This document shows, one piece after another, positions 1 to 64,000 of a stretch of 64,000 nucleotides of DNA. The notes under the pieces were generated by a model. The model ran no database searches. It was not told the origin of the DNA and saw only the letters and a list, made by a program, of their open reading frames with translations. The stretch lies in NCBI GenBank assembly GCA_964599625.1, contig CAZRGC010000004.1:75705-139704 (forward strand), written 5' to 3'. The stretch is from an uncultured Gammaproteobacteria bacterium (GTDB lineage Bacteria > Patescibacteriota > Microgenomatia > UBA8517). The position numbers and the translations under genes were made by a program. Each line of letters begins with the position of its first letter. Within the stretch, counting starts at the first letter, position 1.

Positions 1-165
1 TTTTGAAGTTTTCCTTAAAAATATTTTTAGGCATATCGTTTTTAGCTTTGGCACCCTGAGCGAATGTCGAACGGGTTGTCGGCGGTTCTTTGGGCTAATT
101 CCCTCCCCGCACTCTTGATATATAAAACATAATAAACTAAGTGATAATTCAATCAAGTGGCAAAA

Positions 166-921
166 TTAACCCTGAAGTTTTTTGGGTTCCACATATGCGG
201 GGGCTGGTACGAACTGCGTTTCAAAACCCCTGACTGTGAGTCTGTCGTATGGAATTCCTTTGAGGGCGCCTTCTTTTTTTGAATACTCTGTCGTGTGAGG
301 AATGTTATTTGTCAAAAAACTTAGGCTTACTCCACTCATAACGGAAAAACGATGTATATAATCAAAAAGTGCCGGCTGCTCGTCTAAAGGTACTCTGTCT
401 ATTCCGGTTATGCAGAGTTTAACGCTTGATATGTCTTGCTTGTTGATAACCTTGCTGATTGACTGTACAGCCGACACCATTTTGTCCCAACTGTTTGCAT
501 CACCTGCTTGCCCAGCTGCGACCAGTTTCAAGCTTTGATCTACACTTCTTCTATCCAAAAAACCCAAAAGCTTTTTTTCTTTTGCTGATTTCACCAATTC
601 AACCGTCAATTCTTCAATAACTAGTGCGGCAAATAATTTATCATAATCGCTCCACCAATAGTCCCCTGGCTTGGTGTCTGTCCCGACCAGGGAGTCAAAT
701 TTATTGTTAAAAACATTTTCAGCCGTACCTACGTCATAGGAAAAGCATAATGTGTCTCTGCTAGATCTTTCTTTGAAGGCGGCAACAACGTCTTTTTGGT
801 CGGTTGGGTCGCACTGAAGTATAAGGTTGGCTCCGTAACCCAACCTAGTTAACAGATCCGCTCTGGCGTCTATGCGGGCTTGCCTATCGCCATTTCTATC
901 AGCAGTGGCAATCGAATCCAT
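166..921 (-). CDS. conserved hypothetical protein (no confident family assignment)
   Basis: 251-aa ORF with no strong overlapping alternative. No diagnostic motif recognised. Confidence 0.45.
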   Translation of the reverse strand: MDSIATADRNGDRQARIDARADLLTRLGYGANLILQCDPTDQKDVVAAFKERSSRDTLCFSYDVGTAENVFNNKFDSLVGTDTKPGDYWWSDYDKLFAALVIEELTVELVKSAKEKKLLGFLDRRSVDQSLKLVAAGQAGDANSWDKMVSAVQSISKVINKQDISSVKLCITGIDRVPLDEQPALFDYIHRFSVMSGVSLSFLTNNIPHTTEYSKKEGALKGIPYDRLTVRGFETQFVPAPAYVEPKKLQG

Positions 922-937
922 ATAACGATTATACTTT

Positions 938-1369
938 ATGCAACTTTATATGGAAAACGACACACGGATTGTTGCGGAAATTCCCTTGGAGAGAAGAGTA
1001 CTTACTGTTTGTGGAGCGGGGGCTCACAGGAGCCTTTATATGGCAGAAATTTTGCGAGAGCGTGGCTATGTGGCCAATAATCGCGGTGTTGTCAATAATT
1101 TTGCGGAAGAAAAGGATCTGGAAAACATTGGCATGATTGTGTTTGCTAGTAAAGCGATTAGGGATATTTTTGAAAAGAAAGAAAATCTTATGAAAATTGT
1201 ACATGAACGTAAAATTGAACTGTGTAATATTGAAGTTACCCAGGCGGATGATGACAAAGCTCAAAGGGAAAAGAACCTAGGGCCCATTAAAGAAAAAATA
1301 GCCTCACAACTTGACGGTATCGGCCTAACTATAGTAAAAGATTATGAATTAAATGGAGCGACGACGTGA
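938..1369 (+). CDS. small protein with a CX5R(S) P-loop-like motif (LMW phosphatase / EIIB-like fold candidate)
   Basis: Motif LTVCGAGAHRS resembles C-X5-R-S phosphotyrosine-phosphatase/ArsC-type P-loops. The assignment is weak. Confidence 0.35.
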   Translation: MQLYMENDTRIVAEIPLERRVLTVCGAGAHRSLYMAEILRERGYVANNRGVVNNFAEEKDLENIGMIVFASKAIRDIFEKKENLMKIVHERKIELCNIEVTQADDDKAQREKNLGPIKEKIASQLDGIGLTIVKDYELNGATT

Positions 1370-1706
1370 GGGTTTTTATACAACTTCTTTTGAGAGGTTG
1401 ATTTCGGAAATGTCTTCTTTGGTTTCTGAAAAGCCTAACCAAGTTCATAGAATTAAAATCGAACGTTTTGGTGGTGAGCTGTTTGGTGATATGTATGTGT
1501 CCGGGAATGTTCAGGGCGACGTTGTAAAAATCCAGGTAGACGGGGTGCAGCCCAATGCACTTGGGAGTTTTTTTCTGGCTATGGCTCAGTCGTCAGGAGT
1601 GGTTCATCCCGGAGGAATTTACGAAATTCATCACAAACCAAAAGAGGAATGTAATTTGGGATTTGGGGACATTCCAGTCGATCAAAAAAATAAAACTGGT
1701 ATTTAA
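1353..1706 (+). CDS. hypothetical protein
   Basis: 117-aa ORF overlapping the previous gene by 17 nt. No motif recognised. Confidence 0.4.
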   Translation: MERRREGFYTTSFERLISEMSSLVSEKPNQVHRIKIERFGGELFGDMYVSGNVQGDVVKIQVDGVQPNALGSFFLAMAQSSGVVHPGGIYEIHHKPKEECNLGFGDIPVDQKNKTGI

Positions 1707-1707
1707 A

Positions 1708-1752
1708 AAATGGGGGCGTTTCCTTTTTTTTTGTAGAATTCACCCCCATACC
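1708..1752 (-). terminator. hairpin (7-bp GGGGG/CCCCC stem, ~26-nt loop) followed on the minus strand by a T-run; candidate terminator for converging genes
   Basis: ATGGGGG (1710-1716) pairs with CCCCCAT (1743-1749). The minus-strand reading gives stem then TTTTTTAAAT. It sits between the converging ORFs 1353..1706(+) and 1753..2190(-). Confidence 0.35.
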
Positions 1753-2190
1753 TCATTTTAGAACTTGAAATCTTTGCAAGTTTTGAGTGATGTTGTCGAT
1801 CTGTGGATAAAGTATGTCGTATGGGTTCAATATATAGATTGCTCCAATTTCTGGAGATGGCCACAGTGGTGCCATACACATAGCGCGCAACTTTATATCT
1901 GGTCGTGCAACATTTTCAAACGTTCCCACGTCGTACCAATAACCATTCTGGTGAATTGCGTTTTTCTCCATTGAGATAAAGCGCCAAGATTCACCTGGAA
2001 GAGGTGTTTGGGTAGCAATCGGTGTCTGCGTGGCAAAGGCCTCAGCGGTTTGGGTGGAAAGCTCCAAGAAACTGTTTGGCTGTGCACCGCCTTCATCGTT
2101 ATTTCCAATAAAGCGGATACTCATGTATGCCAAAAAGGCTAAAAGCAATATTCCCAGAACCGAAAGCATCAAAACCCGTTTTTTTTGCAT
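1753..2190 (-). CDS. membrane-anchored (N-terminal TM) hypothetical protein
   Basis: N-terminal hydrophobic helix MLSVLGILLLAFLAYM, followed by a Thr/Gln-rich linker. Confidence 0.5.
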   Translation of the reverse strand: MQKKRVLMLSVLGILLLAFLAYMSIRFIGNNDEGGAQPNSFLELSTQTAEAFATQTPIATQTPLPGESWRFISMEKNAIHQNGYWYDVGTFENVARPDIKLRAMCMAPLWPSPEIGAIYILNPYDILYPQIDNITQNLQRFQVLK

Positions 2191-2278
2191 TTCTTGCTCC
2201 TTTGGCTTGGAATGTGCGAAAAACTAGTTTGAATTATACTCTTTTGTTTTTTTTGGGTTTTGGTATTAAAATCGGGTT

Positions 2279-2794
2279 GTGAAGGATAAAAGCCAGGAAG
2301 GCAAAAAAATCCGCGAAACAATTCTCCGGGGCTCCCCCCTTTTGGAGGTCTTCCTTACGGGCAATGTAGGCAACAAAAGCGATTGGGTGGATGACATGAC
2401 CGAACCCTTTACGGAGCTACACAACAAATTTGTAAATTACTACGGCTCATCTTTCGATGATATGCTTACCCCACTCAGGGAAATTGGAGACGGTTTTGGG
2501 CTTTTTGACGATGCTTATCCCGACAAAGCAAAGGTTTTGATTCTTAACGCTGTTGTAATAATGGGGATGGAAATAAGGGACAAGGCGGTTTGTCATATGT
2601 TTACGGAAGATATAGTTAAGCGCCTGATCGAAATCAGAAGTTTTGACGCGGAGGTCTACAAAAGTCCAGAAAAAAGAAAAATTGCAGCAAGTTTTATTAA
2701 GGGTGTTTTGTGGGCGGGAATTGCTTGGGCCAACGAAATGGAAAGAGATGATCCGGATGAGTTCTCCAAATTCATAACAAGGTTAGACATTTAA
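2279..2794 (+). CDS. hypothetical protein
   Basis: 171-aa ORF with AT-rich upstream region. No motif recognised. Confidence 0.45.
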   Translation: MKDKSQEGKKIRETILRGSPLLEVFLTGNVGNKSDWVDDMTEPFTELHNKFVNYYGSSFDDMLTPLREIGDGFGLFDDAYPDKAKVLILNAVVIMGMEIRDKAVCHMFTEDIVKRLIEIRSFDAEVYKSPEKRKIAASFIKGVLWAGIAWANEMERDDPDEFSKFITRLDI

Positions 2795-2866
2795 TATATT
2801 CAATATTTCGAATAATTGAATAATTGGATTATTCTGATAATATAAATTTAAAGGCGGTGATTTTAT

Positions 2867-3238
2867 ATGAAGGGGTTCAAAGTAAATATTGAAAAAATAA
2901 CTTTGGGAAACAGTTTTTTTCGCAATGTTATTTTTACCGCGCCACACTCACAATTGGTGCTAATGTGCCTAAAGCCAAACCAAGAAATAGGTTTGGAAAC
3001 ACATAGCCAAAATGACCAGTTTTTCCGTTTTGAAGCGGGCCGTGGAAAAGTTGTTGTAGAAGATGAAGAATTTTTGGTTGAAGAAGGTGACTGTGTAATC
3101 GTACCCGCAGATACAAGACATAATGTCATTAATTTGGACAACGAATACGACCTCAAGTTCTACACGCTATATTCGCCGTCGCACCATCCGGACAAAACAG
3201 TTCACAGAACCAAAGAGGAAGCACTAGCCGCCGAATGA
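2867..3238 (+). CDS. cupin-domain protein
   Basis: G-x5-H-x-Q/H...E...G core (GLETHSQNDQFFRFEAGRGKVVVEDEEF...VIVPADTRHNVIN) typical of the cupin_2 small barrel. Confidence 0.6.
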   Translation: MKGFKVNIEKITLGNSFFRNVIFTAPHSQLVLMCLKPNQEIGLETHSQNDQFFRFEAGRGKVVVEDEEFLVEEGDCVIVPADTRHNVINLDNEYDLKFYTLYSPSHHPDKTVHRTKEEALAAE

Positions 3239-3531
3239 AGTGATTTTGTCGAAAATGACCCGAGTCATTTCGACAGTCCACTCCTTACGTGTTTCTGAGA
3301 CAGCTTCTTTGTTCACCGAAATTGTATTAGTGGATGTTTCGTACAAGTTAAAAAGTTCGTCGACTTTATTGAGTATCGAAGACTCGTTGAAATTTGCAAC
3401 AAGAGTTGCAGTCTCCGGGTCCGAAAGTGCGCTAGATAGAGTGTGTTGTGGTATGTCCAGCAAACACACTTCCACATACTCATTTGCCTCCAATTCTTTG
3501 GTCATTTACGGGATTATACACCTAAAAAAAG

Positions 3532-4065
3532 TTGTATAATGCCATAATGATCACTCTTCTTTTGCCAGGTTATTCTCCAGAAAACAAATCTTGGTTGGAA
3601 GACGCCGCCATAAACGTAGCCGGGGACGGAGAAACCAGGCCTATTTATTGGAATCACTGGACCGATATTCATAAAAAGTTTGATGCCAAAGACAAAGCCA
3701 TAGATACAACAGATGTGCTTTTGGATGACTTTGCAAACGTGGTTGCCAAGTCAGTTGGGGTACTTGTATTGTCATACATGATCACAGCAACTCCGGAGAA
3801 GATAAAAAAAGTTGTTTTGTGCGGAATTCCATTAAACGATTTAAGCGACCAAGACAAAGAGGTGATCAAGAAAGCTTTGTCGGGTTTTCCCAAGAATAAC
3901 TTAATGGTTATTCACAACGACAAAGATCCCCATGCGAGCCTGGAAGATGTCCTTAAGTTTGTTGCGGAAATAAGTCCGGAAATTTCGGTGGTAACCAAGG
4001 AGGCCGATAATCACGAATACAAATATTTTGAGGATATAAATAAGTTTTTCGAGGCAAAAAATTAG
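3532..4065 (+). CDS. hypothetical protein (possible small alpha/beta-hydrolase-like fold)
   Basis: 177-aa ORF. The N-terminal LLLPGYS resembles hydrolase strand-1 motifs but no catalytic triad was identified. Confidence 0.35.
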   Translation: MYNAIMITLLLPGYSPENKSWLEDAAINVAGDGETRPIYWNHWTDIHKKFDAKDKAIDTTDVLLDDFANVVAKSVGVLVLSYMITATPEKIKKVVLCGIPLNDLSDQDKEVIKKALSGFPKNNLMVIHNDKDPHASLEDVLKFVAEISPEISVVTKEADNHEYKYFEDINKFFEAKN

Positions 4066-4101
4066 AGGGAACCTAAATTTAACTTCGGGCTCCCCCTATT
4101 C

Positions 4102-4839
4102 TTATTCAACAACCACAACTGGCGTACCTACACTTGCCCATCCAAAGAGCCACTCAGCATCCTTAACGCTGAAATTTACACACCCATGACTCATAGGAAC
4201 CCCAAAGTTGTCATGCCAGAACGTACCATGAAGGCCATAACCCTGAAAAAAATACATAACGTATGGAACGTCACGAATGTAGTAACCGGGCCCGCTCATG
4301 TCGTCAAATCTGTACTTGACGTATATTTGATACCGACCTGTAACTGTTGGATGCTCGGTGGTGCCAGTGGAAACAACAAACTGCCTGATAATTTTTCCGT
4401 TTTCCACGGCGTAGGCTTTTTGTTCCGACAAAATTACGTACACTTCCCTGCCATCCGTTTTGGGCGGCCAAGGTGGAATTGTCAGAATTTGGCCTTGGTA
4501 GACAAGGTCGGGATTTCCCAGATTGTTTTGATCAGCCAGGTATCCCCATGGAATCCCAAATCGATCGGCAATTGCAATCACAGTGTCTCCTTCTTTTACC
4601 TCGTATTCAGCAGGGAAAGTTGGAGTTGGACTAGGCGTCGGCGTGACCACTCTGGGTGTATTTGTAGGGACAAGTGTTTTGGTGGTTGTCGCAGTTGGAA
4701 CTAAAGTTCTTGTTGGCGATGCTGTCACCGTGACCTCTATTGGTACAAAGGCAGCGGTTTGTGGCAAAAGGCACATCAAGAGAACCAAAAGAACCGCATA
4801 TAGAATTCTTTTCACTGCAAACCTCGTGTGAACGTACAA
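4102..4839 (-). CDS. L,D-transpeptidase (YkuD family) with LysM domain and Thr/Pro-rich linker
   Basis: LysM-like EGDTVIAIADRFGIPWGYLADQNNL..., catalytic HGTFWHDNFGVPMSHGCVNF (His...Cys YkuD motif) and an N-terminal TM/signal. Confidence 0.85.
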   Translation of the reverse strand: MYVHTRFAVKRILYAVLLVLLMCLLPQTAAFVPIEVTVTASPTRTLVPTATTTKTLVPTNTPRVVTPTPSPTPTFPAEYEVKEGDTVIAIADRFGIPWGYLADQNNLGNPDLVYQGQILTIPPWPPKTDGREVYVILSEQKAYAVENGKIIRQFVVSTGTTEHPTVTGRYQIYVKYRFDDMSGPGYYIRDVPYVMYFFQGYGLHGTFWHDNFGVPMSHGCVNFSVKDAEWLFGWASVGTPVVVVE

Positions 4840-4907
4840 AAACTAAAATACTAGAGGATATTTTACACCATACAATCTAAATTTGCATGGAGCTGAAGGA
4901 GATTTGG

Positions 4908-5681
4908 CTAGCGAACTTCGTATGTAAGACTTACACTCAAATTGATTTCAGTTTGCCCGGGAGCCACACTTGCCTCAGGTGTGGTTGCATTGCCTGCTGC
5001 CTTGTCTACTGCCATCATTGTTTCGTATGGCACTGGGCGGCCGTATGACTGATTTTCGGAAACATTAATGACCTTACCCAAAGAAATCCCTGCTGCTCCT
5101 GCTAGTCCTTCGGCTTTGGCCTTTGCATCCTCAACAGCCAATTTTCTTGCTTCGTTCATTTTTTCTTTTTCTGTCTTGTCGTTAACGTCAAAACTAATTC
5201 CCCCAACCACGTTTGCACCGGCCGCGATCGCCTTGGTCAAAGCATCGTTCACTTTGTCAAAATCTCTAATTTTCACCTGATAGCTTATGGATACCTGAAA
5301 TCCGGTGATTCTTGAGGTGGAATCGTTGTAATCATAGTTGGGGTAAACATTGTATGAAGTTGTTTTTATGTCGTCTTCCGAAATTCCAAGATTTTTAAGT
5401 GAGTCTGTAAGTGCCTTCGATTTTGCATTTACTGATGCCTCAACGGTTTTTAGGGAAGGCCCGTCACCTTGGATGCCCAGATTGATAACCGCCATGTCAG
5501 GAGTTACAAACACTTTACCATTACCAGACACTACAAACGGTTCACCTTTGGCTTGGGAAGTTACCGAAAAAGGAATTGCCGGTCCCCATTTTGCGAAGAT
5601 AAACAAAAAAACAAAAAATAGAACCACCCACCCACCCTGATGGTGTTTGGGGCCTGAAAATTTTTCTTTGATTTCTTCCAT
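4908..5681 (-). CDS. SIMPL/DUF541-domain periplasmic protein
   Basis: N-terminal TM, VTPDMAVINLGIQ...SISYQVKIRDFDKVNDALTKAIAAGANVVGGISFDV... matches the DUF541 (26 kDa periplasmic immunogenic protein) pattern. Confidence 0.75.
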   Translation of the reverse strand: MEEIKEKFSGPKHHQGGWVVLFFVFLFIFAKWGPAIPFSVTSQAKGEPFVVSGNGKVFVTPDMAVINLGIQGDGPSLKTVEASVNAKSKALTDSLKNLGISEDDIKTTSYNVYPNYDYNDSTSRITGFQVSISYQVKIRDFDKVNDALTKAIAAGANVVGGISFDVNDKTEKEKMNEARKLAVEDAKAKAEGLAGAAGISLGKVINVSENQSYGRPVPYETMMAVDKAAGNATTPEASVAPGQTEINLSVSLTYEVR

Positions 5682-5699
5682 TAGTTAATACTAAACAAA

Positions 5700-8333
5700 T
5701 CAAACTTCTTCTGCAACTTCACCCGTATCTTCGTCTTCATCGTCACCCTTTTCCAGGCATGCGGCTGCTGCAACCGAGTCGTTTTTGTCAGCAAACCTCA
5801 TAAGGATTACTCCTTGTGTTGCACGTCCCAACTGAGGAATGTTTCTTAGAGGCAGCTTGATCACCTGCCCTGATTTGCTTGTAATAACAACCTGTTCAAT
5901 TTTCTCTGTTACCATTACAGCAGTTCTTAAATCCCCAGTTTTTTCACTAAGCACAGATGCTTTTACGCCTTTACCTGCTCTTTTTTGGAGTGGGAAATTA
6001 TTTACATCGGTCCTTTTCCCAAGTCCGTGTTCGGAAATTGTAAGAATGTCGCGGAAAAACTTCTTTCTTTTGTCTGTTGGTCTTACTTCTTTTGCAGGAA
6101 ACACTTCCATTCCGATAAGTTCATCGCCCTCGCCAAGTTTGATCCCGGTTACTCCGCTTGTTGCGCGTCCCATTGGTCTGGCGTCTGTTTCGGGGAATTT
6201 AATAGACTGACCTTTTCTGGTCAAAAGCAGTACATGGTCTTCCCCGCTTGTGGAGTGAACCGATACCAAGTTGTCTGTGTCCTGAAGCCTTATTGCTATA
6301 AGACCCGACGCTCTTAAGTTTCTGAACTCCTCTGTTGCCGTTTTCTTGATATGGCCATGTTGTGTGGCCATAATAATATTTTTGGATTCCTTAAGAAGCG
6401 GAAGAACTGATCTGGTTTCTTCACCTTGCTCCAAGTTTAAAAGATTAACGAGCGCTTGTCCTTTTGCCTGGCGGGATGATTCCGGAATATCCCATGCTTT
6501 TGTGCCGAAAACACGGCCTTTATTGGTGAAGAATAAAATTGTGTCGTGAGTTGTTGCGGATAACAAATGTTCAATTTCATCTTCTTCTTTTGTTGTCATT
6601 CCTATCACACCCTTACCACCTCTTCTTTGAGATCTGTATGTGTTTACCGGAAGTCTTTTGATATAACCGGTCTTGGTTACCATCAAAAGAGTGTCCTCTT
6701 TTGGAACTAAGTCTTCTTCTGATATCTCCCCCAAAGCGTGTTTGTAAATCTTTGTTTTTCTTGTATCGCCATATTTTTCTCTGAGTTCTGTGATCTCTTT
6801 TACTATGATTTTTAAGACACTGTTGGGGTCTTTGAGGATAGCTGTAAGTTCGTCTATAAGCTTTTTGATCTCCTGGTATTCTTTTTCTATTTTCTCGCGC
6901 TCAAGCGCCGCCAATCTTCTAAGCTGCATATCCAAAATTGCAGTTGATTGAATAACAGAAAGCCCAAATCTTTGGATAAGGTTATTTTTGGCGTCTTCTT
7001 GGGTTCTACTTTCCCTAATGGTTTTGATAACAGCATCCAAATTATCAAGCGCAATCTTAAGTCCTTCCAAGATGTGAGCTCTCTTTTTGGCTTCTGTAAG
7101 TTCAAAAATAGTGCGTCGCACAATAACTTTTTGTCTGTGCTTAACGTACTCCACCAAAATTTGTTTAAGATTTAATGTATGTGGCGTTCCTTCTACAAGT
7201 GCAACAAAGTTTGCCGGGAATGTGGTTTGAAGTCTTGTGTGTTTGAACAAGTTGTTTAGAACAGATTTTGGTTTGGCATCACGCTTAAGTTCCACCACAA
7301 CTCTCATACCATCTTTGTCGGATTCGTCTCTGAGGTCAGAAATACCGACAATCTTTTTGTCCTTAACAAGCTCGGCAATTTTGGCCACCATTTCGGCTTT
7401 ATTCACTTGATATGGAATTTCGGTAATTATAATTTGGCTTTTCCCTTTGCTGCCGTCTGTAATTTCAGCGATTCCGCGTACGGAGATTTTTCCGCGTCCT
7501 GTAGAATAAACTTCTTTCAAAGAATTAGCGTCATAAATGGCTCCTCCTGTTGGAAAATCAGGACCGGGAACTATATTTGTAAGTTCGTCTATTGTTATTT
7601 CGCTTTCAAAAGAAACAGCTGTGGGGTTAACTTCTTCTTCGGTTAAACCCTTGGACTCACCTGCTGCCACAAGGTTAATTTTCTTGATGACAAAATCGGT
7701 TTGTTCCAAGTGTTTTTCTTCTTCGGTTACAACCTTGCCTGCCTTAATAGTTGCGATAACTGCATCCACAACTTCGGTTAAATTGTGCGGAGGAATTTTT
7801 GTGGCCATACCAACCGCAATACCTTCACTGCCCATCAAAAGCAGATTTGGCAGAAGTGCCGGCATGTATATTGGCTCTTTTAGAGTTGCATCAAAATTGT
7901 CCAGATAGTCGACTGTGTCCTTTTCGATGTCCAAAAGCATGAAATCTGCAATTGCTGCAAGTTTTACTTCTGTATAACGCATGGCCGCAGGCGGGTCGCC
8001 GTCCACTGAGCCAAAGTTACCTTGGCCTTTAACCAAGGGATATCTCATAGAAAAGTCTTGAGCCATACGCACCATCGCGTCGTAAACCGCCATGTCACCA
8101 TGAGGATGATACTTACCCAAAACTTCTCCGACTATTTTTGCTGATTTACTAAATGATCCGTTGGCGTGAAGCCCCATTAAATGCATTGCGTAAAGGATTC
8201 TGCGGTGTACTGGTTTGAGTCCGTCGCGTACGTCGGGAAGTGCACGGGCAACTATAACGCTCATTGCGTAATCCAAATAGGACTTAGAAAGTTCTGAAGT
8301 TATCTCTGTTGGTGTTACTCGTCCAATATCCAT
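5700..8333 (-). CDS. gyrA: DNA gyrase subunit A
   Basis: N-terminus [29 protein letters not shown] with active-site region, and C-terminal beta-pinwheel repeats. 877 aa. Confidence 0.97.
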
Positions 8334-8444
8334 GCCTGTAAATAAAAATAAAGGCTATTTAAGCCCAAAATGATTGTAATGTGGGAATACTGAATACGCA
8401 AGCACTTAAAGAAGTCGAACTGTCGGGGTTTTTGGTGGTAGTGC

Positions 8445-8511
8445 GGGTCGGACAGGTTTCTAAATCTAGACAAATATGGTTAATTTGTTTTCGACTGAAC
8501 CTGCCGACCCG
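8445..8511. promoter_or_regulatory. long imperfect hairpin (13-bp stem GGGTCGGACAGGTT / AACCTGCCGACCCG, ~40-nt loop) inside a 517-bp GC-richer intergenic region upstream of gyrA
   Basis: Inverted repeat seen directly at 8445-8458 and 8498-8511. The region 8334-8850 has no convincing CDS. Confidence 0.4.
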
Positions 8512-8850
8512 ACTTTTAAGAATGTGGGTTGACCAGTACCCGAATATATCCTCAGCCGATGCTTTGGATGGCTTTGAGTCTGCGCAGACATCAAAGTCCT
8601 TTGGTGCGGGTCCAACCGTGATATACAAGGAGAATGGCGCTGGGATATGTCCCGTTTTCCAATTTCCTCTGCTATTCCCAAATGTAGGAACGCAATCACA
8701 GTCCGCTATTAAATGTTCGGGGCATGCCTCCCGTAACACCGAGGTAGAGTTTTGAACCTCTTCCAGCCAAACAAACAGCTAGGATACGAGTATTATAACA
8801 GATTATAGGACAATGTCAATATTATAGGGCCGGCCCCTTAAGCCCCGAAT

Positions 8851-9438
8851 TTATTTGAGAGGTTTGGCTTTGATTACTGCGCGGGTGGAGTCAAAAAGCC
8901 CCCAGCAGGTGTAAATTGTCAGTTCTTCTTTGTTGGTTGGTGCAACCAGGTCCACCCTGTCTGGTGGTACAAAGTCTTTCCAATAAGCTTCATAGGCATG
9001 CACTGTCCCGTCTGCTGTCTTTATGAATATTTTTTGACCCAAAGACAGATATGGCAGGTTTCCGAAGAGCACCTTTTTGTTGTGTCCGTATATAACAGTG
9101 TTGCCACCTGCTCCAGGGCGTGCTGAGGAGGCCAGGAAAGTGGGTTTGTCGTAGGATATAGTCCATACTCCGTTTTTGATCTCCCCTGTTCCCAGTGGCA
9201 AATCAATGCCTACGGAGGGAATTGTCACTTGCACAGGCATCTCTCCTTTGATAGTGGTAGCTTCGGGTGGCTTGGTAAAAGAAAGCACACGTACACGATA
9301 GTAGTTAACTCCACCAAAAACAAAGAGAATGACGCCGAGGATTAAAACAATAAGAGGATTTCTAAGTTTTTGGAACTTACTTAGATAACTTGAGGGCTTT
9401 TTTGATTTCTTTAACGCCTTTGGCGATGAATGTACCAC
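8851..9438 (-). CDS. sortase-family transpeptidase (membrane-anchored)
   Basis: N-terminal TM, catalytic VIYGHN (His), TIYTCWG (TLxTC Cys) and a downstream Arg (STRAVIKA). It overlaps the upstream substrate gene by 62 nt, so the true start may be later. Confidence 0.75.
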   Translation of the reverse strand: MVHSSPKALKKSKKPSSYLSKFQKLRNPLIVLILGVILFVFGGVNYYRVRVLSFTKPPEATTIKGEMPVQVTIPSVGIDLPLGTGEIKNGVWTISYDKPTFLASSARPGAGGNTVIYGHNKKVLFGNLPYLSLGQKIFIKTADGTVHAYEAYWKDFVPPDRVDLVAPTNKEELTIYTCWGLFDSTRAVIKAKPLK

Positions 9439-10549
9439 CCAAAGACATTATAGCCATATAGAAGTTTTCGGCAAAGTTTCCAGTACCTGCCATTGTTGAC
9501 GCACCAAGTACGTCTCCTCCGCCACCTATGCCAAGTACCTGGGGATTACCCGGGTCCGAAGGAGGTCCACCGAGTTCGTATTGCAAACAATTTACGCCGT
9601 CGTTGTCAAAATGATATGTGTCTGGCAAAGATGTTTGAATTCCTTCCAAATTGAGACATACGTCTCCGTTAGGTGTTGCTGTTGCAATCGGAGTAGAACT
9701 TTCCTGAGGTGTGGATGTAGCCTCTGGTGTGCTTGTGCTTTCGGGTGTAGATGTTGCAATAGGCGTTTCTGTGGCAACAGGTGTAGCTGTCGGACTAGGT
9801 GTCGCAGAAGGTGTAGCTGTCGCAGTTGGGCTAGGTGTTGCCGAAGGCGTTGCACTTGGTGTTGGTGTAGCTGTCGGACTAGGTGTTGATACGAGATTGC
9901 ACTGGTTATTCCAGATAGCCTGACCTGCGGCATCCCAATTTCTTCCGTCAGTATCCCATGATCCGGGAGGGATAATATCTTCACCATTTTGGTGCCCGCT
10001 TCTGTTGTGGTCGGAATTTCCATTACCATCAACTGCATCGTCATCCACTGTGATTTGGGTATAAGGGTTACTGTTACTGCCTGTTGCGTGACAAATAGTC
10101 ACAGAAATATGCTGAGGTGTGGGGCTTGGTGTAGGTGTGGCACATGCTTTGGAAACAGTTACCATAACATCTTCAATTTGGTTACCGGTCGGGTTGTAGT
10201 TAGAAATATTTCCTGATCCTGTAACATCCCAACCGCTTGTATTGTTGTTTGCCACTTCAAGATACCAATTGGTAACACTCCATCCGTTATTTCCTTGAAT
10301 ACTTATTTTGTAGTAGCCGTCGTTGCTACTACCCTGATAGTTTTGGTAGTCTGTGAAGTCGATTGAAACTTTGTCGTCGCTAAAATCACCCTGATTGTCT
10401 GATCTGGAATAATCAAAAGTTCCACAAGTTGGAGGGGTTTGTGTTGCACCAACATTGGTTGTTGCCATGCTGAGTGTAAAAAAGGAAGTAACCACCATAG
10501 AGGCGGTGAGGGCTAAAACTGACGCTTTTCCTGCGGTTTTCTTTGACAT
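9377..10549 (-). CDS. secreted surface protein with Thr/Pro/Ser-rich linker and tripartite C-terminal sorting signal (putative sortase substrate)
   Basis: Signal/TM at the N-terminus, ~80-aa (P/S/T/A) repeat linker, conserved module DVCLNLEGIQTSLPDTYHFDNDGVNCLQYELGGP, then GGGGDVLGASTMAGTGN + hydrophobic stretch + KGVKEIKKALKLSK tail. Confidence 0.7.
   Translation of the reverse strand: MSKKTAGKASVLALTASMVVTSFFTLSMATTNVGATQTPPTCGTFDYSRSDNQGDFSDDKVSIDFTDYQNYQGSSNDGYYKISIQGNNGWSVTNWYLEVANNNTSGWDVTGSGNISNYNPTGNQIEDVMVTVSKACATPTPSPTPQHISVTICHATGSNSNPYTQITVDDDAVDGNGNSDHNRSGHQNGEDIIPPGSWDTDGRNWDAAGQAIWNNQCNLVSTPSPTATPTPSATPSATPSPTATATPSATPSPTATPVATETPIATSTPESTSTPEATSTPQESSTPIATATPNGDVCLNLEGIQTSLPDTYHFDNDGVNCLQYELGGPPSDPGNPQVLGIGGGGDVLGASTMAGTGNFAENFYMAIMSLGGTFIAKGVKEIKKALKLSK
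9690..9900 (-). repeat. coding tandem repeats (GGTGTAGCTGTCG-type units) encoding the PSATPSPTAT linker
   Basis: Repeated gtgtagctgtcgcag/gtaggtgttgc units are visible in the sequence. The antisense frames give spurious Cys/Arg and GVAVG ORFs. Confidence 0.6.
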
Positions 10550-10599
10550 AAATTAACTATGGGCGGAATTGTACACCCTATATTTTTAATTGTCAAATA

Positions 10600-11097
10600 C
10601 TATGAGATTTTAGTTGCAACTATTACAAATCTTTTTGTGTCGAAAACACCGCTACAAGTGTAAATAACTATTTTATTATCGGTGTTTTGATTTACAACGT
10701 CATAACTTTTTGGGTCAATTTCCTGAGTAAAATCCACCACATATTTTTTGACCGAATCCTTGTTGCGTATTTCAACAACCATCCCCGGTTTTACATTAAC
10801 CAAATTTCCCAAAATGCTATTCCAATTGTGGCCGTAGATTACGTTTTGGTGGATTGATGCTCCCCGCGAGTCAGGTTGCCATTCTCCGTTTTTTTGCACT
10901 GCAGGGTATATGTTTGTCAGGATTCCCACTTTGTCTATTGCCAGGACATAATCATGATTTGGTTTTGGTGTTTCGTTTTTATTGGTCGCAAGAATTTCTG
11001 TTACAACAACAGGAGTTTTTGACTCTTTTTGATAAAAAGAAAAAAGGGACAAACACAGAAGTGTTATGCCGAGAAGTTTCAGAAGCTTATTCAACAT
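10600..11097 (-). CDS. sortase-family transpeptidase (membrane-anchored), paralog of 8851..9438
   Basis: N-terminal TM, VIYGHN, IVIYTCSG and FDTKRFVIVA motifs. It overlaps the upstream substrate gene by 11 nt. Confidence 0.75.
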   Translation of the reverse strand: MLNKLLKLLGITLLCLSLFSFYQKESKTPVVVTEILATNKNETPKPNHDYVLAIDKVGILTNIYPAVQKNGEWQPDSRGASIHQNVIYGHNWNSILGNLVNVKPGMVVEIRNKDSVKKYVVDFTQEIDPKSYDVVNQNTDNKIVIYTCSGVFDTKRFVIVATKIS

Positions 11098-11767
11098 TTT
11101 TTCGGGACTTATCGACCATCATGGTTATTGCCAATATTAGGGAACCAAGTCCTCCAAATGCCAACATTTTTGAGGTTGTTCCTGTGGTTGCCAGTCCAAG
11201 TACTTGTCCTCCTCCGCCTGTTCCGGTTGATTTTCCGGGGCCTCCGTATTCGTACTTAAGACAATTTATTCCGTCGTTATCAAAATGGTATTCATTTGGG
11301 AGCGATGTCTGCACTCCATCAATATTTGGACAAACATCATTGGTTCCGGGGTTGCATGAATAGTTAGCGTTTTTGGCCATGTACGCTGTATCTTCCAACC
11401 CCCACACTGCACCAGTGGGAACATAAATCCAACCCTGAGCCTTGAGTTCACCAAGTTGTTCCTCGTCCAAAGAAGAAATTTTCCACCAATTGGTTTGTAT
11501 TCCCGACCCGTTTTCGGAACAGAAGCACTGAACCAAAGTAGTTTCGCTAATCCTGAATACTTTGTCACTTCCTGTATAAGTTCCGCTGTCCCCTACTATT
11601 CCATGGGTCCCGGACGGATAGTTGGCGACAACAGTTCCTTGGGCACTTACACAAGCGGGGAAGTTTGGAGCATCAACTGCCAAAATTGGAGAAACCACAA
11701 AAAGAAACATGGGCAATAAAAACAGCAGTATTTTCGAAATTTTGTACATTTGTGTTGGGGCAAGCAC
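11087..11767 (-). CDS. secreted surface protein with LAxTG-like C-terminal sorting signal (putative sortase substrate), paralog of 9377..10549
   Basis: Signal peptide, shared module DVCPNIDGVQTSLPNEYHFDNDGINCLKYEYGGPG, then GGGGQVLGLATTGTTSK + hydrophobic LAFGGLGSLILAITMMV + DKSRKNVE tail. LATTG fits the class-E LAxTG pattern. Confidence 0.7.
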   Translation of the reverse strand: MLAPTQMYKISKILLFLLPMFLFVVSPILAVDAPNFPACVSAQGTVVANYPSGTHGIVGDSGTYTGSDKVFRISETTLVQCFCSENGSGIQTNWWKISSLDEEQLGELKAQGWIYVPTGAVWGLEDTAYMAKNANYSCNPGTNDVCPNIDGVQTSLPNEYHFDNDGINCLKYEYGGPGKSTGTGGGGQVLGLATTGTTSKMLAFGGLGSLILAITMMVDKSRKNVE

Positions 11768-11836
11768 AAACCTGAGCAGTTATGGGATTTTACAGTTGAT
11801 ATGTTCTGATGTCAACTGATATGGTTTGTTGAAGAA

Positions 11837-13117
11837 TTAGTTAAAAAGTGAATAGAAAAACTTTTGAATTTTGAAGAAAAAACCTTCGTTTCTGCTTTTT
11901 AGTATTACTACCACCTCCTTCCCTTCTTGGTTATTTGTTATACCAGTAGAATAAAAGCCTATGGCGTTTACGTTGGCCTTTACCGAGTCGCCTTCGTACG
12001 GCAAACTGAATCTGCCAAAGGCATCTGTTTTTGTGGAACTAAATGCGCTTAAAACTTCTACATCCTTTAGCGGTAATCCTGTTTGGGTTTTTACCATTCC
12101 ACTGAGGGCTTTTGGTTTATAAAAATGCTTAATTACTTCTGTAACCAATCTTGGCGTGCCATCGTCGTCCCAGAGTTTTGTTGAGCCGCCGAATCCGGTC
12201 CAGTAGTTAACCCCTATCAAGTTTCTGTTTTTTGAAAGCAAATCAAATGCACTTCTCACCCAGTTGGCTTGCTCATCTTGGGTCATGTCGCCATGAAGAT
12301 CTGGTATGGGGGCTCCAAACTCACCCACTACAATTTTCCCACCCGACCTTTCGGCTAGAGTGTTTATGTCATTATTCATTTTTTCGTAACTGGCTACATA
12401 GTGGTCTATAACAACAACTCCACCCAAAGCAGCAGTTGTTTCTTTGTTCATAATGAGGTTTGCAACGTCATAGTTCATTGGGAAGTAGTTGGTTTCCACA
12501 TTTTTATCAATCTGCCTAAAGGCCAATCTTCCAATCTGGTATTCATCAATCAAAAATTGTCTGAAGCCTTGTGTATCCCCTGTATGTCTTGGGTCGCCAG
12601 GCCCACCGTTTTCGCATTCTGTGCAGCTTGTGAATATGTCATCGTCTTCAAACAAATCTCCGTTGTCCACAATGAACTCTTTGAGCAGTCTTTTGTGTTC
12701 TTCCCTGCCAATCCGCTCAAATTCAAACCACTTTTCCCACCCCGAAAAATTTCCCCTGAACCAAATCTTTAGCCCATACTTTCGGGAAACATCAACCCAG
12801 CGTTTGAGGTACGGAATAAACTTTTTGTCATAAGGTGTCCCCAGGGCAATGTGTGTGACGCCTGTTTCTGCAATCTTTTTTACTTGGTCTTCGATTGTTT
12901 TGTCATAAGAGGAATCATTCAGATATTGTCCTGCGTGATCTCTTGAGTATTTAACGGTATCTATGGCTTGCATTTGCCAGAAAGAGGTTTTTGGAGAATT
13001 TTGGTTTGTGTCTGTGTTCTTTTTGGTTTTGGTAACTGCGAAAAGTCCCAGCACTAAAACAATTAAAGCCACAAAAAAAAGCGATTTATTTTTTTTCAAC
13101 ACAGCAGAATTATACAT
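11837..13117 (-). CDS. membrane-anchored (beta/alpha)8 glycoside hydrolase, GH5-like, with C-terminal carboxypeptidase-regulatory-like domain
   Basis: N-terminal TM, VVGEFGAP (GH5-type nucleophile context), a TECENGG acid/base-like region, and a C-terminal GLPLKDVEV...TDAFGRFSL CarboxypepD_reg-like pattern. Confidence 0.5.
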   Translation of the reverse strand: MYNSAVLKKNKSLFFVALIVLVLGLFAVTKTKKNTDTNQNSPKTSFWQMQAIDTVKYSRDHAGQYLNDSSYDKTIEDQVKKIAETGVTHIALGTPYDKKFIPYLKRWVDVSRKYGLKIWFRGNFSGWEKWFEFERIGREEHKRLLKEFIVDNGDLFEDDDIFTSCTECENGGPGDPRHTGDTQGFRQFLIDEYQIGRLAFRQIDKNVETNYFPMNYDVANLIMNKETTAALGGVVVIDHYVASYEKMNNDINTLAERSGGKIVVGEFGAPIPDLHGDMTQDEQANWVRSAFDLLSKNRNLIGVNYWTGFGGSTKLWDDDGTPRLVTEVIKHFYKPKALSGMVKTQTGLPLKDVEVLSAFSSTKTDAFGRFSLPYEGDSVKANVNAIGFYSTGITNNQEGKEVVVILKSRNEGFFFKIQKFFYSLFN

Positions 13118-13120
13118 CCT

Positions 13121-14782
13121 TTACTTGTTTATTAGCCCTTTGATTGGTTCTGTTTGAAGCTCCGGCAAGTATTGGTCATCCAGTTGGTATATGTCTGCAA
13201 ACGGATAACTGTCTACAAGTTTGTATTTTTTGAAACCTTCCGTTTTGCTTACACCTTTATATACAAGGTCCGCGTTGTCGTAAGTTCTCATCACAATCCA
13301 GCGCGCCCACCTGTCAGGAGAAGCCAAGGCATCTTCCCAATACTTCCCAGTACCTTCATGAATGAAACGGGACATTGGAAGATAGGATGAAAAGATAATT
13401 GCGTCGTGACTAGCTGCAGATATTAATATAAACCCTTTTTGGTCTTTTGCAGCGTTGTTCAAAAATCCGGACACTTCACTAACATTCTTTTGGCTGGACC
13501 CAACCCTTGCATCGTCAATTGTCACTGCGTCACCGTTTGCAAACGCAAAGAACATAACAAAAGCATAAAGTCCAATAAATACCCATCTTAAGTCTTTTAT
13601 CTTACCCACCAAATAACCCATGAATACGGCAAATGCAGGCATAAGCATTATTCCGTAGCGAACGTTGAACCAAGTATTTCCGGAAATTCCCTGGATAAAA
13701 AGAACCGAAAATCCGGCCACAAGGGATACTATATTAAAAGCCAATGGTGAGATTAGTGACAACGTTGCCAGTCTGGCCTCCCATTTAATATTTTTGTCCA
13801 GCCAGAGGGTTACCATTCCCAGAAAACCAAAAATAACAACAATCAAAATACAGTTATAAATAACCGAATACATATAAATCTGAGACGATAAAAGTATGTT
13901 TCCCTTTGTGGGGAGGTTCCCAGCAGCAAGCATTACTTGCTGTTGAGCATGTGCACTAAAAGGTCCGAGTGCAAAGTACAACGGGTCTTTAAAAATTATT
14001 AAATTCCAGCCAAACCACAGAACAATCCCAAAAGCACCCATGGTAAGGAACAGAACCGAAATACCTTCAGTTACTTTGTATCCTTTTTTGAATAGTGTAA
14101 TAAGTCCGACAATTCCTGCAGAAAACAAAAGCAAAAACCATCCGTCGTAGCGAACTAGTGTGGAAAGCATGACCCAAAACGAAGCTTTAACCAAATTTAC
14201 GATCTCATCACTTTTTGCCCAGTTAATAAGATAGTAACAGCCTGCTGTCATGGTAAACAAAAGAAGAGGCTCTGTCATTGCCGTGGATTGCAAGTACAAA
14301 ATATTCAAGTTTGCAGATGCAACCAATACTCCAAAAATCCTTCCCAAATAACCAACATTCAACTTTTCCAGAATTTTGTAAACTAATAGTCCTGTTCCCA
14401 CAAAAGACAACATGTTCCAAAACGCACCGGCAAATCCGCTGTGCCAGGCCCAATCGTTCCAGATAAGAGGAATCATGAGTACGTGATTTAATGGAAGCCA
14501 AACAGATCCTAATTGCGCAAGTCCGGGTTTAAGTCCCTCTACAACACGACGGCCTATATCCAAATGACTCCTGGCATCATTGTAATTAAGCCCCAATCCG
14601 TTTTGGAGATAGTGAATGAAATAGTATCCGCTTAGTAATGTTAGACATAGTCCAACAATCCAAAATAAATACTTCTTCACAATCTGTTCTATGTCTTCAA
14701 CTAACTTTGTATCAAAAGACACAGAAAGATTCGGTATTTTAGATGGTTTGTTTTTTGTTTGTTGGTTTTTATTTTTCTTCAT
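13121..14782 (-). CDS. polytopic GT-C fold glycosyltransferase (ArnT/PMT-like)
   Basis: >10 predicted TM helices, with an N-terminal loop DARSHLDIGRR...LGSVWLPLNHVL resembling the ArnT/PMT_2 first periplasmic loop. Confidence 0.6.
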   Translation of the reverse strand: MKKNKNQQTKNKPSKIPNLSVSFDTKLVEDIEQIVKKYLFWIVGLCLTLLSGYYFIHYLQNGLGLNYNDARSHLDIGRRVVEGLKPGLAQLGSVWLPLNHVLMIPLIWNDWAWHSGFAGAFWNMLSFVGTGLLVYKILEKLNVGYLGRIFGVLVASANLNILYLQSTAMTEPLLLFTMTAGCYYLINWAKSDEIVNLVKASFWVMLSTLVRYDGWFLLLFSAGIVGLITLFKKGYKVTEGISVLFLTMGAFGIVLWFGWNLIIFKDPLYFALGPFSAHAQQQVMLAAGNLPTKGNILLSSQIYMYSVIYNCILIVVIFGFLGMVTLWLDKNIKWEARLATLSLISPLAFNIVSLVAGFSVLFIQGISGNTWFNVRYGIMLMPAFAVFMGYLVGKIKDLRWVFIGLYAFVMFFAFANGDAVTIDDARVGSSQKNVSEVSGFLNNAAKDQKGFILISAASHDAIIFSSYLPMSRFIHEGTGKYWEDALASPDRWARWIVMRTYDNADLVYKGVSKTEGFKKYKLVDSYPFADIYQLDDQYLPELQTEPIKGLINK

Positions 14783-16262
14783 TTGGTTTTATTTTTATCC
14801 AGATCAATGATGTTCCGACGAGTGCAACGAGTCCATATATCGCCCAGTAGTATTGCCACCCGGTTACGAATTTGTTTGCATAGTTATTGAACACAAAAGA
14901 ATTGAGTTTGTTTTCGTTGAGCATCCTGATATTTATTCTGTAGTCATACTGCAATCCCAATCCTACCGCCTCAATTTTCGGTGGAATTACGTTTGTGGTA
15001 AGTGGTGCCAAAAGTGAAACTCCCAAGCTGTACAAAAATACCAGTGTAAAGATTAATTTTACAAAGAAGTTTTTATGTAGGTGGTTAAGGGCGAATCCGG
15101 CCAGTATACAAAGCTCGGGTAGTACTGCAATCATATATCTGCTTCCGAATGCCCATCCCCCATAAGGGTCACCAAACATTGTGTAAAGCGTCAAACAAGT
15201 TGCGGGAATAACCACCAATCCGATTTTTTCTTTCAACCCCAGTTTTTTGTATGCACCAAACAATGCGAACAAAGAAAGTAAAACGACAGGTGAATAAATT
15301 ACTATGCCGCGATCTTGGTTAACGGTGAAAGACTGAAAACCGTTTAACATGTTTCTTGTCTCCAGAGCCCCAACGCTTTCTCTTCCATCCTCGGGTGTTG
15401 CGTCTTCGACTGTTGTTTTAAGATCTTTAACTCTGGGAATGGAGTTACTCAAAACAGTCGGACTACCAAAGTGAATATAGTTGTAATACCCATACAGACC
15501 CATTAGACCCAAAAAGATAAACGGAGTTAATAAGTATTTCCATTTAAACGACAGACTGATCTTGTTTTTGATTTTTTCCAAGTTAAAACCCGAGAATGTA
15601 AAAATAATGGCAATCGGAAGGAATATAAACAGGTTTGGAAAATCAATATAAACGGCTACTGCATAAAGTACCCAAAAAATCATTGCGTCAAAGACTGAGT
15701 GATGTTTCTTGACTGTGGCAATATAAAGTCCCGAAAGAAGCAAAAATGCAGAAATCAAATGGGCATACAAAGTAACAGAATAACCCCATGCGTTTGTGGC
15801 AAAACCAAAAGCTAACCCTGCAAATATTGCAGTAGTCCAGGCCATGTTGAGACCTCTGGCGAATTTAATGATCATGAGGATGGTTAGGAAAGCAAATATG
15901 GTGGAAATCAGAAATGTGAATATTTGAGTAGCCCCAAGTTTCAAGCCCAGCAAGTATAGTGGTATAGCAAGAACGGATGCTCCTGGAGGAAAGAATGAGT
16001 AATAGTGTCCACCGATAAATCCGATGTCTGGAGTACCCATAGATGCATAATTATCTATTGCAAAAGTTCTATCGTTTACTAATGAAAGAATGATTGCGTA
16101 GCGGGATCGTTCTTGAGAAGTTTCAAAAGCAGATCCACTATTAAAAAGGGTGGTGTCGATTTGACTTGCTGTTGGCACATTCCAATTGCCCCTTAATGTA
16201 GATAAATACAAAAAGCAGCAATATATAGATATAAATATAAAAGTTAATATTTTATGTGTCAT
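14769..16262 (-). CDS. dolichyl-phosphate-mannose protein mannosyltransferase-like GT-C (PMT_2 family)
   Basis: ERSRYAIILSL...HYYSFFPPGASVLAIPLYLLG matches the PMT_2/ArnT DE-x-RYA...PP-L signature, followed by many TM helices. Confidence 0.7.
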   Translation of the reverse strand: MTHKILTFIFISIYCCFLYLSTLRGNWNVPTASQIDTTLFNSGSAFETSQERSRYAIILSLVNDRTFAIDNYASMGTPDIGFIGGHYYSFFPPGASVLAIPLYLLGLKLGATQIFTFLISTIFAFLTILMIIKFARGLNMAWTTAIFAGLAFGFATNAWGYSVTLYAHLISAFLLLSGLYIATVKKHHSVFDAMIFWVLYAVAVYIDFPNLFIFLPIAIIFTFSGFNLEKIKNKISLSFKWKYLLTPFIFLGLMGLYGYYNYIHFGSPTVLSNSIPRVKDLKTTVEDATPEDGRESVGALETRNMLNGFQSFTVNQDRGIVIYSPVVLLSLFALFGAYKKLGLKEKIGLVVIPATCLTLYTMFGDPYGGWAFGSRYMIAVLPELCILAGFALNHLHKNFFVKLIFTLVFLYSLGVSLLAPLTTNVIPPKIEAVGLGLQYDYRINIRMLNENKLNSFVFNNYANKFVTGWQYYWAIYGLVALVGTSLIWIKIKPNEEK

Positions 16263-17050
16263 TTGAAATAAGTAGCTAAGTAATGTTCTTTAATCTTTAA
16301 TAAACTCATGAAATATCTAGAAAAATTAAGTCCAGCAGGTGTCAAGAGCGCCTTAAAATTTTCTAGGGTAATTTTTCCTTCCATGGGGACCCTGTTTATT
16401 TTATGTTTGTCGATGGTCAACAGTTTTCCTCCGTCGATTGTTAAAGCATATCTATAGCCAGAATCTTGAACAAGATTGGTTATATCTTGATTATAGTATC
16501 CGTTCGGGTAAGCAAAATATGTAAAACTAGATTTAATTTCTCTTTGGAGCAGCTTGTAGTTTAACTTTTTCAAGCTTGTGTGTGTTTTGGTATGATATCC
16601 AAAACACCAACCTGCTTTTTTAAGTGTATAGATTTGTTTTTTAGTAAGCATTGGTTTGTTGTTATCAAGTACTTCTTTGTCTCTGTTTCTATAGTTACCT
16701 ATTATGAAAACTGTTGCAACTACACCATATCTTTTCATTATAGGAAAAGCATTGTTGTATATATCTTCGTAGCCATCGTCGAAAGTGATGCTGATTTGAG
16801 GTCTGCCTAACCGTGGCCCTTCTAAAATTTTATCAATTTTTACCACTCTGTAATTTTCGACAATATATTTTATTTGCTGTTCAAAATCAGCAACTGGTGT
16901 TGAAAAACGCCAGTCATCATCTGAGCATGAATGATAGCAAAGTATAACATCAGGCTTTTTTTTATTTTTGTAAATAAAGTTTGCTAAATTTAGCAAACTT
17001 AAGACGTTAAAATAAATTAACATTGCTATGTTTATTTTTTGGGTAATCAT
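16259..17050 (-). CDS. polysaccharide deacetylase (NodB/CE4 family)
   Basis: ISITFDDGYEDIYNNAFPIMKRYGVVATVF is the NodB motif 1/2 (TFDDG...). Confidence 0.75.
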   Translation of the reverse strand: MITQKINIAMLIYFNVLSLLNLANFIYKNKKKPDVILCYHSCSDDDWRFSTPVADFEQQIKYIVENYRVVKIDKILEGPRLGRPQISITFDDGYEDIYNNAFPIMKRYGVVATVFIIGNYRNRDKEVLDNNKPMLTKKQIYTLKKAGWCFGYHTKTHTSLKKLNYKLLQREIKSSFTYFAYPNGYYNQDITNLVQDSGYRYALTIDGGKLLTIDKHKINRVPMEGKITLENFKALLTPAGLNFSRYFMSLLKIKEHYLATYFK

Positions 17051-17799
17051 AATATTGACCTCTTAAACAATACGGCGCCTCTGTAAACAATTTTTGAAAG
17101 AAATATGTAACAAATATTCATTACAAAAAATAATGAAGTAATATATTGCAAGTTCATTGTGTGTGAGAAAAAATCTAGTATAAATATAATTATTAGCCGT
17201 AAAGCTATGTCGTCAAATATCCTTAATAAGGATTTAAAGTTATTAAGGCCCTTGCTTTCAACTTTAGACTTTTGATTCTCTTTTAAAGTTTCAAGCCATT
17301 TAATATCTAATATATAGCTGGTTGCTCCTACCATACCCAATATCAAATAAATATTGTTATTGCTTTGCGCGTATAGTCGAAGACTAAAGCTGATAATGAA
17401 TATGGAAGAAATTAGGGTGTGTAGAAAATTATCCAATATCTTTCCCCATACGAGGTTATTCTTGTAATATCGCGCGAGAGGCCCATCGACACAATCTAAG
17501 AATAAGGCAACCTCGTTTAATATCAATATTAATAAAAAGCTTAATTCTTTTCCATAAATTAACAACATACATCCTAAGAGTTGTAACAAGAACGATAGCA
17601 TAGTAACCATATTTGCTGAGATGCCTATTTTTGATAAGTGATAGGCTACTTCGGCTGCTTTCTCTCTATATAAAAAACGGTTTTCATATATGTCGCCACC
17701 CTTTTTAATATTTTTTGGTGAGTACCTATTAAAATCGTTTATAAATTTAGCTTTTGATGTTTTATTCATGTTTATTTGGTGCTCGAGGCTGTATACCAC
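17047..17799 (-). CDS. CDP-alcohol phosphatidyltransferase-family membrane protein
   Basis: DCVDGPLARYYKNNLVWGKILD fits D-x2-DG-x2-AR...G-x3-D. The protein has multiple TM helices. Confidence 0.55.
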   Translation of the reverse strand: MVYSLEHQINMNKTSKAKFINDFNRYSPKNIKKGGDIYENRFLYREKAAEVAYHLSKIGISANMVTMLSFLLQLLGCMLLIYGKELSFLLILILNEVALFLDCVDGPLARYYKNNLVWGKILDNFLHTLISSIFIISFSLRLYAQSNNNIYLILGMVGATSYILDIKWLETLKENQKSKVESKGLNNFKSLLRIFDDIALRLIIIFILDFFSHTMNLQYITSLFFVMNICYIFLSKIVYRGAVLFKRSIL

Positions 17800-18671
17800 T
17801 CGAGTTTGTATCTGCTAGAAATATTTTTATAAAAAGGAACTATGACTATGTTGATAACAATGGCCACTGATGTTTCTATTGGGTATTTTAAGAAGCTTTT
17901 GAATATGCTTTTTAGGTAAAACATGAATGGTCTTTTATACTCTTCTTCGACTATTTTTCCAAAGCGAGTTTTGTAGTTTATATTTATTGCTTGTGGGTTT
18001 GATCTGAAACATTGTTTAAGATAGTCTGGTAGACTTTTGGGTAATTTGTAAAATATCTTTGCCTCTTCGCAGTAAGAGAACTCCTTTTTATCTTTGGTCG
18101 CTGTAAAGTATATAAAATCGTCTTCGTTTAGTGCTTTTTCTGAAAAATCGATAGATTTTATATAGCGACGTCTAATTGCCATTCCGCCACCAGTAAAGCA
18201 AAATGGATTTTTGTAGTTTCTCAACTTCCTTGACTCATCAAAGACCAGAAACGTTGTGTATACAACTTTTTCAAAGAAAGTTACTGGTAAAAAAGGCCTG
18301 GTATTTGCACCGACAAAAGTAATTTTTTTATCATCTCTAAACTTCTTAATAATGTTTGAAATAACCTTGATGTTTCCTAATTTTTCGTCAGCATCGAAAA
18401 CAACCAGAATATCACCGCTGCATTTTTCAATAATTTTCTTTAAACCGCCAGACTTGCCTTGTCTTGTTTTGCTTTCAATAATTTTAATCTTTTTGTTTTT
18501 TAAATCTTTAATCTTCTCGACTGTTCTGTCAGTACAGTTATCACAGTGAATAATTATCTCTTTAAGAATGTAGTTCGAGGTTTTTTGATTAAGAATATCT
18601 TTGAGTATATTTTGAATATTCCCTTCTTCGTTGTAGGCACAGATGCCGACTGTCACTGTATTTTTTTTCAT
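17772..18671 (-). CDS. glycosyltransferase family 2
   Basis: VGICAYNEEGNIQNIL...DNCTDRT...FDADE (DxD) gives a GT-A fold signature. Confidence 0.8.
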   Translation of the reverse strand: MKKNTVTVGICAYNEEGNIQNILKDILNQKTSNYILKEIIIHCDNCTDRTVEKIKDLKNKKIKIIESKTRQGKSGGLKKIIEKCSGDILVVFDADEKLGNIKVISNIIKKFRDDKKITFVGANTRPFLPVTFFEKVVYTTFLVFDESRKLRNYKNPFCFTGGGMAIRRRYIKSIDFSEKALNEDDFIYFTATKDKKEFSYCEEAKIFYKLPKSLPDYLKQCFRSNPQAININYKTRFGKIVEEEYKRPFMFYLKSIFKSFLKYPIETSVAIVINIVIVPFYKNISSRYKLEWYTASSTK

Positions 18672-19816
18672 AATCCTGAAAAGAAATTGTTTATATTTTC
18701 AACAATTAAGTCTTGGTCATCTTTCGAAATCTGTGCAAACAAAGGAAGTCTTAGCAGAGTGTCGTTTATATCGTTTGTAACCGGAAAGTCTTCTTGTTTA
18801 TATCCCAAGTTTTGTCCTACGGGGCTTGAGTGAAGCGGTACGTAATGAGCGACTGCGCCAATTTCTCTGGATCTCAGAAAGTCCATAAGTGCGTTTCTTA
18901 CTTCCGCATTTGGTAAAAGAATAAAGAATATGTGTGCATTATGTTCCTGGCCCTCCGGGATTGTCGGAAGTGTTAGCTTTCCTTTTTGCTCCAAACTTTT
19001 GAGCTGATCGTGATAATAGTTGTATTTATCAACTCTGAGTCTGGTTATTTCTTCTTCCATTTCCAGTTGTGCATACAAGAAGGCTGCTAGCATGTCGCTC
19101 GGAAGATAACTGCCTCCTATTTCTACCCATGTATACTTATCTATAACACCTCTTAAAAATTTAGAACGATTAGTGCCTTTTTCTCTTAGAATTTCTGCTT
19201 TTTCTATAGTTTCGCTATCCGGGTTATTAATTAGCAAAGCTCCACCTTCTCCTGAAACAATATTTTTTGTACCGTGGAAACTCAAACATCCGAAGTCTCC
19301 GATTGTGCCCAGATATTTACCCTTGTACTTACTGCCTATTGCTTGTGCTGCATCCTCTATAACTTTAAGATTGTTCTTCTTGGCCAAATCCATTATTTTA
19401 TCCATGTCGCAGGAGACTCCGGCATAATGAACAACCATAATTGCCTTTGTCTTTGGGGTTATGGCTTTTTCAACTTCGATCGGATCTATGTTTATTGTTT
19501 TTGGATCAACATCCACAAACTTTATTACAACCCCTTTTTCCAAAAGGATTGCATTGGCCGTTGAGGAAAAAGTGAAGGATGGCGCAATAACCTCATCACC
19601 CTTTTTGAGATCCAGCAGTTTTACTGCCATCTCCAAAGCAGTTGTGCACGACGTGGTCAATAGCACTTTTGGGATTTTGTATTTTTCCTCGAACCACCTG
19701 TGGACAAGCTTGGTATATTTTCCGTCACCGGCTGTGTCTAAACCATTGTCGATAATATCTTTTATATACTCGATTTCTTTCCCTGTTATATATGGTTTGC
19801 TGAATGGTATTTTCAT
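18668..19816 (-). CDS. DegT/DnrJ/EryC1/StrS-family PLP-dependent sugar aminotransferase
   Basis: GKEIEYIKDIIDNG...TSCTTALEMA...SFHGTKNI (the Lys in the SFH-x-x-K context). 382 aa, a typical length. Confidence 0.85.
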   Translation of the reverse strand: MKIPFSKPYITGKEIEYIKDIIDNGLDTAGDGKYTKLVHRWFEEKYKIPKVLLTTSCTTALEMAVKLLDLKKGDEVIAPSFTFSSTANAILLEKGVVIKFVDVDPKTINIDPIEVEKAITPKTKAIMVVHYAGVSCDMDKIMDLAKKNNLKVIEDAAQAIGSKYKGKYLGTIGDFGCLSFHGTKNIVSGEGGALLINNPDSETIEKAEILREKGTNRSKFLRGVIDKYTWVEIGGSYLPSDMLAAFLYAQLEMEEEITRLRVDKYNYYHDQLKSLEQKGKLTLPTIPEGQEHNAHIFFILLPNAEVRNALMDFLRSREIGAVAHYVPLHSSPVGQNLGYKQEDFPVTNDINDTLLRLPLFAQISKDDQDLIVENINNFFSGL

Positions 19817-20910
19817 TTTTTATTTTCTTTTTTAATTATTTCCTCAAAAAAGTCAGACATCATTTTTGCCACATTTGGCCATTTGAATTTCTTGGCATAA
19901 TTCCTGGCAAAAATTTTCATGCGTGATAGCTTAGCCGATTTGCTTGCATTTAGCAATAATTGTCCGTATTCTCGGACATTAAAGGCTTTGGCTTGGAAAG
20001 AAAACTCCGGTTTTAACCACCCGAATTCGGGAATGTCAAAAGTTACTAATGGAAGACCTGCTGCAATTGCTTCAATTGAGAAAAGCGGCAGATTGTCATA
20101 TCTCGAAGGAAAAGCTACCAAATGAGCATTGGCCAGAAGATCCATCTTCCTCTCTCCTTTTACGGTTCCTACCATGGTAACTTTGTTTTCCAACTTGAGA
20201 TCGGATATTAATCTTTTGACCTTTTCTGCGTCCGGACCACCCCCGGCAATTATCAACGGATATTTTATTTTTTCGGAAACTGAACCATATGCTTTCAGGA
20301 GCAAATCTATTCCTTTTTGTGCAATATCTAATCTGCCCAAGTACAATATATATTTGTTTGACTTGTGTTTTATCTTAAAATATTCATCCCCTACCCCTTG
20401 TGGAATCATCTTTGACAACGCGGTTGAGTTGTATTTTCTGAACAGTTTTTCGTCGGTATCTATGTACGGCATAAAATATTTGTAAAGTTTGCAACCTAAT
20501 GCCTCAAACCAAACAAAAGGTAGGTGATATTTTTCTGAAAACTGTTTCCCGGCAAAAACTGTTGGGAGGGCCACTACTGGTATTTTTGTGAATAACGGTG
20601 AAAACAAACTTGATATTGGTGCAGTAAAACATTCAACAATAATATCTGCTTTAAGCCTTGCCACTGTAAACGGTAAAAGTAAGATGTAGAAAGCATTGTT
20701 TACTTGAATATTTCCGGTGTTTATGCCGATATGCTTGTATGTAATCCCGTTTTCGGTTCTGTCTTTATAACCAGGATATTTGCTACAAATAGATACAACT
20801 TTATGTCCCATTTTCGCCAACCTACCACCGACCTCGTATGTCGCACGGGCCTGCCCCGCAGCCAGTAGAGGATTTTTTATATCATCAAGATCCAAGAATA
20901 TTATTTTCAT
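19813..20910 (-). CDS. glycosyltransferase family 4 (GT-B)
   Basis: C-terminal GRLDIAQKGIDLL...FPSRYDNLPLFSIEAIAAGLPLV (E-x7-E-like GT4 motif). Confidence 0.75.
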   Translation of the reverse strand: MKIIFLDLDDIKNPLLAAGQARATYEVGGRLAKMGHKVVSICSKYPGYKDRTENGITYKHIGINTGNIQVNNAFYILLLPFTVARLKADIIVECFTAPISSLFSPLFTKIPVVALPTVFAGKQFSEKYHLPFVWFEALGCKLYKYFMPYIDTDEKLFRKYNSTALSKMIPQGVGDEYFKIKHKSNKYILYLGRLDIAQKGIDLLLKAYGSVSEKIKYPLIIAGGGPDAEKVKRLISDLKLENKVTMVGTVKGERKMDLLANAHLVAFPSRYDNLPLFSIEAIAAGLPLVTFDIPEFGWLKPEFSFQAKAFNVREYGQLLLNASKSAKLSRMKIFARNYAKKFKWPNVAKMMSDFFEEIIKKENKK

Positions 20911-21860
20911 ATTGTTTTCTTTATTCCATCTTCAAGACTTGTGTTTGCTGTCCAGCCAAAAACACTTTTTGCCAGGTCTGCGTTCAACACACTTCTATCC
21001 TGACCAACCCCGGAGTTCTTGTCGTATTCAAAATTAATCTTGAAATCAAAGTCTTTTGAGATCATGTTCAATATTTGATTAATGGTCGACTCTTTCCCGG
21101 TTGATACGTTGTAGATCATCGACTTTTGTATAGCCTTTGGGAAATCTGTGAAACTTATTTTTTCGCAAAGATCTATAAGATCGTCAACATAAATAAAATC
21201 TCTGGTTTGTTCTCCGTCGCCGTCGATTACGACTTTTTCACCTTCTTTTATTTGATTTATGAACTTATTTATTGCACCCACAATCTCGGACTTTCCACCA
21301 ACTCCATATACGTTTGCAAATCTCAGTACGATCCCATTCATGCCGATCGAGTTGTAGTACTGAATGTATTTCTCAATAGCCAGTTTTGAGCATGCATAAG
21401 GTGAGGAGGGACTTTCTTTTTGTGTCTCTACTTGCCCCCCATTTGGGACAAAGTCACCGTATACTCCTGAAGTAGAAAAGAAAACTAAGTTCTTTATCTT
21501 TAGTTTTTGCATGCTTTCCAAAAGGTTTAAAGAACCTATTACATTTTCACCTGCAAACTTCAAAGGGTTTTTGAGAGATTCTTTAACGCTCTTTAGTGCT
21601 GCAAGATGGAATACAACATCCGGCTTTTCTGTCTCTAATATCTTGGTAAAGTCTTTATCCATTATGCTGTTTTCATAAAACTTTGCTTCATTGTTCAGGT
21701 TGCTTTTAAAGCCGCTCGACAGGTTATCAACAACGACAACTCTGTTCCCTAGATCCAACATTCTTTGAACCAATTTGGGACCAATATAACCTGCTCCTCC
21801 TGTGATCAAAATTGTTTTTTTCATATTATTTTTGTTAGTTCCCCTGCACTGTTGTCCCAT
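20907..21860 (-). CDS. NAD-dependent epimerase/dehydratase (UDP-sugar 4-epimerase-like SDR)
   Basis: ILITGGAGYIGPKLV Rossmann motif, with YACSK (Y-x3-K catalytic). Confidence 0.85.
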   Translation of the reverse strand: MGQQCRGTNKNNMKKTILITGGAGYIGPKLVQRMLDLGNRVVVVDNLSSGFKSNLNNEAKFYENSIMDKDFTKILETEKPDVVFHLAALKSVKESLKNPLKFAGENVIGSLNLLESMQKLKIKNLVFFSTSGVYGDFVPNGGQVETQKESPSSPYACSKLAIEKYIQYYNSIGMNGIVLRFANVYGVGGKSEIVGAINKFINQIKEGEKVVIDGDGEQTRDFIYVDDLIDLCEKISFTDFPKAIQKSMIYNVSTGKESTINQILNMISKDFDFKINFEYDKNSGVGQDRSVLNADLAKSVFGWTANTSLEDGIKKTI

Positions 21861-24800
21861 TCAAATTTCTTTGCCCATTCGATACTGTCTTTGTCCATTC
21901 TTTGCCTGGTTCTGTTGTTTTTGAGCAAAGTAACTATATTCTCTGCAAATTCTTCGGAATTGCCGTAGGGCACAAGGACACCTGAATGTGGGTTGTGCAC
22001 AGCATCCCTTAGCCCCGCCACATTGCTGGCAACAACAGGAGTTCCACAAGCGTTGGCTTCTATTGTTGTTATGCCCCAACCTTCGATGAGTGAAGGGTTA
22101 ACAAAAAGCCAGGCCCTTTGATAGAGTTTTATTTTTTCTTCATCTGATACTTTTCCGGTAAATTCTATTTTGTCTGCAAGCCCAAGTTTCTTTGCCAACT
22201 TCATCAAACGTTTTTTATCTTGGCCTTCTCCTGCTATGACAATTTGTACTTTAGGAACTTTTTCCAGAACCACTTTCGCGGCGCGAATCAAAACATCAAT
22301 GGATTTTTGTGGGGTAAGGCGACCCAAGTAGAGAATCATTGGACGTGCCGATTTTTTGGCAGGTTTGTATTTATTCAAATCTACGCCGTTGTAAATGATG
22401 TGAGGCTCTTTGGTAGTGAGTTTGTGCTCCAAAATATCCGCTTTGGAAGACGGAGATACTGTAATAACCTCGGTGTTTTTGTAAACCATGGGCATTATGC
22501 GTTTCTCCAAAAACTGCCCTATCCAACTGAGTGGGGGTACTAGTTTCATTCGGAACACCTCCTGATGTACATGATGAATCAAAAGGAATATTTTCTTGCT
22601 GGAATATAACGGGGTAAAAAATGGAATTCCGTTTTCGCTGTCTATGATTACATCAAAATACTTGTGAAGCTTCAGGACATAATACAAAAATGCCCAAAGA
22701 TAAACTGTATAAAAACCTCCGCGGCGGATTATTTGTACACCTTCGACTTTTTCGTTCCTTGGGTTTTTTCGGTCGTTGCCGCAAAAAATAGTGACCTTGT
22801 AACCCTTTACAACAAGCCGTTTGGCTATTTCGTGTATGTAGACCTCTGCTCCCCCGCTCCAAACATGCTTTGTATCGCGCCAATTGAATATAAGAATACG
22901 CGGGTGGCCTGTTGTGTTTTCTGTAGATTTGGGGCCGACAAGTGTAAAAAGACCCAAAAAATCGGCCAAATTAGTAAGGATGGAATAGACGGCATCGTGA
23001 TAAAAGTTAAGAGCAACCATGCTTCCCAGGTAGATGGCCCCACCCAAAAGCATTGCCCAGACGATGTCTCCAATACCTCTGTGAATAATTGCAATACCTG
23101 CAATCTGCACCAATGAAAATACAAATCCTAGATAAGAAAATATATGTCGCCCTTTTACCTGGTGATAGTTAACTATTGTTACAGCAACTGTTTGCAAAAG
23201 TATTGCAAATGTATACAAGGGAAGATATTGGATTACGGAATTGACCTTGTCGCCAAAAAGTATGGGTGCAGTAATCCAACCAAAAACTCCAAATGCCAAG
23301 AAGGCTAGTACCGACATTCCGGTGGTTGCCCCCAGTATCTTGTAAAAAGTATTTTGGGAACTTACCCCCTCACCTTCGTTTTTGCTTACAATTGGTGTAA
23401 CAAATCCGCTAAGCAGTGACCCGATCATGTAAACCATCTTTCCGGCCAAAGACAGAATTGCGTAACGCCCAGCATCCTCGGGTGAGAGATATATTTTTGC
23501 CGCCACTACATCCAGGCTCAGAAACGCTATTGTTGAAATTTTGTTTGCAACCGAAGATGCAAAAAACTTAGCAGGGAACTTTTCTTCAGATTTTTCGATT
23601 TCTACAACTTTTGATTTAAGGTTAAGAATAAACAACCAACCGATTGCAAATGAGCAAAACATTGAAATTGGGATACTTAGGTAAACCCACTCATGGAGCC
23701 CAAGTTGAACAAAAAGGACACTGAAAATAAGTTTTGCCAATGCCTCTCCGATCACAGCCACCCCCGAGATCACGAACAGCTGATTACCCGACACAAACCC
23801 TCCATCAACACTTGCAACAAACCCCATTACCCAAACAGGAACAAAGATCAAAAACGGAAGGTATGTATCTGATTTAAAAACATTTGTAAGTATTGGGGTT
23901 AAGATTAGCCAAACCACTGCCAACACAGTTGAAGTCTTGGCCATGGAACCGCGCACCTTCTGCCAATATTCTTTAACAGGGGTTTGGTATTTACCAAACA
24001 AATACCCAGACTTGTAGGTAACAGTTCTTGCCAAAGCAGACAGTGGAATGCTTGTTATGTAAACAAAACTCCCAACAAGGCCAATCAGACCAAAATCTTC
24101 CAGGTCAAGTTTCCTCCCAAGGTAGGCGTTATACAAAAAATTGAGAACGTTGCCGACCATTGAGGCAAATATCAAAAACGCTCCGGAAACATAATCTTTG
24201 TTTAAGGGGATTCCAAACTTGAAGTTAACAAACCTGGCAACTTTAACTTCATCCTTTTTGGAAAGGTCCAAATCCAGTCCGTGAATTGTTTTTTCCCAAA
24301 AATGCGGCTTAAATATCAGCTGGTAAACCGCAACAAAGGCTCCGATTGATGCCAGGAGCCAATAAATGGGAACAAAGTAAATGTATTTGATAATCTGCCA
24401 TTGTCCCCTTTTGGCGGCACCGATCATGTAGTAGTACAAATACAAAAAATTCCCAAACACTGCCGAGGTTGCTGCTATATAAAAAACAACAGGCGGAAAT
24501 AAAGATTCAATTTGCGGACCTACAAATCTGTAGAGTGCAAAATAAGCAATTGTCATTGCCCACAAAAATGGGTTTATAAGCATGAAGCTGATACGAAGAC
24601 CCGACACAAGTTGGAAAACAAAAAAATGACCTTTGCCAGTTTTGGCGAATTCCAAAGACTTTCGGTTGTGAACAAGGTATGTTTGCAGATAACCTTTTAT
24701 CCATCTGCTTCTTTGACGGATCCAGTTTTTGACATTACTATTGGCTTCCTCCAAAGTCACAGAATCAAAAATGGCTGTTTTGTAGCCTGCTCTAAAAAGT

Positions 24801-26389
24801 CTTATGCCAAGGTCTGCATCCTCCGTAACGTTAAAAGAATCCCAACCCTGCAAGTCCCGCAAAGCCTGTGTACGGAAGTGGTTGCTTGTTCCCCCCAGGG
24901 GAATTGTGGTTTCGATTGATTGCAGGCCGGGCAAAATTACGTCGAACCACAAAGAATATTCCGCCGTAAAAAGCCTGGTTAAAAGGTTTTGATGAGGATT
25001 AAAGTAGTTGAGCTTTGCCTGCAAACAAAACACGTCCATCTTGCTTTCCTGGAACGACAAATATGCCTTTTTGAGTTGTGTGGGTTCGGGCCTGTCCTCC
25101 GCATCGTAAATGACAATAAATTCTCCTGTGGCAATTTTTAATCCGTAATTGCAGGCTTTTGGCTTTGTTTTTGGTTGAGAGTCGGGAACAATTGCGATTT
25201 TAAAATAATCGGGAAGGTCAAGCTTTTTTGCCGCTTCGATTGTGTTCTCGTCATCTTCCTCCAGGAGTAAAAGCACCTCGAGTTTGTCTTTTGGATAGTC
25301 CAGTTTTCCGATGTTTTCCACAAAAGTGGGAAGCACTTTGGCTTCGCGGTACAAAGGACAGAGGATTGTATAGCGTGGGAGATAGCCGTCTTTAATATTT
25401 TTTAGGTGATCATCTGAAATTTTGATTTCGGGAGGAAAATGCAAACTTTTAAGTACCAGAAATAGGCCGAAAAATAGGTCCAAAAAGTATATAAATGACA
25501 AAATGGATATAAACAAAATAAGCGTTGATTTTGTTGCTATCAAAAGGCCTAAAAGTAATGCCGTGATCGCACCAACTATCAGAACTTTTTGCCAAGGTGT
25601 GAATGTAACGAAAGCGGATTTGGTAATATGCAGGTCTGTGTGGGTGGTGAACTTTTTGGCTTTGTATGCAAAAGTTCCCTCTTCAATTTTTATTATCCTT
25701 TTTTTGCCGAACTTGGCTTTTACTGCACTCTTGACTACTTGGTATGTTCCGGAAACTAGTGTGATTTTGGATTTGCCTTTTGCTCTTTCTGCAAAATCGA
25801 TACTAACGCATCCCATCGACTCCCCTGTTTGTTTGGCTGCGTCAACCAGGGATATATCAAAACTCCAGGGTGTCAAAGTCGCCGGGTCGATATAGTTTGC
25901 TAGCTTTCGTTTGAAAAGTTTAAGTCCAGATTGGATATCACATGGGACACCCATAAGGATGTTTCCAATTACAAATCTACTTATTTTGGAGACAAACTTT
26001 CTCCATAGTTTTTCCGAATTTCTGCCTCTGTTGGCGGTAACTATTCCCTGGTCTTTTGTCTTGGCAAGCGCATACATCTCCGGAATTGCCTCTGGCGGAT
26101 ACTGCAAATCACCGTCAATCATGGCAACGTACTCCGCGTCACTGATACTGGCACCCTGGAGTATGGAAAAAGCTTTCCCCCGCTTTCCGTGTTTGAGTTG
26201 ATACTTTATAGGATATTTTTTGGAAAGTTTTTGGATAACATCTTTTGTATTATCTTTGGAAAAGTCATCAATAAAGACTATGCCGTAATCAATACCTGCA
26301 GATTTGAGACTTGTATCTATCCTTTTGACCAGATCCTGGACATTTTCGGCCTCGTCCATCACTGGGACAACAACATCTATTTGTTTCAT
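21821..26389 (-). CDS. 1522-aa multidomain fusion: GT2 (DPM1-like) + processive GT2 (QxxRW) + Wzx/MATE-like polytopic domain + GT4
   Basis: aa 1-230 VVVPVMDEAENV...IDGD (GT2). aa ~330-620 YDAED...QRSRWIKG (cellulose/chitin-synthase-like GT2). aa ~690-1130 has ~12 TM helices (flippase-like). aa ~1150-1522 EGWGITTIEANACGTPVVAS (GT4). It is one continuous ORF on the minus strand. Confidence 0.75.
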   Translation of the reverse strand: MKQIDVVVPVMDEAENVQDLVKRIDTSLKSAGIDYGIVFIDDFSKDNTKDVIQKLSKKYPIKYQLKHGKRGKAFSILQGASISDAEYVAMIDGDLQYPPEAIPEMYALAKTKDQGIVTANRGRNSEKLWRKFVSKISRFVIGNILMGVPCDIQSGLKLFKRKLANYIDPATLTPWSFDISLVDAAKQTGESMGCVSIDFAERAKGKSKITLVSGTYQVVKSAVKAKFGKKRIIKIEEGTFAYKAKKFTTHTDLHITKSAFVTFTPWQKVLIVGAITALLLGLLIATKSTLILFISILSFIYFLDLFFGLFLVLKSLHFPPEIKISDDHLKNIKDGYLPRYTILCPLYREAKVLPTFVENIGKLDYPKDKLEVLLLLEEDDENTIEAAKKLDLPDYFKIAIVPDSQPKTKPKACNYGLKIATGEFIVIYDAEDRPEPTQLKKAYLSFQESKMDVFCLQAKLNYFNPHQNLLTRLFTAEYSLWFDVILPGLQSIETTIPLGGTSNHFRTQALRDLQGWDSFNVTEDADLGIRLFRAGYKTAIFDSVTLEEANSNVKNWIRQRSRWIKGYLQTYLVHNRKSLEFAKTGKGHFFVFQLVSGLRISFMLINPFLWAMTIAYFALYRFVGPQIESLFPPVVFYIAATSAVFGNFLYLYYYMIGAAKRGQWQIIKYIYFVPIYWLLASIGAFVAVYQLIFKPHFWEKTIHGLDLDLSKKDEVKVARFVNFKFGIPLNKDYVSGAFLIFASMVGNVLNFLYNAYLGRKLDLEDFGLIGLVGSFVYITSIPLSALARTVTYKSGYLFGKYQTPVKEYWQKVRGSMAKTSTVLAVVWLILTPILTNVFKSDTYLPFLIFVPVWVMGFVASVDGGFVSGNQLFVISGVAVIGEALAKLIFSVLFVQLGLHEWVYLSIPISMFCSFAIGWLFILNLKSKVVEIEKSEEKFPAKFFASSVANKISTIAFLSLDVVAAKIYLSPEDAGRYAILSLAGKMVYMIGSLLSGFVTPIVSKNEGEGVSSQNTFYKILGATTGMSVLAFLAFGVFGWITAPILFGDKVNSVIQYLPLYTFAILLQTVAVTIVNYHQVKGRHIFSYLGFVFSLVQIAGIAIIHRGIGDIVWAMLLGGAIYLGSMVALNFYHDAVYSILTNLADFLGLFTLVGPKSTENTTGHPRILIFNWRDTKHVWSGGAEVYIHEIAKRLVVKGYKVTIFCGNDRKNPRNEKVEGVQIIRRGGFYTVYLWAFLYYVLKLHKYFDVIIDSENGIPFFTPLYSSKKIFLLIHHVHQEVFRMKLVPPLSWIGQFLEKRIMPMVYKNTEVITVSPSSKADILEHKLTTKEPHIIYNGVDLNKYKPAKKSARPMILYLGRLTPQKSIDVLIRAAKVVLEKVPKVQIVIAGEGQDKKRLMKLAKKLGLADKIEFTGKVSDEEKIKLYQRAWLFVNPSLIEGWGITTIEANACGTPVVASNVAGLRDAVHNPHSGVLVPYGNSEEFAENIVTLLKNNRTRQRMDKDSIEWAKKFEWDNSAGELTKII

Positions 26390-26560
26390 CTTTTATTTGC
26401 AAAAAATCTAAAGCGATTTGACTTAATAAACGCCTGAAGCTAATTAGAATATAGGATATATTTTCCTTTTAGTAATTATTTTCAAGTTTGAGGCTATAAT
26501 TTACAGACTACAGGCACGCTTGTCAAGAAGAAATTTATCCTGTAATGAAGGTTTTTGTGT

Positions 26561-27037
26561 TTACTTTTCCATTGCCGAACTTATTTCTTTTTCGGCTGTT
26601 TCGGCATCTTTGTATTCCCCTGTTTTTACCCACTTGTCGGGCTCGATGTTTTTGTAGTTATCAAAAAAGTCTTTGATTTGTTTTAGTTGGTGCGGGTGTA
26701 AGTCGGAAATCTTGGTTACAGTCCCCATAATAGGATCAACCTTTTTGACTGCAGTGGCGATTATTTTTGTGTCAATTCCCCCCTCATCTTCCATCTCAAG
26801 CATTCCAATCACTTGGCATTTAATTACTACACCGGGAACTAGTGGTTCGGAAGTAAGGACTATTATGTCCAACGGGTCACCGTCTTTTCCACGTGTGCCT
26901 TCTATAAAACCATAGTTAAATGGGAAAAAATTTGCTCCATGAAGAATTCTGTCGGCTGTAAGTTTGCCTGTTTCCTCGTCTATTTCGTATTTGACGCGGC
27001 TTCCGTATGGAATTTCTATATATGCTTTCAGGTCCAT
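26561..27037 (-). CDS. ppa: inorganic pyrophosphatase (family I)
   Basis: EIPYGSRVKYEIDEETG...DGDPLDIIVL is the canonical PPase signature D-[SGN]-D-P-x-D. Confidence 0.92.
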   Translation of the reverse strand: MDLKAYIEIPYGSRVKYEIDEETGKLTADRILHGANFFPFNYGFIEGTRGKDGDPLDIIVLTSEPLVPGVVIKCQVIGMLEMEDEGGIDTKIIATAVKKVDPIMGTVTKISDLHPHQLKQIKDFFDNYKNIEPDKWVKTGEYKDAETAEKEISSAMEK

Positions 27038-27078
27038 AGGCTTATTTTAAATCGCAAAACTTAAATTTCAAGACTCAA

Positions 27079-27759
27079 ATGATACAATGCCATGTGGACG
27101 GTACAACACTATATATAAGTTCCAGGGAGTTTGGGCACACAGGCCTTTTGTCCCCCGAAAACCGCAAAAGATTTTTTGATAGCGTTAACGTTTCAGAAAA
27201 AGATGTGGTGAGTATGCATCTGACACACACCAACAACGTAGTTGCCGTGGGAAAAAGCGATGGTGGGAGACTTTTTGAGGACACAGATGGACTTGTTACA
27301 AATGAAACCGGAATCTGGCTGGCTCTTCCTGTGGCCGATTGCCTACCTATTATTATTTACGACCCTATCAATAAAGCTATCGGTTTGGTGCATGCGGGTT
27401 GGAGAGGGCTGGACAATGGTGTTTTGGAGAATGCTTTGCGGTTGATGAACGAAAAGTATGGCAGCAACTTATTTGACCTAAAAGTTAAACTTGGAGCCTG
27501 CATTTGTCAAAAGCATTTTGAAGTAAAGATGGACGTTTTGGAAAAATTTGCCAGTTATGCTGCGGCAATTCATACAGAAGATGGCAAATACTTTTTGGAT
27601 TTAAGAAAAGTGGCGGTAATACAACTTTTGGCCTTTGGAATTCCTCTTAAAAACATGGAAATAGACGGCAGGTGCACTCTCGAAGAAAAAGAACTTTTTT
27701 CGTTCAGGGGCGGGGATGTTAAGGGCAGAAATCTCTATCTATTGACATTAAATCATTAG
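27079..27759 (+). CDS. pgeF: YfiH/PgeF-family (DUF152) peptidoglycan-editing / laccase-domain protein
   Basis: GLVHAGWRGLDNGVLENA matches the conserved HAGWRG motif. Confidence 0.8.
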   Translation: MIQCHVDGTTLYISSREFGHTGLLSPENRKRFFDSVNVSEKDVVSMHLTHTNNVVAVGKSDGGRLFEDTDGLVTNETGIWLALPVADCLPIIIYDPINKAIGLVHAGWRGLDNGVLENALRLMNEKYGSNLFDLKVKLGACICQKHFEVKMDVLEKFASYAAAIHTEDGKYFLDLRKVAVIQLLAFGIPLKNMEIDGRCTLEEKELFSFRGGDVKGRNLYLLTLNH

Positions 27760-27775
27760 TTGATAATACTTAATT

Positions 27776-28438
27776 ATGGCTTACAACAATAAGTACAATG
27801 TCGTCCACAAAGGACTGAATATGGTATTTGTTGTTTTCTCCTTGGTTGTTATGGGTGGTGCTGCTTTTGCCATGACCACAATGAACTTCAATTACAAATC
27901 AAGTGCGGCCAACGCCACAGTTACCGCAACAGGGAACATTGTCAAAGCCGGTACTTCGGATTTCGCAAAATGCGCGGAGTTTATCAAAACAAACAATTTA
28001 CCGACCACAACGCTTAAATATGGACTTTTGAATGCAACAACAACCGCGGACGTGGCAGGGGTAAAATACAATAACCCCATCCCGTGTCTTCCACTTTCGA
28101 TACAAGCCAGTTTTGCAGATCCATTTTTGACCAAAAAGGTAACAGTTACAGGAACGTATAAAGATAAGATTTTTTACGCTAACACAATTAGGCTTTTTGG
28201 TGTTGCCTGCACAGAACAGTGTCCCGGTAAGGACGGTGTCTTAAGAAACTGCACCCCTCCGGAGGCTGATGGAACTTCGAGTGACAGCCTTTGTAACTCC
28301 AAAGGACGTGTTGAGACTTGTGGAACCAGTCAATACTGCTGTCCGGCAGCGGGTGGCAAGTGGACTACTGACATGAGTGCCTGTAAAGCTACAGGAAAAC
28401 CACGACCTACTCCAATGGTTCCTCCGCCTAGCCGTTAG
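27776..28438 (+). CDS. secreted/membrane-anchored protein with C-terminal Cys-rich module
   Basis: N-terminal TM MVFVVFSLVVMGGAAFA. The C-terminal 70 aa contain ~10 Cys (CTEQCPG...CNSKGRVETCGTSQYCCPAAG...ACKA). Confidence 0.5.
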   Translation: MAYNNKYNVVHKGLNMVFVVFSLVVMGGAAFAMTTMNFNYKSSAANATVTATGNIVKAGTSDFAKCAEFIKTNNLPTTTLKYGLLNATTTADVAGVKYNNPIPCLPLSIQASFADPFLTKKVTVTGTYKDKIFYANTIRLFGVACTEQCPGKDGVLRNCTPPEADGTSSDSLCNSKGRVETCGTSQYCCPAAGGKWTTDMSACKATGKPRPTPMVPPPSR

Positions 28439-29165
28439 CAAAAATCGGTTTTACCAAAGAATAAACGGTCCGTTTTGCTTGGGAGTGTGGATACCAGTCT
28501 TTTTCGTCTTTGTCGGGGGTCCAATTTGTAATATTTTGGACTTTTAGACCTGATTTTCGAAGTTCCCGCCCCAAAACTAGTCCAATAACAGGATAGTAAG
28601 GAGGTCCAATGTGGGTTATGTCTTTTCCCATTTTTTCTAACTCTGAAGTCTTTTTTGCATAGTCGTCCTCCCCAAAAAAAATTTTACCAACCCGGTCTTT
28701 GACCCCGGCTTTGTCATAATGAAACATCGGAAAAAAATATGAAAGATTAGTTGTCAGAAGAAGTTCACCGTCTGGGCGTAATACTCTGAATATTTCTTTG
28801 AGCAACTCTCCCCTATTGGGACAGTGAACAAGTGCGTCTTTGAAATGCACCCCGTTAAAAAAGTTGTCAGGAAAAGGCATTGGGCCGATGGTTGTTTTTA
28901 CCCTGTCTTTGCGTTTCTGCTTTTCAAGCATGTCGCCAGAAATATCCAGTCTTATAGTTCTGATTTTATAGACTTCCAGATAATCAGAAGAACTGCCCGC
29001 TCCTGCGGCCAAGTCCAAAACAATTGGCTTTTGATATTTGTTTATTCGCTCTGAGTAAGGGTGTAATACTTGAGTTCGGTAGCTTAGGGGAGCCCCGTCG
29101 AACATATCAAATCTAACATCTGTGTCCCTGTTTCCGTATCTACTCAAAGCACTTAGTCTTTCCAT
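28428..29165 (-). CDS. class I SAM-dependent methyltransferase
   Basis: Motif I VLDLAAGAGSSS and post-II LRPDGELLLTT. Confidence 0.7.
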   Translation of the reverse strand: MERLSALSRYGNRDTDVRFDMFDGAPLSYRTQVLHPYSERINKYQKPIVLDLAAGAGSSSDYLEVYKIRTIRLDISGDMLEKQKRKDRVKTTIGPMPFPDNFFNGVHFKDALVHCPNRGELLKEIFRVLRPDGELLLTTNLSYFFPMFHYDKAGVKDRVGKIFFGEDDYAKKTSELEKMGKDITHIGPPYYPVIGLVLGRELRKSGLKVQNITNWTPDKDEKDWYPHSQAKRTVYSLVKPIFANG

Positions 29166-29218
29166 GCGGCGATTGTACTACTACAACCGATAGTTTGGAA
29201 TATTTAATTACGATGAGG

Positions 29219-31180
<1,962 letters not shown>

Positions 31181-31185
31181 CTATC

Positions 31186-31803
31186 TTAATTTTTTGAGCT
31201 TTTCAATGGGTTAGCCGAAAGAATTATGGCCAAGTTGGAAAGTTGAAGATTTATATATCCATTGCCTTTGATTTTATTCCAAGTTTTAATAGCTTCTTCT
31301 GCAACTTTTGCTGAGTTTTTGTAGTTTGTTTCTCCCTTTTCCATCTGAATTCTTAAATACTCAATTATCCCGGTTACCAAGTCCAAGGCCTCTGACCTTT
31401 CTTTTATTTTATCAATTGCGTTAAACATTTCTCCGGGAGATTTTTCAATAAACTTTTGTGCTTTTTCTGTTAACTTTTCGTTTATCTCCAGAGGTTTATC
31501 CCAAACCACCTGGCACCTTGAGACTATTGTTGGAAGAACTTTTGAAAGTGATTGAGTAGTAAGGACAAAGTAAATGTTTTTTTGCGGCTCTTCAAGATTC
31601 TTGAGAAAAGCGTTGATTGCTTCTTCGGTGGCTTGTTCAATATTTCTGCAAATTATTGCTGTTTTTTCGGGATAGTGCAGCCTTAAACTTTTTGCAAGAT
31701 CTCTGGTGTGTTCAATTTTTTGGATTGGAAATTCCAAAGGTTTGGCATTCAATTTGTTTATAAGTGTGTCAACATTTTCTCCTACAACCAAAAATGCATG
31801 CAT
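31186..31803 (-). CDS. holB: short DNA polymerase III delta-prime-like clamp-loader subunit
   Basis: AINAFLKNLEEP...LPTIVSRCQVV (sensor-1/SRC motif). No Walker A, and only 205 aa. Confidence 0.55.
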   Translation of the reverse strand: MHAFLVVGENVDTLINKLNAKPLEFPIQKIEHTRDLAKSLRLHYPEKTAIICRNIEQATEEAINAFLKNLEEPQKNIYFVLTTQSLSKVLPTIVSRCQVVWDKPLEINEKLTEKAQKFIEKSPGEMFNAIDKIKERSEALDLVTGIIEYLRIQMEKGETNYKNSAKVAEEAIKTWNKIKGNGYINLQLSNLAIILSANPLKSSKN

Positions 31804-31836
31804 ATGCGTATATTATCTCATTCTTGATGTTTTGGC

Positions 31837-33594
31837 TTGATACCCCCAATCAAATCATGCATAATGATTTTAATGCCTACTTCTGACGATTCTACAAAAA
31901 CATTGGCCGATATTTTGGTCGATCTTGGTGCGTTGGACAAAGCACGCGCAGATCAGGTAAAGCTTGCAGAGGTTCAAAGCGGAAACACTCAAGAAGACAT
32001 CTTGCGCAGGGGCAACATGGTATCTCAATCCAAAATAGTCCAGGCCAAGGCTCAACTTTACAATATCGCCTATATCGATCTAAGTAATATTCCTGTGGTT
32101 CCCGATGCACTTTCTGCACTTCAATCCGAAGTTGCGGAGAGGTTCAAAGTTTTCCCGGTCGATTTGGATAAGAAAGAAAAAGTACTCGGCCTTGCAATGG
32201 CGGACCCACTCGATCTTTCCACCATTGAATTTATCGAGCAAAAAACAGGTTACAGAGTTAAACCTTACGCATCAGAGGAAGATAAGATAATTGACTTTAT
32301 AAGAACCAGGTATACAACAACACTTACCCGTGAAGTGAACGCCGCATTAAAAGATGTTGGCCCTGGTGCCAACACTCCTGACCAAAGGTCGATTGAGGCG
32401 GCCAAAGGCGGATTTATAAGGGAGGAAAAAATCGCAGAAATAGTTTCCCAGATTTTGGACTTTGCTATCAAGTCTCGCGCGTCTGATATTCATATTGAAC
32501 CTCAGGAAAAAACCACAAGAGTTCGTTATCGTATAGACGGTATTTTGCAGGAAAAGTTAACAATACCCAAAGCTCTTCATGACTCTCTAGTTTCCAGAAT
32601 CAAAATTCTCAGCGGAATGAAAATAGACGAAAAAAGAATTCCTCAAGACGGTCGTTTTAATTTCAAAGGATCAGAAGAAGAGGTCGATCTTCGTATCAGT
32701 AGCCTTCCAACCACTTGGGGGGAGAAGATAGTCATGCGTCTTTTGAAAAAGACTGGTGGTGTTCCTACACTTTCAGACCTTGGCCTTAGAGGTAGAGGTC
32801 TGAAAAATCTTCAGGATTCAATTTTGCGTCCCCACGGAATCATTTTGATTTGCGGCCCTACAGGTTCGGGGAAAACTACAACTTTGTATTCTGTTATTTC
32901 TGCATTGAATACACCAAAAGTAAATATTGTTACTTTGGAGGACCCGGTGGAATACAAAATGGCGGGCGTAAATCAGGTGCAGATAAATCCAGCCGTTGGC
33001 CTTACATTTGCGGAAGGGCTCAAGTCGTTTTTGCGTCAGGACCCTAACATTATTTTGGTGGGAGAGATTCGTGACCGGGAAACTGCCGACTTGGCCATCC
33101 AGGCAGCACTAACGGGGCATTTGGTTTTTTCTACCCTTCATACAAACGATGCTTCAGGTGCTTTGCCCCGCCTTTTGGATATGGGTGCCGAGCCATATCT
33201 TTTGGCATCTTCCATGACGTGTATTGTAGCCCAAAGGGTTGTCCGCAAAATTCACGATGACTGCAAAGAAGGATATCCCGCAGACGGACAGTTGGTTGAC
33301 GAGATCAAACGCGAACTTGGGACACTTTGGCAACCAAAGGCAGCCCCACAATTTTTCAAGGGTAAGGGCGATGCCGATTGTGGAAATTCCGGTTACTACG
33401 GACGTGTAGGAATTTTTGAAGTGCTTCCTGTTACGGAGCGTGTCGGAAAGCTTATTTTGGAAAGGGCGTCTGCATCGGACATTGACAAGGCAGCCAAAGA
33501 AGAGGGTATGATTACATTGAAACAGGACGGATATTTGAAAGTTGTTGAAGGCACAACTACTGTGGAGGAAATATTGAGAGTGGCTCAAGAATAG
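31837..33594 (+). CDS. pilB: type IV pilus assembly ATPase PilB/GspE
   Basis: N-terminal T2SSE_N (LADILVDLGAL), Walker A ILICGPTGSGKTTTLYS, tetracysteine CKEGY...CGNSGYYGR. The start may be an internal Met, since the gap to divergent holB is only 33 bp. Confidence 0.92.
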   Translation: MIPPIKSCIMILMPTSDDSTKTLADILVDLGALDKARADQVKLAEVQSGNTQEDILRRGNMVSQSKIVQAKAQLYNIAYIDLSNIPVVPDALSALQSEVAERFKVFPVDLDKKEKVLGLAMADPLDLSTIEFIEQKTGYRVKPYASEEDKIIDFIRTRYTTTLTREVNAALKDVGPGANTPDQRSIEAAKGGFIREEKIAEIVSQILDFAIKSRASDIHIEPQEKTTRVRYRIDGILQEKLTIPKALHDSLVSRIKILSGMKIDEKRIPQDGRFNFKGSEEEVDLRISSLPTTWGEKIVMRLLKKTGGVPTLSDLGLRGRGLKNLQDSILRPHGIILICGPTGSGKTTTLYSVISALNTPKVNIVTLEDPVEYKMAGVNQVQINPAVGLTFAEGLKSFLRQDPNIILVGEIRDRETADLAIQAALTGHLVFSTLHTNDASGALPRLLDMGAEPYLLASSMTCIVAQRVVRKIHDDCKEGYPADGQLVDEIKRELGTLWQPKAAPQFFKGKGDADCGNSGYYGRVGIFEVLPVTERVGKLILERASASDIDKAAKEEGMITLKQDGYLKVVEGTTTVEEILRVAQE

Positions 33595-33601
33595 AAATAA
33601 G

Positions 33602-33636
33602 GTGGATAAAAGTTTGCTAAAGCAAACTGCGTCCAC
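33602..33636 (+). promoter_or_regulatory. nested perfect hairpin (AGTTTGCT-AA-AGCAAACT inside GTGGA...TCCAC) between pilB and pilT
   Basis: The palindrome is seen directly. No downstream T-run, so it is not a canonical intrinsic terminator. Confidence 0.4.
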
Positions 33637-33739
33637 ATTGAAACAAAATGGACATAAGCGCTTAGCCTTCGGCCAAGACAAAGCTTGAGTCCAAAAATGA
33701 ATTTTATGGACATAAGCAAAGCTTGAATCCAATAAAAAT

Positions 33740-34798
33740 ATGGATATAAAACAATACTTACAAATGGTTATAGATTCCAAGGCATCTGACTTGCATTTGA
33801 TTGCCGGAATTCCGCCAACGTTGCGTATAGAAGGCGAACTTACTCCAGTTACAAATATGGGGATTTCATCGGCGGAATCTATTTCCGAGCTTCTTAAACA
33901 AAGTCTTACCAGCGAGCAGTTGGAAAGGCTTAATGTAAACAAAGAAATCGATTTTTCCATAGCATTCTCCGACAAAGCAAGGTTCAGGGTTAACGCTTAT
34001 ACTGCCAAAAATAATTTGGCTGCAGCGTTCAGGTTGATTCCTTTGACAATTCCCCCGGTGGACACCCTTGGTTTGCCCAAGATTTTGCATTCATTTACTG
34101 GACTAAGACAAGGTTTAGTATTGGTTACCGGTCCAACTGGTCATGGAAAATCCACGACCTTGGCATCAATGATAAACGAGATCAATATCAACCGCGCAGC
34201 ACATATAGTGACAATAGAAGACCCAATTGAGTTTGTGTTTAGTCCCAGTAAGTCAATTATTTCCCAAAGAGAGATGCGCACTGACAGCCATTCTTGGGAG
34301 ATTGCTCTGCGATCAGTGCTTCGTGAAGATCCTGATGTTGTGCTTGTGGGTGAGATGCGGGATTACGAAACAATTGCCGCCGCCCTAACTGTTGCAGAAA
34401 CGGGACACTTGGTTTTTGCGACTCTCCATACAAATTCGGCTGCTCAAACGATTGATAGAATTGTTGATGTATTTCCACAGGAACAACAGGGGCAAGTCAG
34501 GCTGCAGTTAAGCAATGTGATAGAAGCAGTGTTTTCCCAAAGACTAATACAAGGCATAGACAGAAAGCGTGTAATTGCACACGAAGTAATGCTTGGAACT
34601 ACAGCTATTAGAACTTCAATCCGGGAAGGTAAAACTCATCAGATTGAAAGTATTTTGGAGACTTCACAAGAAGCAGGTATGAGTACAATAGAGAGATCCC
34701 TGGCCGACCTTGTGAAAAGAGGAATCATATCAATGGAAGTTGCCCAGTCCTGGTCCCTAAGACCTGAGGAGTTATCCAGACTGGTAAGGCAGATATGA
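33740..34798 (+). CDS. pilT: twitching-motility retraction ATPase PilT
   Basis: Walker A LVLVTGPTGHGKSTTLASMI, Asp box, and the PilT-type AIRNLIRE-like TAIRTSIREGK. Confidence 0.92.
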   Translation: MDIKQYLQMVIDSKASDLHLIAGIPPTLRIEGELTPVTNMGISSAESISELLKQSLTSEQLERLNVNKEIDFSIAFSDKARFRVNAYTAKNNLAAAFRLIPLTIPPVDTLGLPKILHSFTGLRQGLVLVTGPTGHGKSTTLASMINEININRAAHIVTIEDPIEFVFSPSKSIISQREMRTDSHSWEIALRSVLREDPDVVLVGEMRDYETIAAALTVAETGHLVFATLHTNSAAQTIDRIVDVFPQEQQGQVRLQLSNVIEAVFSQRLIQGIDRKRVIAHEVMLGTTAIRTSIREGKTHQIESILETSQEAGMSTIERSLADLVKRGIISMEVAQSWSLRPEELSRLVRQI

Positions 34799-34799
34799 T

Positions 34800-36008
34800 A
34801 TGAACAACAGATTCAACTACAAAGCCAAGGACAAGCACGGAAAGTTGACCACCGGAGAGGTGGAGGCTGCAAACGTTTCCGAAGCGGCAAAACTTATTAG
34901 GAACAAGGGTTTTTATGTAATTTCTATATCTCCAAAGATGGACTCGCCTTTTGCGCTACTCAAGCGTGTGCGGGAAAGAATCACAACACAGGATGTTGCA
35001 ACTTTTACAAGACAGCTTTCGACAATGATTAACGCCGGACTTCCAATTACAGAAGCTCTTTTGGTTCTTAGGTCGCAGTCCAAAGGTCCGATGCAGGTGA
35101 TTGTCGCCCAAATTCTGGCCGATGTAGAAGCAGGAGAATCACTCTCGGCATCGATGGAAAAACACAACAAGATTTTTTCAAGAACTTATATAGCTCTTGT
35201 TAAGTCCGGTGAGGTCGGTGGAGTTATGGACACCGTGCTTTCGCGTTTGGCAGACACTTTGGAAAAACAACAGGAATTTAACGGCAAGGTAAAAGGTGCT
35301 CTTATTTATCCGGCAATTATCGTTATCGGTATGGTGATAGTTTCTTTTATCATGATGATTTTTGTTATCCCGCGCCTTACCTCGCTTTATTCAGAATTCA
35401 ATGCAGAGCTCCCCTTGCCCACTAAGGTCTTGATTGGCATATCCACATTTATGGTTAATTACTGGTTTATTATTCTGGGGCTTTTTGGGATGGGACTTTA
35501 TATATTTAGTCTTTACCGAAAGACCCCCGAAGGTAAACGACAGACTGATGAGTTGATGTTTAAAATTCCGGTGTTTGGCGACCTGCAACGACAGGTAATT
35601 ATGACGGAGCTGACAAGAACAATGTCTTTGATGGTTGGTTCCGGTGTGCCAATTTTGGAGGCGTTGAATATTACAGCCGAAGTTGTTGCCAATAGTTTGA
35701 TATCTGACGCTCTCAAAGACGCTGCATCACAAGTGGAAAAAGGGTTTCCGATTGCATTTTCTTTTTCGCGCCATCCAGAGGCGTTTCCATTCTTGTTGTC
35801 ACAGATGATTGCAGTTGGTGAGGAAACCGGAAAAATGGATGAGGTGCTGCAAAAAATAAGTCATATTTTCGAAGTTGAATCTGACGAAAAAGTAAAAGGA
35901 CTTACTGCTGCAATCGAACCTTTGGTCATGGTGCTTTTGGGACTTGGCGTTGGATTTTTGGTAATAGCCGTTATCTTGCCGATATATAATTTGACCAGTC
36001 AGTTCTAA
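34800..36008 (+). CDS. pilC: type IV pilus platform protein PilC/GspF
   Basis: Two T2SSF repeats (…ALIYPAIIV… / …AAIEPLVMVLLG…) and 3 TM helices. It starts 2 nt after the pilT stop. Confidence 0.88.
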   Translation: MNNRFNYKAKDKHGKLTTGEVEAANVSEAAKLIRNKGFYVISISPKMDSPFALLKRVRERITTQDVATFTRQLSTMINAGLPITEALLVLRSQSKGPMQVIVAQILADVEAGESLSASMEKHNKIFSRTYIALVKSGEVGGVMDTVLSRLADTLEKQQEFNGKVKGALIYPAIIVIGMVIVSFIMMIFVIPRLTSLYSEFNAELPLPTKVLIGISTFMVNYWFIILGLFGMGLYIFSLYRKTPEGKRQTDELMFKIPVFGDLQRQVIMTELTRTMSLMVGSGVPILEALNITAEVVANSLISDALKDAASQVEKGFPIAFSFSRHPEAFPFLLSQMIAVGEETGKMDEVLQKISHIFEVESDEKVKGLTAAIEPLVMVLLGLGVGFLVIAVILPIYNLTSQF

Positions 36009-36032
36009 ATCTTTGCAAGTTTGTAAAAGCAC

Positions 36033-36677
36033 TTGACAAGAGTTTTTAATAAAGTAATACTTAATTATCGTATGAAGAAAGTACTTGCCCAGGGTTTTAC
36101 ATTAGTTGAGCTTCTCATAGTCATAGGTCTTCTTGGTGCTATCGCACTTATCGTTATCGCAGCTATAAATCCAATCGAACAAGCCAACAGAGCCAGAGAT
36201 GCCAGATTTAATGCAGACGGCGGACAGATGATTTCTGCAATTGAAAGATATTTTGCATCTCACAGCAAATTCCCATGGGAAGGTTGTGCGGCTGCCGGTT
36301 GTACAGCAAGTTCTGAAGCAGCATTTGGATTCCAAGCTGCCGGAACCGAAGCCGTTGGTCTTTGTGGAGCAAGTTGTGCTACGGCCGGTCTTTTGATCAG
36401 TAACGACGAGTTAAAAACAGAATTTTTGGGAAGAGATTGGGTTTCCGGCGCAACTGCCGACAAAGAAATCCAGGTCGGTAAAGCCTCAGGTTCATCTGCG
36501 AGCGTCTATGCCTGCTACATTCCTCTTTCCAAGTCAACACGGGACAAGGCTATAACCGCTGCCAAAGTACACTCGTTGGGATTTGCAGCTAACGGCACAG
36601 TAGCAACTACAAACGCCTGCACATCAGCAAGCGATAACTGGACCGCAAATCTCTGCTACGTTTGTATCCCTGAGTAA
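36033..36677 (+). CDS. type IV pilin (probable major pilin)
   Basis: Prepilin motif KKVLAQG|FTLVELLIVIGLLG (G-1, F+1, E+5). The true start is likely the internal Met at ~36072. The C-terminus is Cys-containing. Confidence 0.8.
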   Translation: MTRVFNKVILNYRMKKVLAQGFTLVELLIVIGLLGAIALIVIAAINPIEQANRARDARFNADGGQMISAIERYFASHSKFPWEGCAAAGCTASSEAAFGFQAAGTEAVGLCGASCATAGLLISNDELKTEFLGRDWVSGATADKEIQVGKASGSSASVYACYIPLSKSTRDKAITAAKVHSLGFAANGTVATTNACTSASDNWTANLCYVCIPE

Positions 36678-36678
36678 A

Positions 36679-37431
36679 GTGGAACTCTTTCATTTTTTTC
36701 TTTTTGTAATTGGTTTATCTTTTGGTTCATTCTTTGCCGCTTTTTCTTACAGGATCCCAAACGGAATTTCGATAATCAAAGGTCGAAGTTTTTGCCCAAG
36801 ATGCAAAAATCCTATTAAGTGGTTTGATAACATACCGCTAATTTCCTATTTATTTCTTGGTGGTGTTTGCAGGCACTGCAGAAAAAGAATATCTTCGAGA
36901 TATATTTTTATTGAGTTGGCAACAGGTTTAACCTTCTACCTTGTTTCCTTTGTGGCAGTGGATCCAGTTTTGCTTTTGTTTTTACTTTTTATCGCCTCGA
37001 TACTAATTTTGATATTTATTATTGATTTAGAGCATCAGATTATTCCCGACGGACTCGTCTTTGCGGCTTTTTTAGTGACTTTGGCAAAAGTTCTGGTATT
37101 TGACAATCGTTTCTTTTTTGAGGCGGTTTTTTCCGGATTTTTGGCTGCCCTTTTTTTGTTGTTGGTGCATTTGTTTACAAAAGGTCGTGGAATGGGTCTT
37201 GGTGATGTAAAGTTTGCTGTTTTTGGTGGAATGTTTATTGGGCTAAGACTTTTACCGATATGGTTATTTGTATCCTTTTTGAGCGGCGCTATTGTGGGAA
37301 TAATATTAATATTATTTAAGTTCTCCAAACTTAAGGACAAAATTGCATTCGGACCCTTTTTGATAGCCGGACTTGTTGCAACTTATTTTTGGGGGCATAC
37401 TATATATAGCTACTTGTTCCTTTTACGATGA
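36679..37431 (+). CDS. pilD: prepilin peptidase (A24 family) PilD
   Basis: N-terminal CPRC...CRHC zinc box, polytopic, and the conserved Asp contexts LGDVKFA / IIDLEHQIIPD. Confidence 0.85.
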   Translation: MELFHFFLFVIGLSFGSFFAAFSYRIPNGISIIKGRSFCPRCKNPIKWFDNIPLISYLFLGGVCRHCRKRISSRYIFIELATGLTFYLVSFVAVDPVLLLFLLFIASILILIFIIDLEHQIIPDGLVFAAFLVTLAKVLVFDNRFFFEAVFSGFLAALFLLLVHLFTKGRGMGLGDVKFAVFGGMFIGLRLLPIWLFVSFLSGAIVGIILILFKFSKLKDKIAFGPFLIAGLVATYFWGHTIYSYLFLLR

Positions 37432-38039
37432 GCAAAAGACACACAAAATTTAAAAAAACTTCCGGGGTTACTTTGATGGAGCTTATATTGGTAATACTTT
37501 TAGTTGCCATTTTGATAATGATTTTTATCACCTACTTCAGATCTCAAATATTCCGTGCAAATGATGCAAAAAGAAAGGGAGACTTGGACAGAATCAAGAT
37601 AGCAGTGGAAGAATACGAAAAAGACTACAACTGCTACCCTCCCCCAAGCATCATGGGATGCGATCCGGGCAACGGACTCTCACCATATTTGGAAAAGCTG
37701 CCTTGTGACCCGACAACAAAAGCTTCTTATTATTACGATTATGACCTTTCCAGCTCTTGCGCAAAGTGGTATAGGATTTTTACAAATGTGTCTGATTCGG
37801 ATAGTGCTGTAATGCAGGATTGTGGTCCGGGAAATGCATATAACTTTTACACCTCCTCTCCCAATGCCCCAAGCTGCCAACTTCAGGATATTGGTGGTTT
37901 CTACGGATGCAGAAGCGGTGTGTGTATGCCTATTCTTTGGGATGAGACACGCCCTGGTCCGGAATGCGATCCAAATTTCCAAAGTTCGACATGTTTTGGG
38001 CAATGCAATCTTCAGACCGAATGTAAACCATGGAAATAA
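37428..38039 (+). CDS. pilin-like protein
   Basis: KKTSG|VTLMELILVILLVAIL prepilin-type N-terminus with a Cys-rich C-terminal domain. Confidence 0.7.
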   Translation: MSKRHTKFKKTSGVTLMELILVILLVAILIMIFITYFRSQIFRANDAKRKGDLDRIKIAVEEYEKDYNCYPPPSIMGCDPGNGLSPYLEKLPCDPTTKASYYYDYDLSSSCAKWYRIFTNVSDSDSAVMQDCGPGNAYNFYTSSPNAPSCQLQDIGGFYGCRSGVCMPILWDETRPGPECDPNFQSSTCFGQCNLQTECKPWK

Positions 38040-38623
38040 ATTTACTTAAATTTTCCAAACAAGAAACATTGGCCTTGGTTATAATTTTTGCGATATTGGT
38101 TGGTGTTTCGTTACCTAACTTTGCAACCAGCCTAAGGCGCGGCAGAGATCAAAACAGAAAAGACGACATGGGGGCAATCCAAAAAGCACTGGCAAACTAT
38201 TTGGGGGATTTTGGAGAGCTTCCCAGGTCCACCGAAGATGGCCGTATAGTCGCTTGTAAAAAACCGGAAGACAAAGTTACATTGGACCAAAAAGGCAGGC
38301 TTGTTGTTAATTTGATTCCATGCGAATGGGGCAAGGATAAATTTTATGATTTAACACCCGGAAGCAGTAAGGTTTACATGGAAATATTACCAGGAGATCC
38401 TCACGCGGAAAAGGGTGTAAGATACCACTTCTTATCCGACACAAAGAGGTTCCAGTTGTTTTCTTCATTGGAATCCAAAGACGATGTAGAGTATGATAAA
38501 AATATAATTGCGCGCAATATAAATTGCGGATCGAGAATTTGTAATTTGGGCAGGCATTATGCTTGCGTACTTACAAAAACACTTGAGGAGTGTGAACAGG
38601 AAGCAATAAATTCTGCCAAATGA
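38030..38623 (+). CDS. pilin-like protein with degenerate prepilin N-terminus
   Basis: Hydrophobic N-terminal helix ETLALVIIFAILVGVSL, then a globular domain. It lacks the E+5. Confidence 0.5.
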   Translation: MEINLLKFSKQETLALVIIFAILVGVSLPNFATSLRRGRDQNRKDDMGAIQKALANYLGDFGELPRSTEDGRIVACKKPEDKVTLDQKGRLVVNLIPCEWGKDKFYDLTPGSSKVYMEILPGDPHAEKGVRYHFLSDTKRFQLFSSLESKDDVEYDKNIIARNINCGSRICNLGRHYACVLTKTLEECEQEAINSAK

Positions 38624-39147
38624 AAATAAGACTGAAAGGTTTTACTCTGATCGAGCTCATGGTTGTCATGGCAATACTTGGTGTATTGGTTACCATCGCA
38701 CTTGTATCGTTTAGAAGCTCTCAAGCAAGAGGAAGAGATGCCCAAAGAAAGTCTGACCTCAAACAACTATCAAACGCTTTGGAACTTTTTTATTCTGACT
38801 ACCAAAAGTATCCCGACAGTGCAGCTGGGTCTTTGCAGGCTTGTTCATATGACCCCACAACAGACAGCGGCTCCCCGTGTTCTTGGGGCGCAGGAAGCTT
38901 TACAGACGGCAAGACGGTGTACTTTAAAGTGGTACCCAAAGATCCTACAGAAGGTTTTGATTATTACTACAATATTGTTGACCCACCGACAAATCAAAAG
39001 TTTCAACTTTTTACTTATATAGAAAACACACAAGATCAGGGATGTGTAGGTGGAGACTGCACCAACTCTCCCCTATCCATAAGCTGTGGTGGCGGAAAAA
39101 CTTGCAATTTTTCTATTACCAGTCCAAACACAACACCGCTAGAATAA
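38620..39147 (+). CDS. type IV pilin
   Basis: LKG|FTLIELMVVMAILGVL, then the conserved ...ARGRDAQRKSDLKQLSNALELFYSDY. Confidence 0.8.
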   Translation: MKIRLKGFTLIELMVVMAILGVLVTIALVSFRSSQARGRDAQRKSDLKQLSNALELFYSDYQKYPDSAAGSLQACSYDPTTDSGSPCSWGAGSFTDGKTVYFKVVPKDPTEGFDYYYNIVDPPTNQKFQLFTYIENTQDQGCVGGDCTNSPLSISCGGGKTCNFSITSPNTTPLE

Positions 39148-39189
39148 CTTAACTTTTGTTTAAATAACCTTTACAATGAACTTACTGCC

Positions 39190-39663
39190 ATGAAAATAAA
39201 TAAAAAAATATTTGGCTTCACACTAATTGAGCTTCTCGTCGTTGTATCTATAATTGGTGTTTTGGCGACGCTTGTTGTTGCGAATATGAATACTGCCAGG
39301 GGGCGTGCCAGAGATGCTGCCAGAAAATCTGATCTTAAAAACCTGTCAACAGCTTTGCGTTTGTATTTTAACGATAAGGGAATTTATCCCGCCAATAATG
39401 CATCCGGGGAGATAATGGGCTGTGGAGGTCTTGGAACTACACTTTGCAATTGGGGTGATCCGTGGACAGTTGGAACTACTACCTACATGCCCGCTATCCC
39501 CAAAGATCCCATTACCAACCAGGTATATAAATACGAGCGAGGTGTTAATCAGGACACATTTACACTGTCTGCTTGTTTGGAAAACGAAAGCGATGCGTCC
39601 GGTGTGGCAACAAGTGATTCTAGTTGGTGTTCTACTCAGTGGCAGTTTCAGATACAAATATGA
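39190..39663 (+). CDS. type IV pilin
   Basis: IFG|FTLIELLVVVSIIGVL...ARGRARDAARKSDLKNLSTALRLYFND. Confidence 0.8.
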   Translation: MKINKKIFGFTLIELLVVVSIIGVLATLVVANMNTARGRARDAARKSDLKNLSTALRLYFNDKGIYPANNASGEIMGCGGLGTTLCNWGDPWTVGTTTYMPAIPKDPITNQVYKYERGVNQDTFTLSACLENESDASGVATSDSSWCSTQWQFQIQI

Positions 39664-40217
39664 AAAAGAACGGTTTTACATTAATTAATCCAACTTCTGA
39701 GAGCAAAACAAAAGGCTTCACTCTCATGAATCCAACTTCTGAGGGCAAAGCTAAAGGCTTTACCCTCATTGAACTATTGGTTGTTATTTCCATAATTGGT
39801 ATTTTGGCTGCGTTGGCAATGGTCTCATTTACGGCATCGCAGAGACAGGCAAGAGACACGGCAAGAAAATCTGACCTCAAACAATACCAAACTGCTTTGG
39901 AGTCTTTTGCGAATCAAAATAGCAGCCTATTCCCATCCCGTCCCGACGGTTCAGGTGCAACAGCATCTACAACATTGTGTGCCGATATAAGTATGACCAC
40001 TTGTCCCGAAGATGCCAAAAATGCCACAGACAATACATATGTATACAAATATCAATCCGACGGCGCGGCCTCAACTGGTGCAGCCACTGCCACTAGTTAT
40101 GTTTTGTGGGCAAAACTTGAAAACGTTACAGGATACTTCTTACTTTGTTCAAACGGAAAGTCTGGAACCATGCTTCAGGCAAGTCTTACTGTTTCTAGTG
40201 GAAACTGTCCTCTATGA
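39660..40217 (+). CDS. type IV pilin with tandem-duplicated leader (MKKNGFTLINPTSESKTKGFTLMNPTSEGKAKG|FTLIELL)
   Basis: ATGA start/stop overlap with the previous pilin. The leader contains two G-FTL cleavage-like sites before the real hydrophobic N-terminus. Confidence 0.75.
   Translation: MKKNGFTLINPTSESKTKGFTLMNPTSEGKAKGFTLIELLVVISIIGILAALAMVSFTASQRQARDTARKSDLKQYQTALESFANQNSSLFPSRPDGSGATASTTLCADISMTTCPEDAKNATDNTYVYKYQSDGAASTGAATATSYVLWAKLENVTGYFLLCSNGKSGTMLQASLTVSSGNCPL
39672..39755 (+). repeat. 42-bp tandem direct repeat (2 copies) encoding GFTL(I/M)NPTSE(S/G)K(T/A)K in the pilin leader
   Basis: Copy 1 is 39672-39713 and copy 2 is 39714-39755. A third copy lies at 40244-40285 in the next pilin gene. 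Confidence 0.8.
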
Positions 40218-40726
40218 TGATACTTTCTCAAAAAAAGAACTCTGGTTTTACTCTCGTGAATCCAAATTCTGAGGGCAAAGCTAAAGGCTTTACCCTCATT
40301 GAACTTTTGGTGGTTATTTCTATAATTGCAATTCTTGTTGGTTTATCCATATTTGGACTTCAAGGTGCTCGTGAATCTTCAAGAGACGCCAAAAGAAAAG
40401 CGGACCTAGAGCAAATCAGAAGCGGAATAGAAATTTACAGGGCTGATTGTAGCACTTATCCTGTGGGCTCTGGCGGTGTTTCGGGAGTTTTGGGGAGTGC
40501 ACTTACGGGTGACGACAGCAGCACTTCGTGCGCTTCAACAAACACCTATATTAATCAGGTACCTTCGGACCCAATTTCACCCAACAATTATTATGTTTAC
40601 GACTCCTCTGGTACAACTTATGAGATTTGCGCAGCTTTGGAACAGGGTAACCCAAGTACAGTTAACTGTGGCGGTATTTCTTCGTGCGGTGGGGCGTCTT
40701 GCAACTATAAAGTAGTTAATCCATGA
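40214..40726 (+). CDS. type IV pilin with extended leader (…SGFTLVNPNSEGKAKG|FTLIELL)
   Basis: ATGA overlap with the previous gene. Residues 9-26 repeat the leader unit of the neighbouring pilin. Confidence 0.75.
   Translation: MMILSQKKNSGFTLVNPNSEGKAKGFTLIELLVVISIIAILVGLSIFGLQGARESSRDAKRKADLEQIRSGIEIYRADCSTYPVGSGGVSGVLGSALTGDDSSTSCASTNTYINQVPSDPISPNNYYVYDSSGTTYEICAALEQGNPSTVNCGGISSCGGASCNYKVVNP
40244..40285 (+). repeat. third copy of the 42-bp pilin-leader repeat (1-2 mismatches vs 39714-39755)
   Basis: ggttttactctcgtgaatccaaattctgagggcaaagctaaa against ggcttcactctcatgaatccaacttctgagggcaaagctaaa. Confidence 0.8.
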
Positions 40727-41247
40727 TCAAACACAATGAACGGAAAAATTATGAAACCAAATCGTTTGGCTTCACACTTATTGAGTTGCTTGTGGGACTC
40801 ACCATAATTGGTTCTTTGTTTGGTTATGGATTTGTTAGTTATCGTGATTTTACAAGAAGGCAAACTTTGTCCAGTCTTGGAAAGCAGATTCAGGGAGACA
40901 TTCGTTTGGCGCAAGCAAACGCCATTAGCGGTTTTAAACCTACCGTAGGGGCTTGCGACAGTACATATGTGTTGGACAACTATAGTTTCAATGTATTATC
41001 CCCCACCGAGTACGAGGTATTTGCAACCTGTAGCAAAGTTGGATCGCAAAGTACGATACAAACAAAAGATGTTGAATTGCCTGCAGGAATAACAATCGCC
41101 CCGACCTCGGTTAACCCCATCACATTTAAGGTTCTTGGCCAAGGAAACAACATTCAGTCGGGCTCTAGTGCGACAATTGTTCTTACCCAAGCAGGAACCA
41201 ATGCAACTTACACAGTAACCATAACTTCGGGAGGAGAAGTAAAATGA
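40723..41247 (+). CDS. minor pilin / pseudopilin (GspH/FimT-like)
   Basis: SFG|FTLIELLVGLTIIGSLFGYGF prepilin N-terminus. Confidence 0.7.
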   Translation: MIKHNERKNYETKSFGFTLIELLVGLTIIGSLFGYGFVSYRDFTRRQTLSSLGKQIQGDIRLAQANAISGFKPTVGACDSTYVLDNYSFNVLSPTEYEVFATCSKVGSQSTIQTKDVELPAGITIAPTSVNPITFKVLGQGNNIQSGSSATIVLTQAGTNATYTVTITSGGEVK

Positions 41248-41684
41248 GAGAAAACGGCCAATCGCTTTTTGAGGTTGTTATCGCACTTGCAATCAGTGCC
41301 GTTATTATCATTGCTTTGGTATCGTTGGTTACAAACTCCATTAGAAATGCGGTGTTTTCCAATAATGACACTCAAGCCGGAATTTTGTCTCAAAAAACAA
41401 TCGAGTGGCTAAGAGGTCAAAGGGACGAAAATATTGCCACCTTCCTGTCTGCGGCCCAAACACCATCTTACTGTATGGAAAATCTCGACTTTAACCAGAC
41501 TGGAGAATGTCAACCTAATGATTTTATCCCTGGAACTGTTTTTCTTAGGCAGGTTGATTTTTCGCTGGGAACTGTTTCAGGAAAAACAGTTGTTACAGCC
41601 AGTGTTAAAATAAAATGGAATGACTCATTGGGTGATCACGAGGTAGACAACTCGACAAATTTTACAGATTGGAGACAAAGATGA
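41244..41684 (+). CDS. minor pilin-like protein
   Basis: NGQ|SLFEVVIALAISAVIIIALVSL, with E at +5 after the Gln/Gly. Confidence 0.65.
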   Translation: MRENGQSLFEVVIALAISAVIIIALVSLVTNSIRNAVFSNNDTQAGILSQKTIEWLRGQRDENIATFLSAAQTPSYCMENLDFNQTGECQPNDFIPGTVFLRQVDFSLGTVSGKTVVTASVKIKWNDSLGDHEVDNSTNFTDWRQR

Positions 41685-42181
41685 ACCAAAAATCACAACA
41701 AGGCGTATCTTTACTCGAGATACTTGTAGTTGTTACTATATTTGCAATTCTTGGTGTTGTTGTCAGCAGGTCGGTTCTTTTGACTCTCCAGGGGTCCAGA
41801 AAAACTGAGTCTATTGTTAAGGTAAGAGAAAATTTAAGTTATGCAATGAATATAATAGAAAGACAAGTGAGGAATGCTGATTCAATTCCGGCCTGCCCAC
41901 TTACTGATCCGAACACATTAACTTACACAGATACGTTTGGTCAGTCTACATCTTTTACTTGTGTAAATATAGGTCAGGAAACAGGAAACGTTGCATCCGG
42001 ATCTGCTAGGCTGACAAACGACAGTATCACTGTTACAGCCTGCAGCTTTGCATGTGAGCCGGGGACGGTAAACAACCCAGCCTCAATTGTTGTGGATATA
42101 ACAGCAGTTGACAGAAACGCACTTAGTTCGTCCACTTCCAGCGTGTCTTTGTCTAATAAGATCTATCTTAGAAACTATTAA
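41669..42181 (+). CDS. minor pilin-like protein
   Basis: QQG|VSLLEILVVVTIFAILGVVV prepilin-type N-terminus. Confidence 0.65.
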   Translation: METKMNQKSQQGVSLLEILVVVTIFAILGVVVSRSVLLTLQGSRKTESIVKVRENLSYAMNIIERQVRNADSIPACPLTDPNTLTYTDTFGQSTSFTCVNIGQETGNVASGSARLTNDSITVTACSFACEPGTVNNPASIVVDITAVDRNALSSSTSSVSLSNKIYLRNY

Positions 42182-44040
42182 ACAATTACGACCTTTTTAA
42201 TGGCAGGGTTTCTTAGAAACGACCGTTCAAGATTTCTAATCTTTCCTGATGGCAGGTTTTCCACAATTAGTGTGGCACGGAAGTGATCTTTGCCTGAATC
42301 TTCGTAAGGCTCGTTTATCATTGGTTTTATATTCCCCCCATATTTACCGACAACTTTACCTATAAATCCCAACAAGTCTTTGACATCATCACCCTCAAGT
42401 CTTATGGAATTCAGGTTGAGATCATCTTTGGATAAATGAAACTCATCCATGGCTTTGTCCAAGTCTTCCACGCCAAGTTGTCCTAACCCAATCATTCTAT
42501 AAAGATTGCTTACATACCTTTTGGCACCCAAATGTCTAAGCATTCTGGTTACTTTTTCTGAATGTTTGGGAAATCTAATCAAATCGTATATGTCAAACAG
42601 TCCCCTTTTGGCCAGTACTTCTCTAACCATAGACTTACCTTTACTGATTGTCTCTTGGTCTTCAAATTCTGCTCTTTGATCTTCTATGGCTTTACGGGCT
42701 GGTGGTAACACGTAATTTACCGCTTCTGCATCGGGAACGGCACGTGGCGGCCCTACAATCACATCTACAGTGGACGCGTTGGGAATAATTGTTGATATTG
42801 GAAATTCAACTCCGTCTATAAAAATACCTGTTGCTTGCGCGCCCATATGCTTTTCTATTGAATAAGCAAAATCTAGTCCCGTTGCCTCCGGCCTTAGGAA
42901 CTTAACCTCACCACTGGGTGTGAATATAAGTTTAAGTGTGTAGCTAGTTATGTCAGTTTGCCCGCTTCTTATTAAACTTAATACACCATGGTTATTGAGG
43001 TCTTCTCTTTTAGATGTGGTGATAGCAACTTCAAAAGAGCGTTTTCCGGAGGAAAATGGGTAATCTAAAGTAAGCTGTATTGCGCTATAACCGTTGTCCC
43101 TTGCTTTGTACAAAAAATTATCAAACCGCGACGAGTCTTCCATTTCACCGAAGTTGGCCCAGATTGCACCCAGGATCATTAACCCTTCATTTTCTGCTTT
43201 TTGCGTTGATTCTGAATCGTCTGTAATTATCCTGAAACTTACCACATCGTTGATTTTGGAAAATCTGTGTTCACGGATCATTTTGTGCCTTATTCTGGCG
43301 ATACCATTGGTTTGAATTTCAATTCTTGCGTCTATACCCAAAGACTTTACCAAATTATCAAGCTTGGAAGTTGTGTAGCCGATGAAAAGTTCACTTGTCC
43401 TGGGATCTTCCTTTAACATGTGGGAAAAGCGAGTGTATTCGTCAGGATTTGTGAATTTTAGCGACAAGTCTTCCAGTTCAATCATAACTTTCCACATACC
43501 CAAAGATTCTGCAAGTTTTGCGTAGCTTAAAGTTTCTTTGGCTTTGGCAACTCGTTTTTCGGGAGGCATGAAGTTTAATGTCCTCATATTGTGCAGCCTG
43601 TCAGCCAGCTTAAGAAGTGCAACCCAAGGATTAATAAGTGTTCTATCGAATATTTTTCTGACGGTTTCTTTGTCTGCCGACTTTCCGTTTGTAACTTTGT
43701 CAGATCTGAATTTGGATACACCCTCCACCAAAAAGGCAACTTCCTCTCCAAATTCTTTATTTATATATTCCAGCGTAAGGTCTGTATCTTCTACAGTATC
43801 ATGGAGAAGTGCTGCTGCAACTTTGTCGGGAGAGTTTTTGATGCCCCATTCTTCGTAGATTATTTTTGCAACCTCGGTGCAGTGGGTAAAGTATGGAGCC
43901 CCTTCTTTTCTGAATTGGCCTTCGTGGGCTTGTGATGCGACTCTCCATGCCTTGAGTACAAGTGGGGTGTTTTTGACATAATCCTCAAAAGTCGAGGCAC
44001 CCTCAACTCTGTCAATTGATCTTTGCCTTTCCCCCTTCAT
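42178..44040 (-). CDS. rel: bifunctional (p)ppGpp synthetase/hydrolase, RelA/SpoT homolog (HD + synthetase + TGS + ACT)
   Basis: HD motif HCTEVAKII...LLHDTVEDT, synthetase DVVSFRIITD...GYSAIQLTL, and TGS GEVKFLRPEATGLDFAYSI. Confidence 0.88.
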   Translation of the reverse strand: MKGERQRSIDRVEGASTFEDYVKNTPLVLKAWRVASQAHEGQFRKEGAPYFTHCTEVAKIIYEEWGIKNSPDKVAAALLHDTVEDTDLTLEYINKEFGEEVAFLVEGVSKFRSDKVTNGKSADKETVRKIFDRTLINPWVALLKLADRLHNMRTLNFMPPEKRVAKAKETLSYAKLAESLGMWKVMIELEDLSLKFTNPDEYTRFSHMLKEDPRTSELFIGYTTSKLDNLVKSLGIDARIEIQTNGIARIRHKMIREHRFSKINDVVSFRIITDDSESTQKAENEGLMILGAIWANFGEMEDSSRFDNFLYKARDNGYSAIQLTLDYPFSSGKRSFEVAITTSKREDLNNHGVLSLIRSGQTDITSYTLKLIFTPSGEVKFLRPEATGLDFAYSIEKHMGAQATGIFIDGVEFPISTIIPNASTVDVIVGPPRAVPDAEAVNYVLPPARKAIEDQRAEFEDQETISKGKSMVREVLAKRGLFDIYDLIRFPKHSEKVTRMLRHLGAKRYVSNLYRMIGLGQLGVEDLDKAMDEFHLSKDDLNLNSIRLEGDDVKDLLGFIGKVVGKYGGNIKPMINEPYEDSGKDHFRATLIVENLPSGKIRNLERSFLRNPAIKKVVIV

Positions 44041-44067
44041 GGTTAAGGGATTATATATAGAAGTTAT

Positions 44068-45849
44068 TTATGGGGCAACTTCTTTCCAGTTTATTCTTCT
44101 TGTTCCCAAGACTGAGGGGAAGAGCAGTGACAAGTCCGGTGCGTATTCAAAGTATTCTGCGGGTGTTGTGAGATTTGATCCACCAAGGTCACGCTGAAGT
44201 GTTACAGAATCATAACCTGCAACAGAACCCCTCATCCTAAGTGGCAAGGCAGAAACCCCTGTTGAAAAAGAGCCTGATGCTACATAAATTCCTTCCAAGT
44301 CATACGCATTGCCGCCAAGTGCCGGATCGATGTTTATATCACCTTTGTTGCCCAATGAATCTTTGCCTGCAACTATCAAAAAGAATCCTGATCCTTTGGT
44401 GAAGTTAACTGTATCGCTAATATTGACATTGGCTGATGCTGCCAAAACAACAACTTTTTTAGATCCCAAACTCAAAGCAGAATTGATTGTTAAATCCAGA
44501 CCGCTTGAGGAGCCATCATATCGATACCAGTAATACCCGTACGATGGTGTTGAATTTGCATCAATCGCCGCCTGATCCAAAACATTGCTGGACAGTGTTG
44601 TTACCACGGTGTCTGCAGGTATTTGGTTGTTAAAATAGTTGTAATCATATTGTTTTTGGATTGGTGTTTCTGACTGGACCAGCCAACCAAGCTGTGAAAC
44701 ATCAAGACTATTCAGGCTTGTAGATATAACATAAGAAGGTATTCCAGGGTATCCTCCGGCACCTGCAAGGCTAAAATATTCCCCAGTAGGGACTGAACTG
44801 TCCAATACCCCCGAGCTTGCAACGTCTGCATCCATAACCTGCCACCACGGGGTTGCTGCCAAAACAGTGGTGCTTATGTTGTTTGTACATCCCAGAGTAC
44901 CTCCTGTAACGTATACGTTCTCTGTTATTGTCACCGATGACGTGGTGGGTGCTACGCCGGTTGCTACTGTTTGATATGCATAAGTTGCGTCACTCGCAGG
45001 GCTTACAGTTACCTTGGAGGCGTCACTGCTTGCAAATGTAACTTGTGTTATGCCAGTGCCAGAGGTAAGACTTGAAGTTATTGTTTGTGTTGATCCGTGA
45101 TTCAAAGTGACCGATGAAGGGCTGACATTACATGAAGAAACATAAGGTGCAGATGATGTTGTGTAAGATGCGCAGTTAGCATCCTGTACATTCATAACAG
45201 TCCAATAATAAACGGTATTAGGTGCAAGATTGGTAACTGTGTATGCGTTTTGTGACGAAGACATTGCTGTGGTAGAGCTATCTAACTTAACAGGACAAGT
45301 GCTAGTCCCCCCGGAACTACCTGCACAGCCTGTCTGGGGATCTGAATCTGTACTAACATATAATGCCTGGTAAGGGTTTGCGCCGCCGGTTGCCCCCGGA
45401 GTCCATTGCAATAGCACGCCAGTCGAAGAAAGTCTGGTGGTACTTAAGTTAGTAGGTGCTGTTTGGCCACATGTCCAAGCCTGTGTACAGGAATTTGTGC
45501 ACGCACAACCACTGCAACAATTACTTGTGCAACCGGGATTTGTGGTGGGTTGGGGTTGGTCTTGAGGACAACAATATCCATCACTGGCTCTATTACAAGG
45601 GTATGTGCCCGGCTGACATTGAGGAGAGTTGCAGCCGTTGTAGGAATTGTTGTCATTACAGGTTGCATAAGAGCACCACCCTGTTCCGGTTATGTTACCT
45701 GACGCGTCTTTGACATCGCAAATATATGGGTGGTAGGTCCAGTTAGCGCAAACACATTGAGCTTTTACTGTTTTTATTTCAGAGACAACAAAAAAGATTA
45801 AAAAAAACCCAAAAACTGCTATTAAGATTTTATGACCTATTTTCAACAT
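44068..45849 (-). CDS. large secreted protein with Cys-rich N-terminal module, fibronectin-III-like domain and Ser/Thr-rich body
   Basis: N-terminal TM/signal, ~30 Cys in the first 130 aa, and an FN3-like LSTTRLSSTGVLLQWTPGATG...YQALYVS. Confidence 0.6.
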   Translation of the reverse strand: MLKIGHKILIAVFGFFLIFFVVSEIKTVKAQCVCANWTYHPYICDVKDASGNITGTGWCSYATCNDNNSYNGCNSPQCQPGTYPCNRASDGYCCPQDQPQPTTNPGCTSNCCSGCACTNSCTQAWTCGQTAPTNLSTTRLSSTGVLLQWTPGATGGANPYQALYVSTDSDPQTGCAGSSGGTSTCPVKLDSSTTAMSSSQNAYTVTNLAPNTVYYWTVMNVQDANCASYTTSSAPYVSSCNVSPSSVTLNHGSTQTITSSLTSGTGITQVTFASSDASKVTVSPASDATYAYQTVATGVAPTTSSVTITENVYVTGGTLGCTNNISTTVLAATPWWQVMDADVASSGVLDSSVPTGEYFSLAGAGGYPGIPSYVISTSLNSLDVSQLGWLVQSETPIQKQYDYNYFNNQIPADTVVTTLSSNVLDQAAIDANSTPSYGYYWYRYDGSSSGLDLTINSALSLGSKKVVVLAASANVNISDTVNFTKGSGFFLIVAGKDSLGNKGDINIDPALGGNAYDLEGIYVASGSFSTGVSALPLRMRGSVAGYDSVTLQRDLGGSNLTTPAEYFEYAPDLSLLFPSVLGTRRINWKEVAP

Positions 45850-46361
45850 CTTTTTTGAAAATAATTAACAGGTATCTGACTCGAAAACGCCCACCAATCG
45901 TAACTTGTTATTTCTTTAACATTTCTTTCATCTTCCTTGCTTGTTATCACTTGAATATAATCACCCTGTTTCAAAGACTTTTGCCAGTCCTGATAATTCA
46001 TATTAGCATTTTTTGTAATATTCTGTTGTGGGTTTTTCCATCTTTCATCTTTGCACAAACTAAAGCTTGAAAAAACTGTATTTGAATTTGTTTTAAATTT
46101 CTTTAGACCGTCATAATTAAACAGCCATATCGTACTAGTTTTGTTAAAAGTGACTTGTTGAGAATATATACCAGAGTAGACCCCTGATTTTGGAAAGTTT
46201 CTTAACTGTCTTACGGAATTTTCTTTTAATTGCTGATCAAGAGTGTTTATATAAGAAAACGCCTCCCAAATTTTGGTAATGCCGAAGAAAAAAAATATGA
46301 AGCTCCCAATAGACACAAAAATAATGAGGAAAAGACCAATCTTTTGTATAAGTGCTTTCAT
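45843..46361 (-). CDS. membrane-anchored hypothetical protein
   Basis: N-terminal TM LFLIIFVSIGSFIFFFFGI. Confidence 0.5.
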   Translation of the reverse strand: MKALIQKIGLFLIIFVSIGSFIFFFFGITKIWEAFSYINTLDQQLKENSVRQLRNFPKSGVYSGIYSQQVTFNKTSTIWLFNYDGLKKFKTNSNTVFSSFSLCKDERWKNPQQNITKNANMNYQDWQKSLKQGDYIQVITSKEDERNVKEITSYDWWAFSSQIPVNYFQKRC

Positions 46362-46407
46362 TCACATCAATTAAAGCACACCAATATTGAACCTTCAATA
46401 TGCCGAG

Positions 46408-47916
46408 TTATCTGGAGTAGCTTGTTTCTAAGACTATACCTTTATCACTAATATATCCCGGGTCACAGTTTTCCCCGAAATTATCCAACTTGGTTTGCAA
46501 GTCTGGATATATGCTGAACGAATTTACAACGAGAGGGTTTTTGAAATATGGGTTATCTGAAACAATTCCGGACTCGAATTGGTTGGATATAACAAGCAAG
46601 TTTCCCGCCTTTGCCCAATTCTTAATAAAATCAACTGTTTGTGAGGTTGAGTTTCCGTCGATTCTGTATACAAAAATGTTCCAAACTCCAGTATTTAAAC
46701 TTTTTGAATAAGAGAAAGTGGGCAATATTAAAAAACTTCTGGACTGAGGGAAGTCGTATCCCACCTCACCCGGCTGCAGTGTTGTAACACCATATGTTAT
46801 TCCACGCCTTACCATTGCCGTTTCTGGATTTGAAAAATTGTTTTTATTAGGGTTTCCCACAAACGTCAACTCATGGCTATTTCCGTAACACTGTACAATC
46901 TCCACTTTTGCTGGATCAAACTGATCAACAGGTAAACTTTTTAACCAATTTAAATAGTTTCCATTAAACAGGTCTTGGTAAGGAACTACACAATCTGCGT
47001 ATTTTTCAGGTGTACATATAGGGTATTGTTTAACTTCTTTTGTGGGAACTGGAGTAGAAGTTTCAGTGACAGCTTTTGTAGATACTGCGTTTGGAGTAAT
47101 TGTGGGTGTAGAAACTTCAACTCCGCTTCCATTCGGGTGATATGACACCTCGACAAAATTTGCTCCGTTTTCTACTTCTACGCCTGTGTTGGTTGTATTT
47201 GTATCTCCTTGGTAAAAAGGTGGGAAGAAAACAACTTTTCCGGTTTTTTGGTTTACGCTAAAAAGCGGAGTAACCGACTCAGGGTCAAGTTGGTCAACGG
47301 CTCCCAAAACGGTTTCACCATCTCCTGCAACCGGATCAACTTCACCAAGTTCAACAAATCTATCGATGTTTCCATCAAAAGAGGGTATCAAAACTTCAAG
47401 GTCGGGAACATTATCTTTGTTGGAATCAATTTGAGCTACATCAAAGCCAACATACGACTTTCTTGTACCATCCGGTTTTTCTTCACCTAATATCATTGTA
47501 AAAGGAGCACAAGCTTGAGCATTTTTACCTTCCATTCCAAACTCAACAACCTGAGATTTTTCAGGGTTCAGATCCAAGCCTTGTGCCTTTGCAGACGATT
47601 TAACGTTTTTAATAAAATCGACTTTAGGATTTTTAACCATGCTTATCCCCGTAATCTCCCCAACACCGCTCGGCCCCATTAGATTTTCAGACATAATCGG
47701 AAGCAAACTTGCATCCAGATTGCCAATTCCCAAGTCGGGAGCGACGGTAAACATGTGTGTGTCACAATATGGTTCCGAAGTTGGCGTTGGTGATGGCTGG
47801 TCAGCGGTAGGTGTGACGTAGCCGTAGGTTTTTCCACCACAACCAGCGAGAAGTGCTCCCACAACCATGGCCGAAGTTAGCCTGGCCCACCAAGGTAAAC
47901 GGCGTTCTTTAAACAT
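46408..47916 (-). CDS. lipoprotein (lipobox LLAGC) of unknown function
   Basis: MFKERRLPWWARLTSAMVVGALLAGCGG gives a signal peptide plus lipobox Cys. Confidence 0.6.
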   Translation of the reverse strand: MFKERRLPWWARLTSAMVVGALLAGCGGKTYGYVTPTADQPSPTPTSEPYCDTHMFTVAPDLGIGNLDASLLPIMSENLMGPSGVGEITGISMVKNPKVDFIKNVKSSAKAQGLDLNPEKSQVVEFGMEGKNAQACAPFTMILGEEKPDGTRKSYVGFDVAQIDSNKDNVPDLEVLIPSFDGNIDRFVELGEVDPVAGDGETVLGAVDQLDPESVTPLFSVNQKTGKVVFFPPFYQGDTNTTNTGVEVENGANFVEVSYHPNGSGVEVSTPTITPNAVSTKAVTETSTPVPTKEVKQYPICTPEKYADCVVPYQDLFNGNYLNWLKSLPVDQFDPAKVEIVQCYGNSHELTFVGNPNKNNFSNPETAMVRRGITYGVTTLQPGEVGYDFPQSRSFLILPTFSYSKSLNTGVWNIFVYRIDGNSTSQTVDFIKNWAKAGNLLVISNQFESGIVSDNPYFKNPLVVNSFSIYPDLQTKLDNFGENCDPGYISDKGIVLETSYSR

Positions 47917-47948
47917 TCAAAACATTATAGGACCAATAAATTTAAATG

Positions 47949-49076
47949 TCAAGTTTGTTTATTTCTTAAATTTATGGCTAATTTGTGCATTCTCGCTTTA
48001 ATATTTCCCCGTTCTATGACCCCTAGAATTACAAACATTAACCAAATAAAAGTAGGTATTAGATATGTGCGATCGAAAGCCAGGTTTGTAACAATTGCGA
48101 TAAATAGCGCAATATTCGCTCCATTTTTACTTTCTAGCCTGCTTTCAAATACAACTTGTTTTAATGTGAGGTATATCCAATAAATACCTATAGTTGCAAA
48201 AACACCGTAACCCACAACTATTTCCACAATTAGGCTGTGGACAATTTCTACCCCTGGGTAGTATTTTGGGAAGTTGCCAAAGCCAATACCCCACGGATTC
48301 TTAATAAGCAGTCCAAGCGACTCTGCAAAATATGGCCTTGAAAAGATGGTTGTTTTCTGTGTTCCAAAGTAAACTATTAGGCACAAGCCTAATATAAATA
48401 TGATATTTAAAACCATTTTTTGTCGATATTTGTGTCCTGAGATAAGGTATACAAACAAAACGGAAAATATAAGCGAAACCACTGCTGATCTGGAAAAAGA
48501 GAAAGCTACAAAAAACAGCGAAATTGCACTGAAAAATATATTGAACGGTTTAAATCCAACTGTGGGGTCTAGTATGCTGGGGACCACAGCAACCGCAAAA
48601 ACGTCGCCAATGTGATTGTGCTTAGACGTGGCTGTGGGATGGAATAAATTTTCAGACACATCAGATCTAAGGTCTTTGCCGATATTTGCAAATAGGAACA
48701 GGGCCATAACTATAGAAAGTATCCTGATAACCCACGGTATGTGTTTAGCGATTTCATCTTTGAGGTTATGGGCGGTTATCCAATAGACCGCACCTGAAAC
48801 AAGTATGATAAACAACTTCAGGTTTCCCCCAAAAAAAAAGTAGTGTGTTAGTCCCGTAATTAAAAACAATAAATATATTTTGAAATATCTGGGAAGTTTT
48901 ATATTGATGCCTGCATACAACAATAGCCCCCAAAAAAACAAATTAAAACAAAACGACAAAAAAATAGGATTTGCCATACTTCCCCCCAATGAAGCAAGAA
49001 TCAAATTGAAGGTGAGTAATGACAAAAATAGATACGAAATATTCTTTTTGTTTAATAACCTGCTGACCCGTAGCAT
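47949..49076 (-). CDS. Wzy_C-domain polytopic protein (O-antigen ligase / PglL-type O-oligosaccharyltransferase family), paralog 1
   Basis: FSRSAV..., IFSRPYFAESLGLLIKNPWGIGFGNFPKY...VHSLIVEIVVGYGVF gives the G-x-G-x-G-x-F ... H ... E Wzy_C signature. ~10 TM helices. Confidence 0.7.
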   Translation of the reverse strand: MLRVSRLLNKKNISYLFLSLLTFNLILASLGGSMANPIFLSFCFNLFFWGLLLYAGINIKLPRYFKIYLLFLITGLTHYFFFGGNLKLFIILVSGAVYWITAHNLKDEIAKHIPWVIRILSIVMALFLFANIGKDLRSDVSENLFHPTATSKHNHIGDVFAVAVVPSILDPTVGFKPFNIFFSAISLFFVAFSFSRSAVVSLIFSVLFVYLISGHKYRQKMVLNIIFILGLCLIVYFGTQKTTIFSRPYFAESLGLLIKNPWGIGFGNFPKYYPGVEIVHSLIVEIVVGYGVFATIGIYWIYLTLKQVVFESRLESKNGANIALFIAIVTNLAFDRTYLIPTFIWLMFVILGVIERGNIKARMHKLAINLRNKQT

Positions 49077-49127
49077 TTTAAGATTCTAACATTTTGTTTT
49101 ATATCAGATATTAGTTTATTATGAATT

Positions 49128-49592
49128 ATGGATTCTGAAAGTAATTCTGAAAAATACTTGCGTGTGATAATTGTAGTTCTTGTAGCTCTAATACTTTGCG
49201 GAAGTGGTTTTTTTATTACGGTCTACTTCCTTAAGAAAGATAAAGTAAATGTAAGTGAGGCGGCTGTTACAACCGATAGAAAAATCAAAATCGTTGATAA
49301 AACTAGTATTGATAAGATTTATGACTACACCACTTCGAATATACCTTCTGGACAAGAAACAAAAATATATGGAACTTTTGTTTCGGCAGACTTAGAACAA
49401 AGAATCATTGACGGAGAGAAGTATGTTTACGTTATTGGAATAAAAAACGACGATGGAAGTTTAACCAAAGTGCACTTCAAGAGCGATGAATACGAGGCTT
49501 TTGGAGGAACAATTCCAAGAGGAAGTTTTTGGGTTACAATGCCTGTTGTTGTTACCATAAATTCTTTGGGAATCTCTTTAGAGAAAAATTAA
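49128..49592 (+). CDS. small N-terminally anchored protein, paralog of 50769..51209
   Basis: N-terminal TM VIIVVLVALILCGSGFFITVYFL. The C-terminal segment VHFKSDEYEAFGG aligns with IHFTQEEYDYVDP in the paralog. Confidence 0.5.
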   Translation: MDSESNSEKYLRVIIVVLVALILCGSGFFITVYFLKKDKVNVSEAAVTTDRKIKIVDKTSIDKIYDYTTSNIPSGQETKIYGTFVSADLEQRIIDGEKYVYVIGIKNDDGSLTKVHFKSDEYEAFGGTIPRGSFWVTMPVVVTINSLGISLEKN

Positions 49593-49660
49593 TCCTAAAA
49601 ATAAAAAAGTCAGGTACTGTTTTACATACTTTGTTTTTGGTATGAGTTTTTTCCTAGAGA

Positions 49661-50554
49661 TCAAGATTCCTCTTCTTCGATCCCTATACACAAAAACCAA
49701 AACCACATAAAACCGAAGATGATGTAATTAGGAGTAAACAAAAGTATTACGAGTGTTGACAACTGGACAGACTTTATAAAAAAGTTTTCTTGACCAACGG
49801 TTGTTAGATTTTTATAAACCTTAAACATCCATACAACAAAAGGTATTGAGAATATTCCAAGTCCCGAAACAATTTCCAGCAATATGCTATGTGCAAAGCT
49901 AGTAGAACTGCTCACAAGTCCAAAATTTCCCAAACCGACTCCCCAGATATTGTCAAAAAAAACTTTTATACTTTGAAAAAAATAAGGTCTGTTAAAAATA
50001 GTGGTTTTAGAAAGCCCCATAAACAAAAGTATGATAATGCTTAAAAGAGTGAAACCCACTTTCCATTTTGTAAAAATTTTGCTTACTTCCCCGTTTGCCA
50101 AATATAAAAGACCTAAAATTATTCCTAATATGACAGTTCTATTGAAGGATATAACTGCAAATACTAGAGTTATTATTATCAGGTGGGGTTTCACTTTTAC
50201 ACCCTTTTGCGCAACCTCTGTCAGTGCATAAAACCCCCATATTAACCCAAGGTTAAAGTGTATGGTTGGATCGGTTTGGGGAAAAATAAAAAAAGCGAAC
50301 TTGGCTAACTCAATTGGAAAAATAAAGGACAGCAAATACAAACCGGCGTATAGAAATGAAAGATATTTTATTGATTTTGTAATCAAATGAAAACTTTGAT
50401 TGTAGTTATAAAAAAATAAATACCCCAACACACCCAAGTTAAAGTTCAGGGCATATCTTAGGGGGTTGACTGTTTCGTTGATAAAAAATGGAAATAAGTT
50501 GAGTAATGCCGTAAATGTAAGAAGAGAAAAAAAACCCGGTGGTATTGATACCAC
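49661..50554 (-). CDS. Wzy_C-domain polytopic protein, paralog 2
   Basis: IFNRPYFFQSIKVFFDNIWGVGLGNFGLVSSSTSFAHSILLEIVSGLGIFS. Confidence 0.65.
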   Translation of the reverse strand: MVSIPPGFFSLLTFTALLNLFPFFINETVNPLRYALNFNLGVLGYLFFYNYNQSFHLITKSIKYLSFLYAGLYLLSFIFPIELAKFAFFIFPQTDPTIHFNLGLIWGFYALTEVAQKGVKVKPHLIIITLVFAVISFNRTVILGIILGLLYLANGEVSKIFTKWKVGFTLLSIIILLFMGLSKTTIFNRPYFFQSIKVFFDNIWGVGLGNFGLVSSSTSFAHSILLEIVSGLGIFSIPFVVWMFKVYKNLTTVGQENFFIKSVQLSTLVILLFTPNYIIFGFMWFWFLCIGIEEEES

Positions 50555-50768
50555 TTTGTTATTTGAAATATATATCCCAAAGCCAACAAATAAAAAAACA
50601 AATACAAAAGTGAAGACGAAAATGCCATGGTATAGCCGGAAAAAGACAGGAAAAGTGCACCCAAAAAAGATGCAAACATTGTAAATTCCAACAACTGGGT
50701 TAATGTGTTTAAGTGGTTTGTTTTGTTTTTTGTCAATTTAGTCTATTATAAATTATGAGCGCTCTAAA

Positions 50769-51209
50769 ATGGGTGTTGGCATTTTTTATACTGATATTTA
50801 TAAGTCTTTCCGGTTACTACCTATACACAAAAATAAGTACACCAAAACCAACCGTTTCGGCTGTAGTGATGAACCTAGGGAGATTCCCTCTGCTCCACCC
50901 AAATTGACAACAAGTCAGGTGGCCTACCGTGTTGATGACTTTTTTAGTTCTAATTTAAATCCTGGTGAAACTTTTACCATCCAAGGTCAACTTCAAAGTG
51001 CGCAACCCGAGTTGATTAATATAAATGGCATCGATTTTGTTTTTGTGATGGGAGTTGTTAGAACCGATAAAACCATGGTCAGAATTCATTTTACTCAAGA
51101 GGAATATGATTATGTCGATCCTGTCTTACGAGAGGGTGTTTGGACACACCAGAATGTTTCAATCAGTATTACAGAAGGCAACTACGAAATCCGTCACCTT
51201 GGAGAATAA
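50769..51209 (+). CDS. small protein paralogous to 49128..49592
   Basis: Shared ...G(T/I)(F/D)(V/F)...(V/I)HF(K/T)(S/Q)(D/E)EY(E/D)... pattern. The start and anchor are less clear. Confidence 0.45.
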   Translation: MGVGIFYTDIYKSFRLLPIHKNKYTKTNRFGCSDEPREIPSAPPKLTTSQVAYRVDDFFSSNLNPGETFTIQGQLQSAQPELININGIDFVFVMGVVRTDKTMVRIHFTQEEYDYVDPVLREGVWTHQNVSISITEGNYEIRHLGE

Positions 51210-52264
51210 TCTTCATTTTCTTCCAGGCCTATGCTTATGAACCAAAGCCACATGAAGCCTATTACTATGTAGTTTGGTGTAAACATTAAAATAAACAGAA
51301 TTGATAGTTGGACCGACTTAATAAAGATTTTCTCTTGGTTCGCAGAAATCAAGTTTTTATAAACAGCCACAATCCAGACTATAAATGGCAGTGAAAACAC
51401 CCCCAATGCCGAAATCATCTCTAAAAGTATGTTGTGAGCAAAATTAGTTGAATTACTAACCAGAGCAAACCTGCCTATTCCAGTCCCCAGCGGATACTTG
51501 GATAAACCAACAATCGACTCTAAAAAGTATGGCCTAGAAAAAAGTATTGATTTAAATGATCCGAAAACCAGAAAAAAAAGCGATAAGCTGATTAAAATAT
51601 ATGGAAAATATTTATTAAGTGTTTTTGTTTTTGACATGTAAAATAGATACAGAATTGACGTGACTACAGACAGCACTGCAGACCTGGAGAAAGAAACGCC
51701 AATAAAAAAAATTCCAACAACTGTTATTGCTAGTTTAGTTAGGTTTAATCCATGTCTATATCCGAATATTGTTGCTACAACAACGACTGCCCACAGATCA
51801 CCGACATTGCTATGTTTAATGGTGTCGGTCGGAGGAGCGAAGAGTGTTGAAAGACTTGGCAAGTCAAAAGTTACGAATTGAGAAATAAAATACATCCCCC
51901 CCATAAGTAAACCTAGGGCAACAAGCAAGTTGCTGTAGAAATTCCTAAATACCTCGTTAAAATTACTAGCCAGCAGTATGAAAACAATACCTGAAAAGTA
52001 GATGTAAAAATAGTAAAAATCACCCTTTGTGGTCAATGTGTGAATTCCTGCAACCAAAATAAATACAAGATAAATCCAAAAAGAGTTTTGTATTTTTACC
52101 TTACCTTCAATTAAGATTTTGATTCCCAAAAGAATCGTGCCAATGATGATTCCCGAAAACAAGACAATTTCTCTGAAGATACCAAAAGAACCAAGCATTA
52201 TCAAAACAGAAACTATTATAAATGTCAGGCCATCAAACGTTTTCATTTGGAGCGTTCTTGTCAT
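51194..52264 (-). CDS. Wzy_C-domain polytopic protein, paralog 3
   Basis: LFSRPYFLESIVGLSKYPLGTGIGRFALVSNSTNFAHNILLEMISALGVFSLPF. Confidence 0.7.
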   Translation of the reverse strand: MTRTLQMKTFDGLTFIIVSVLIMLGSFGIFREIVLFSGIIIGTILLGIKILIEGKVKIQNSFWIYLVFILVAGIHTLTTKGDFYYFYIYFSGIVFILLASNFNEVFRNFYSNLLVALGLLMGGMYFISQFVTFDLPSLSTLFAPPTDTIKHSNVGDLWAVVVVATIFGYRHGLNLTKLAITVVGIFFIGVSFSRSAVLSVVTSILYLFYMSKTKTLNKYFPYILISLSLFFLVFGSFKSILFSRPYFLESIVGLSKYPLGTGIGRFALVSNSTNFAHNILLEMISALGVFSLPFIVWIVAVYKNLISANQEKIFIKSVQLSILFILMFTPNYIVIGFMWLWFISIGLEENEDYSPR

Positions 52265-52275
52265 CCTAACTTAGT

Positions 52276-53226
52276 TTACCTTAATTTTTTATACCAGTCC
52301 CAAGCCCTGTAGATCCCCTTATGCAGCTGCGTTTTTGGTTTGTACCCAATTGTTCTTGCGGCAAGTCCAATGTCTGCATAGGAGTCTTTAATATCACCTA
52401 TTCTTTGCGGTCTTTGCTCAACATCGAGTTTTGTTTTTGTGACTTTTTCAATCAAATCTTTGACTTGTAACAAGTTAAGGTTTTTACTACTACCAATGTT
52501 CAAAGCAATACCCCTTAGCGGTTTTTTGCAAATCATGGCTTTATAATTGGCATCGACAACGTCATCTACAAAGCAAAAATCCCTTGTTTGAGTTCCATCA
52601 CCTTCCAAATATCCTGATTTACTCTTCTTTGACAAAGTGTCTAGCCAGGCCGATATGACTGTGGAATATGGGGAGTCACCAAACTGCCCAGGTCCGTAAA
52701 CAGAAAAATATCTTAGTGATACTGTGTCCAAACCATATATATTTGAATATATCTTGCAATACTTTTCGGAAGTGTATTTTTGCAAAGCATATGGAGAGGT
52801 AAAATCTTTGCCCGCTTCGTCTTCGGGTGTGGGTATACTCTTTGTGTTTCCATAGACCGATGAAGATGAAGAATAAATAAATCTTTTGACTCCGTATTTT
52901 TTGGATTTATCTAAAAGATTTATTGTTCCATTTATATTAACGGACGCAGTAATTACCGGCTCCTTAATTGAAAATGAAACTCTTGGCAATGCTGCAAAAT
53001 GGAACACATATTCTGGTTTGTGTTTTTTAAAAATATAATCAGTTTTTCTGGAATCCAAAATTGAGGCCTTGTAAAAGATTGATTTTGGGTTGACTGAAGT
53101 TTTTTTTCCTGTTGATAAATCGTCTATGCCTACAACCGTTGCTGAAGGATTTTTTTTAATAAAATAATTTACAAAATTACTGCCGATAAATCCTGCCGAT
53201 CCTGTGACCAAAATACGTTTAGGCAT
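52276..53226 (-). CDS. NAD-dependent epimerase/dehydratase (UDP-sugar epimerase/decarboxylase-like SDR)
   Basis: ILVTGSAGFIGSNFV Rossmann motif, with YALQK (Y-x3-K). Confidence 0.85.
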   Translation of the reverse strand: MPKRILVTGSAGFIGSNFVNYFIKKNPSATVVGIDDLSTGKKTSVNPKSIFYKASILDSRKTDYIFKKHKPEYVFHFAALPRVSFSIKEPVITASVNINGTINLLDKSKKYGVKRFIYSSSSSVYGNTKSIPTPEDEAGKDFTSPYALQKYTSEKYCKIYSNIYGLDTVSLRYFSVYGPGQFGDSPYSTVISAWLDTLSKKSKSGYLEGDGTQTRDFCFVDDVVDANYKAMICKKPLRGIALNIGSSKNLNLLQVKDLIEKVTKTKLDVEQRPQRIGDIKDSYADIGLAARTIGYKPKTQLHKGIYRAWDWYKKLR

Positions 53227-53282
53227 TTTTATTTTTTGATTATATCAGAACCTAATAATCCCCTATCTGGTAAACTAATGTA

Positions 53283-54095
53283 ATGAAACTTAAAAAGCAT
53301 TTTCTAGTATATTTTCTGATTTTTTTATTTGTTATTTTGACCTCAGAAATATTTTATTCTTTTAAAAACCGGACTCTTTTTTTGGAAAGAATTTTTTTTC
53401 AGCTGGTTTACTCAAACACACGTTTTGAGGACACGCTCATTAAAGTTGTACCAGATTTGTATACAAAGTCATATCTTAGTTACCTAAAAGACATAACTTT
53501 AGAAGAAACAGCATATGGGTGTAAGCCCTTGTGTGTTTCTTATGTTGAATCTCTCAATTTGCTTAAGACTTTCCAAAAAATCGAAAACACTAAGATTTTT
53601 GAATTAACCGACTTGCAATCAAAATCCGAATATTATTACTTGATGGCAACAGCCGCTGTCAGAGTCGATTTTCATACCGCAAGCATATATCTAGATAAGT
53701 CGTTGGAATATTTTCCTCAAAATTCAAAATCGTTAAAGTTTAAAAATCAAATTAATACAATTTTTCAGATATTTCACGATTTAAACGCCAGAAATGATGT
53801 AGATGTGTGGTTGCAAGCAAATCCTGAAACACTTATGCAGTTCGAGAGAGATTACTTAGCTTTTGCCGCAAATGAATTGGGTGGTTTATATGACGTTGGT
53901 TCACTAAAATCTTTAAACTATTTCGAAATTGCAGTTAATTTGAACCCTTGGAATGAAGAATATTACATGGATTTGTACAACGCTTACAAGGTCAAAAAAG
54001 ACCAAGGTGTTTTAACGGTTCTTGAAAAGTGCATAGAAAAATTAGGATCTGATGCCGGGCGTTGTTTATCGGAAAAAAATACTCTCAAACGTTGA
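53283..54095 (+). CDS. membrane-anchored hypothetical protein (possible helical-repeat/TPR-like)
   Basis: N-terminal TM LVYFLIFLFVILTSEIFY. The rest is helical-looking with no catalytic motif. Confidence 0.45.
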   Translation: MKLKKHFLVYFLIFLFVILTSEIFYSFKNRTLFLERIFFQLVYSNTRFEDTLIKVVPDLYTKSYLSYLKDITLEETAYGCKPLCVSYVESLNLLKTFQKIENTKIFELTDLQSKSEYYYLMATAAVRVDFHTASIYLDKSLEYFPQNSKSLKFKNQINTIFQIFHDLNARNDVDVWLQANPETLMQFERDYLAFAANELGGLYDVGSLKSLNYFEIAVNLNPWNEEYYMDLYNAYKVKKDQGVLTVLEKCIEKLGSDAGRCLSEKNTLKR

Positions 54096-54809
54096 TCTAA
54101 AATACTCTTTAATAAATATTAAATTCGCTAAAGTATATCTTTTGAAAAGTCTATTGGGTTCTTGAAAAAACCTAAAAACCCATTCCAAATACATTTTACG
54201 TATTATTAGCGGAGCTCTCCTTTTTGTGCCGGCAATATAATGGAAAACTCCCCCAACTCCCATATACAAAGCGTTCGGAAGACTTTTCAAATTCTTTTGG
54301 ATCCAATACTCCTGGTATGGCACTCCCATTCCAACAAAAACCAAATTCGGTTTTTTTCTATTCAAATCACTTAATAAATTTAAATTTTGTTTTTTGCTGG
54401 GAAAACCATTATGAAAACCGGATATATTAATTTTCGGATAACGTTTTCTTATAGCTCCTACAGTTTTTTCGATAACTGGCTGTTCACACCCAATTAGATA
54501 AATTTTTAAATGATGTTTTGATATTTGTTTTAGTAAATCAAAAATAAAATCTCCCACGTTCAACCTTGAATCTAATTTTTGTGGAAGATGAAGTGAGGCA
54601 AGAACTGGTCCCCAGCCATCGGGGTAAATTATTTTAGATGTGTTGATTATCTTGCGATACCTTTTATTTTTAAGATAAGTAACAACACCATAGGCATTCA
54701 TATTGCTTATCAATGTTTTACTATTTTTCTTTGAGTAGAAAATAATTTTATCAAAGAGCTCTTCTTTATCAATTCTGTTAAACGGTACCTTGCCAAATAT
54801 TTTAATCAT
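54066..54809 (-). CDS. tagA: WecB/TagA/CpsF-family (GT26) glycosyltransferase
   Basis: KIYLIGCEQPVIEKTVGAIRKRYPKINISGFHNGF...PNLVFVGMGVPYQEYWI matches the TagA/WecG core. Confidence 0.8.
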   Translation of the reverse strand: MIKIFGKVPFNRIDKEELFDKIIFYSKKNSKTLISNMNAYGVVTYLKNKRYRKIINTSKIIYPDGWGPVLASLHLPQKLDSRLNVGDFIFDLLKQISKHHLKIYLIGCEQPVIEKTVGAIRKRYPKINISGFHNGFPSKKQNLNLLSDLNRKKPNLVFVGMGVPYQEYWIQKNLKSLPNALYMGVGGVFHYIAGTKRRAPLIIRKMYLEWVFRFFQEPNRLFKRYTLANLIFIKEYFRSTFESIFFR

Positions 54810-55929
54810 TTAAAATTTTTGCTGAATACATGCGTATATTTTTGACAAAGACTTCACTCGAAAACTTTTTGGAATAATTCCATATGTATTTGTAACTAAA
54901 CTTGGTTTGTGAAAATTTAATGAGTGCTTTTTGCAATGCCGCTTCGGATAAATCGTAAAAGAATATGCCAGTCTTGCCAGGAATGATTGTCTCTTTGTGA
55001 CCTCCGGAATAATATGCTATAGAAGGCTTGCCATATCCTGCCGCTTCTGCAATTGTCATCCCAAAGTCCTCGTCTGAAGTTGCGACGATAAGTGCCTTGG
55101 ATTTTTTGTAAATGTTATTAAGATGTGAGTCATTAACCTCACCCAAAAATTCAATATTATTCGCCCCAAAAGCCAGTTTTTGTAGTCTCCTTTTTTCTTT
55201 GCCTCCCCCGACTATTTTTAGATTCAAATCGGTATTTTTGAATGTTTTTATTATTAGATCGACATTTTTATATTTAACAAGTCTGCTAACTACCAAAAAA
55301 TAATCACCTCTTTCGTAGGGTTTTTTTTGTGCTGGGCATGGTGGATTGATTACCACTGAGCCTCGTTTGTAAATGTTTTTGATTCTTTTGGAAACGTTTT
55401 TTGAGTTTGCAATAAATAAGTCAACTTTTTCATTGCTTTTTTTGTCAAATACTTCTAGATAAGTGTTCACAATATTCAAAATAAAACCAAACGCTTTTGT
55501 TTCCAACCCAGATTCTGTTGACAACCCGTAAATAAATCTGGGAGGTGTATGGCAGTAGCATATATGTTTTGTTTTGTCTGAAATTGGAATTGATTTAGAT
55601 ATGTTTGAACCAGATGAAGATATAACCAAATCAAATTTCTTTGTGTCAAAGAATCTCCACACCAAAGGCAGAATAGGTCTATACAAAAGCGGGTATCTGC
55701 GGAGTAATGGAATATTTTGAACCCATGATGTTATGATGTTCGCTGTTTTAAAATTATCCATGAAGCTACCCATTCTTTGGTAGTCAATTGAAGCTACAAA
55801 TATAGGTGCGGAAGGAAATGTCTTGTGAAGTTCCTTAAGAACCCTTTCACCTCCTCCAAATGTTCTCAGGTAATCATGGGCAATAGCTACTCTTTTATTT
55901 TTTAATATTGTGTATGAAGTCGAGCTCAT
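54802..55929 (-). CDS. glycosyltransferase family 4
   Basis: C-terminal ...ATSDEDFGMTIAEAAGYGKPSIAY (GT4 E-x7-E region). Confidence 0.75.
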   Translation of the reverse strand: MSSTSYTILKNKRVAIAHDYLRTFGGGERVLKELHKTFPSAPIFVASIDYQRMGSFMDNFKTANIITSWVQNIPLLRRYPLLYRPILPLVWRFFDTKKFDLVISSSGSNISKSIPISDKTKHICYCHTPPRFIYGLSTESGLETKAFGFILNIVNTYLEVFDKKSNEKVDLFIANSKNVSKRIKNIYKRGSVVINPPCPAQKKPYERGDYFLVVSRLVKYKNVDLIIKTFKNTDLNLKIVGGGKEKRRLQKLAFGANNIEFLGEVNDSHLNNIYKKSKALIVATSDEDFGMTIAEAAGYGKPSIAYYSGGHKETIIPGKTGIFFYDLSEAALQKALIKFSQTKFSYKYIWNYSKKFSSEVFVKNIRMYSAKILND

Positions 55930-55937
55930 AAAAACAC

Positions 55938-57950
55938 TTAGAAAAGATTTTCTCCTTGCATGCCGTCAGGTTTTTCAAGACCGGCAGTCACAAGAATTGA
56001 TGGGGCAACATCAATAATGTTGGGATTGTCTTTTTTAATTTCTTTGTTGGATAAAATTACACCCGGGACCAGCGACGCGTCTATTAGATGATCACCGCTC
56101 CATTTACTGTGCCTTTTTAAAATTATATTCTTTGGGGTTGATCCGACTGCAGTGTCCCAAGATGCCCTGATTCCCGATGCGTACCCCAAAATTAAATCTG
56201 GAGCGTTGGGGTCGGTGATATTTAAATCTTTTTTGTCGTACAAACGTTTAAAAATAAACTTTCCTGTAAAAGGGTTTTTGTATTTTAATAAAGATTTTTT
56301 TAGGTTATCCAAAATCTGCGCTTCTTCTGACTCACTAACTGTGCCGCGACTTTCTCTGGTCTTTTTATTTAAATAAAGACTGTTATAACCAACTGCATAA
56401 GCATTTGTTTTTTCCCAGTTAACTCCTTCAAGCATTTCTCCACCTGAAGCCAAACCATTTTCCAGAGATAAAAAACCGTTATTTGCCAACCAAGAGTTGA
56501 GATTGAATTCATAGTCAAATTCTGTAAATCCATGGTCCGATAAAACAATAACAGTATCGCTCTCAGTAACATACTCGTTTAAAATTTTACCCAAAAGACT
56601 ATCCATTTTTACGTAATAGTCTAATATCGTATTTTTATATGGTGACTTTTTGTCGTTTCGGTATCTCCAAAACATATGCTGGATTGTGTCCGTCATGCCA
56701 AGATAACCCACAAATACACCTTTCTTTTGCTTGTCCAAAGTGTCAAACAAAATACGGGACCTTTCGTCAATCGTTTGATCAACCTGTTTTAAAAACGCTT
56801 CTTCGTCTAATATGTCTTCTTCCAGTGCCCAAGTATCGTGCGGCAGTCCTAGTGTCGAGAATGTTCCATTCTCTTTTGCAACTTGAGAAGAGAAATTTTT
56901 TGGAAAAGATATGTCAAAGACTGGTCTTTCCGGGTCGATGTTGATTGGACTCAAATATAATTCAAGATCTGGGTTTTGTGATTTAAGGTAGAACATTCCA
57001 ACCCCATGGATTTTTGTAAAAAAATCCAACTTGAACTCAAATTTTATCCAAGGCGACCACTCGCCTTCTTTGAGTTTAAATTTTTGATTTTGAACATCTA
57101 CTTCAATAAAACCGTCTTTAGCGTTTCGCTTTACATCGACTTTCAAGTTTGAGGTTTTGGTTTCTGTGAGACCGTTGTATTTTGGACCCGGGACAGTAAC
57201 TGTAATTTTTTCTGAGTTAGTGACTGGTACAATATTCCCTCTCCAGTTGTCGGTTTTTGAAACTTTTTTAGACGTAATTAGGGTAAATGTCCCCTCCGTT
57301 CCTGTGATATCTGGGGTGCCCATTCCCGAGAGCATTGATCCGGCAAGCTTTTGAGAAGGGTAGGTGTCTGGTAAAAACAACACATTAACAGGAATGTTGC
57401 TCTTGGAGAGATATTCCCAAAACTTTGGAATGCTCAGGAATTTTTTTTCTTTAGAGAAGACGAGAGACGGTTCGTATGTTTCTTGGTCACGTACAATAAA
57501 GTCGTATATGTGGTGTTCGCTTGGGTTTGTTCCAGTTATAAAACTTGCCCAGGCAACCGGGGACTGAGGGGGCGTAGTTGTTTGTAATTTTTTATAGCTT
57601 CCCGTTGATTTGAGTTTGGCGAAGTTGGGTAGCTTGTTTGCTTTTATTCCCTCGTCAATGATTTTGGGATCCATGCCGTCAAAACCCAAGACAACAACCT
57701 TCTTGTTTAAGTTATTTGAATCGTTATTTTTGGATTTTTGCATATTAAAAATGAAAATAAATATAACAACTAAGATAATAACAAATAAAACGAGATTTCG
57801 TTTTCTAAAAAATTTACCGGCAAGTAGTACAAGTGGACTTGCAATGGCCATTATATATCCCAATAGAGTTGAAATGGCGGTTCCATATACTACTCCACTC
57901 CCCGGGTCGAGGTATGTTAACACTCCTAGTTGTAAGTTTTTGTTAGACAT
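55938..57950 (-). CDS. membrane-anchored nucleotide pyrophosphatase/phosphodiesterase-family enzyme (alkaline-phosphatase superfamily, Thr nucleophile)
   Basis: VVLGFDGMDPKII...TTTPPQSPVAWASFITG (NPP GxDG + T-nucleophile motif), and VLSDHGFTEF (metal site). Confidence 0.75.
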   Translation of the reverse strand: MSNKNLQLGVLTYLDPGSGVVYGTAISTLLGYIMAIASPLVLLAGKFFRKRNLVLFVIILVVIFIFIFNMQKSKNNDSNNLNKKVVVLGFDGMDPKIIDEGIKANKLPNFAKLKSTGSYKKLQTTTPPQSPVAWASFITGTNPSEHHIYDFIVRDQETYEPSLVFSKEKKFLSIPKFWEYLSKSNIPVNVLFLPDTYPSQKLAGSMLSGMGTPDITGTEGTFTLITSKKVSKTDNWRGNIVPVTNSEKITVTVPGPKYNGLTETKTSNLKVDVKRNAKDGFIEVDVQNQKFKLKEGEWSPWIKFEFKLDFFTKIHGVGMFYLKSQNPDLELYLSPINIDPERPVFDISFPKNFSSQVAKENGTFSTLGLPHDTWALEEDILDEEAFLKQVDQTIDERSRILFDTLDKQKKGVFVGYLGMTDTIQHMFWRYRNDKKSPYKNTILDYYVKMDSLLGKILNEYVTESDTVIVLSDHGFTEFDYEFNLNSWLANNGFLSLENGLASGGEMLEGVNWEKTNAYAVGYNSLYLNKKTRESRGTVSESEEAQILDNLKKSLLKYKNPFTGKFIFKRLYDKKDLNITDPNAPDLILGYASGIRASWDTAVGSTPKNIILKRHSKWSGDHLIDASLVPGVILSNKEIKKDNPNIIDVAPSILVTAGLEKPDGMQGENLF

Positions 57951-57997
57951 AATAGATAGACCAAGTTATACACACGTATTATAATTTAAAACTGTTA

Positions 57998-58690
57998 TTG
58001 TTTGATTACATGATTAACAAAACACTCGACAAAAAAGTAGAGTTTGCAAAAAATATAATTGACAAGGCTTCCAACAGATTCAATTTGGATAAAACGGTTG
58101 TAGCTTGGACGGGTGGTAAAGATTCAACGGTGGTTTTACATTTGATAAGGCAAATGTATGGTTCGGTAAAGTTCCCTGTTATGTTTAACGACTCAACCCT
58201 TGAGTTTCCTGAAATTTACGAATTTATCGAAAAGATTTCCAGGAGCTGGAACCTGGAGCTTGTAATTGAACGCCATGACTCAAGCCTTTTAGCAAAATAT
58301 GAAGCATCTAAATCAAAATCCGAAAAATTCATGCTTTTAAGGGAAATGAAAATAAAAGCCCTTAAAGATTTTCAGTCCAGGAATTCGATAGAGGCATATA
58401 TTGTGGGAATACGATGGGATGAACATCCTTCAAGATCCAGAGAAAAGTTTTTTTCTACAAGGGAAAACCACACCAGGGTGCATCCGATATTGGATTTTAC
58501 AGAAAAAGATATTTGGGACTATATACACAAATTTGATGTGCCGTATGTGAATCTTTACGATCAGGGCTACAGGTCACTTGGAGAAAAACCGCTGACTAAA
58601 AAGGCTTTGCCAGGTGAAGGTGAGAGATCCGGTAGAGAAAGGAAAAAGGAAGACAAAATGTCCAAACTTCGAAATATGGGTTATTGGTAA
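57998..58690 (+). CDS. PAPS-reductase-family PP-loop protein
   Basis: VVAWTGGKDSTVVLHL is the SGGxDS-type PP-loop. Confidence 0.75.
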   Translation: MFDYMINKTLDKKVEFAKNIIDKASNRFNLDKTVVAWTGGKDSTVVLHLIRQMYGSVKFPVMFNDSTLEFPEIYEFIEKISRSWNLELVIERHDSSLLAKYEASKSKSEKFMLLREMKIKALKDFQSRNSIEAYIVGIRWDEHPSRSREKFFSTRENHTRVHPILDFTEKDIWDYIHKFDVPYVNLYDQGYRSLGEKPLTKKALPGEGERSGRERKKEDKMSKLRNMGYW

Positions 58691-60193
58691 TTAGTAACCC
58701 AGGCTTTTTAGTTTTTCCAATTCCTCTGCTTCATCTTCCGGTCTCAAGTGCGACTTTGGTAACTCATACTGGTCAAACTTGTCATAAAGCATAGTTTTCA
58801 GATCAAAGTGAACGCGGCCTTTTTCGTAAAGCAGATTAGTTTTTTCTTCCGGGTCCAACTTAATATTAAAAAGCTCCTCGTTTCGGGCCGAATCGTAGCA
58901 ATTTTCTTTGTCTGCATAAAATATATATTTATAGTCACCTTTTATAACTGCGTAGTTCTGAAAAGCCTCAAAAAAAGCCGTCTTCCTTTTACCTTGGAAA
59001 ATATTTGTAAATGTAGTCTTTATAAACTTGTCAAACGGAACGCTGTCTAGGTAGGTTTTATCAATATTCAGCCCCAAAAGGTTTGTTAATGTAGAGATAA
59101 CGTCAGTATTAAGGACCATCTGAGAAACATTGCTCCCTTTACTTTTTGGATGTTTTACAATCAAAGGTATTTTAATGTGGCTTTGGTATGCGGTTCCTCC
59201 GTGAGTGTAGAAATAGTCATGATCAAACCCTTCACCGTGATCACCATAGAAAAGCACGATTGTATTCTTATCTAACCCCAAATCTTTGAGGGCCATAAAA
59301 ATTTTCCCCATTTGTTCATCGTCGGCTTTTATCTCGCCATCATATAGTGAACTATAAACATCCAAATTTGGGGGTGGAGTTTCTGGATTGCAGCCTTTCA
59401 ATACTGTTTTTTGCGGTTGAGCTTGGGTAACGTAATTCAGTCGTTCTTTTTCCCATTGTTCGTAGCTTTTTGAATCTATCTTTTTGCAAACAGGTGAATT
59501 TTCCAGACATCTGTATTTATATTTGGGGGAATAGGGTCCGTGTGGATCCGCGAGATGTACCCACAAAAAGAACTTCTGTTTACCGGCACCTTTTAACCAA
59601 CTGATTGCATCGTTAACAAGTGTCTCATGGTCTTGGTCAGAGCTGCTCCAGGATGGGTAAGATCTGTAATTGCGAAAATCGTTACTGAAGTTTTTGGCAC
59701 TTGGTGAAAGCACGCTGTTTGCAACGAATGCTGCAGTTTTGTACCCATGTCTTGTTAAAACCTCGGGAATTGTGAGTGTCCTGGGACTTAGAAAAAAACT
59801 TTCGTTGGAGATGATCCTGGTTTGGTATGGGTGCTTTCCTGTAAACAAGGCCGTAAAAGAAGGAACTGTTAATGGGGACACTGTGTAGGCATTATTGAAC
59901 ACAGTCGCATCTTTAGACCATTCGTCAATATTGGGTGTTGTTCCTCCTTGATAGCCATAAACACCCATACGGTCTTGTCTAAGTGTGTCTACTGACAGGA
60001 TTATCACGTTGTATCCGTTTCCATCCTTATTCTTAAAAAATCTTGTATAAATATAAGAAACCAAAAAGCCGACTAAAAAAATACTTGCAAAAAGCAAAGA
60101 CCATTTAACAAAAGGATTTTTATAAATTTTGAAGAATGACTTGACCAAGTGTTGCTTCATATTCAAAAAAACATAAGATTGAGTATACTTCAA
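58691..60193 (-). CDS. sulfatase-fold (alkaline-phosphatase superfamily) membrane-anchored enzyme, LtaS/phosphotransferase-like rather than a true sulfatase
   Basis: N-terminal TM, NVIILSVDTLRQDRMG..., and the nucleophile region TVPSFTALFTG (Thr where sulfatases have C/S, Phe where they have Arg). Confidence 0.7.
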   Translation of the reverse strand: MKYTQSYVFLNMKQHLVKSFFKIYKNPFVKWSLLFASIFLVGFLVSYIYTRFFKNKDGNGYNVIILSVDTLRQDRMGVYGYQGGTTPNIDEWSKDATVFNNAYTVSPLTVPSFTALFTGKHPYQTRIISNESFFLSPRTLTIPEVLTRHGYKTAAFVANSVLSPSAKNFSNDFRNYRSYPSWSSSDQDHETLVNDAISWLKGAGKQKFFLWVHLADPHGPYSPKYKYRCLENSPVCKKIDSKSYEQWEKERLNYVTQAQPQKTVLKGCNPETPPPNLDVYSSLYDGEIKADDEQMGKIFMALKDLGLDKNTIVLFYGDHGEGFDHDYFYTHGGTAYQSHIKIPLIVKHPKSKGSNVSQMVLNTDVISTLTNLLGLNIDKTYLDSVPFDKFIKTTFTNIFQGKRKTAFFEAFQNYAVIKGDYKYIFYADKENCYDSARNEELFNIKLDPEEKTNLLYEKGRVHFDLKTMLYDKFDQYELPKSHLRPEDEAEELEKLKSLGY

Positions 60194-60204
60194 TTATAAA
60201 TTTA

Positions 60205-61365
60205 ATGAAAACTGACAAAATATTATTGTTATCAAATATAGAACCTGGTGGCGCATGGATTTTTACTGAAAGATTTATTACGAAATATGTTTCTGATAAC
60301 GAACCATTTTCCGTTAGGATTATATCTGCCCCACCAACAACAATCTGTAAATTAAAGTCTCACATAAACATAGTAAAAGCTCCGCCGTCTTCCCCGCCGT
60401 TTAGTTTTGTTAAAAGTTTTTTTGGTTTTTTATATATGACATATTTAGCAATAAAACATATTTCTAAAGATTTTAATCCCGACTTGGTAATTTCTACAGA
60501 TTACAGATTCTCAATCGTTGCTTCCATTTTCTTTTTCCGTAGAGCCAAAGTTGTATTTTGGTTTCACGGTTCACAAAGTGTTTTGTATAACAACGTTTTT
60601 CAACTGGATAGGAGACAAATTTTAATTAAGATATTTGAAAGACTAGCCCTTTTGCTTTCACCTCTAACAGTTGTCCCAAGTGTATATGCAAAAAGCTTTG
60701 TGTACAGAAGATTAGGCCTTTTTGCTTCCATGAAAAACGTAAAAGTTGTCGAAAATTTTGTACCTGACTTCATAGATGGGACTAAAAAATATAGTAAATC
60801 TAAATTGAGAACTTTGTTAAAGCTGAATTTAAATGACAACATTGTTTTGTACTCCGGAAGAATCAGCCTTTACAAAGGTTTGGAGGGCCTAGTTAGCTAT
60901 TTTAATCGAGTTGATAACAAAAAAATAAAGTTGGTTGTTGCAGCGCCAACAAACAATCAGAATATTAGACTGGTAAAATTGCTTAAGGAGTCGAAAAAAA
61001 TAATACTTTTTGAAAATCTGTCACCCGAAAAATTATATTTTTTGTACCAGGCCTCAGACTTGTTGATTCTTCCATCGGAGCAAGAAATGGCTCCCTTGTC
61101 GGTTATCGAAGCTGCGGCTTCCGGATTGAGTGTGGCGGGAACCAACACGGGTAATATTTCGGACTTGGTTCACAAGATTGACCCAAATCTAATACTAAAA
61201 AATACAAGCACAGTGGAAATAGGCAGAGTTGTTGCTTATTATTTTTCGCTAAAAATGAATAAGAGACAAAAAATATCTGCCGAATTTGAAAAGGAAGGTA
61301 AAAAACAAACATTCACCAAGAGTCTTAATATGTTTAAGAAGGCACTGCGAAGCTATAAGTTATAA
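60205..61365 (+). CDS. glycosyltransferase family 4
   Basis: C-terminal PSEQEMAPLSVIEAAASGLSV (GT4 E-x7-E). Confidence 0.7.
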   Translation: MKTDKILLLSNIEPGGAWIFTERFITKYVSDNEPFSVRIISAPPTTICKLKSHINIVKAPPSSPPFSFVKSFFGFLYMTYLAIKHISKDFNPDLVISTDYRFSIVASIFFFRRAKVVFWFHGSQSVLYNNVFQLDRRQILIKIFERLALLLSPLTVVPSVYAKSFVYRRLGLFASMKNVKVVENFVPDFIDGTKKYSKSKLRTLLKLNLNDNIVLYSGRISLYKGLEGLVSYFNRVDNKKIKLVVAAPTNNQNIRLVKLLKESKKIILFENLSPEKLYFLYQASDLLILPSEQEMAPLSVIEAAASGLSVAGTNTGNISDLVHKIDPNLILKNTSTVEIGRVVAYYFSLKMNKRQKISAEFEKEGKKQTFTKSLNMFKKALRSYKL

Positions 61366-62228
61366 TACCTCTCGGGCACTCGGGGAATTTTTTTATTACC
61401 AAAAATTGAAGTTATTTGCGTTTTATAAGCTAAAATTGACTTCTCTTTGGCTGCAAAATCCGAAGATTTGGGATACAAAATAATGTCTGCACTCGGAATA
61501 TCTTTTTTGGAATATTGATTGTATGGAAAGTCAGACCAGAGCAAGACCTCGTCGTACATTTCTGTTGCAATACTTCTTACTAAAATGTGGTCTACATGAC
61601 CACCCTCACCAAAGGGCGCAAAAACAATTGCGTTTTTTGTTGTGTTTGTTATTTTTTTCAATTTATTTTTAATTTTTGATTTTAGCTCAAGGTCGTAATT
61701 GGACACTCGTCCCGAAAACTGTATATCAGTGGAGCGATAAATCGGCTTATTTTTTTTGTCTAATCTCCAGGCGGCATCAATAAAATTCAAATGAATAGGT
61801 TTAAATCCAAGTATTTTGGAAGCAGACCTGTCTTCAAGTTTTCGTTGATAGAAAAGTTTTTTACCATCAGTGGCGCCGCATTGCTCCAAAAAAAGATTGG
61901 CTTGTGGGGTACTGGGACTATTATTGCAGTCCGAGAACACGGTTATCACACTTACTTGTTTATTTAATTTTCTGAGCTTGGCAAGGATAAGCCCACAGGA
62001 AAAAACTGCATCATCCAGGTGTGGTGACAAAAAAACAAATGACTGATATCTTTCTAGGATGTCCGAAAGATTTTTACTAAAATAGTCACTTTTGAGCAAG
62101 TAACGAATAGAAATCATGTTCTTTAAGTATGTCAGACTTCGGCAGGTTCCGGAAGCTAATTTTAGAGTTTGACAAAATTTCAAAAAGATTTGAATTTTCA
62201 TAAACAAAAATATTTTTAAATCCCCCAC
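61353..62228 (-). CDS. PIG-L/LmbE-family N-acetylglucosaminyl deacetylase
   Basis: FLSPHLDDAVFSCG (P-H-x-DD motif) and HVDH. Confidence 0.75.
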   Translation of the reverse strand: MGDLKIFLFMKIQIFLKFCQTLKLASGTCRSLTYLKNMISIRYLLKSDYFSKNLSDILERYQSFVFLSPHLDDAVFSCGLILAKLRKLNKQVSVITVFSDCNNSPSTPQANLFLEQCGATDGKKLFYQRKLEDRSASKILGFKPIHLNFIDAAWRLDKKNKPIYRSTDIQFSGRVSNYDLELKSKIKNKLKKITNTTKNAIVFAPFGEGGHVDHILVRSIATEMYDEVLLWSDFPYNQYSKKDIPSADIILYPKSSDFAAKEKSILAYKTQITSIFGNKKIPRVPERYYNL

Positions 62229-63015
62229 TCCTTAGACCATTCCTGAAAACGTATTCAGGTGTACCAAAAAAACCTTTGAAACGAGTTTTTGAGGCGTTTA
62301 TCGTATGGATTATCATTATTTTGCCGGTTTTGCGAATTAGCCGGACCCCTTCTTTTATGAATGGTTGCTTGTTTTTTATATCATGCAGGCAGTCACAAGC
62401 TATGATATTCTCCAGAGATCTTGTTGCAAACGGCAGCCCGTCGTTGGCATCTGCACAAACTAATACAGTTTTATTGTCCGAGAAAAAATATTTTGATATA
62501 TACAGGCTGAGCATGGAATTGTCCAATGCATAAATTTTTGATTTCCCAACCGAAGTCCGTATAAAGGGCAATAGCTGACCCACTCCGCTTCCGAAATCGA
62601 GCACGCTGCCATTTGTAAGGAGGCGGACGCATTTTTTACCCAAATTGAATGATAAATCGCCATGCCTTCTCAGAAGATAATTAACCCAACTCTTTGGATA
62701 CCCAAAAATTGTTAAAGTTTGCATTGATATTTTAAATCCTAAAAACCTCCAAAGTCCCATCTTCGAAAACAACAATACTGGTATCGAAAGTTTTGGGTGA
62801 AGGTCTAACAACTTTAACAAGGCAAAAATGTTGTTGCCGTTTTCTAATAGTTCTACCGCCTCCTTTGCTTTTTTATCTTTTATTAAATATAAAATCCCGT
62901 CGACAGCCGGATATTTAAAACACTTACAATTGTAAATATCGGTGCCAGTATTTTTTTTGAGCTTGGAGTTGCAAAATTTGCAAATAAAAACCGTATCGTT
63001 ATTTTTGGTTTTCAC
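62086..63015 (-). CDS. class I SAM methyltransferase with N-terminal Zn-ribbon
   Basis: CKFCNS...CKC Zn ribbon, then VLDFGSGVGQ motif I. It overlaps the 3' end of the PIG-L gene by 143 nt, so the start of one of them is probably mis-set. Confidence 0.65.
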   Translation of the reverse strand: MKTKNNDTVFICKFCNSKLKKNTGTDIYNCKCFKYPAVDGILYLIKDKKAKEAVELLENGNNIFALLKLLDLHPKLSIPVLLFSKMGLWRFLGFKISMQTLTIFGYPKSWVNYLLRRHGDLSFNLGKKCVRLLTNGSVLDFGSGVGQLLPFIRTSVGKSKIYALDNSMLSLYISKYFFSDNKTVLVCADANDGLPFATRSLENIIACDCLHDIKNKQPFIKEGVRLIRKTGKIMIIHTINASKTRFKGFFGTPEYVFRNGLRSGGFKNIFVYENSNLFEILSNSKISFRNLPKSDILKEHDFYSLLAQK

Positions 63016-63835
63016 TTTCGGTTATTTTGGTTACTACCGGGCCAACATAAATCTTGGAAGTGCTTAAAGGTATGCTTTGACCTATCAGGATGGGTATATC
63101 GTCGAACAAGTAATATTTATTATTTATCATTGTTGCATTTATCTTAAGTGTCAAAAAAATGTCTTTCAACAACGGATTGAACCTTGTTAACACCTCCCCT
63201 TGAGAAGTTGTCACAACTTTTTTGGCAGGTAATGTACGTTTGGCTACTATTGTCATAACAGGGTTCCCCTCGCTGTCGTTGATTGTGTCGCCCACATTTA
63301 ATGCGTCCGCGATATAGTCTCTGGTTCCCGTTGTTTCCAAGAATGTCGAGTCTATCATAATTTGTGTTTCGACCATCAGTTCTTTTTTCACTCTCCTGTC
63401 CGGGATCTTGTCGATATTTGTAATTATTCCTTCCGTGTTAATGTAGTCTAGTTGGAGCTTGATAGGATAACCGACGAGGAGGGGTTTACCCTTGTATGAA
63501 TATTGCATTGTAGATTTTGTATACAACGCGTGAACTTTCATTGTAAGGTAAACAGCTTGTTTGTTTTTGTCTGAGTCGTATCTAAAAACTTTTGTAACCT
63601 CAACCTGAGGCTTACCCGCACCATCCCGTTCAGTCATCCCAACCGTAAAGAGTTGTGCAAACCAGTCTCTAGACCCAGGTCTCATGAATGAAACGTCGTC
63701 TTCGCCGATCTTAACGGTTATGTTGACATATTCGGGTCTTCTCAAAAATGTAACAGCAAAAAACAAAACCCCTACAAAAAAAAGGGCCACAAGCAAGTAA
63801 TCAAAAACTGTAAGTTTCTTAAGTTTGTCTCTCAT
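62999..63835 (-). CDS. membrane-anchored hypothetical protein
   Basis: N-terminal TM LLVALFFVGVLFFAVTFL, followed by an extracytoplasmic domain. Confidence 0.5.
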   Translation of the reverse strand: MRDKLKKLTVFDYLLVALFFVGVLFFAVTFLRRPEYVNITVKIGEDDVSFMRPGSRDWFAQLFTVGMTERDGAGKPQVEVTKVFRYDSDKNKQAVYLTMKVHALYTKSTMQYSYKGKPLLVGYPIKLQLDYINTEGIITNIDKIPDRRVKKELMVETQIMIDSTFLETTGTRDYIADALNVGDTINDSEGNPVMTIVAKRTLPAKKVVTTSQGEVLTRFNPLLKDIFLTLKINATMINNKYYLFDDIPILIGQSIPLSTSKIYVGPVVTKITESENQK

Positions 63836-64000
63836 TCAAAAAACCCAGGAAAAGCATTAAATATATTTCTCCGCTAATAACTGAGAAAATACTCACAATT
63901 CCAAAGGAAAACATTATACCTATTAAACTTAGAAGTGGCATCTCTGAGTTTTTTAGGCCTTTGGTCTTGAGTTTGTTTTTCAATATCCCGGCGACTGATA
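63819..64000 (-). CDS. partial CDS (C-terminal ~59 codons of a membrane protein continuing beyond the window end)
   Basis: Open minus-strand frame to the window edge ending …LIGIMFSFGIVSIFSVISGEIYLMLFLGFLNERQT*. A second frame is also open for 41 codons, so the frame is uncertain. Confidence 0.25.
   Translation of the reverse strand, partial: SVAGILKNKLKTKGLKNSEMPLLSLIGIMFSFGIVSIFSVISGEIYLMLFLGFLNERQT

Follow-up and report, generated by a model that had tools for sequence, protein, structure and literature searches.

Class E sortases, which are associated with LAxTG signals, have been described in Streptomyces (SrtE1 and SrtE2), Corynebacterium and Thermobifida, and carry an insertion of about 21 aa in the β6/β7 loop relative to class A enzymes (PMC5148588). 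Dedicated sortase/target pairs are known as well, in class GN (TIGR03784; PMC3237569) and in the abpA-srtB locus of oral streptococci (PMC4974636), and sortases as such are near-ubiquitous in Microgenomates (PMC6744442). The preliminary description of the locus studied here held one-sortase-per-substrate cassettes to be undescribed in bacteria of this kind, a statement too broad as it stands, since Microgenomates sortases have been published and dedicated pairs are known from other organisms. Neither CPR sortase substrates nor MAxTG or MAGTG were the subject of any paper returned by a literature search that went without most subscription journals; the way the cassettes are organised, the extended signal and its Met-first variant appear to be undescribed.

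As in class GN, the cassettes reported here consist of one sortase and one target encoded by consecutive genes, and three GN-like loci (L019, L026 and L027), with an LAQTG/MAQTG-type tail directly upstream of the sortase, are found among the distant matches. GN targets are, however, large VWA/vault-like proteins, whereas the present targets are small, with unrelated and unmatched folds, and the dedicated GN sortases belong to Gram-negative bacteria, while the present host is a monoderm-like CPR bacterium. The abpA-srtB locus is likewise a two-gene adhesin-then-sortase locus, the non-canonical signal of which is processed by the neighbouring sortase, but there the enzyme is of class B and the LPKTS signal is followed by only three residues, so that both helix and basic tail are missing. 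Its enzyme class and its substrate showed no homology to those of the present cassettes.

Organisation of the locus

The window (the whole 64-kb stretch of DNA that was analysed) contains four minus-strand ORFs that constitute two substrate-then-sortase pairs, with the gene coordinates confirmed as given in the preliminary description:

8851-9438, minus strand: sortase 1 (195 aa); basic N-terminal tail, membrane helix (residues 28-52), catalytic barrel
9377-10549, minus strand: substrate B (390 aa), partner of sortase 1
9377..9438, minus strand: out-of-frame overlap of 62 nt, coding in one frame for the basic tail that ends substrate B and in another for the basic cytoplasmic N-terminal tail of sortase 1
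10568..10596, minus strand: promoter-like site before substrate B, TTGACA-17-TACAAT (11/12; consensus match only)
10600-11097, minus strand: sortase 2 (165 aa), overlapping the stop of substrate A by 11 nt
11087-11767, minus strand: substrate A (226 aa as called), partner of sortase 2
11787..11815, minus strand: promoter-like site before substrate A, TTGACA-17-TAAAAT (11/12; consensus match only)

Judging from the homologue P0001 and a near-invariant Met in the substrate-A alignment, the ATG at 11749 is the more likely start of substrate A, which would give a protein of 220 aa. A promoter-like site, by consensus match only, precedes each cassette, and the one at 11787..11815 suggests that cassette A may be a transcription unit of its own. 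Within the 64-kb window a C-terminal sorting-type tail is confined to substrates A and B, and sortase HMM matches are confined to sortases 1 and 2.

The 62-nt overlap between substrate B and sortase 1, noted before, is genuine. It is forced, as no other canonical start codon lies ahead of the sortase 1 membrane helix; the public gene call independently gives the identical overlap; and an overlap of this type, 50-62 nt long, is found in five orthologous loci (L001-L005). The basic N-terminal tail of sortase 1 is conserved among its homologues.

The cassettes lie at the 3' end of a minus-strand glycan-biosynthesis cluster of about 15 kb, which encodes glycosyltransferases, a DegT aminotransferase, an epimerase, a CDP-alcohol phosphatidyltransferase and a deacetylase. 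A LysM and YkuD L,D-transpeptidase (4102-4839) and a polysaccharide deacetylase are also encoded in the window, and together imply the presence of peptidoglycan.

The two sortases

Both enzymes are sortases, as the preliminary description had it. Their PF04203 scores (69.6 bits for sortase 1 and 43.8 bits for sortase 2) exceed the gathering cutoff of 26.6, and the proposed catalytic motifs VIYGHN and IYTC(W/S)G are present in each. The catalytic triads are as follows:

9082-9084, 8905-8907 and 8881-8883, minus strand: H119, C178 and R186 of sortase 1
10828-10830, 10654-10656 and 10630-10632, minus strand: H90, C148 and R156 of sortase 2

The His, Cys and Arg residues, together with T177 and D183, are invariant in 75/75 unique cassette sortases, and the family profile aligns the GHN, TC and R positions with the catalytic residues of Bacillus anthracis SrtA (E=5e-11). 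The AF2 model of sortase 1 (pLDDT 78) shows a helix at residues 28-52 and a strand barrel, and matches solved sortases in Foldseek (E=1e-10 to 1e-8). The two enzymes share 31% identity (E=1e-13) and are thus paralogous. Relative to the family, sortase 2 has a 10-aa deletion in the β3/β4 region; in other sortases this region lines the substrate groove.

Class assignment proved less simple. The NCBIfam class models (A-F, GN and SrtD) gave about 14.5-36 bits against cutoffs of 140-166, and none of the cutoffs was reached: sortases 1 and 2 scored 35.5 and 14.5 bits with class GN (TIGR03784, cutoff 158) and 29.1 and 17.1 bits with class C (NF033745, cutoff 160), while with class E (NF033747, cutoff 160) sortase 1 scored 24.9 bits and sortase 2 gave no match. 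Among 23 family members the best E-value with the class E model was 4e-10. Profile comparison matched solved class A and class D enzymes at E=5e-11 to 4e-10 and Thermobifida fusca SrtE more weakly (E=3.5e-5), and the Foldseek scores overlap for classes C, A, D and E, which are not separable by this measure.

The likeness to class E deserves comment, as the signal of substrate A had been described as "class-E LAxTG-like". The present cassettes share with class E the replacement of Pro by Ala at P3 of the signal (LAxTG), here by genomic association only, and the N-terminal membrane anchor with a cytoplasmic tail of the enzyme. An aromatic residue about 18 residues before the catalytic His recalls the specificity Tyr of class E; this column, where sortase 1 has Phe and sortase 2 a deletion, holds Tyr (47), Phe (9), Trp (9) or His (8) in most of the 75 relatives, and may on alignment correspond to the conserved class E Tyr of the β3/β4 loop (S3 subsite). 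Class E enzymes are, on the other hand, housekeeping sortases with many unlinked substrates, whereas here each sortase gene lies behind that of its own substrate; neither Met at P4 nor the VLG(AST) prefix is characteristic of class E; and the β6/β7 segment is short (15 residues in 73/75 sortases), the class E insertion being missing. With HMM scores far below the cutoff and Foldseek non-discriminating, we rejected a filing under class E: the signal is LAxTG-like, but the enzymes are not of class E by HMM score or by the length of the β6/β7 segment.

The substrate proteins

Substrate A comprises a Sec-type signal peptide, a Trp/Cys-rich domain of about 110 aa, a 30-aa Cys module, a Gly-rich spacer, the VLG-LATTG signal, an anchor helix and a basic tail. 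Substrate B comprises a signal peptide, an N-terminal domain, a His/Cys middle domain (ICHATGS...), a Pro/Thr/Ser-rich linker of about 75 aa (residues 221-295) and the Cys module, followed by QVLG..DVLGAST-MAGTG, an anchor helix and a Lys-rich tail. The C-terminal elements are located as follows:

11237..11338, minus strand: Cys module of substrate A, DVCPNIDGVQTSLPNEYHFDNDGINCLKYEYGGP (residues 144-177)
11180..11194, minus strand: LATTG pentapeptide of substrate A (residues 192-196), preceded by QVLG
11090..11179, minus strand: anchor of substrate A; TTSK, hydrophobic helix MLAFGGLGSLILAITMMV (G-x6-G), basic tail DKSRKNVE
9563..9664, minus strand: Cys module of substrate B (residues 296-329)
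9479..9493, minus strand: MAGTG pentapeptide of substrate B (residues 353-357), preceded by DVLGAST
9380..9478, minus strand: anchor of substrate B; NFAE (acidic at +4), helix NFYMAIMSLGGTFIA with Gly at +14 and +21, basic tail KGVKEIKKALKLSK

Both substrates thus carry the tripartite architecture (motif, hydrophobic helix and basic tail at the C-terminus) besides an N-terminal signal peptide. Neither matches any Pfam or NCBIfam model at E<=1, the anchor models TIGR01167 and PF00746 included, and no VWA domain was found in either with Pfam; PDB sequences match substrate B in its low-complexity linker only. The Trp/Cys-rich domain of substrate A is conserved in relatives, with C39, C81, C83, C138 and H55, as well as T195 and G196 of the sorting signal, invariant in 59 homologues. 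Its AF2 model exceeds pLDDT 90 over residues 30-140, and finds no match among solved structures. The domain is most plausibly a small, disulfide-stabilised, Trp-rich module with a binding or adhesion function.

These properties bear on whether the sortases could polymerise their partners into a covalent fibre or ladder, in the manner of class C pilus enzymes or of SrtB with AbpA, instead of anchoring monomers. Pilus clusters typically have sortase genes adjacent to those of their substrates, class C enzymes lead the Foldseek matches, albeit by a negligible margin and with a fold similarity equal to that of other classes, and in a comparable two-gene locus SrtB assembles AbpA into ladders (PMC4974636). 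Against this, the DP[FWY] lid motif, searched for in the first 110 residues, occurs in 0/75 cassette sortases, and the class C HMM score (29 bits) is far from the cutoff of 160. There is no invariant or near-invariant Lys, as a pilin motif would have, in the 59 substrate-A homologues, nor any match to an Ig/CnaB-like pilin fold; each sortase has a single substrate, whereas pilus clusters hold two or three pilins; and a full type IV pilus cluster is already present in the window. Polymerisation is consequently improbable, and the pilus reading was rejected on the absence of lid, conserved Lys and Ig-like fold.

The sorting signal in relatives

The tripartite tail is present in all 120 substrate-A homologues, of which 116 have [LFI]AxTG, invariably with Ala at P3 and in 98/116 with VLG ahead; the Thr and Gly of the signal are invariant in 59/59 aligned sequences. 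The LAxTG-like signal proposed for substrate A is therefore borne out, as LATTG. A few A-type tails deviate (LAFMG, LAKSG and LAGTS). The reading of the substrate B signal as a degenerate LGASTMAG was a mistake: a proper MAGTG, which aligns with LATTG, stands three residues downstream. The consensus is (Q/E/D)VLG-LAxTG for A-type signals and VLGAST-[M/L]AxTG for B-type signals. MAxTG is a common variant among relatives and MAGTG the commonest B-type pentapeptide; it occurs in L004 and L005, with MAKTG in L003, LASTG in L002 and MAGAG in L001. Met at P4 is found only with cassettes of the sortase-1 type, and in 0/116 A-type signals. In a minority of B-type tails the predicted scissile Thr is replaced, as in MAGAG (L001, which is the closest relative, and P0284), MATAG, TAKAG and MAKGG.

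A-type anchors have conserved Gly residues at positions +12 and +19 past the motif; the helix of substrate A spans residues 198-223. The figures for anchor conservation are partly biased, since it was through similarity of the tail itself that many B-type sequences had been found, and tails retrieved through the sortase are preferred; the tail sequence of substrate B is kept in orthologues that were found via the sortase and not via the tail. A profile of the signal alone matched 158 proteins, all at the extreme C-terminus and belonging to at least 24 passenger clusters; as the profile covers 42 positions and has limited sensitivity, 158 is a lower bound on the repertoire.

Pairing of the genes and origin of the cassettes

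Among unique substrate-A genes with >=500 nt of downstream sequence, 54/56 are directly followed by a sortase gene, with gaps of -83 to +80 nt. Conversely, 74/75 unique sortases have a signal-bearing ORF with a tripartite tail directly upstream. The pairing is near-obligate. Of the two misses, L053 proved to be a genuine pair, masked because its ORF start had been placed too far upstream. L056 has an A-type substrate and no sortase within 1 kb; its use as a natural control lacking both signal and sortase was rejected, since six-frame reading revealed the variant signal LAGTS, which makes it a plain exception. The proposed pairing of one sortase beside one substrate is thus upheld as a conserved module. 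Synteny places the B-type cassette ahead of gyrA in L001-L005; cassettes of the A type are found elsewhere, on their own.

The adjacency could in principle be incidental, the enzymes being housekeeping sortases with many substrates of which the upstream genes are just two. In keeping with this, related loci encode large LPxTG/LAxTG proteins that have no sortase of their own (L004 3463-8133, L012 76-1938, P0399, P0456 and P0466), and the signal is shared by the diverse passenger clusters mentioned above. This explanation is nevertheless highly improbable in view of the pairing counts, the conserved overlaps and the synteny; the sortase clade, moreover, tracks the signal subtype, and within 2.9 kb there are two sortases, with signals of different subtypes immediately ahead of them. 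As judged from these gene arrangements, the adjacency appears to be a conserved module and no accident, although the unpaired LPxTG/LAxTG proteins and L056 indicate that the relation between substrate and sortase is not strictly one-to-one.

The preliminary description regarded the two pairs as tandem duplicated and clearly paralogous. Paralogy applies to the sortases; the substrates are otherwise unrelated, and have in common only the 30-aa Cys module and the C-terminal signal. The near-identity reported for this module is real (73% protein identity, E=1e-14; 71% DNA identity over 101 nt), and the module likewise precedes the signal in several homologues. A recent tandem duplication or gene conversion was rejected on the 71% DNA identity of the module, the 31% identity of the sortases and the separate occurrence of the two cassette types in other genomes. 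"Tandem duplicated" is therefore misleading, and the cassettes represent two old, distinct and separately conserved families.

Proposed mode of action

We consider it probable that the locus comprises two independent bicistronic cassettes, each a substrate followed by its dedicated sortase, of a type conserved across Microgenomates (CPR/Patescibacteria) and displaying passengers covalently. Each substrate would be exported by Sec via its N-terminal signal peptide and held in the membrane by the C-terminal helix and basic tail, where the membrane-anchored sortase encoded immediately downstream, probably by coupled translation, would act on it. The catalytic Cys is expected to attack the Thr-Gly bond of the VLG-[L/M]AxT|G signal, and an envelope amine, most likely of a peptidoglycan precursor, to resolve the acyl-enzyme. 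The passenger would thereby be displayed in covalent linkage, carried by a stalk rich in Gly or in Pro/Thr. Specificity may be cognate and one-to-one, with LAxTG served by A-type sortases and mostly MAxTG by those of the sortase-1 type.

The acceptor might instead be other than peptidoglycan (a secondary cell-wall glycan, a lipid or an S-layer component), or the substrate might be released by hydrolysis. The cassettes end a glycan-biosynthesis cluster, a neighbourhood common to L001, the CPR envelope is atypical, and the tolerance of Ala, Gly or Ser at P1/P1' in some tails hints at relaxed chemistry. The glycan cluster is, however, away from the cassette in L002-L005, and peptidoglycan-related genes are present in the window. 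To our knowledge, all characterised sortases use a peptide amine as nucleophile. We regard either outcome as unlikely.

A bolder version of the dedicated-cassette model, which we hold to be doubtful, posits a new CPR-centred sortase class whose specificity is partly intramembrane, the cassettes being overlap-coupled, self-contained orthogonal display units with a new recognition sequence, [L/M]AxTG. The substrate helix (G-x6-G; with the acidic residue at +4 in B-type anchors) would pack on a small-x6-small face of the helix of its own sortase, and the overlapping DNA that encodes both basic tails would couple substrate and sortase stoichiometrically.

A large part of bacterial diversity belongs to the CPR/Patescibacteria. 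Since attachment to other cells is the way of life of many of them, surface proteins are central to their biology. Most CPR surface proteins are annotated as "hypothetical". For the near-ubiquitous sortases of Microgenomates both the partner protein and the signal, VLG-[L/M]AxTG, are now defined, so that the surface proteins that this lineage probably displays covalently can be predicted by a concrete rule; current anchor models (TIGR01167 and PF00746) and sortase class models miss these signals and enzymes. The candidate Ala-P3/Met-P4 sortases could serve as orthogonal ligation enzymes, and the widespread small passenger domain, with its unmatched fold, is a candidate core component of the cell surface.

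The two cassettes

Four minus-strand ORFs of the window form two sortase-substrate pairs, cassette A (substrate A and sortase 2) and cassette B (substrate B and sortase 1), each with its own promoter-like site upstream of the substrate gene.

Features of the two cassettes
11815-11787, promoter-like site of cassette A, upstream of substrate A
11087-11767, minus strand, ORF of substrate A
10600-11097, minus strand, ORF of sortase 2 (catalytic residues H90/C148/R156)
~11030-11080, sortase membrane helix
10596-10568, promoter-like site of cassette B, upstream of substrate B
9377-10549, minus strand, ORF of substrate B
8851-9438, minus strand, ORF of sortase 1 (catalytic residues H119/C178/R186)
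~9283-9357, sortase membrane helix

The coordinates of all four ORFs in the preliminary description, made from the sequence alone, proved exact, and the catalytic and module motifs it quoted were found in them. The probable start of substrate A is the ATG at 11749, for a protein of 220 aa like its homologue P0001. In the whole 64-kb window, these two sortase ORFs are the only matches to sortase HMMs, and substrates A and B the only ORFs ending in a motif, a helix and a basic tail. The sortases share 31% identity (E=1e-13), while the substrates have in common only a two-Cys module of 30 residues (73% identity at the protein level, E=1e-14; 71% in DNA) and the C-terminal signal. In substrate B, imperfect tandem repeats of 12, 18 and 36 nt (9670-9892; families D1 and D2) encode the Pro/Thr/Ser linker and are a likely site of length variation.

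The sortases

Both enzymes passed the Pfam cutoff for PF04203 (26.6 bits), sortase 1 with 69.6 and sortase 2 with 43.8 bits, and none of the 75 unique sortases aligned from related loci departs from the His-Cys-Arg triad, which bears out their original identification as sortases. T177 and D183 are likewise invariant. In a family profile, the triad residues align with the catalytic GHN, TC and R of Bacillus anthracis SrtA (E=5e-11). The AlphaFold2 model of sortase 1 (pLDDT 78) has an N-terminal helix (residues 28-52) followed by a beta-barrel, and in Foldseek it matched solved sortases with E=1e-10 to 1e-8.

Since the NCBIfam class models (C, D, E, F, GN and SrtD) scored 15-36 bits against cutoffs of 140-166, none being reached, and Foldseek did not discriminate between sortase classes with the sortase 1 model, neither enzyme can be assigned to a class by profile or model. 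LAxTG is the signal of class E sortases (PMC5148588); despite this signal, class E was rejected, its HMM giving only 24.9 bits. Class E enzymes have a long beta6/beta7 insertion (PMC5148588), whereas the beta6/beta7 segment is short here (15 residues in 73/75). The column that possibly corresponds to the class E specificity Tyr holds Tyr in 47/75 sequences, Phe in sortase 1, and is deleted in sortase 2. We consider it quite improbable that the cassette sortases polymerise their partners; the class C lid motif DP[FWY] was found in 0/75 of them.

The sorting signal and the anchor helices

The sorting-signal peptides of the two substrates are GQVLGLATTGTTS and DVLGASTMAGTGNFAE. Neither tail is detected by the standard anchor models TIGR01167 and PF00746. 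All 120 homologues of substrate A (A-type) carry the tripartite tail, with [LFI]AxTG in 116 of them and Ala at P3 of the pentapeptide in each of these 116; VLG precedes this signal in 98 and Asn or Asp follows it in 82, and in a 59-sequence alignment of these homologues the T and G of the pentapeptide are invariant. The signal of substrate B, previously read as a degenerate LGASTMAG, is instead MAGTG, placed directly behind DVLGAST and in register with LATTG; this identity is settled because the homologues define the motif. Relatives of substrate B (B-type) end in VLGAST-[M/L]AxTG, MAGTG being the commonest form, followed by MASTG, MANTG, LASTG and LAETG, with some LPxTG.

A profile of the signal only, searched against 1.84 billion representatives, matched 158 proteins, always at the extreme C-terminus, and these represent at least 24 passenger clusters. 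Among them MAxTG and LAxTG are about equally common. VLG[AIT]ST is frequently repeated as a pseudo-repeat upstream of the true motif. The prefix QVLGxST also precedes LPxTG signals in this lineage: very large surface proteins in L004 (3463-8133, 1556 aa) and L012 (76-1938, 620 aa), two of the related loci, end in QVLG[AI]ST-(E/V)LP[GA]TG with the canonical Pro. Neither has its own sortase; a B-type cassette follows 1-2 kb downstream.

The presumed scissile Thr is replaced in a minority of tails. In the closest relative, L001, the substrate-B orthologue (8926-10059) carries MAGAG instead of MAGTG, and MAGAG recurs in P0284, next to MATAG (P0276), TAKAG (P0280), MAKGG (P0245), LAFMG and LAKSG; the T-to-A and T-to-G variants recur independently. 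The Gly is replaced in one tail, LAGTS (L056). These replacements are the main internal evidence contrary to uniform Thr-Gly cleavage. In the case of the Thr-replaced copies, either the sortases would tolerate Ala at P1, or processing would have been lost.

Both types of substrate anchor (9380-9478 and 11090-11179) contain two conserved Gly exactly 7 residues apart, and position +4 after the motif is acidic in B-type anchors retrieved via their sortase. A matching small-x6-small pair (G35/G42) occurs in the sortase membrane helix, position 35 being G, S or A in 71/75 and position 42, seven residues on, G, S, A or T in 64/75. Substrate anchor and sortase helices may thus recognise each other inside the membrane, an idea with which the conserved spacings are consistent, without being evidence for it.

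Pairing, overlap and origin of the cassettes

Pairing was counted from both sides. Metagenome loci were found by the passenger-domain pattern G[IT]QTNWW[KN], and the count was limited to unique substrate-A genes followed by 500 nt of sequence or more (n=56); a sortase lies directly downstream on the same strand in 54/56, at a distance of -83 to +80 nt. In L053, one of the two that failed, an over-extended ORF start masks a real pair, which leaves one clear exception, the A-type substrate with the LAGTS signal (L056, 3-623), behind which no sortase occurs within 1 kb. From the sortase side, an ORF with the tripartite tail is directly upstream of 74/75 unique sortases. Some large LPxTG or LAxTG proteins also lack a sortase of their own (L004, L012, P0399, P0456, P0466), so the sortase:substrate relation is not strictly one-to-one. 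That these are housekeeping sortases, adjacent to their substrates only incidentally, appears to us very improbable.

Orthologues of sortase 1 (identity of at least 52%; L001-L005) always stand behind a protein ending in VLGAST-[ML]Ax[TA]G-SFxE..Y.AIM..G......G.K..KK and just upstream of gyrA. Met at P4 occurs only with sortase-1-type enzymes, and in 0/116 A-type signals. The 62-nt overlap of substrate B with sortase 1, reported earlier, is genuine: after the GTG at 9438, sortase 1 has no in-frame ATG, GTG or TTG until its predicted membrane helix ends, its basic N-terminal tail is kept in homologues, and an independent public gene call contains the same overlap. In L001-L005 the out-of-frame overlap with the upstream gene is 50-62 nt.

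The two pairs had been taken for a tandem duplication. A-type cassettes stand alone in most loci, and only the window and L001 have A-type and B-type as neighbours (the second cassette of L002 differs); the pairs therefore represent two old cassette families brought adjacent, not a local duplication.

Genomic neighbourhood

The cassettes close a co-directional minus-strand cluster for cell-envelope glycans (11837-26389) that encodes GT2, GT4, epimerase/dehydratase, DegT aminotransferase, CDP-alcohol phosphatidyltransferase and polysaccharide deacetylase proteins, a 1522-aa multi-GT protein (GT2+GT2+GT4), two large membrane proteins of 497 and 553 aa without a Pfam match, and a protein of 426 aa whose C-terminus weakly resembles CarboxypepD_reg. 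In L001 these last three lie in synteny with the cassette, and in L016 a related domain stands before an A-type cassette. The cluster may be linked to glycosylation of the Pro/Thr-rich stalk.

On the minus strand, the ~430 nt that separate the stop of sortase 1 from the start of gyrA (8345-8790) are free of ORFs, with a perfect sigma70-type promoter at 8819-8792 (TTGACA-16-TGnTATAAT, 12/12) and a terminator-like hairpin with a T-run at 8366-8352. The predicted RNA fold has z=-3.7; Rfam gave no match at E<=1 and ARAGORN no tmRNA. Promoter and sequence are kept in L001 and absent in L002-L005. We regard the region as a candidate structured RNA, so far unannotated.

Elsewhere in the window, a complete type IV pilus or pseudopilus cluster on the plus strand (31837-42181) comprises two T2SSE ATPases, a T2SSF platform protein, an A24 prepilin peptidase and ~8 proteins with an N-terminal methylation motif, and a SAM riboswitch (RF00162) on the minus strand at 30-124 scores 44.4 bits, exactly the gathering score (E=7e-7).

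The relatives' source names are Woesebacteria, Roizmanbacteria, Daviesbacteria and Microgenomates. Public MAG records that contain these CPR-type cassettes and are titled 'uncultured Gammaproteobacteria' or 'Pseudomonadales' (L001, L007-L010, L012, L014, L015) or 'Vitreimonas sp.' (L006) are probably mislabelled bins, because their gene content is that of the Microgenomates relatives.

Proposed processing and relation to known systems

We propose that each sortase probably processes the partner encoded just upstream: it would cut between the T and G of [L/M]AxTG and join the partner to the envelope, with peptidoglycan as the most likely acceptor. The window encodes a LysM + YkuD L,D-transpeptidase (4102-4839), which implies peptidoglycan; an acceptor other than peptidoglycan, or release of the cut partner, seems unlikely.

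A sortase family is reported from over half of the CPR genomes and is near-ubiquitous in Microgenomates (Meheust et al. 2019, PMC6744442), and a sortase is also mentioned in a Microgenomates genome paper (PMC7143001). Dedicated sortase/target gene pairs are known from the Gram-negative TIGR03784 system (PMC3237569) and from abpA-srtB (PMC4974636). The CPR 'Pam' pili (2026 preprint) are donor-strand-exchange pili for which sortase involvement is not described. In the searchable literature, outside which most subscription journals lie, we found nothing on CPR sortase substrates or their signal, on the cassette organisation or on the Met-first variant.

The system is conserved and real. It is not categorically new, because its enzyme family and overall logic were already known, and is a distinct variant, set apart by an unclassified sortase clade with an extended VLG(AST)-[L/M]AxTG signal, by a pairing of substrate and sortase genes that is near-obligate and includes a conserved dual-coding overlap, and by passengers of unmatched fold.

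Follow-up and report, generated by a model that had tools for sequence, protein, structure and literature searches.

We found that a minus-strand run of ten genes in the 64,000-nucleotide stretch of DNA analysed here (the window) belongs to a gene order that recurs across Microgenomates, a group of uncultured bacteria within the CPR/Patescibacteria. The recurring core consists of a giant fusion protein (BIG), two multi-pass membrane proteins (GT-C1 and GT-C2), a membrane-anchored protein (P426), a small LAxTG protein (P226 in the window) and a sortase, and a species-variable cassette of sugar genes lies between BIG and GT-C1. We tentatively propose, with slightly less than even confidence, that the region is one copy of a lipid-carrier- and GT-C-dependent assembly line for a surface glycoconjugate, conserved in Microgenomates and coupled to a sortase.

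A recurring gene order in Microgenomates

In our ORF reading of the window the run is unbroken from position 26389 to 11837. The original prediction had described eleven co-directional genes joined by overlaps of 4–40 nt. The run and its overlaps stand, but the genes number ten and the junctions are, in order, overlaps of 40, 4, 4, 4, 28, 4, 4 and 14 nt and then a 3-nt gap. Choosing the longest ORF probably created the 40-nt overlap: if the SDR gene starts at Met13 (21824), likely the true start, the overlap shrinks to 4 nt and the product agrees with the 304-aa orthologue in the related locus L001. Pfam and NCBIfam bore out seven of the predicted family calls (the fusion, SDR epimerase, GT4, DegT, GT2, CDP-OH_P_transf and NodB). 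GC content in the window is 0.31–0.39 in the cassette and 0.40–0.41 in the core. A sigma-70-like hexamer pair upstream of BIG (26498–26526, minus strand) is a consensus match only; similarly strong matches fall in the gaps before P226 (11787–11815, 11/12) and before the PT-rich protein PT390 (10568–10596, 11/12), and the count across the region, 49 against 47.1 in shuffles, does not exceed that of shuffled sequence. The same window also holds a separate TagA/WecG-type cluster, which could supply wall polymer.

The species-representative genome set contains 291 stretches with relatives of GT-C2. We gathered loci by GT-C2 peptide patterns and kept only the best 80 of the 291, so that the frequencies given here are valid for that sample only. 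Comparison of synteny, suggested with the original prediction, revealed the core order in 82 non-redundant loci: BIG, variable sugar cassette, GT-C1, GT-C2, P426, a ~200-aa VLGLAxTG protein and a sortase. These loci span Woese-, Ames-, Levy-, Gottesman-, Shapiro-, Curtiss-, Davies- and Chisholmbacteria, and the recurrence of the order in about 80 other species genomes indicates more than chance. GT-C1 lies immediately upstream of GT-C2 in 64–66 of 73 loci, and P426 follows GT-C2 in 66 of 76. Of 67 loci, 57 have a P226 homologue within 6–7 kb downstream of GT-C2, 57 have a sortase there and 55 have both, the usual place being directly after P426. Most related loci have the BIG ORF, or its cut C-terminal fragment, upstream, and BIG is intact in 35 of the 57 loci with at least 9 kb of upstream sequence. 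The outer flanks are unlike one another in the four loci whose flanks were read.

The fusion protein and the variable sugar cassette

BIG (21821–26389; this and all genes below are on the minus strand) has 1522 residues in four modules, three of which are assigned by Pfam and NCBIfam as GT2, GT2 and GT4. Module 1 (residues 1–320) resembles polyprenyl-phosphate sugar synthases of the GT2 family. Its best PDB sequence match is the P. furiosus Dol-P-Man synthase (5mlz, E 5.8e-22), followed by ArnC (E about 3e-15) and GtrB sll0501 (E 1e-10), and by hydropathy it shares their C-terminal transmembrane hairpin (two helices, residues 268–309); it scores 76 bits against the PgfS model NF047588 (cut-off 500). 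Module 2 (~330–700) is a GT2 with DAED, TED and QRSRW motifs and transmembrane helices. Module 3 (~720–1130) has about 10–12 transmembrane helices and is Wzx/MOP-flippase-like: PF01943 (Polysacc_synt) is matched by 3 of 14 orthologues (best E 6.3e-6), the window copy giving no match in that search. Module 4 (1179–1520) is a GT4, whose best NCBIfam match is the inositol-phosphate glycosyltransferase MshA (140.8 bits, cut-off 462.5); GT4 modules also match Agl16 weakly.

The cassette begins with an SDR enzyme of sugar-nucleotide 4-epimerase type (20907–21860; PF01370, 200.8 bits), for which the GalE and RmlB models both fall below cut-off. It carries GGAGYIG, YxxxK and STSGVYG motifs and lacks the Asp-Glu pair of 4,6-dehydratases, a set that we take to mark the epimerase type. 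A GT4 glycosyltransferase follows (19813–20910; PF00534, 87.8 bits), with no equivalog-level match in NCBIfam. The third gene (18668–19816) encodes a DegT/WecE-type sugar 4-aminotransferase (dTDP-4-amino-4,6-dideoxyhexose), which passes NF008687 (542.9 bits, cut-off 375) and TIGR02379 (490.3 bits, cut-off 434.85), scores only 200.5 bits against the ArnB model (cut-off 631), and has homologues in only 7 other non-redundant loci. The ~300-aa GT2 (17772–18671; PF00535, 84.9 bits; GC 0.32) weakly matches DPMS and GtrB in the PDB (E about 8e-8) and is of a type present elsewhere in 1–5 copies per locus. Last comes a NodB/CE4 de-N-acetylase (16259–17050; PF01522, Polysacc_deac_1, 72.5 bits) with one N-terminal transmembrane helix and both metal-site motifs, TFDDG and HTKTH; its best NCBIfam matches are PgaB and IcaB, and the gene is present in only 23 of the 57 loci with enough upstream sequence. 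Cassettes elsewhere include methyltransferase, PIG-L, choline-kinase-like and APH genes. Neither an initiating phosphoglycosyl transferase nor mannose-activation genes were found in the cluster.

Between the GT2 and NodB genes lies a CDP-alcohol phosphotransferase-like membrane protein (17047–17799; PF01066, 33.6 bits, cut-off 22; GC 0.31). Its best NCBIfam match, archaetidylinositol-phosphate synthase, raises the possibility of a PIM/LM-type lipoglycan or glycolipid, in which this enzyme would make an inositol-phosphate-type lipid anchor, GT4 enzymes would prime it, and the GT-C enzymes, drawing on polyprenyl-phosphate sugars, would lengthen it outside the membrane. Mycobacterial LM/LAM synthesis follows such a logic of lipid-phosphate sugar synthase and GT-C enzymes, and the MshA match of the GT4 module points the same way. 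We nevertheless regard this reading as highly improbable: both matches are far below cut-off (51.6 against 180 bits, and 140.8 against 462.5), the signature (DxxDGxxARx8GxxxDxxxH) has His in place of the last Asp, and no other locus has a homologue of the gene, even that of an 84%-identical relative. The cluster is otherwise conserved in relatives lacking the gene, which suggests that its function is retained there.

A wall-linked or secreted polysaccharide is a more serious alternative, though still an unlikely one in our estimate. A free or wall-linked polysaccharide would account just as well for the QxxRW GT2, the Wzx-like segment fused to GT4, NodB and the possible hydrolase. BIG would then be synthase and exporter (a cellulose/PNAG-type QxxRW GT2 with a Wzx-like segment and GT4), NodB and P426 would act as deacetylase plus hydrolase like PgaB or PelA, the GT-C enzymes would add only side-chain sugars from lipid-phosphate sugar, in the manner of YfhO or GacL with teichoic acids and rhamnopolysaccharides, and the sortase and P226 would be envelope neighbours or glycan-binding partners rather than acceptors. 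Several features argue for it: the DAED/TED/QRSRW motifs, PgaC and CelA among the NCBIfam matches (all below cut-off), the Wzx-like module adjoining GT4, which recalls the PelG/PelF pair, and the PgaB and IcaB matches of NodB. The choline-kinase-like and APH genes of other cassettes and the CDP-alcohol phosphotransferase-like gene here are further points in its favour, decorations of these types being typical of teichoic-acid-like polymers. YfhO-family GT-C enzymes have, moreover, been reported to glycosylate teichoic acids (10.1101/2024.05.05.592596). However, a polysaccharide gives no reason for P226 and a sortase downstream in 55 of 67 loci, NodB is not core, P426 has no demonstrated hydrolase fold, and the TagA/WecG-type cluster could provide the wall polymer.

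GT-C proteins, P426 and the sortase substrates

GT-C1 (14769–16262) is a 497-aa multi-pass membrane protein, and GT-C2 (13121–14782) a 553-aa membrane protein with a soluble C-terminal domain of ~130 aa. Neither matches a Pfam family even at E ≤ 10 or a PDB chain by sequence or profile, and the sole family match of the two is a weak, sub-threshold one to NCBIfam NF047440; judged by sequence, GT-C1 is a new family. AlphaFold2 models (pLDDT 94.5 for GT-C1 and 79.6 for GT-C2) compared by Foldseek support a generic GT-C fold for both. The top match of GT-C1 is ArnT (5f15; E 6.9e-5, TM-score 0.45, 13% identity), with Pmt4, ALG3, AglB, AftB and Emb also found, and GT-C2 matches ALG12, STT3/OST, ArnT, PglB, DPY19 and AglB (TM-scores 0.48–0.57, 9–15% identity), Pmt4 ranking only 20th. 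No closer relationship to one of ArnT, OST, ALG, Aft/Emb and Pmt than to the others emerges from these matches (TM-scores 0.4–0.57, 9–15% identity). The original call of PMT_2/ArnT-like enzymes thus survives as a fold and not as membership of a Pfam family or a match to a PDB sequence.

GT-C2 and GT-C1 are distantly related paralogues (hhalign probability 62%, E 7e-5). Conservation of GT-C2 is exceptional: column identity averages 66% across 51 sequences, and the outside loop YNDARSHL.IGRRVVE is invariant. GT-C1 has its invariant residues in two places, the first outside loop and the motif D365-P-x-G-G-W-A-F-G-S-R-Y376. By the positive-inside rule, the loop after TM1 in both proteins, which carries invariant acidic and basic residues, is predicted to face outward. 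The WWDxG motif occurs in 0 of 51 GT-C2 and 0 of 52 GT-C1 sequences.

P426 (11837–13117) is a mostly extracytoplasmic core protein of the 420-aa type, anchored by an N-terminal transmembrane helix. A ~290-aa domain with invariant acidic motifs (FRGN..GWE.WF, E.ENGG.GDPR, GEFG.P and NYW..GGST) is followed by a CarboxypepD_reg beta-sandwich, matched by 20 of 23 family members, and a C-terminal amphipathic helix. It had been described as a GH5-like hydrolase, but beyond the beta-sandwich the window protein matches no glycoside hydrolase in Pfam or the PDB: Glyco_hydro_cc (PF11790) is matched weakly by only 2 of 23 family members (E 0.015), and the N-terminal domain gave no match in the PDB.

P226 (11087–11767) is a small secreted protein of 226 aa, ending in a sorting signal made up of VLGLATTG, a hydrophobic helix and a K/R tail. 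Of 62 homologues, 61 carry the motif V-L-G-L-A-x-T-G-(N/D), and this sequence evidence marks P226 as the cluster's conserved sortase substrate. It has no Pfam or NCBIfam match. Its end overlaps by 11 nt a 165-aa sortase (10600–11097; PF04203, 43.8 bits), which is below every NCBIfam sortase-class cut-off. Farther downstream are PT390 (9377–10549), a secreted protein whose translation includes a ~75-aa P/T/S/A linker, and a second sortase of 195 aa (8851–9438; PF04203, 69.6 bits) with no NCBIfam class assigned. PT390 contains an 18-nt repeat at 9744–9790, ends in a signal-like VLGASTMAGTG, hydrophobic stretch and K-rich tail, and shares with P226 a 39-aa module (67% identical). A PT-rich linker is also present in a YkuD protein at 4102–4839.

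The original prediction took the GT-C pair as PMT/ArnT-family O-mannosyltransferases acting on Pro/Thr-rich linkers of the downstream sortase substrates. PT390 does carry such a linker, as does the YkuD protein, but the stalk of P226 in the window is short and Gly-rich, with only 12% Ser+Thr; across the family the enrichment is modest (median Ser+Thr 0.25 in stalks against 0.195 in the remainder of the protein), and no conserved sequon was found in P226. True homologues of PT390 occur only in L001 and its fellow related locus L008, yet the cluster is conserved, so the conserved partner is the small LAxTG protein and not the PT-rich one. The GT-C fold, ArnT and Pmt4 among the Foldseek matches, and a Dol-P-Man synthase as best solved relative of the BIG N-module are consistent with O-mannosylation, but no PF02366 or PF13231 match appears at E ≤ 10, no solved PMT or ArnT is matched by sequence or profile, Pmt4 ranks low for GT-C2, and the cluster lacks mannose activation. 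In addition, the QxxRW GT2, Wzx-like segment and variable multi-transferase cassette exceed the needs of O-mannosylation. We consider this model very improbable; what endures of the predicted O-glycosylation and display island is a surface-glycan locus centred on two extracytoplasmic GT-C-fold transferases and a polyprenyl-phosphate sugar synthase, and coupled to sortase display through the sortase and LAxTG protein downstream.

Proposed pathway and comparison with known systems

In the glycoconjugate assembly line that we favour, the N-module of BIG would load a sugar onto polyprenyl phosphate at the cytoplasmic face, and the QxxRW GT2, the GT4 module and the cassette transferases would build or extend a glycan. 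Here its sugars may include an epimerised UDP-sugar, a 4-amino-4,6-dideoxyhexose (WecE-type), a de-N-acetylated HexNAc (NodB) and perhaps a phospho-alcohol substituent. The Wzx-like segment would flip the lipid-linked sugar or glycan, both GT-C-fold enzymes would transfer glycan to an acceptor outside the membrane, P426 would process or position the product, and the adjacent sortase would then fix the small LAxTG protein to the wall. From its co-conservation, that protein (P226) is the most likely candidate acceptor; other secreted proteins whose linkers are rich in Ser, Thr and Pro, PT390 among them, are possibly further ones.

Actinobacterial PMT/Ppm1 likewise combines a lipid-phosphate sugar synthase with a GT-C enzyme and targets secreted proteins with Pro/Thr-rich regions, but the proteins here do not belong to PMT or PMT_2 by sequence, and conservation of the cluster does not extend to the PT-rich substrate. 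The Arn pathway (ArnB, ArnC, ArnD and ArnT) has the same set of DegT aminotransferase, undecaprenyl-phosphate GT2, NodB-type deacylase and GT-C enzyme, and two of its members, ArnC and ArnT, belong to the best solved matches of the BIG N-module and the GT-C proteins. However, the locus has no ArnA-like formyltransferase or decarboxylase, its aminotransferase is WecE-type, and DegT and NodB belong to the cassette rather than the core; the Arn acceptor is lipid A, which is not expected in a Gram-positive-type CPR cell.

Archaeal Agl N-glycosylation (AglJ/AglD, a GT2 series, AglR, AglS and AglB) modifies a surface protein by means of a Dol-P-sugar synthase, several GT2 enzymes of ~300 aa, a flippase of Wzx-like type and a pair of GT-C enzymes, of which one is an oligosaccharyltransferase and the other adds a sugar from lipid-phosphate sugar. 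This set, and the GT-C2 matches to STT3, AglB and PglB structures (TM-scores 0.48–0.57), are shared features; the differences are the absence of WWDxG, a much smaller soluble domain and the lack of a conserved sequon in P226.

Bacterial systems offer precedents for such coupling. S. mutans Pgf (PgfS, PgfE, PgfM1 and PgfM2) and streptococcal GtrB/PgtC2 carry sugars to surface proteins by a lipid-phosphate route (10.1101/2024.05.05.592596), GT-A and GT-C enzymes O-glycosylating LPXTG adhesins at Ser/Thr-rich regions outside the membrane (10.1101/2024.05.05.592596; PMC5856776). Like the locus described here, Pgf and the GtrB/PgtC2 systems of S. pyogenes and S. pneumoniae have a GT-A lipid-phosphate sugar synthase, an epimerase, two GT-C enzymes and sortase-anchored neighbours. 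Unlike YfhO-family PgfM1, PgfM2 and PgtC2, GT-C1 and GT-C2 match no Pfam model; other points of difference from these systems are the fusion of the synthase to three further modules, the variable multi-transferase cassette, LAxTG as sorting motif and a glycosylation that is predicted. In A. oris, the ~25 kDa wall-anchored glycoprotein GspA bears a glycopolymer, after which the housekeeping sortase SrtA attaches it to the wall (PMC6381275). As in that GspA/LcpA/SrtA system, where a glycosylation gene adjoins the substrate gene, P226 (226 aa) is encoded between glycan genes on one side and a sortase gene on the other. Transfer in A. oris depends on an LCP phosphotransferase; no LCP gene was seen in this cluster, where GT-C enzymes stand in that place. 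If the LAxTG protein is the acceptor, the system would resemble S. mutans Pgf or A. oris GspA in its mode of action.

A conserved core, a variable cassette and adjoining sortase genes

The minus-strand run from 26389 to 11837 holds ten ORFs, where eleven genes had been counted in the original prediction. Along the run, neighbouring genes overlap in turn by 40, 4, 4, 4, 28, 4, 4, and 14 nt, and the last two lie 3 nt apart. The 40-nt overlap at the start of the SDR gene is probably an artefact of choosing the longest ORF, because a start at Met13 gives a 4-nt overlap and the length of the 304-aa orthologue in the closest relative (L001, 84% identical). The co-directional packing extends beyond 11837, previously given as its end. 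The gene of a 226-aa LAxTG protein (P226; 11087–11767, minus strand) follows after a 69-nt gap and overlaps by 11 nt with a sortase gene (10600–11097, minus strand); after a further 50 nt comes the gene of the PT-rich, 390-aa protein PT390 (9377–10549, minus strand), which overlaps by 62 nt with a second sortase gene (8851–9438, minus strand). The studied region is flanked by gyrA (5700–8333), beyond a 517-nt gap after the second sortase gene, and by gyrB (29219–31168). On this strand, the strongest sigma-70-like matches sit in three gaps, upstream of the first gene, of the P226 gene, and of the PT390 gene, and these positions by themselves are suggestive of promoters; overall, the promoter and terminator scans did no better than on shuffles, and the total of sigma-70-like matches was not above that of shuffled sequence.

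A one-genome-per-species collection was searched with the alignment and peptide patterns of GT-C2 (13121–14782, 553 aa), and 291 stretches were found to encode a relative, of which the best 80 loci were fetched. Counts come from 82 non-redundant loci, whose six-frame ORFs were compared with the window proteins and then with family HMMs; the frequencies describe this GT-C2-found set with the best 80 kept, ORF calling is mechanical, and most records are metagenome bins. Among the records with names are Woese-, Ames-, Levy-, Gottesman-, Shapiro-, Curtiss-, Davies-, and Chisholmbacteria. Synteny in related genomes had been proposed as a check, and one gene order recurs almost everywhere in the 82 loci: the 1522-aa fusion protein (BIG; 21821–26389 in the window), variable genes, GT-C1 (14769–16262, 497 aa), GT-C2, a homologue of the 426-aa protein P426 (11837–13117), a P226 homologue, and a sortase. 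GT-C1 lies directly upstream of GT-C2 in 64 of 73 loci, a P426 homologue follows downstream in 66 of 76, a P226 homologue in 57 of 67, a sortase also in 57 of 67, and the last two together in 55 of 67. The cluster adjoins a sortase and its substrate tightly and widely; as a rough estimate, which assumes one to three sortases per ~1-Mb genome, chance would place a sortase within 7 kb in a few percent of cases or less. In the four loci whose flanks were read the outer flanks differ, so the block moves there as a unit.

Within the block, a conserved core surrounds a variable cassette. The interval between BIG and GT-C1 differs between loci and holds one to five GT2 genes of ~300 aa, GT4 genes and, depending on the locus, PIG-L, methyltransferase, choline-kinase/APH-like, SDR, or DegT genes. 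NodB, found in this interval in just 23 of 57 loci, was rejected as a core part.

Many of the bins that carry the cluster (L006–L085) are titled 'uncultured Gammaproteobacteria' or 'Pseudomonadales', and Bathyarchaeia, Eisenbacteria, or Paceibacterota stands in the title of single bins; mislabelling of the records or contamination of the bins is the probable cause. In two bins (L012/L013 and L022/L066) the core occurs twice, on separate contigs, which could reflect true duplication or strain mixture; the core is complete through P226 and sortase in L012, L013, and L022, and is cut after GT-C2 in L066. Elsewhere in the window, another cluster for a glycan or wall polymer, separate from the first, occupies a stretch of low GC (0.34–0.39) at 46408–61365. 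It encodes a GalE-like SDR (52276–53226), a TagA/WecG-family transferase (54066–54809), two GT4 proteins (54802–55929 and 60205–61365), an alkaline-phosphatase-type phosphodiesterase (55938–57950), and a sulfatase-superfamily protein (58691–60193) that best matches the NCBIfam arylsulfatase model and more weakly EptA and LtaS; three of its ORFs have no family match. A PilB-type T2SSE ATPase gene (31837–33594, plus strand) opens a tightly packed plus-strand block (31837–41247), which we guess to be a type IV pilus cluster.

Predicted GT-C fold of two protein families

Enzymes of the GT-C superfamily, among them ArnT, PMT, STT3, ALG, and Emb, share a multi-pass membrane fold and carry their catalytic acidic residues in the first loop outside the membrane. 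The AlphaFold2 model of GT-C1, built from a 52-sequence alignment, has a pLDDT of 94.5, and its top 20 Foldseek matches in the PDB are all GT-C enzymes or fold relatives, led by ArnT (E = 6.9e-5, probability 1.00, TM 0.45, 13% identity) and then Pmt4, ALG3, AglB, AftB, Emb, ALG9, and AftA. The model of GT-C2 (pLDDT 79.6) has 19 matches at E ≤ 1e-3, every one GT-C (ALG12, STT3/OST, ArnT, PglB, DPY19, and AglB; TM 0.48–0.57, 9–15% identity), and Pmt4 ranks 20th. In the alignments of both families, invariant acidic residues lie in the loop after TM1, E47, E51, and D79 in GT-C1 and D69 and E82 in GT-C2; D75 of GT-C2, in the same loop, is at least 90% conserved. This loop (YNDARSHL.IGRRVVE...) is almost invariant in GT-C2, whose mean column identity across candidate phyla is 66%, and it should face outward because the N-terminus is basic. 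Judged from the models, both proteins are predicted members of the GT-C fold superfamily.

The original prediction had called the two proteins PMT_2/ArnT-like, a call that the AlphaFold2/Foldseek comparison sustains for the GT-C fold and the absence of any match denies for PMT/ArnT sequence membership. Structural identity in this test is 10–14%. Neither protein matched a Pfam family at E ≤ 10, PF02366 and PF13231 included, nor did phmmer and family-profile searches of PDB sequences give a match, ArnT and Pmt1/2/4 included; membership in PMT/PMT_2 (GT39) and ArnT (GT83) was rejected on this ground, and the same Pfam result removes the YfhO family (PgfM1, PgfM2, PgtC2). Membership in STT3/PglB/AglB (GT66) was rejected because WWDxG is missing, with W[WYF]D.G found in 0 of 51 GT-C2 and 0 of 52 GT-C1 members (103 sequences), and because GT-C2 aligns with STT3 at a TM of just 0.52–0.57. 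Structural comparison with PMT, ArnT, and arabinan enzymes had also been proposed, and in the Foldseek comparison of the models PMT is no nearer to either protein than are the enzymes that act on lipid A or arabinan, ALG, or the oligosaccharyltransferases.

Both families are restricted to Patescibacteria/Microgenomates records and have no precomputed Pfam domain. They are distant paralogues (hhalign probability 62%, E = 7e-5) with a common W.F..RY motif before a late TM helix. An exhaustive representative search with the GT-C1 profile gave 388 clusters at E ≤ 1e-30 and 4039 at E ≤ 1e-10, and among the 150 matches listed all are close relatives with no link to a named family. The NCBIfam/Pfam search of GT-C1, GT-C2, and P426 yielded no helpful match beyond a weak sub-threshold one to NF047440. 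Metagenome gene calls (P0241–P0259) join GT-C1 to one of several partners: NodB plus an APH/choline-kinase domain, PIG-L plus GNAT, GT4, GT2, another GT-C1, or a segment whose C-terminal CarboxypepD_reg domain resembles that of P426. Such fusions may be real, or they may be read-through gene calls.

P426 had been described as a GH5-like hydrolase, a description that finds no counterpart in Pfam or in solved GH structures. Its family profile has no TIM-barrel match in the PDB at E ≤ 10, phmmer and profile searches of PDB sequences returned nothing relevant, and PF11790 is matched weakly by just 2 of 23 family members (E = 0.015). A place for P426 in GH5 or elsewhere in clan GH-A is not supported, the window protein having no GH match at all. 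Only a C-terminal CarboxypepD_reg beta-sandwich can be recognised in it, and 20 of the 23 family members have this domain.

The fusion protein and the cassette enzymes

The fusion synthase of the original prediction is borne out by Pfam and NCBIfam, which give GT2, GT2, and GT4 in the 1522-aa BIG. Polyprenyl-phosphate glycosyltransferases combine a GT-A domain homologous to DPMS, ArnC, or GtrB with a C-terminal TM hairpin. BIG residues 3–209 match the P. furiosus Dol-P-Man synthase 5mlz (E = 5.8e-22, PDB sequences), ArnC (~3e-15), and GtrB (1e-10), and TM helices 268–286 and 291–309 form the hairpin typical of this class; the N-terminal module is thus predicted to be polyprenyl-phosphate glycosyltransferase-like, of the DPMS, GtrB, ArnC, or PgfS type. 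Processive beta-glycan synthases of family GT2 are recognised by the motifs D, D, D (TED) and Q(Q/R)xRW and by TM helices that follow the catalytic domain. The second GT2 module (~330–700), matched by PF13632 and PF13641, has DAED at 429, TED at 522, QRSRW at 559, and TM helices at ~590–700, and by these motifs fits the cellulose, chitin, PNAG, or NodC type; on it, the models for PgaC and CelA fall well short of their cut-offs. Residues ~720–1130 form 10–12 TM helices. The segment 701–1160 of the window copy has no Pfam match at E ≤ 1, and the profile of this TM module has none among PDB sequences; PF01943 (Polysacc_synt, Wzx-type flippase) is matched by 3 of 14 orthologous segments (best E = 6.3e-6). 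Residues 1179–1520 are a GT4 domain (Pfam). The cluster would therefore encode a maker of lipid-phosphate sugar and, probably, a flippase, which together would supply what the two GT-C enzymes need.

Pfam and NCBIfam also uphold the earlier calls of an SDR epimerase/dehydratase, a GT4, a 299-aa GT2, and a NodB deacetylase, whose TFDDG and HTKTH motifs are intact. The DegT aminotransferase passes WecE-type NCBIfam equivalog cut-offs (NF008687, 542.9 bits, cut-off 375; TIGR02379, 490.3 bits, cut-off 434.85) and is probably a WecE-type dTDP-4-amino-4,6-dideoxyhexose aminotransferase. The SDR carries 'STSGVYG' and YxxxK and lacks the Asp-Glu pair, and presumably resembles a 4-epimerase, not the 4,6-dehydratase that would supply the aminotransferase. 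It was ruled out as a dTDP-glucose 4,6-dehydratase for want of this pair, and hence no such enzyme was identified within the cluster. The protein called a CDP-alcohol phosphotransferase is phosphotransferase-like and a candidate member of that family: PF01066 scores 33.6 bits (cut-off 22), and the signature DxxDGxxARx7-8GxxxDxxxD ends in ...GKILDNFLH, with His in place of the final Asp.

This last gene has no homologue in any other locus, the 84%-identical relative included, and was rejected as a core part. A PIM/LM-like lipoglycan reading of the cluster would depend on a gene unique to the window genome. GC content is 0.31–0.39 in the cassette genes and 0.40–0.41 in the core genes, and it is 0.31–0.32 in the GT2, CDP-alcohol phosphotransferase-like, and NodB genes (16259–18671); at the same position the 84%-identical relative encodes a NodB protein of 563 aa whose N-terminal part differs. 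The low GC, the homologue-less middle gene, and the different NodB protein suggest a recent cassette exchange at 16259–18671.

The main rival to protein glycosylation is that the cluster makes a wall-linked or secreted polysaccharide, which the GT-C enzymes merely decorate. Such a polysaccharide accounts equally well for the QxxRW-type GT2, the fusion of a Wzx-like segment to GT4, NodB, and the genes for phospho-substituents. This alternative leaves the coupling to a sortase unexplained, and the window has a separate TagA/WecG-type cluster at 46–64 kb.

Sortase substrates and a proposed glycan acceptor

We recognised sortases by PF04203 and their substrates by a C-terminal motif followed by a hydrophobic helix and a basic tail. 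Both enzymes exceed the PF04203 cut-off of 26.6 bits (43.8 and 69.6 bits), and both fall below every NCBIfam class cut-off. A near-ubiquitous sortase has been reported in Microgenomates, as have many hypothetical membrane families, with function unassigned (Méheust et al. 2019, PMC6744442). P226 ends in VLGLATTG, a hydrophobic stretch, and KSRKNVE, and V-L-G-L-A-x-T-G-(N/D) with a hydrophobic helix and basic tail recurs in 61 of 62 homologues; by sequence, this ending reads as an LAxTG-type sorting signal. PT390 ends in a variant, MAGTG. In many P226 homologues a stalk of poly-Ser, poly-Thr, or GDGRSD repeats precedes the motif, and the Ser+Thr fraction of the homologues has a median of 0.25 over the last 40 residues and of 0.195 in the remainder. 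A strong Ser/Thr-rich stalk was rejected as a universal trait of P226, the enrichment being modest and the Gly-rich stalk of the window copy having a fraction of 0.12. P226 (residues 144–182) and PT390 (residues 296–334) have in common a 39-aa, Cys-bracketed module (C.N..G.QTSLP..YHFDNDG.NCL.YE.GGP, 67% identical), encoded at 11222–11338 and 9548–9664 just upstream of the sorting signals; most P226 homologues elsewhere lack it. On a Woesebacteria chromosome (L005, 12968–18609), the sortase comes immediately after the P426 homologue and precedes different putative substrates of 252 aa (faint Peptidase_M73), 351 aa, and 925 aa (Big_3_5), a hint that no single substrate may be as constant a partner as the sortase.

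The original prediction held that PMT-type enzymes O-mannosylate the PT linkers of the sortase substrates, and named as one refutation the absence of the operon where PT-rich substrates are conserved. True homologues of PT390 occur only in L001 and L008, so that PT390 was rejected as a conserved partner; the outcome of the check is unexpected, in that the operon is conserved without a PT-rich substrate, and P226 is conserved instead. The O-mannosylation model is poorly supported. Pro/Thr-rich linkers are also not limited to sortase substrates, because the ORF at 4102–4839, by position the counterpart of the LysM/YkuD gene called in L001, has one (TASPTRTLVPTATTTKTLVPTNTPRVVTPTPSPTPTF).

We favour a reading in which the acceptor would be the LAxTG protein conserved with the cluster, perhaps along with further secreted proteins. 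Sugars would be loaded and extended on a polyprenyl carrier in the cytoplasm, the lipid-linked product would be flipped, and the GT-C enzymes would transfer it outside the membrane. The LAxTG protein is favoured because a neighbourhood kept across divergent lineages predicts a functional link well, and because two experimentally studied systems work likewise. In the S. mutans Pgf and streptococcal GtrB/PgtC2 systems, GT-A and GT-C enzymes glycosylate LPXTG adhesins, with Ser/Thr-rich regions modified extracellularly (10.1101/2024.05.05.592596; PMC5856776), and in A. oris the housekeeping sortase anchors GspA, a protein of ~25 kDa, once it has been glycosylated, the gene for glycosylation lying next to that of GspA (PMC6381275). 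That the sortase might join P226 to a free amine of the glycan is speculation; amine-generating genes vary between loci.

A bolder version, which we hold to be improbable, is an en-bloc protein glycosylation pathway of the Microgenomates' own, built like the archaeal Agl system. The Dol-P-Man-synthase-like module would start an oligosaccharide on a lipid monophosphate, BIG and the swappable cassette transferases would extend it, and the built-in Wzx-like segment would flip it. GT-C2 would be a new kind of oligosaccharyltransferase without WWDxG that places the glycan on the small LAxTG protein, GT-C1 would add the last sugar from a lipid-phosphate sugar, and the adjacent sortase would fix the protein to the wall as the cells' main surface glycoprotein.

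Patescibacteria (CPR) are thought to live attached to hosts, and their surface therefore matters for their lifestyle; to our knowledge, their cell envelope is almost unknown. One testable hypothesis, in which glycosylation on a lipid carrier draws on a swappable sugar cassette and is coupled to sortase display, covers two GT-C-fold families, P426, and P226, none of them with a Pfam family, together with the neighbouring sortase. From the variable cassette one would expect surface glycans that differ from strain to strain, with a diversity like that of O-antigens or capsules, and this could bear on host and phage recognition. If the LAxTG protein is the acceptor, GT-C-dependent glycosylation of sortase substrates would occur far from Firmicutes and Actinobacteria; if a wall polymer is, the locus would be more ordinary.

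Our literature search found no description of this cluster in CPR or Microgenomates. Compared with PMT/ArnT, YfhO, and GT66, the window locus fails as a member and passes only at the level of the GT-C fold. It would work most like the Pgf/GtrB–PgtC2, Arn, or archaeal Agl pathways: the logic is familiar, and the novelty lies in the GT-C sequence families, in the fusion of four modules, and in the conserved association with a sortase pair.

Follow-up and report, generated by a model that had tools for sequence, protein, structure and literature searches.

Direct and inverted copies of cleavage-site codons in the prepilin leaders of uncultured bacteria, a probable by-product of local template switching

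Introduction

Described prepilin leaders carry a single cleavage site and are usually treated as simple, disposable peptides. The locus analysed here and its relatives differ, because two adjacent pilin genes encode leaders in which the G-FTL motif of the processing site is repeated one or two times ahead of the genuine site. This raises the question of how such leaders came about, whether the repeats are translated at all, and whether the additional motifs act at the level of the protein, act at the level of the nucleic acid or are simply tolerated. In the following, “the window” denotes the whole 64-kb stretch of DNA that was analysed.

Results

Two pilin genes in an operon with its own prepilin peptidase

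Both genes lie on the plus strand in a pilus operon that comprises PilC (34800-36008), one pilin, PilD and nine more pilin-like genes up to position 42181, with most of the genes joined via ATGA stop/start overlaps. The relevant features are:

36679-37431, plus strand: PilD, the prepilin peptidase expected to cut off the leaders (A24_N_bact and Peptidase_A24 matches)
39660-40217, plus strand: type IV pilin gene of 185 aa with a 33-residue leader containing two 14-aa units (ORF, ATGA overlap, PF07963)
39660-39758, plus strand: leader codons M1-G33, with the predicted PilD cut between G33 (39756-39758) and F34 (G|FTLIELLVVISIIG motif, N_methyl match)
40214-40726, plus strand: next pilin gene, 170 aa with a 25-residue leader containing one unit (ORF; also matches T2SSG)

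According to Pfam, the cognate peptidase and assembly genes (PilD and PilC) are present at the locus itself and neighbouring pilins match T2SSG and GspH, while syntenic loci of relatives carry T2SSE ATPases upstream. The first-pass annotation had called the two genes pilins, and PF07963 (N_methyl) matches in both proteins bear this out. The product of the 39660 gene starts MKKNG-FTLINPTSESKTKG-FTLMNPTSEGKAKG|FTLIELLVV and that of the 40214 gene MMILSQKKNSG-FTLVNPNSEGKAKG|FTLIELLVV, and in each case the N_methyl model matches the last site only (residues 30-54, E 8e-10, and residues 22-44, E 3e-9, respectively). Both of these sites have Gly (-1), Phe (+1) and Glu (+5) followed by a hydrophobic stretch of about 20 residues (KG|FTLIELLVVISIIGILAAL and KG|FTLIELLVVISIIAILVGL). 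Judged by their sequences, the two genes encode ordinary type IV pilins and belong to a pilus operon of Woesebacteria-like type (Candidate Phyla Radiation), the assignment to Woesebacteria being taken from named orthologs, and cleavage would be expected only at the last, membrane-proximal site.

Near-consensus sigma-70 promoters can be read in the alpha1N codons (I-E-L-L-V-V-I-S-I-I) of four pilins, at 39227-39254, 39769-39796, 40299-40326 and 40781-40808 (TTGAAC or TTGAGC, 16 nt, TATAAT or CATAAT); these stretches may be a coding coincidence or internal promoters within each pilin gene. The pilin-like ORF at 38030-38623 is without a canonical G|F site (MEINLLKFSKQETLALVIIFAIL...); it occupies the same operon position in L001, L002, L085, L087 and L089, with no Pfam match on record in these relatives. 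A relA/spoT-like gene (42178-44040) is convergent with the operon.

The leader units combine direct and inverted copies

The units and the longer tract to which two of them belong are located as follows:

39672-39713, plus strand: unit 1 (GFTLINPTSESKTK; direct-repeat search, Tandem Repeats Finder, comparison with the related contig L001)
39714-39755, plus strand: unit 2 (GFTLMNPTSEGKAK; direct-repeat search, Tandem Repeats Finder, comparison with L001)
40244-40285, plus strand: unit 3 (GFTLVNPNSEGKAK; direct-repeat search, comparison with L001)
39714-39810, plus strand: 97-nt tract of family D4 (unit plus alpha1N codons), 88% identical to 40244-40340
40244-40340, plus strand: partner of the 97-nt tract, family D4 (repeat search)

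Sequence reading and the repeat search agree on 42-bp units that lie in frame inside the two leaders, as first annotated. The search returned three copies (39672-39727, 39714-39769 and 40244-40299; 80% identical to the reference copy), and Tandem Repeats Finder reported a period of 42 with 2.0 copies, 87% matches and a score of 131 for the 39660 gene. None of the shuffles of the window gave a match to the unit, and no other copy was found elsewhere in the 64-kb window. Units 2 and 3 are part of the 97-nt tract, which extends into the alpha1N codons and is likely a gene-conversion tract; the earlier suggestion of recombination between neighbouring pilins fits this shared 5' sequence.

The units had been described as direct repeats, which is correct but incomplete, as an inverted copy of the G-F-T-L-I-E-L-L codons had been missed. 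The 3' two-thirds of each spacer, the segment between the upstream and the true site, repeats, in reverse complement, the cleavage-site and alpha1N codons located downstream of it, and G-F-T-L(-I) codons flank this inverted segment on both sides. Comparison of the spacers of the two window genes with the reverse complement of site and alpha1N yielded z values of 4.3 and 3.1, the higher one belonging to the 40214 gene, whose spacer matches nt 1-25 of site and alpha1N in reverse complement.

Unit copy number varies between close relatives

A search with the full-length protein returned an identical protein and more than 100 orthologs with 55-89% identity, several of which are named Candidatus Woesebacteria. 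The closest ortholog, P0002 (89% identical), is shorter by exactly one unit, and its contig, L001, is syntenic with the window (PilC 93% identical). Copy-number variation of the unit, which had been suspected from the window alone, exists among these genes: five consecutive pilins carry 0, 0, 2, 1 and 0 units in the window versus one each in L001, where two of the five units have decayed upstream sites (GLKL, GFRL). Ahead of the L001 inserts lie leaders whose orthologs in the window are plain, and the unit can therefore be regarded as an insertion after the original G-FTL. Unit 1 corresponds by position to the single unit of L001 gene 6001 (35/42 nt identical), and the best match of unit 2 is the unit in the neighbouring pilin (38/42 nt). 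Exchange of units between pilin paralogs is thus likely.

Two irregularities of the related contigs were noticed in passing. In L002 (7030-8273), two genes, one encoding 320 aa and the other a DUF4325 gene, break up the operon between pilins that carry a unit of the ISKACE type (see below). In L001, the PilD call (3149-3673) has only 174 aa and begins inside the A24 N-terminal region; it is 64% identical to the window's PilD of 250 aa and may reflect a miscalled start or a truncated methyltransferase domain.

Doubled sites recur in many pilin families

Site doubling with unrelated spacers (ISKACE, IRTLRRKNLIRVQH, ITIV) is seen in further orthologs, and an exhaustive profile-free search with the 57-residue N-terminus revealed additional types, including several in which two units are identical (P0167, P0213, P0146). 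A degenerate DNA pattern, “FTL[IM]-(5-15 codons)-GFTLIEL”, matched at least 120 loci of a metagenome collection, a census that is biased towards intact sites because the pattern needed an intact FTL[IM]. Together, the metagenomic pilins contain at least 20 unrelated spacer families built to a common plan, [short basic leader]-G-FTLI-[hydrophilic spacer]-G|FTLIELL, and two-unit forms are also present in other families (L121, L134, L146, P0167, P0213). No doubled site was found in about 165 pilin sites of other phyla that served as a background set, among the matches listed, and a scan of viral contigs gave no matches.

The units are translated from the operon-coupled starts

The ATG at 39660 overlaps the TGA of the preceding pilin (ATGA), and the ATG at 40214 forms the same overlap. 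Within the units, one further codon has to be considered:

39726-39728, plus strand: internal in-frame ATG and potential secondary start; the hairpin described below begins 6 nt downstream (sequence reading)

Exact-product look-ups in the contig index (starts 39660 and 39726, and the second pilin) returned no record, and annotation cannot settle the start for this reason. Among the metagenome matches listed, 42 of the 45 upstream sites that are complete (with the Gly codon) share the reading frame of the true site, which indicates that they are translated; the associated p=4e-17 ignores kinship and overstates the evidence because family members are not independent, although by family roughly 20/23 are still in frame. 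For the in-frame cases among the matches listed, the spacer is open in 47/48 and an upstream ATG is available in 42/48, and the spacers of L085 and L087 differ by an in-frame indel.

Were the repeats untranslated, the true starts would be ATG 39726 and GTG 40256, giving 11-residue leaders (MNPTSEGKAKG|F). An ATG does follow the upstream FTL in 5/5 L001 units and in window unit 2, a GTG takes its place in the 40214 gene, AAAGG is located about 10 nt upstream, and three of the 45 complete sites listed are out of frame or in 5' UTRs. However, the in-frame majority described above, the operon-wide ATGA coupling that puts the starts at 39660 and 40214, and the orthology of the upstream leaders to ordinary unexpanded ones all speak against internal starts, which would moreover be occluded by the hairpin. 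Most families encode Ile (ATH) at this position and have no start codon there; a relic start codon behind the upstream FTL was rejected as a general rule as well, since it applies to this family (ATG, GTG, ATT) but not more widely. We consider internal initiation as the true start very improbable. The earlier reading of the repeats as in-frame parts of leaders translated from ATGA-coupled starts is in agreement with the overlaps and the census, and the relatives did not show non-repetitive sequence with an internal Met as the true start, the pattern under which the repeats would have been untranslated.

Complete out-of-frame copies of the G-F-T-L-I codons occur in the 5' UTR of L181, L204 and L209, adjoining pilin start codons. 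As GGTTTTACA has a -35-like TTTACA, some of these copies may be promoter elements rather than relic sites.

A conserved hairpin covers the cleavage-site codons

The inverted copies give rise to predicted hairpins over the codons of the true cleavage site:

39732-39780, plus strand: imperfect hairpin (core 39740-39768) in which spacer codons P-T-S-E-G-K-A pair with the G-F-T-L-I-E-L-L codons
40262-40310, plus strand: corresponding hairpin of the second pilin, again over the codons of the true site (RNAfold, spacer alignment)
40750-40776 (40752-40774), plus strand: smaller, 12-pair hairpin spanning leader and cleavage codons of a pilin that lacks an upstream site (the third, 40723)

RNAfold predicts -18.8 kcal/mol for the first hairpin (z -3.1; 0/200 shuffles fold as well) and -19.6 kcal/mol for the second (z -2.6; wider region z -3.6). 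In the stem UGAGGG.CAAAGCU-AAA-GGCUUU.CCCUCA, the S-E-G-K-A codons are paired with the G-F-T-L codons, and pairing continues with small loops to CCAA with UUGG (P-T with L-V). Folding of the 45 nt around the true site gave a mean of -12.0 kcal/mol (z -2.1) for 52 genes with an upstream site versus -6.5 kcal/mol (z -0.3) for 150 pilin genes without one (all fetched loci; Mann-Whitney p~1e-12). The few strong hairpins among the controls are mostly in genes with degenerate upstream sites; the L001 ortholog of pilin 40723 has a decayed upstream site (GFRL). On the minus strand, a T-rich tail follows the hairpin of pilin 40723, and the structure was classed as terminator-like.

The duplex of spacer and true site is stronger than that of upstream site and spacer (p=2.5e-5), and synonymous drift in the upstream direct copy has left the complementarity of hairpin and true site intact. 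An attenuator-like switch, in which the spacer would pair alternatively with the upstream and the true site, was rejected on these grounds, as a conserved alternative pairing is ruled out by the better match of the spacer to the true site.

In the alignment of the window's own family (A2), 91% of cells are paired compared to 33-57% with slid partners, including G-C/A-U/C-G exchanges, and in two other families 97% of cells are paired (slid controls overall 33-69%). In these two families, the Leu codon (CTC, CTT or TTG) changes in step with residue -2 (E, K or Q). A second hairpin, which is independent of the cleavage site and has three compensated pairs, is present in a third alignment. For each of A2, A3 and A4, double changes and covariation exceeded every slid control and each of 500 shuffles, in sequence sets that are small and related and from which the structure itself was derived. 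G-U pairs outnumber A-C mismatches in the stems. The hairpin has no Rfam match at E<=1, and no intrinsic terminator is predicted on the sense strand at the hairpins.

The “ELERSKSVRRNE” leader family (L095-L205, e.g. L114:104-157) has two hairpins, of which the first is a perfect AATGAGGGT-TTT-ACCCTCATT palindrome encoding N-E-G-F-T-L-I, and the second a stem further upstream, ACGCTC-NAA-GAGCGT, which shows compensatory changes and lacks complementarity to the cleavage site. Such a site-independent hairpin was found only in pilin leaders (210 loci).

The hairpin might itself be the selected feature, a stem-loop of the sense-strand RNA (or of single-stranded DNA) that tunes pilin expression through, for example, mRNA stability, translation pacing or masking of an internal start, with the duplicated G-FTL as a by-product. 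This would account for a stability beyond that of shuffles and specific to pilins with an upstream site, for a spacer that follows the synonymous codons of the true site and not those of the upstream copy, and for the pairing, covariation and G-U excess just described; in addition, the window stem starts 6 nt after an internal ATG or GTG. Set against these points are the lack of an Rfam family, of a terminator-like tail on the sense strand and of a conserved pairing between upstream site and spacer, a register and loop that vary between families, and the small, related sequence sets. Furthermore, template switching alone can yield compensatory patterns, and PMC8794818 reports that it creates and maintains stems. 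The two explanations overlap in part, and we regard a selected hairpin as possible though on balance unlikely.

The upstream sites decay in relatives

The upstream G-FTL sites could alternatively work at the protein level if PilD bound or cut them, so that prepilins were processed in steps, the peptidase was titrated or N-methylated 14-residue peptides were released. Consistent with this, the G-F-T-L residues are kept through many synonymous differences, the upstream copy matches the gene's own motif (GYTL/GYTL in L002, GFTM/GFTM in L087), and Gly or Ala precedes most in-frame upstream sites. Synonymous-only differences are, however, also expected of a copy from a constrained site. In relatives, upstream sites decay while the leader stays (GLKL, GFRL, SFTLI, PFTLI, GFALI, GSALI), which argues against an essential decoy role. 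They also carry Asn instead of Glu at position +5 and lie in a hydrophilic stretch, 14 and 28 residues from the transmembrane helix, while the active site of prepilin peptidase is at the membrane face (PMC10191384). A protein-level function seems improbable to us, and the upstream sites would then be neutral.

Proposed origin and fate of the units

We favour, with some reserve, the explanation that the leaders were lengthened by duplication-inversion inserts that arose via template switching, were tolerated and spread among paralogs. Each 14-codon unit joins a direct copy of the G-F-T-L(-I) codons to an inverted copy of the G-F-T-L-I-E-L-L codons, and such a direct-inverted-direct arrangement could be the product of one replication template switch, in which the polymerase exits after FTLI, copies the opposite strand backwards and rejoins ahead of the Gly codon. 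Hydrophobic codons read in reverse complement specify hydrophilic residues, and PilD would remove everything ahead of the last Gly, so that in-frame, stop-free inserts are expected to leave the mature pilin unchanged and to be tolerated. Being nearly harmless in the leader and harmful almost anywhere else, inserts would accumulate in leaders. There, units could subsequently be copied, multiplied or lost among pilin paralogs by unequal recombination or gene conversion between near-identical 5' ends.

In favour of a template-switch origin, the inserted segment is the reverse complement of adjacent sequence and is flanked by a direct duplication. Conversely, only 16/56 spacers reach z>2 as inverted copies across families under strict alignment scoring.

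Another source of inserts could be small mobile palindromic elements (REP- or RPE-like) that integrated in frame and duplicated G-FTLI as their target site. The flanking direct repeats of the gene's own motif, the palindromic content and the presence of the same unit in several genes of one genome would be in line with such elements. Yet the unit has no other copy in the window, the hairpin of another family is confined to pilin leaders, one hairpin arm is the host gene's coding sequence and the units measure only 30-54 nt. With no copies found outside pilin leaders in the window (unit) or across 210 loci (hairpin of the other family), a REP/RPE-like element was rejected as extremely unlikely.

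The main observation that the neutral account does not fully absorb is the maintenance of the stem via compensatory change. Compensatory changes are found in three alignments, one of them of a site-independent hairpin, and look more like the mark of selection on a nucleic-acid structure than like a decaying relic. The whole module of upstream G-FTLI, inverted copy and true G-FTLIELL may be a selected device of many Candidate Phyla Radiation pilin genes, a proposal that we rate as rather doubtful, as we do the corollary that the hairpin, possibly together with a pseudo-site recognised by PilD, sets the rate of expression or processing of single pilins of one operon. If true, this would constitute a previously unknown layer of pilus subunit control.

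Discussion

The pattern described here recurs in these tiny uncultured bacteria and is apparently undescribed; it probably represents a by-product of mutation that is tolerated. Type IVb pilins combine a long leader with a non-Phe +1 residue and T4b machinery. The present leaders fit in length (33 and 25 aa; PMC10191384), but the +1 residue is Phe and the neighbouring pilins match T2SSG and GspH. A length of 25-33 residues is likewise within the range reported for long-leader pilins (type IVb; Streptococcus sanguinis PilE1/PilE2; PMC10191384). The length of those leaders does not result from a reiterated cleavage motif, however, and both the machinery and the F(+1)/E(+5) motif of the pilins studied here are of the T4a/T2SS-G kind. 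Class III signal peptides (PF07963 / IPR012902) have been described with a single site (PMC10191384). The present leaders resemble them in the hydrophilic leader ending in Gly, the F-T-L-I-E motif, the approximately 20 hydrophobic residues and the dedicated A24 prepilin peptidase encoded in the operon, but contain one or two extra G-FTL motifs with 10 hydrophilic residues between.

At a larger scale, short-range template-switch mutations have a counterpart in tandem inversion duplications. The units share with short-range (quasipalindrome-associated) template-switch mutations the direct-inverted-direct local sequence, the new hairpin and the compensatory-looking changes, as set out in PMC8794818 and PMC8604942. 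In contrast to these mutations, they recur at one functional site of one gene family, have been kept in frame within a signal peptide that is cut off, and have subsequently passed between paralogs. The palindromic elements of Rickettsia are dispersed mobile repeats of 100-150 bp that lie in frame in protein genes. Here, too, palindromic DNA is tolerated in coding sequence and adds a peptide segment, but the units have 30-54 nt, consist of the host gene's own codons and are confined to pilin leaders. Recombination-based pilin variation is known from Neisseria pilE/pilS and the R64 shufflon, in which conserved 5' pilin sequence is the substrate. Such sequence appears to serve as the substrate between copies in the present operon as well, although it is the discarded leader and not the exposed part of the pilin that varies, and silent cassettes or an invertase were not identified here.

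In a large uncultured radiation, the prepilin leader appears to be a hotspot at which duplication-inversion inserts recur, stay in frame and move between paralogs, and the outcome is a set of nested cleavage motifs together with a conserved hairpin exactly over the processing-site codons. The inserts matter for annotation because they affect the prediction of start codons and cleavage sites of pilins. If they are neutral, they would provide a clean natural record of short-range template switching that is sheltered by a cleaved signal peptide. If they are functional, they would offer a testable handle on what prepilin peptidase needs beyond Gly(-1) and on how pilin stoichiometry is set.

Follow-up and report, generated by a model that had tools for sequence, protein, structure and literature searches.

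The three large membrane proteins encoded here belong, with a probability of about 0.85, to the WaaL/Wzy_C class of undecaprenyl diphosphate (Und-PP)-glycan transferases, and the region forms the core of a surface-glycan island that varies between strains of an uncultured bacterium. The enzyme family is already known, with the present copies very divergent within it, and the kind of system is not new. Three substrate-specialised oligosaccharyltransferases (OTases) had originally been suggested; only two enzymes (ParA and ParC) and one small anchored protein (S1) are intact, and the middle pair (ParB and S2) has decayed. Protein O-glycosylation is our best guess for function, and its full mechanism, protein acceptor included, is put forward tentatively, at somewhat under even odds. 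The features are given below by position in the window, the whole 64-kb stretch of DNA analysed.

43700–43990, no strand: recombination breakpoint within relA, in its 5' part
44068–45849, minus strand: p593, secreted or anchored Cys-rich fn3/Big_2 surface protein (PF00041, E 2.9e-6)
45843–46361, minus strand: p172, small protein with an N-terminal anchor, in synteny with p502 and p593
46408–47916, minus strand: p502, predicted lipoprotein with lipobox LAGC and Thr/Pro/Ser-rich linkers
47949–49076, minus strand: ParA, A-type WaaL-like (divergent Wzy_C) 12-TM enzyme, intact ORF of 375 aa
49128–49592, plus strand: S1, small anchored protein of 154 aa with TM helix, disordered linker and predicted OB-like beta domain
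49661–50679, minus strand: ParB, frameshifted WaaL-like gene, B/C-chimeric by sequence, probable pseudogene (repaired translation 339 aa)
49900–49940, no strand: recombination breakpoint within ParB; 97.5% identity to strain L006 stops at ~49920
50592–50598, minus strand: ParB frameshift homopolymer, T7 on the coding strand, one base missing
50755–51209, plus strand: S2, frameshifted S1 paralogue (anchor frame 50755 to ~50905, domain frame 50769–51209)
51194–52264, minus strand: ParC, C-type WaaL-like enzyme, intact ORF of 356 aa
52276–53226, minus strand: NAD-dependent sugar epimerase/dehydratase, GalE/TviC-like (TIGR01179, E 2.5e-56)
53283–54095, plus strand: W_270, membrane-anchored, weakly TPR-like protein with one TM segment
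54066–54809, minus strand: WecG/TagA-family glycosyltransferase (TIGR00696, E 2.3e-41; TarA model, E 4.5e-41)
54802–55929, minus strand: GT4 glycosyltransferase (PF00534, E 1.9e-28)

All five ORFs of the original prediction exist at the coordinates it gave, but two boundaries move, to 49661–50679 for ParB and to an ancestral start at 50755 for S2. Paralogy of the large proteins was confirmed by BLASTP (ParA/ParC E 2.4e-33, ParB/ParC 4.8e-54, ParA/ParB 1e-17), and RPYF, GxGxG(N/R)F and H(S/N)xxxE are common to all three. The Wzy_C signature read into these motifs holds only through homologues and predicted fold, for none of the Pfam and NCBIfam models, not even Wzy_C, directly matched any of the three proteins at E <= 0.1. 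A deep profile search gathered 329 clusters at E <= 1e-30; ParC scores 314.9 bits against the family profile, and 60 of 74 homologues match PF04932 (Wzy_C) and no other related Pfam family. The AF2 model of ParA reached a pLDDT of 80.4 and a pTM of 0.84. Foldseek returned WaaL (7TPG, E 3.7e-4) as the sole PDB match with E < 0.001, with RodA second, and membership in the Wzy_C/O-antigen-ligase superfamily is thereby upheld. In a HMMER profile alignment, itself a weak match (E 0.025), R196 of the family falls on WaaL R191 and H280 on WaaL H313; R247 lies approximately at WaaL R265. The catalytic Arg and His residues, whose conservation had been proposed as a check, are kept in nearly every member (R196 74/74, R247 73/74, H280 70/74), as is E285 (73/74).

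ParB as called (49661–50554, GTG start) covers just the 3' portion of a gene that is frameshifted and really starts at the ATG at 50679. Its T7 run (A7 on the plus strand) stands against T8 in the 97%-identical relative L006 and recurs in two further assemblies (L004 and L005); the gene is probably a pseudogene. Residues 1–250 are 88% identical to the B-type protein P0004, and the last 89 residues share 65% identity with ParC versus 29% with P0004, an identity pattern that marks ParB as a chimera of B-type N-terminus and C-type C-terminus. For S2, DNA alignment placed a 1-bp deletion near 50865 that shifts the frame and severs the membrane anchor: from the ancestral start (MSALKWVLAFFILIFISLSGYY...) the anchor frame runs into an early stop, and the ORF as called (50769–51209) has no anchor. 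L006_151, 97% identical to the S2 ORF over residues 36–151, keeps its TM anchor. The N-terminal anchors attributed to both small proteins are thus present in S1 (helix 3–37) and missing from S2 as called. Strain L008 is ~100% identical below the relA breakpoint and 64–73% above it, and in one strain the pilins are 100% identical and the enzymes only 39–45%. The block is a recombination hot-spot. ParC orthologues range from 94% (L006_350) to 44% (L001_354) and 39% (L007_355) identity.

O-antigen and capsule loci typically show allelic replacement between strains, chimerism and frameshifts, all of which would also be expected if the three proteins were Wzy-type repeat-unit polymerases, serotype-determining alternatives swapped between strains, with the small anchored proteins as co-polymerase, chain-length or specificity factors. 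Pfam Wzy_C itself covers polymerases, the cluster with WecG, GT4 and epimerase is of polysaccharide type, related clusters (L015 and L016) again carry Wzy_C paralogues in tandem, and the enzymes, at 350–375 aa with an outer loop of only ~40 residues, are nearer typical polymerases than known OTases. Nonetheless, we consider this reading unlikely, if a serious contender. O-ligases use Arg/Arg/His, and polymerase families of the same clan carry Asp/Glu at the His position (PMC10920833); the retained, acceptor-activating His therefore indicates ligase/oligosaccharyltransferase chemistry. The O-ag_pol_Wzy, EpsG and WzyE models found no match in the family scan, and the window showed neither a Wzx flippase nor a Wzz/PCP domain. 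Independent fusions of a Bac_transf phosphoglycosyl transferase (PGT) to the enzyme domain (P0007 and P0011) and TPR fusions (P0009 and P0164) suit a terminal transferase better, and a fused TPR or a nearby anchored TPR protein (L010, L001 and L007) was counted as an OTase-like hint.

Conservation marks the small ORFs as real genes and not spurious ones: S1 is 82% and 45% identical to relatives (L001_154 and L007_155). Their build combines a TM anchor with a Ser/Thr/Pro linker and a predicted OB-like domain. Only six homologues were found in a search of 5.8 billion proteins. S1 and S2 align with each other as first reported (28% identity over 82 aa, E 2e-10), and since both paralogue sets are ~28–30% identical, duplication as a unit of one enzyme and one small protein fits. 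Structure prediction of S1 gave the helix and beta strands (64–153) in a low-confidence fold (pLDDT 66, below 50 at 36–60); Foldseek matches to OB folds were all weak (E >= 6.5e-3), and the OB-like assignment is made with low confidence.

Each S gene is divergent from its enzyme gene at a distance of 51–75 bp (51 bp for S1 and ParA), and the 3' ends of S2 and ParC overlap by 16 bp. S genes always adjoin these enzymes in the relatives examined, which is weak evidence because the close relatives all belong to a single narrow lineage. The small ORFs might instead be functionally unlinked to the enzymes, the module being a synteny accident among closely related genomes. They lie on the opposite strand, their homologues were detected in the narrow lineage only, most of the wider enzyme family has no such neighbour (L010, L014, L015 and L016), and S1 is conserved far more (82%) than the flanking enzymes (44–58%), so co-diversification is not seen. 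We judge such an accident improbable: S1 and S2 have diverged to the same degree (~28%) as the enzyme types, and each is close to a divergent enzyme gene; inactivation has struck both S2 and ParB, the enzyme divergent from it, but spared ParC and S1; a remote homologue of the S proteins is encoded near the distant P0007 PGT fusion (hhalign probability 71%, E 3.6e-5); and in L006/L013 and L009 the equivalent position is taken by non-homologous proteins built alike, from an anchor, a Ser/Thr/Pro linker and a beta domain.

The host is probably a monoderm, CPR/Patescibacteria-like bacterium. A sortase is present, no secretin was found in the pilus cluster, and the 649-aa GyrB has no proteobacterial insert, as its Toprim domain ends at 545 and its C-terminal domain begins at 578. 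Lipid A is therefore an unlikely acceptor. A related MAG is labelled Gammaproteobacteria, which counts against the monoderm picture. A glycolipid-directed Wzy_C ligase has no known precedent in monoderms. That WaaL-like ligases here place an Und-PP-linked glycan on something other than protein (a membrane glycolipid anchor or a cell-wall polymer, for example, or, in a diderm, lipid A-core) is quite improbable: the nearest solved structure and catalytic residue set are WaaL's, Gram-positives also hold CAZy GT121 members with unassigned acceptors (PMC10920833), LtaS-like sulfatase and phosphodiesterase membrane proteins lie nearby and the MAG label would fit, but sortase, short GyrB and missing secretin argue against a proteobacterial diderm and lipid A/core genes were not found in the window.

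In the preferred protein O-glycosylation reading, the adjacent WecG/TagA (family substrate Und-PP-linked GlcNAc), GT4 and epimerase products would build a glycan on undecaprenyl diphosphate; the epimerase gene ends 11 bp upstream of ParC on the same strand. The PGT fusions P0007 and P0011 also speak for an Und-PP pathway. H280 would then activate the acceptor hydroxyl for en bloc glycan transfer. The acceptor would most likely be Ser/Thr of surface proteins, because the cell seems to have no lipid A; the enzymes would then be protein O-OTases, analogous to the S-layer enzymes WsaB/WsfB of Gram-positives. Acceptor genes often adjoin OTase genes (PMC3643930). One set of candidate acceptors or partners is the S proteins, divergent beside the A- and B-type enzymes, although, unlike known co-transcribed OTase-acceptor pairs, their genes oppose the enzyme strand. 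Another is the group encoded immediately downstream of ParA, with the lipoprotein and the fn3 protein. This position of p502 is conserved, the ParA orthologues P0003 (58%) and P0005 (43%) always lying just upstream of its gene; its lipobox and TPT..SPTP linker are kept across four aligned orthologues, and p593 is 75–79% identical in relatives. Co-transcription of ParA and p502 is not assured, because a perfect sigma-70 consensus sits between them. Against a protein OTase, every characterised O-OTase exceeds the window enzymes in length by 50–250 aa (PMC9829042, Table 2), the outer loop of the window enzymes has just ~40 residues, and the 64-kb window yielded neither a flippase nor an initiating transferase.

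Among known systems, WaaL (GT121, PF04932, 7TPG) shares the 12-TM GT-C_B fold, the aligned Arg/Arg/His set and an HNxxxE motif. It differs in its large periplasmic domain and in its acceptor, ruled out where the host seems to have no outer membrane or lipid A; the window enzymes, minimal and GT121-like, in turn have no direct Pfam match and carry a family-specific HxHxGD motif (H153, D158). The proposed PglL/PilO-like identity was not borne out. PglL, PglS, TfpO (PilO) and TfpM share the Wzy_C superfamily and an essential conserved His (PMC9829042; PMC3643930), and their genes often adjoin that of the acceptor protein, but PglL_A (PF15864) and Wzy_C_2 motifs were absent from all 74 family members scanned. 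Size (420–620 aa in these enzymes) and gene position are also unfit for TfpO/TfpM: the window genes neither adjoin nor share orientation with a pilin gene. The pilin cluster, originally described as adjacent, lies ~6 kb away on the far side of relA, and its pilins showed neither striking Ser/Thr tails nor an evident C-terminal Ser/Thr sequon. The clan GT-C1 polymerases (GT125–129) share clan, fold class, Und-PP-oligosaccharide donor, approximate size and variable glycan loci, and differ in the Asp/Glu that replaces the family's His and in Wzx/Wzz partners, not seen in the window. From WsaB/WsfB the window differs in that no S-layer gene was found and that its candidate TPR protein, W_270, has no Pfam TPR match and resembles the TPR protein L010_227 weakly (E 0.003). 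By description, WsaB/WsfB are likewise Wzy_C-domain enzymes of a glycan cluster in a monoderm, and just as in WsfB/PglL and WsaA/WsaB the TPR either forms part of the enzyme or comes from a small neighbouring gene (PMC2943079), TPRs here are fused to homologues of the window enzymes or encoded as anchored proteins in or next to related clusters.

The five open reading frames of the original prediction were all recovered in the window:

47949-49076, minus strand, ParA, WaaL-like membrane enzyme of type A, 375 aa
49128-49592, plus strand, S1 (W_154), small protein
49661-50554, minus strand, ParB as called, enzyme of type B, 297 aa with a GTG start
50769-51209, plus strand, S2 (W_146) as called, small protein
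51194-52264, minus strand, ParC, enzyme of type C, 356 aa

The three large proteins are paralogues, as had been proposed (BLASTP E values of 2.4e-33 for ParA/ParC, 4.8e-54 for ParB/ParC and 1e-17 for ParA/ParB), and the RPYF, GxGxG(N/R)F, H and E positions are invariant across them. The two small proteins are likewise paralogues (28% identity over 82 residues, E 2e-10). Further enzyme paralogues in the window were rejected, as a family profile recovers just ParA, ParB and ParC. The predicted module stands as a set of paralogues and falls as a set of sound copies, in that one enzyme and one small protein, ParB and S2, are pseudogene-like.

The lesions in this middle pair were located by comparison with L006, a related locus that shares 97.5% identity with the window between 60678 and 49920 and encodes an intact B-type protein of 354 aa (P0004). 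A run of eight T in the L006 gene is shortened to seven in the window (plus-strand A7, 50592-50598), which sets the true ParB start at ATG 50679 and splits the gene by a frameshift; insertion of one T gives a 339-aa protein. An assembly error was considered unlikely because the seven-T run recurs in two more assemblies from other sequencing runs (99.99-100% identical to the window), three in all, and the run may be subject to phase variation. ParB is also a chimera with a B-type front and a ParC-like end: residues 1-250 are 88% identical to P0004, whereas the C-terminal 89 share 65% identity with ParC against 29% with P0004, and the junction coincides with the end of the 97% identity to L006 (~49920). 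In S2, a 1-bp deletion near 50865, not within a homopolymer, leaves the anchor (start 50755) and the conserved domain in different frames; the anchor frame reaches a stop after 50 codons, and the called ORF contains no hydrophobic segment. The L006 orthologue of S2 starts MSALKWVLAFFILIFISLSGYY. ParA, ParC and S1 look to be the only functional members among the five in this genome.

Assignment of the enzymes to a family was indirect. None of the five proteins gave a relevant match in Pfam or NCBIfam (no window enzyme matched PF04932, Wzy_C, at E <= 0.1), and a three-sequence profile of ParA, ParB and ParC found nothing among PDB sequences. A word-indexed search returned only nine relatives, two of them with precomputed Wzy_C matches. 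When a profile of ten sequences was run in an exhaustive HMM search, 329 clusters came in at E <= 1e-30, and 5925 when the cut-off was E <= 1e-3. We sampled the top of this list, 74 homologues at E <= 1e-50, 60 of which match PF04932 at E <= 0.01 (best 1.3e-10), with P0007, P0009 and P0155 scoring above the gathering score. Since the homologues match the model and the window proteins do not do so directly, Wzy_C membership is transitive. The AlphaFold2 model of ParA (pLDDT 80.4, pTM 0.84) has ~12 transmembrane helices and the 12-TM GT-C_B fold of WaaL. In a Foldseek comparison with the PDB, one entry alone matches it at E < 0.001, the WaaL O-antigen ligase 7TPG (7tpg_B; E 3.7e-4, probability 1.00, TM 0.54), followed by RodA at E 0.9. 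The predicted Wzy_C class was therefore upheld through homologues and predicted fold, not by a direct model match. On present evidence the enzyme is a new and very divergent, yet recognisable, member of a well-known superfamily.

In WaaL, R191 and R265 bind undecaprenyl diphosphate (Und-PP) and H313 activates the acceptor (Meitil et al., PMC10920833). A weak alignment (E 0.025) of the 74-sequence profile with WaaL sets the family motif SxSRSA on ..GTR191GA and GvGvGnF...aHNiiLE on GVGVGQF...AH313NDIVE, so that R196 falls on R191 and H280 on H313; R247 corresponds to R265 by spacing alone. The conservation check called for by the original prediction bore out all three positions (R196 74/74, R247 73/74, H280 70/74), and E285 (73/74), H153 (72/74), N104 (73/74) and Y338 (73/74) are similarly constant. 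The His column holds Glu in one sequence, and a conserved Glu follows five residues further on, as it does in WaaL. In polymerase families of the same clan the WaaL His position is Asp or Glu, and in SEDS proteins it is Asp (PMC10920833). Retention of His places the family on the ligase/oligosaccharyltransferase (OTase) side by the catalytic-residue criterion of that work, which we used in preference to a tree because similarity to WaaL (E 0.025) is too low for a meaningful one. The original interpretation is partly supported: the window enzymes are divergent WaaL/Wzy_C-class members with ligase-type catalytic residues.

The locus lies in a recombination hot-spot. Over relA and the pilins (about 43.7 kb to 40.3 kb) L008 and the window are ~100% identical, and from 43.99 kb upward their DNA identity falls to 64-73%; protein identity to L007/L008 is 43% for ParA, 45% for S1, 39% for ParC, and 57% and 75% for p502 and p593, two genes that follow ParA. 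Breakpoints are sharp, at 43700-43990 for L008 and at 49900-49940 for L006, which is unalignable below ~49920. The intervening block, ~43.9-49.9 kb, matches neither near-identical neighbour and is a mosaic, hypervariable surface island. Allelic replacement of this kind is typical of surface-antigen loci, and wholesale exchange between otherwise near-identical genomes marks the island as a target of diversifying selection, through phage, host or predator recognition. Variable gene content is underlined by extra membrane proteins that occur in relatives and are missing from the window: a 575-aa, weakly PTPS_related-like protein (L007:8241-9968) and DUF6311 proteins of 699-716 aa (L007:4443-6593, L001:6249-8348). 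In the more distant relatives L015 (273-2497) and L016 (8001-9635 and 13075-14349), tandem or clustered pairs of Wzy_C-like paralogues, accompanied in L016 by sulfatase, GT4, epimerase and WecG genes, point to multi-copy enzymes as general for these clusters. A locus search with the A-type enzyme alignment found only the already known related genome. A phage origin was rejected, with no tblastn match for ParA or S1 in 50,697 phage records.

The original prediction had allowed that the small ORFs might be spurious. Their conservation in relatives settles this: S1 has counterparts in L001 (82% identity) and L007 (45%) and is therefore a real gene, and S2 has 97% domain identity in L006. S1 conservation exceeds that of the flanking enzymes (44-58% identical). 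Only six S1 homologues occur in a collection of 5.8 billion proteins, all of this lineage. The AF2 model of S1 (moderate, pLDDT 66) has a transmembrane helix at 3-37, a disordered linker at 36-60 and a small beta domain, for which the PDB offers only weak OB folds (Arcadin-1, the LysRS anticodon-binding domain and RPA; E >= 6.5e-3). A remote member, L009:5060-5683 (hhalign probability 71%, E 3.6e-5), lies ~1.3 kb from the phosphoglycosyl transferase-Wzy_C fusion gene P0007; Lys/Arg before its transmembrane helix and a APETITSTITSPAPL linker after it favour a domain that would lie outside the cell. S3 (L006_187) and L009_176 were rejected as remote homologues (hhalign probability about 1-2%), S3 being an unrelated anchored protein of similar build.

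Gene order in the window and related loci (arrows, direction of transcription)
L001: C→ ←S1 A→ p502
L007: C→ ←S1 [575-aa membrane protein] A→
L006 and L013: C→ ←S2 B→ ←S3 p498
Window: C→ ←S2 (inactivated) B (inactivated)→ ←S1 A→ p502

S1 and A are transcribed divergently, their start codons 51 bp apart, and so are S2 and B, at 75 bp. The three enzyme types stand at similar distances from one another (28-30%), and S1 from S2 (28%), which fits an ancient duplication in which an S gene and its enzyme were copied together. The predicted duplicated unit of enzyme plus small protein is consistent with these divergences, with the qualification that the middle pair is inactivated. That S2 and B are both inactivated while C and S1 are intact is a hint, from a single case, that S2 works with B. 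The association of the enzyme with a lineage-specific anchored protein is both interesting and puzzling. One reading pairs each intact enzyme with its own small anchored protein in a module of two genes, the small protein serving through its Ser/Thr/Pro linker or OB-like domain as cognate acceptor or acceptor-presenting subunit; such cassettes would be duplicated, swapped and inactivated between strains, varying the surface glyco-coat of an ultra-small monoderm. We give this roughly one chance in five. If true, enzyme-plus-acceptor cassettes would make up a minimal system for protein O-glycosylation with no described precedent.

What the enzymes might glycosylate depends on the host envelope. 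A sortase-domain protein (10600-11097, minus strand) adjoins a 390-aa anchored protein; GyrB, at 649 aa, is too short to hold the insert that proteobacterial GyrB typically has; and the type IV pilus cluster of the window (PilB, PilT, PilC, PilD and ~nine pilins) has no secretin. These features argue for a monoderm, non-proteobacterial host, and they make lipopolysaccharide synthesis, and with it O-antigen transfer to lipid A-core, unlikely here. The title of the one related MAG, 'uncultured Gammaproteobacteria bacterium', is probably a mislabel.

An epimerase gene precedes ParC by 11 bp in the same orientation, and this and the other enzyme neighbours (WecG/TagA, GT4, phosphodiesterase and sulfatase-type membrane proteins) fit a glycan assembled on Und-PP. 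In two independent homologues, P0007 (L009:2024-3712) and P0011, the WaaL-like domain is fused to an initiating phosphoglycosyl transferase (Bac_transf), so that a single polypeptide covers the first and last membrane steps of an Und-PP pathway. Elsewhere in the window, a second glycan cluster (polysaccharide deacetylase, GT2, DegT aminotransferase, GT4, epimerase and a 1522-aa triple-glycosyltransferase protein at 21821-26389) includes two large multi-pass membrane proteins at 13121-16262 on the minus strand (553 and 497 aa, 7-10 hydrophobic segments, no Pfam match), which may be GT-C-type enzymes. A SAM riboswitch (RF00162) at 30-124 on the minus strand scores 44.4 bits, exactly at the gathering threshold.

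Every ParA orthologue is followed by three genes: p502, a lipoprotein with conserved Thr/Pro/Ser linkers; p172, an anchored protein; and p593, an fn3/Big_2 surface protein. These genes, together with the gene neighbours, the Bac_transf fusions and TPR fusion or adjacency, lead us to lean towards a protein acceptor, and hence O-glycosylation, as most plausible in this cell. Counted against it are the lack of PglL-specific motifs, the small enzyme size, the absence of an adjacent pilin gene, and a perfect sigma-70 consensus (TTGACA-17-TATAAT, 12/12) between ParA and p502. The latter (47924-47952, minus strand) overlaps the ParA stop just upstream of p502 and suggests that p502-p172-p593 have their own strong promoter. 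A further point against is that the pilins show no obvious Ser/Thr tails. Should the enzymes be protein O-OTases, none smaller would be known: they measure about 350-375 aa, and their outer loop ~40 residues. They would then help to show how little the catalytic core of the WaaL/PglL class requires, a matter of interest for glyco-engineering, and offer a way to study surface variation in monoderm bacteria that are uncultured and host-dependent.

Comparison with known systems bears on the remaining alternatives. The window enzymes may instead be Wzy-type polymerases. Members of that group in clan GT-C1 have Asp/Glu at the WaaL His position and would be expected alongside Wzx and Wzz/PCP, whereas the window family keeps His, none of the 74 homologues matches the O-ag_pol_Wzy, EpsG or WzyE models, and neither a Wzx/MOP flippase nor a Wzz/PCP domain was found among the ORFs scanned within the 64-kb window, although such genes may be located in another part of the genome. 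The predicted OTase role retains its class and ligase-type residues and loses membership of the PglL, TfpO and TfpM families, which was rejected on motif, size and gene position. PglL-type O-OTases carry PglL_A (PF15864) or Wzy_C_2 (PF11846) flanking Wzy_C, whereas neither is matched by the window proteins or any of the 74 homologues. TfpO/PilO and TfpM are proteins of 420-470 aa encoded right downstream of, and co-oriented with, a cognate pilin; the window enzymes, at 340-375 aa, differ in both respects, the nearest pilin gene ending at 42181 with relA and three other genes between it and ParA. Characterised O-OTases are all much larger (PMC9829042). The Gram-positive S-layer O-OTases WsfB and WsaA/WsaB, and PglL, have TPR fused or adjacent (PMC2943079). 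W_270, an anchored window protein (53283-54095, plus strand), has no TPR match and weakly resembles L010_227 (E 0.003), itself an anchored TPR protein. A pattern that echoes WsaA/WsaB and WsfB is seen among the relatives: a C-terminal TPR is fused in P0009 and P0164, and anchored TPR proteins adjoin or lie near the enzyme genes in L010 (L010_227, 930-1613), L001 (L001_208, 5570-6196) and L007 (L007_189, 3809-4378; TPR_8 at 27.6 bits, above cut-off).
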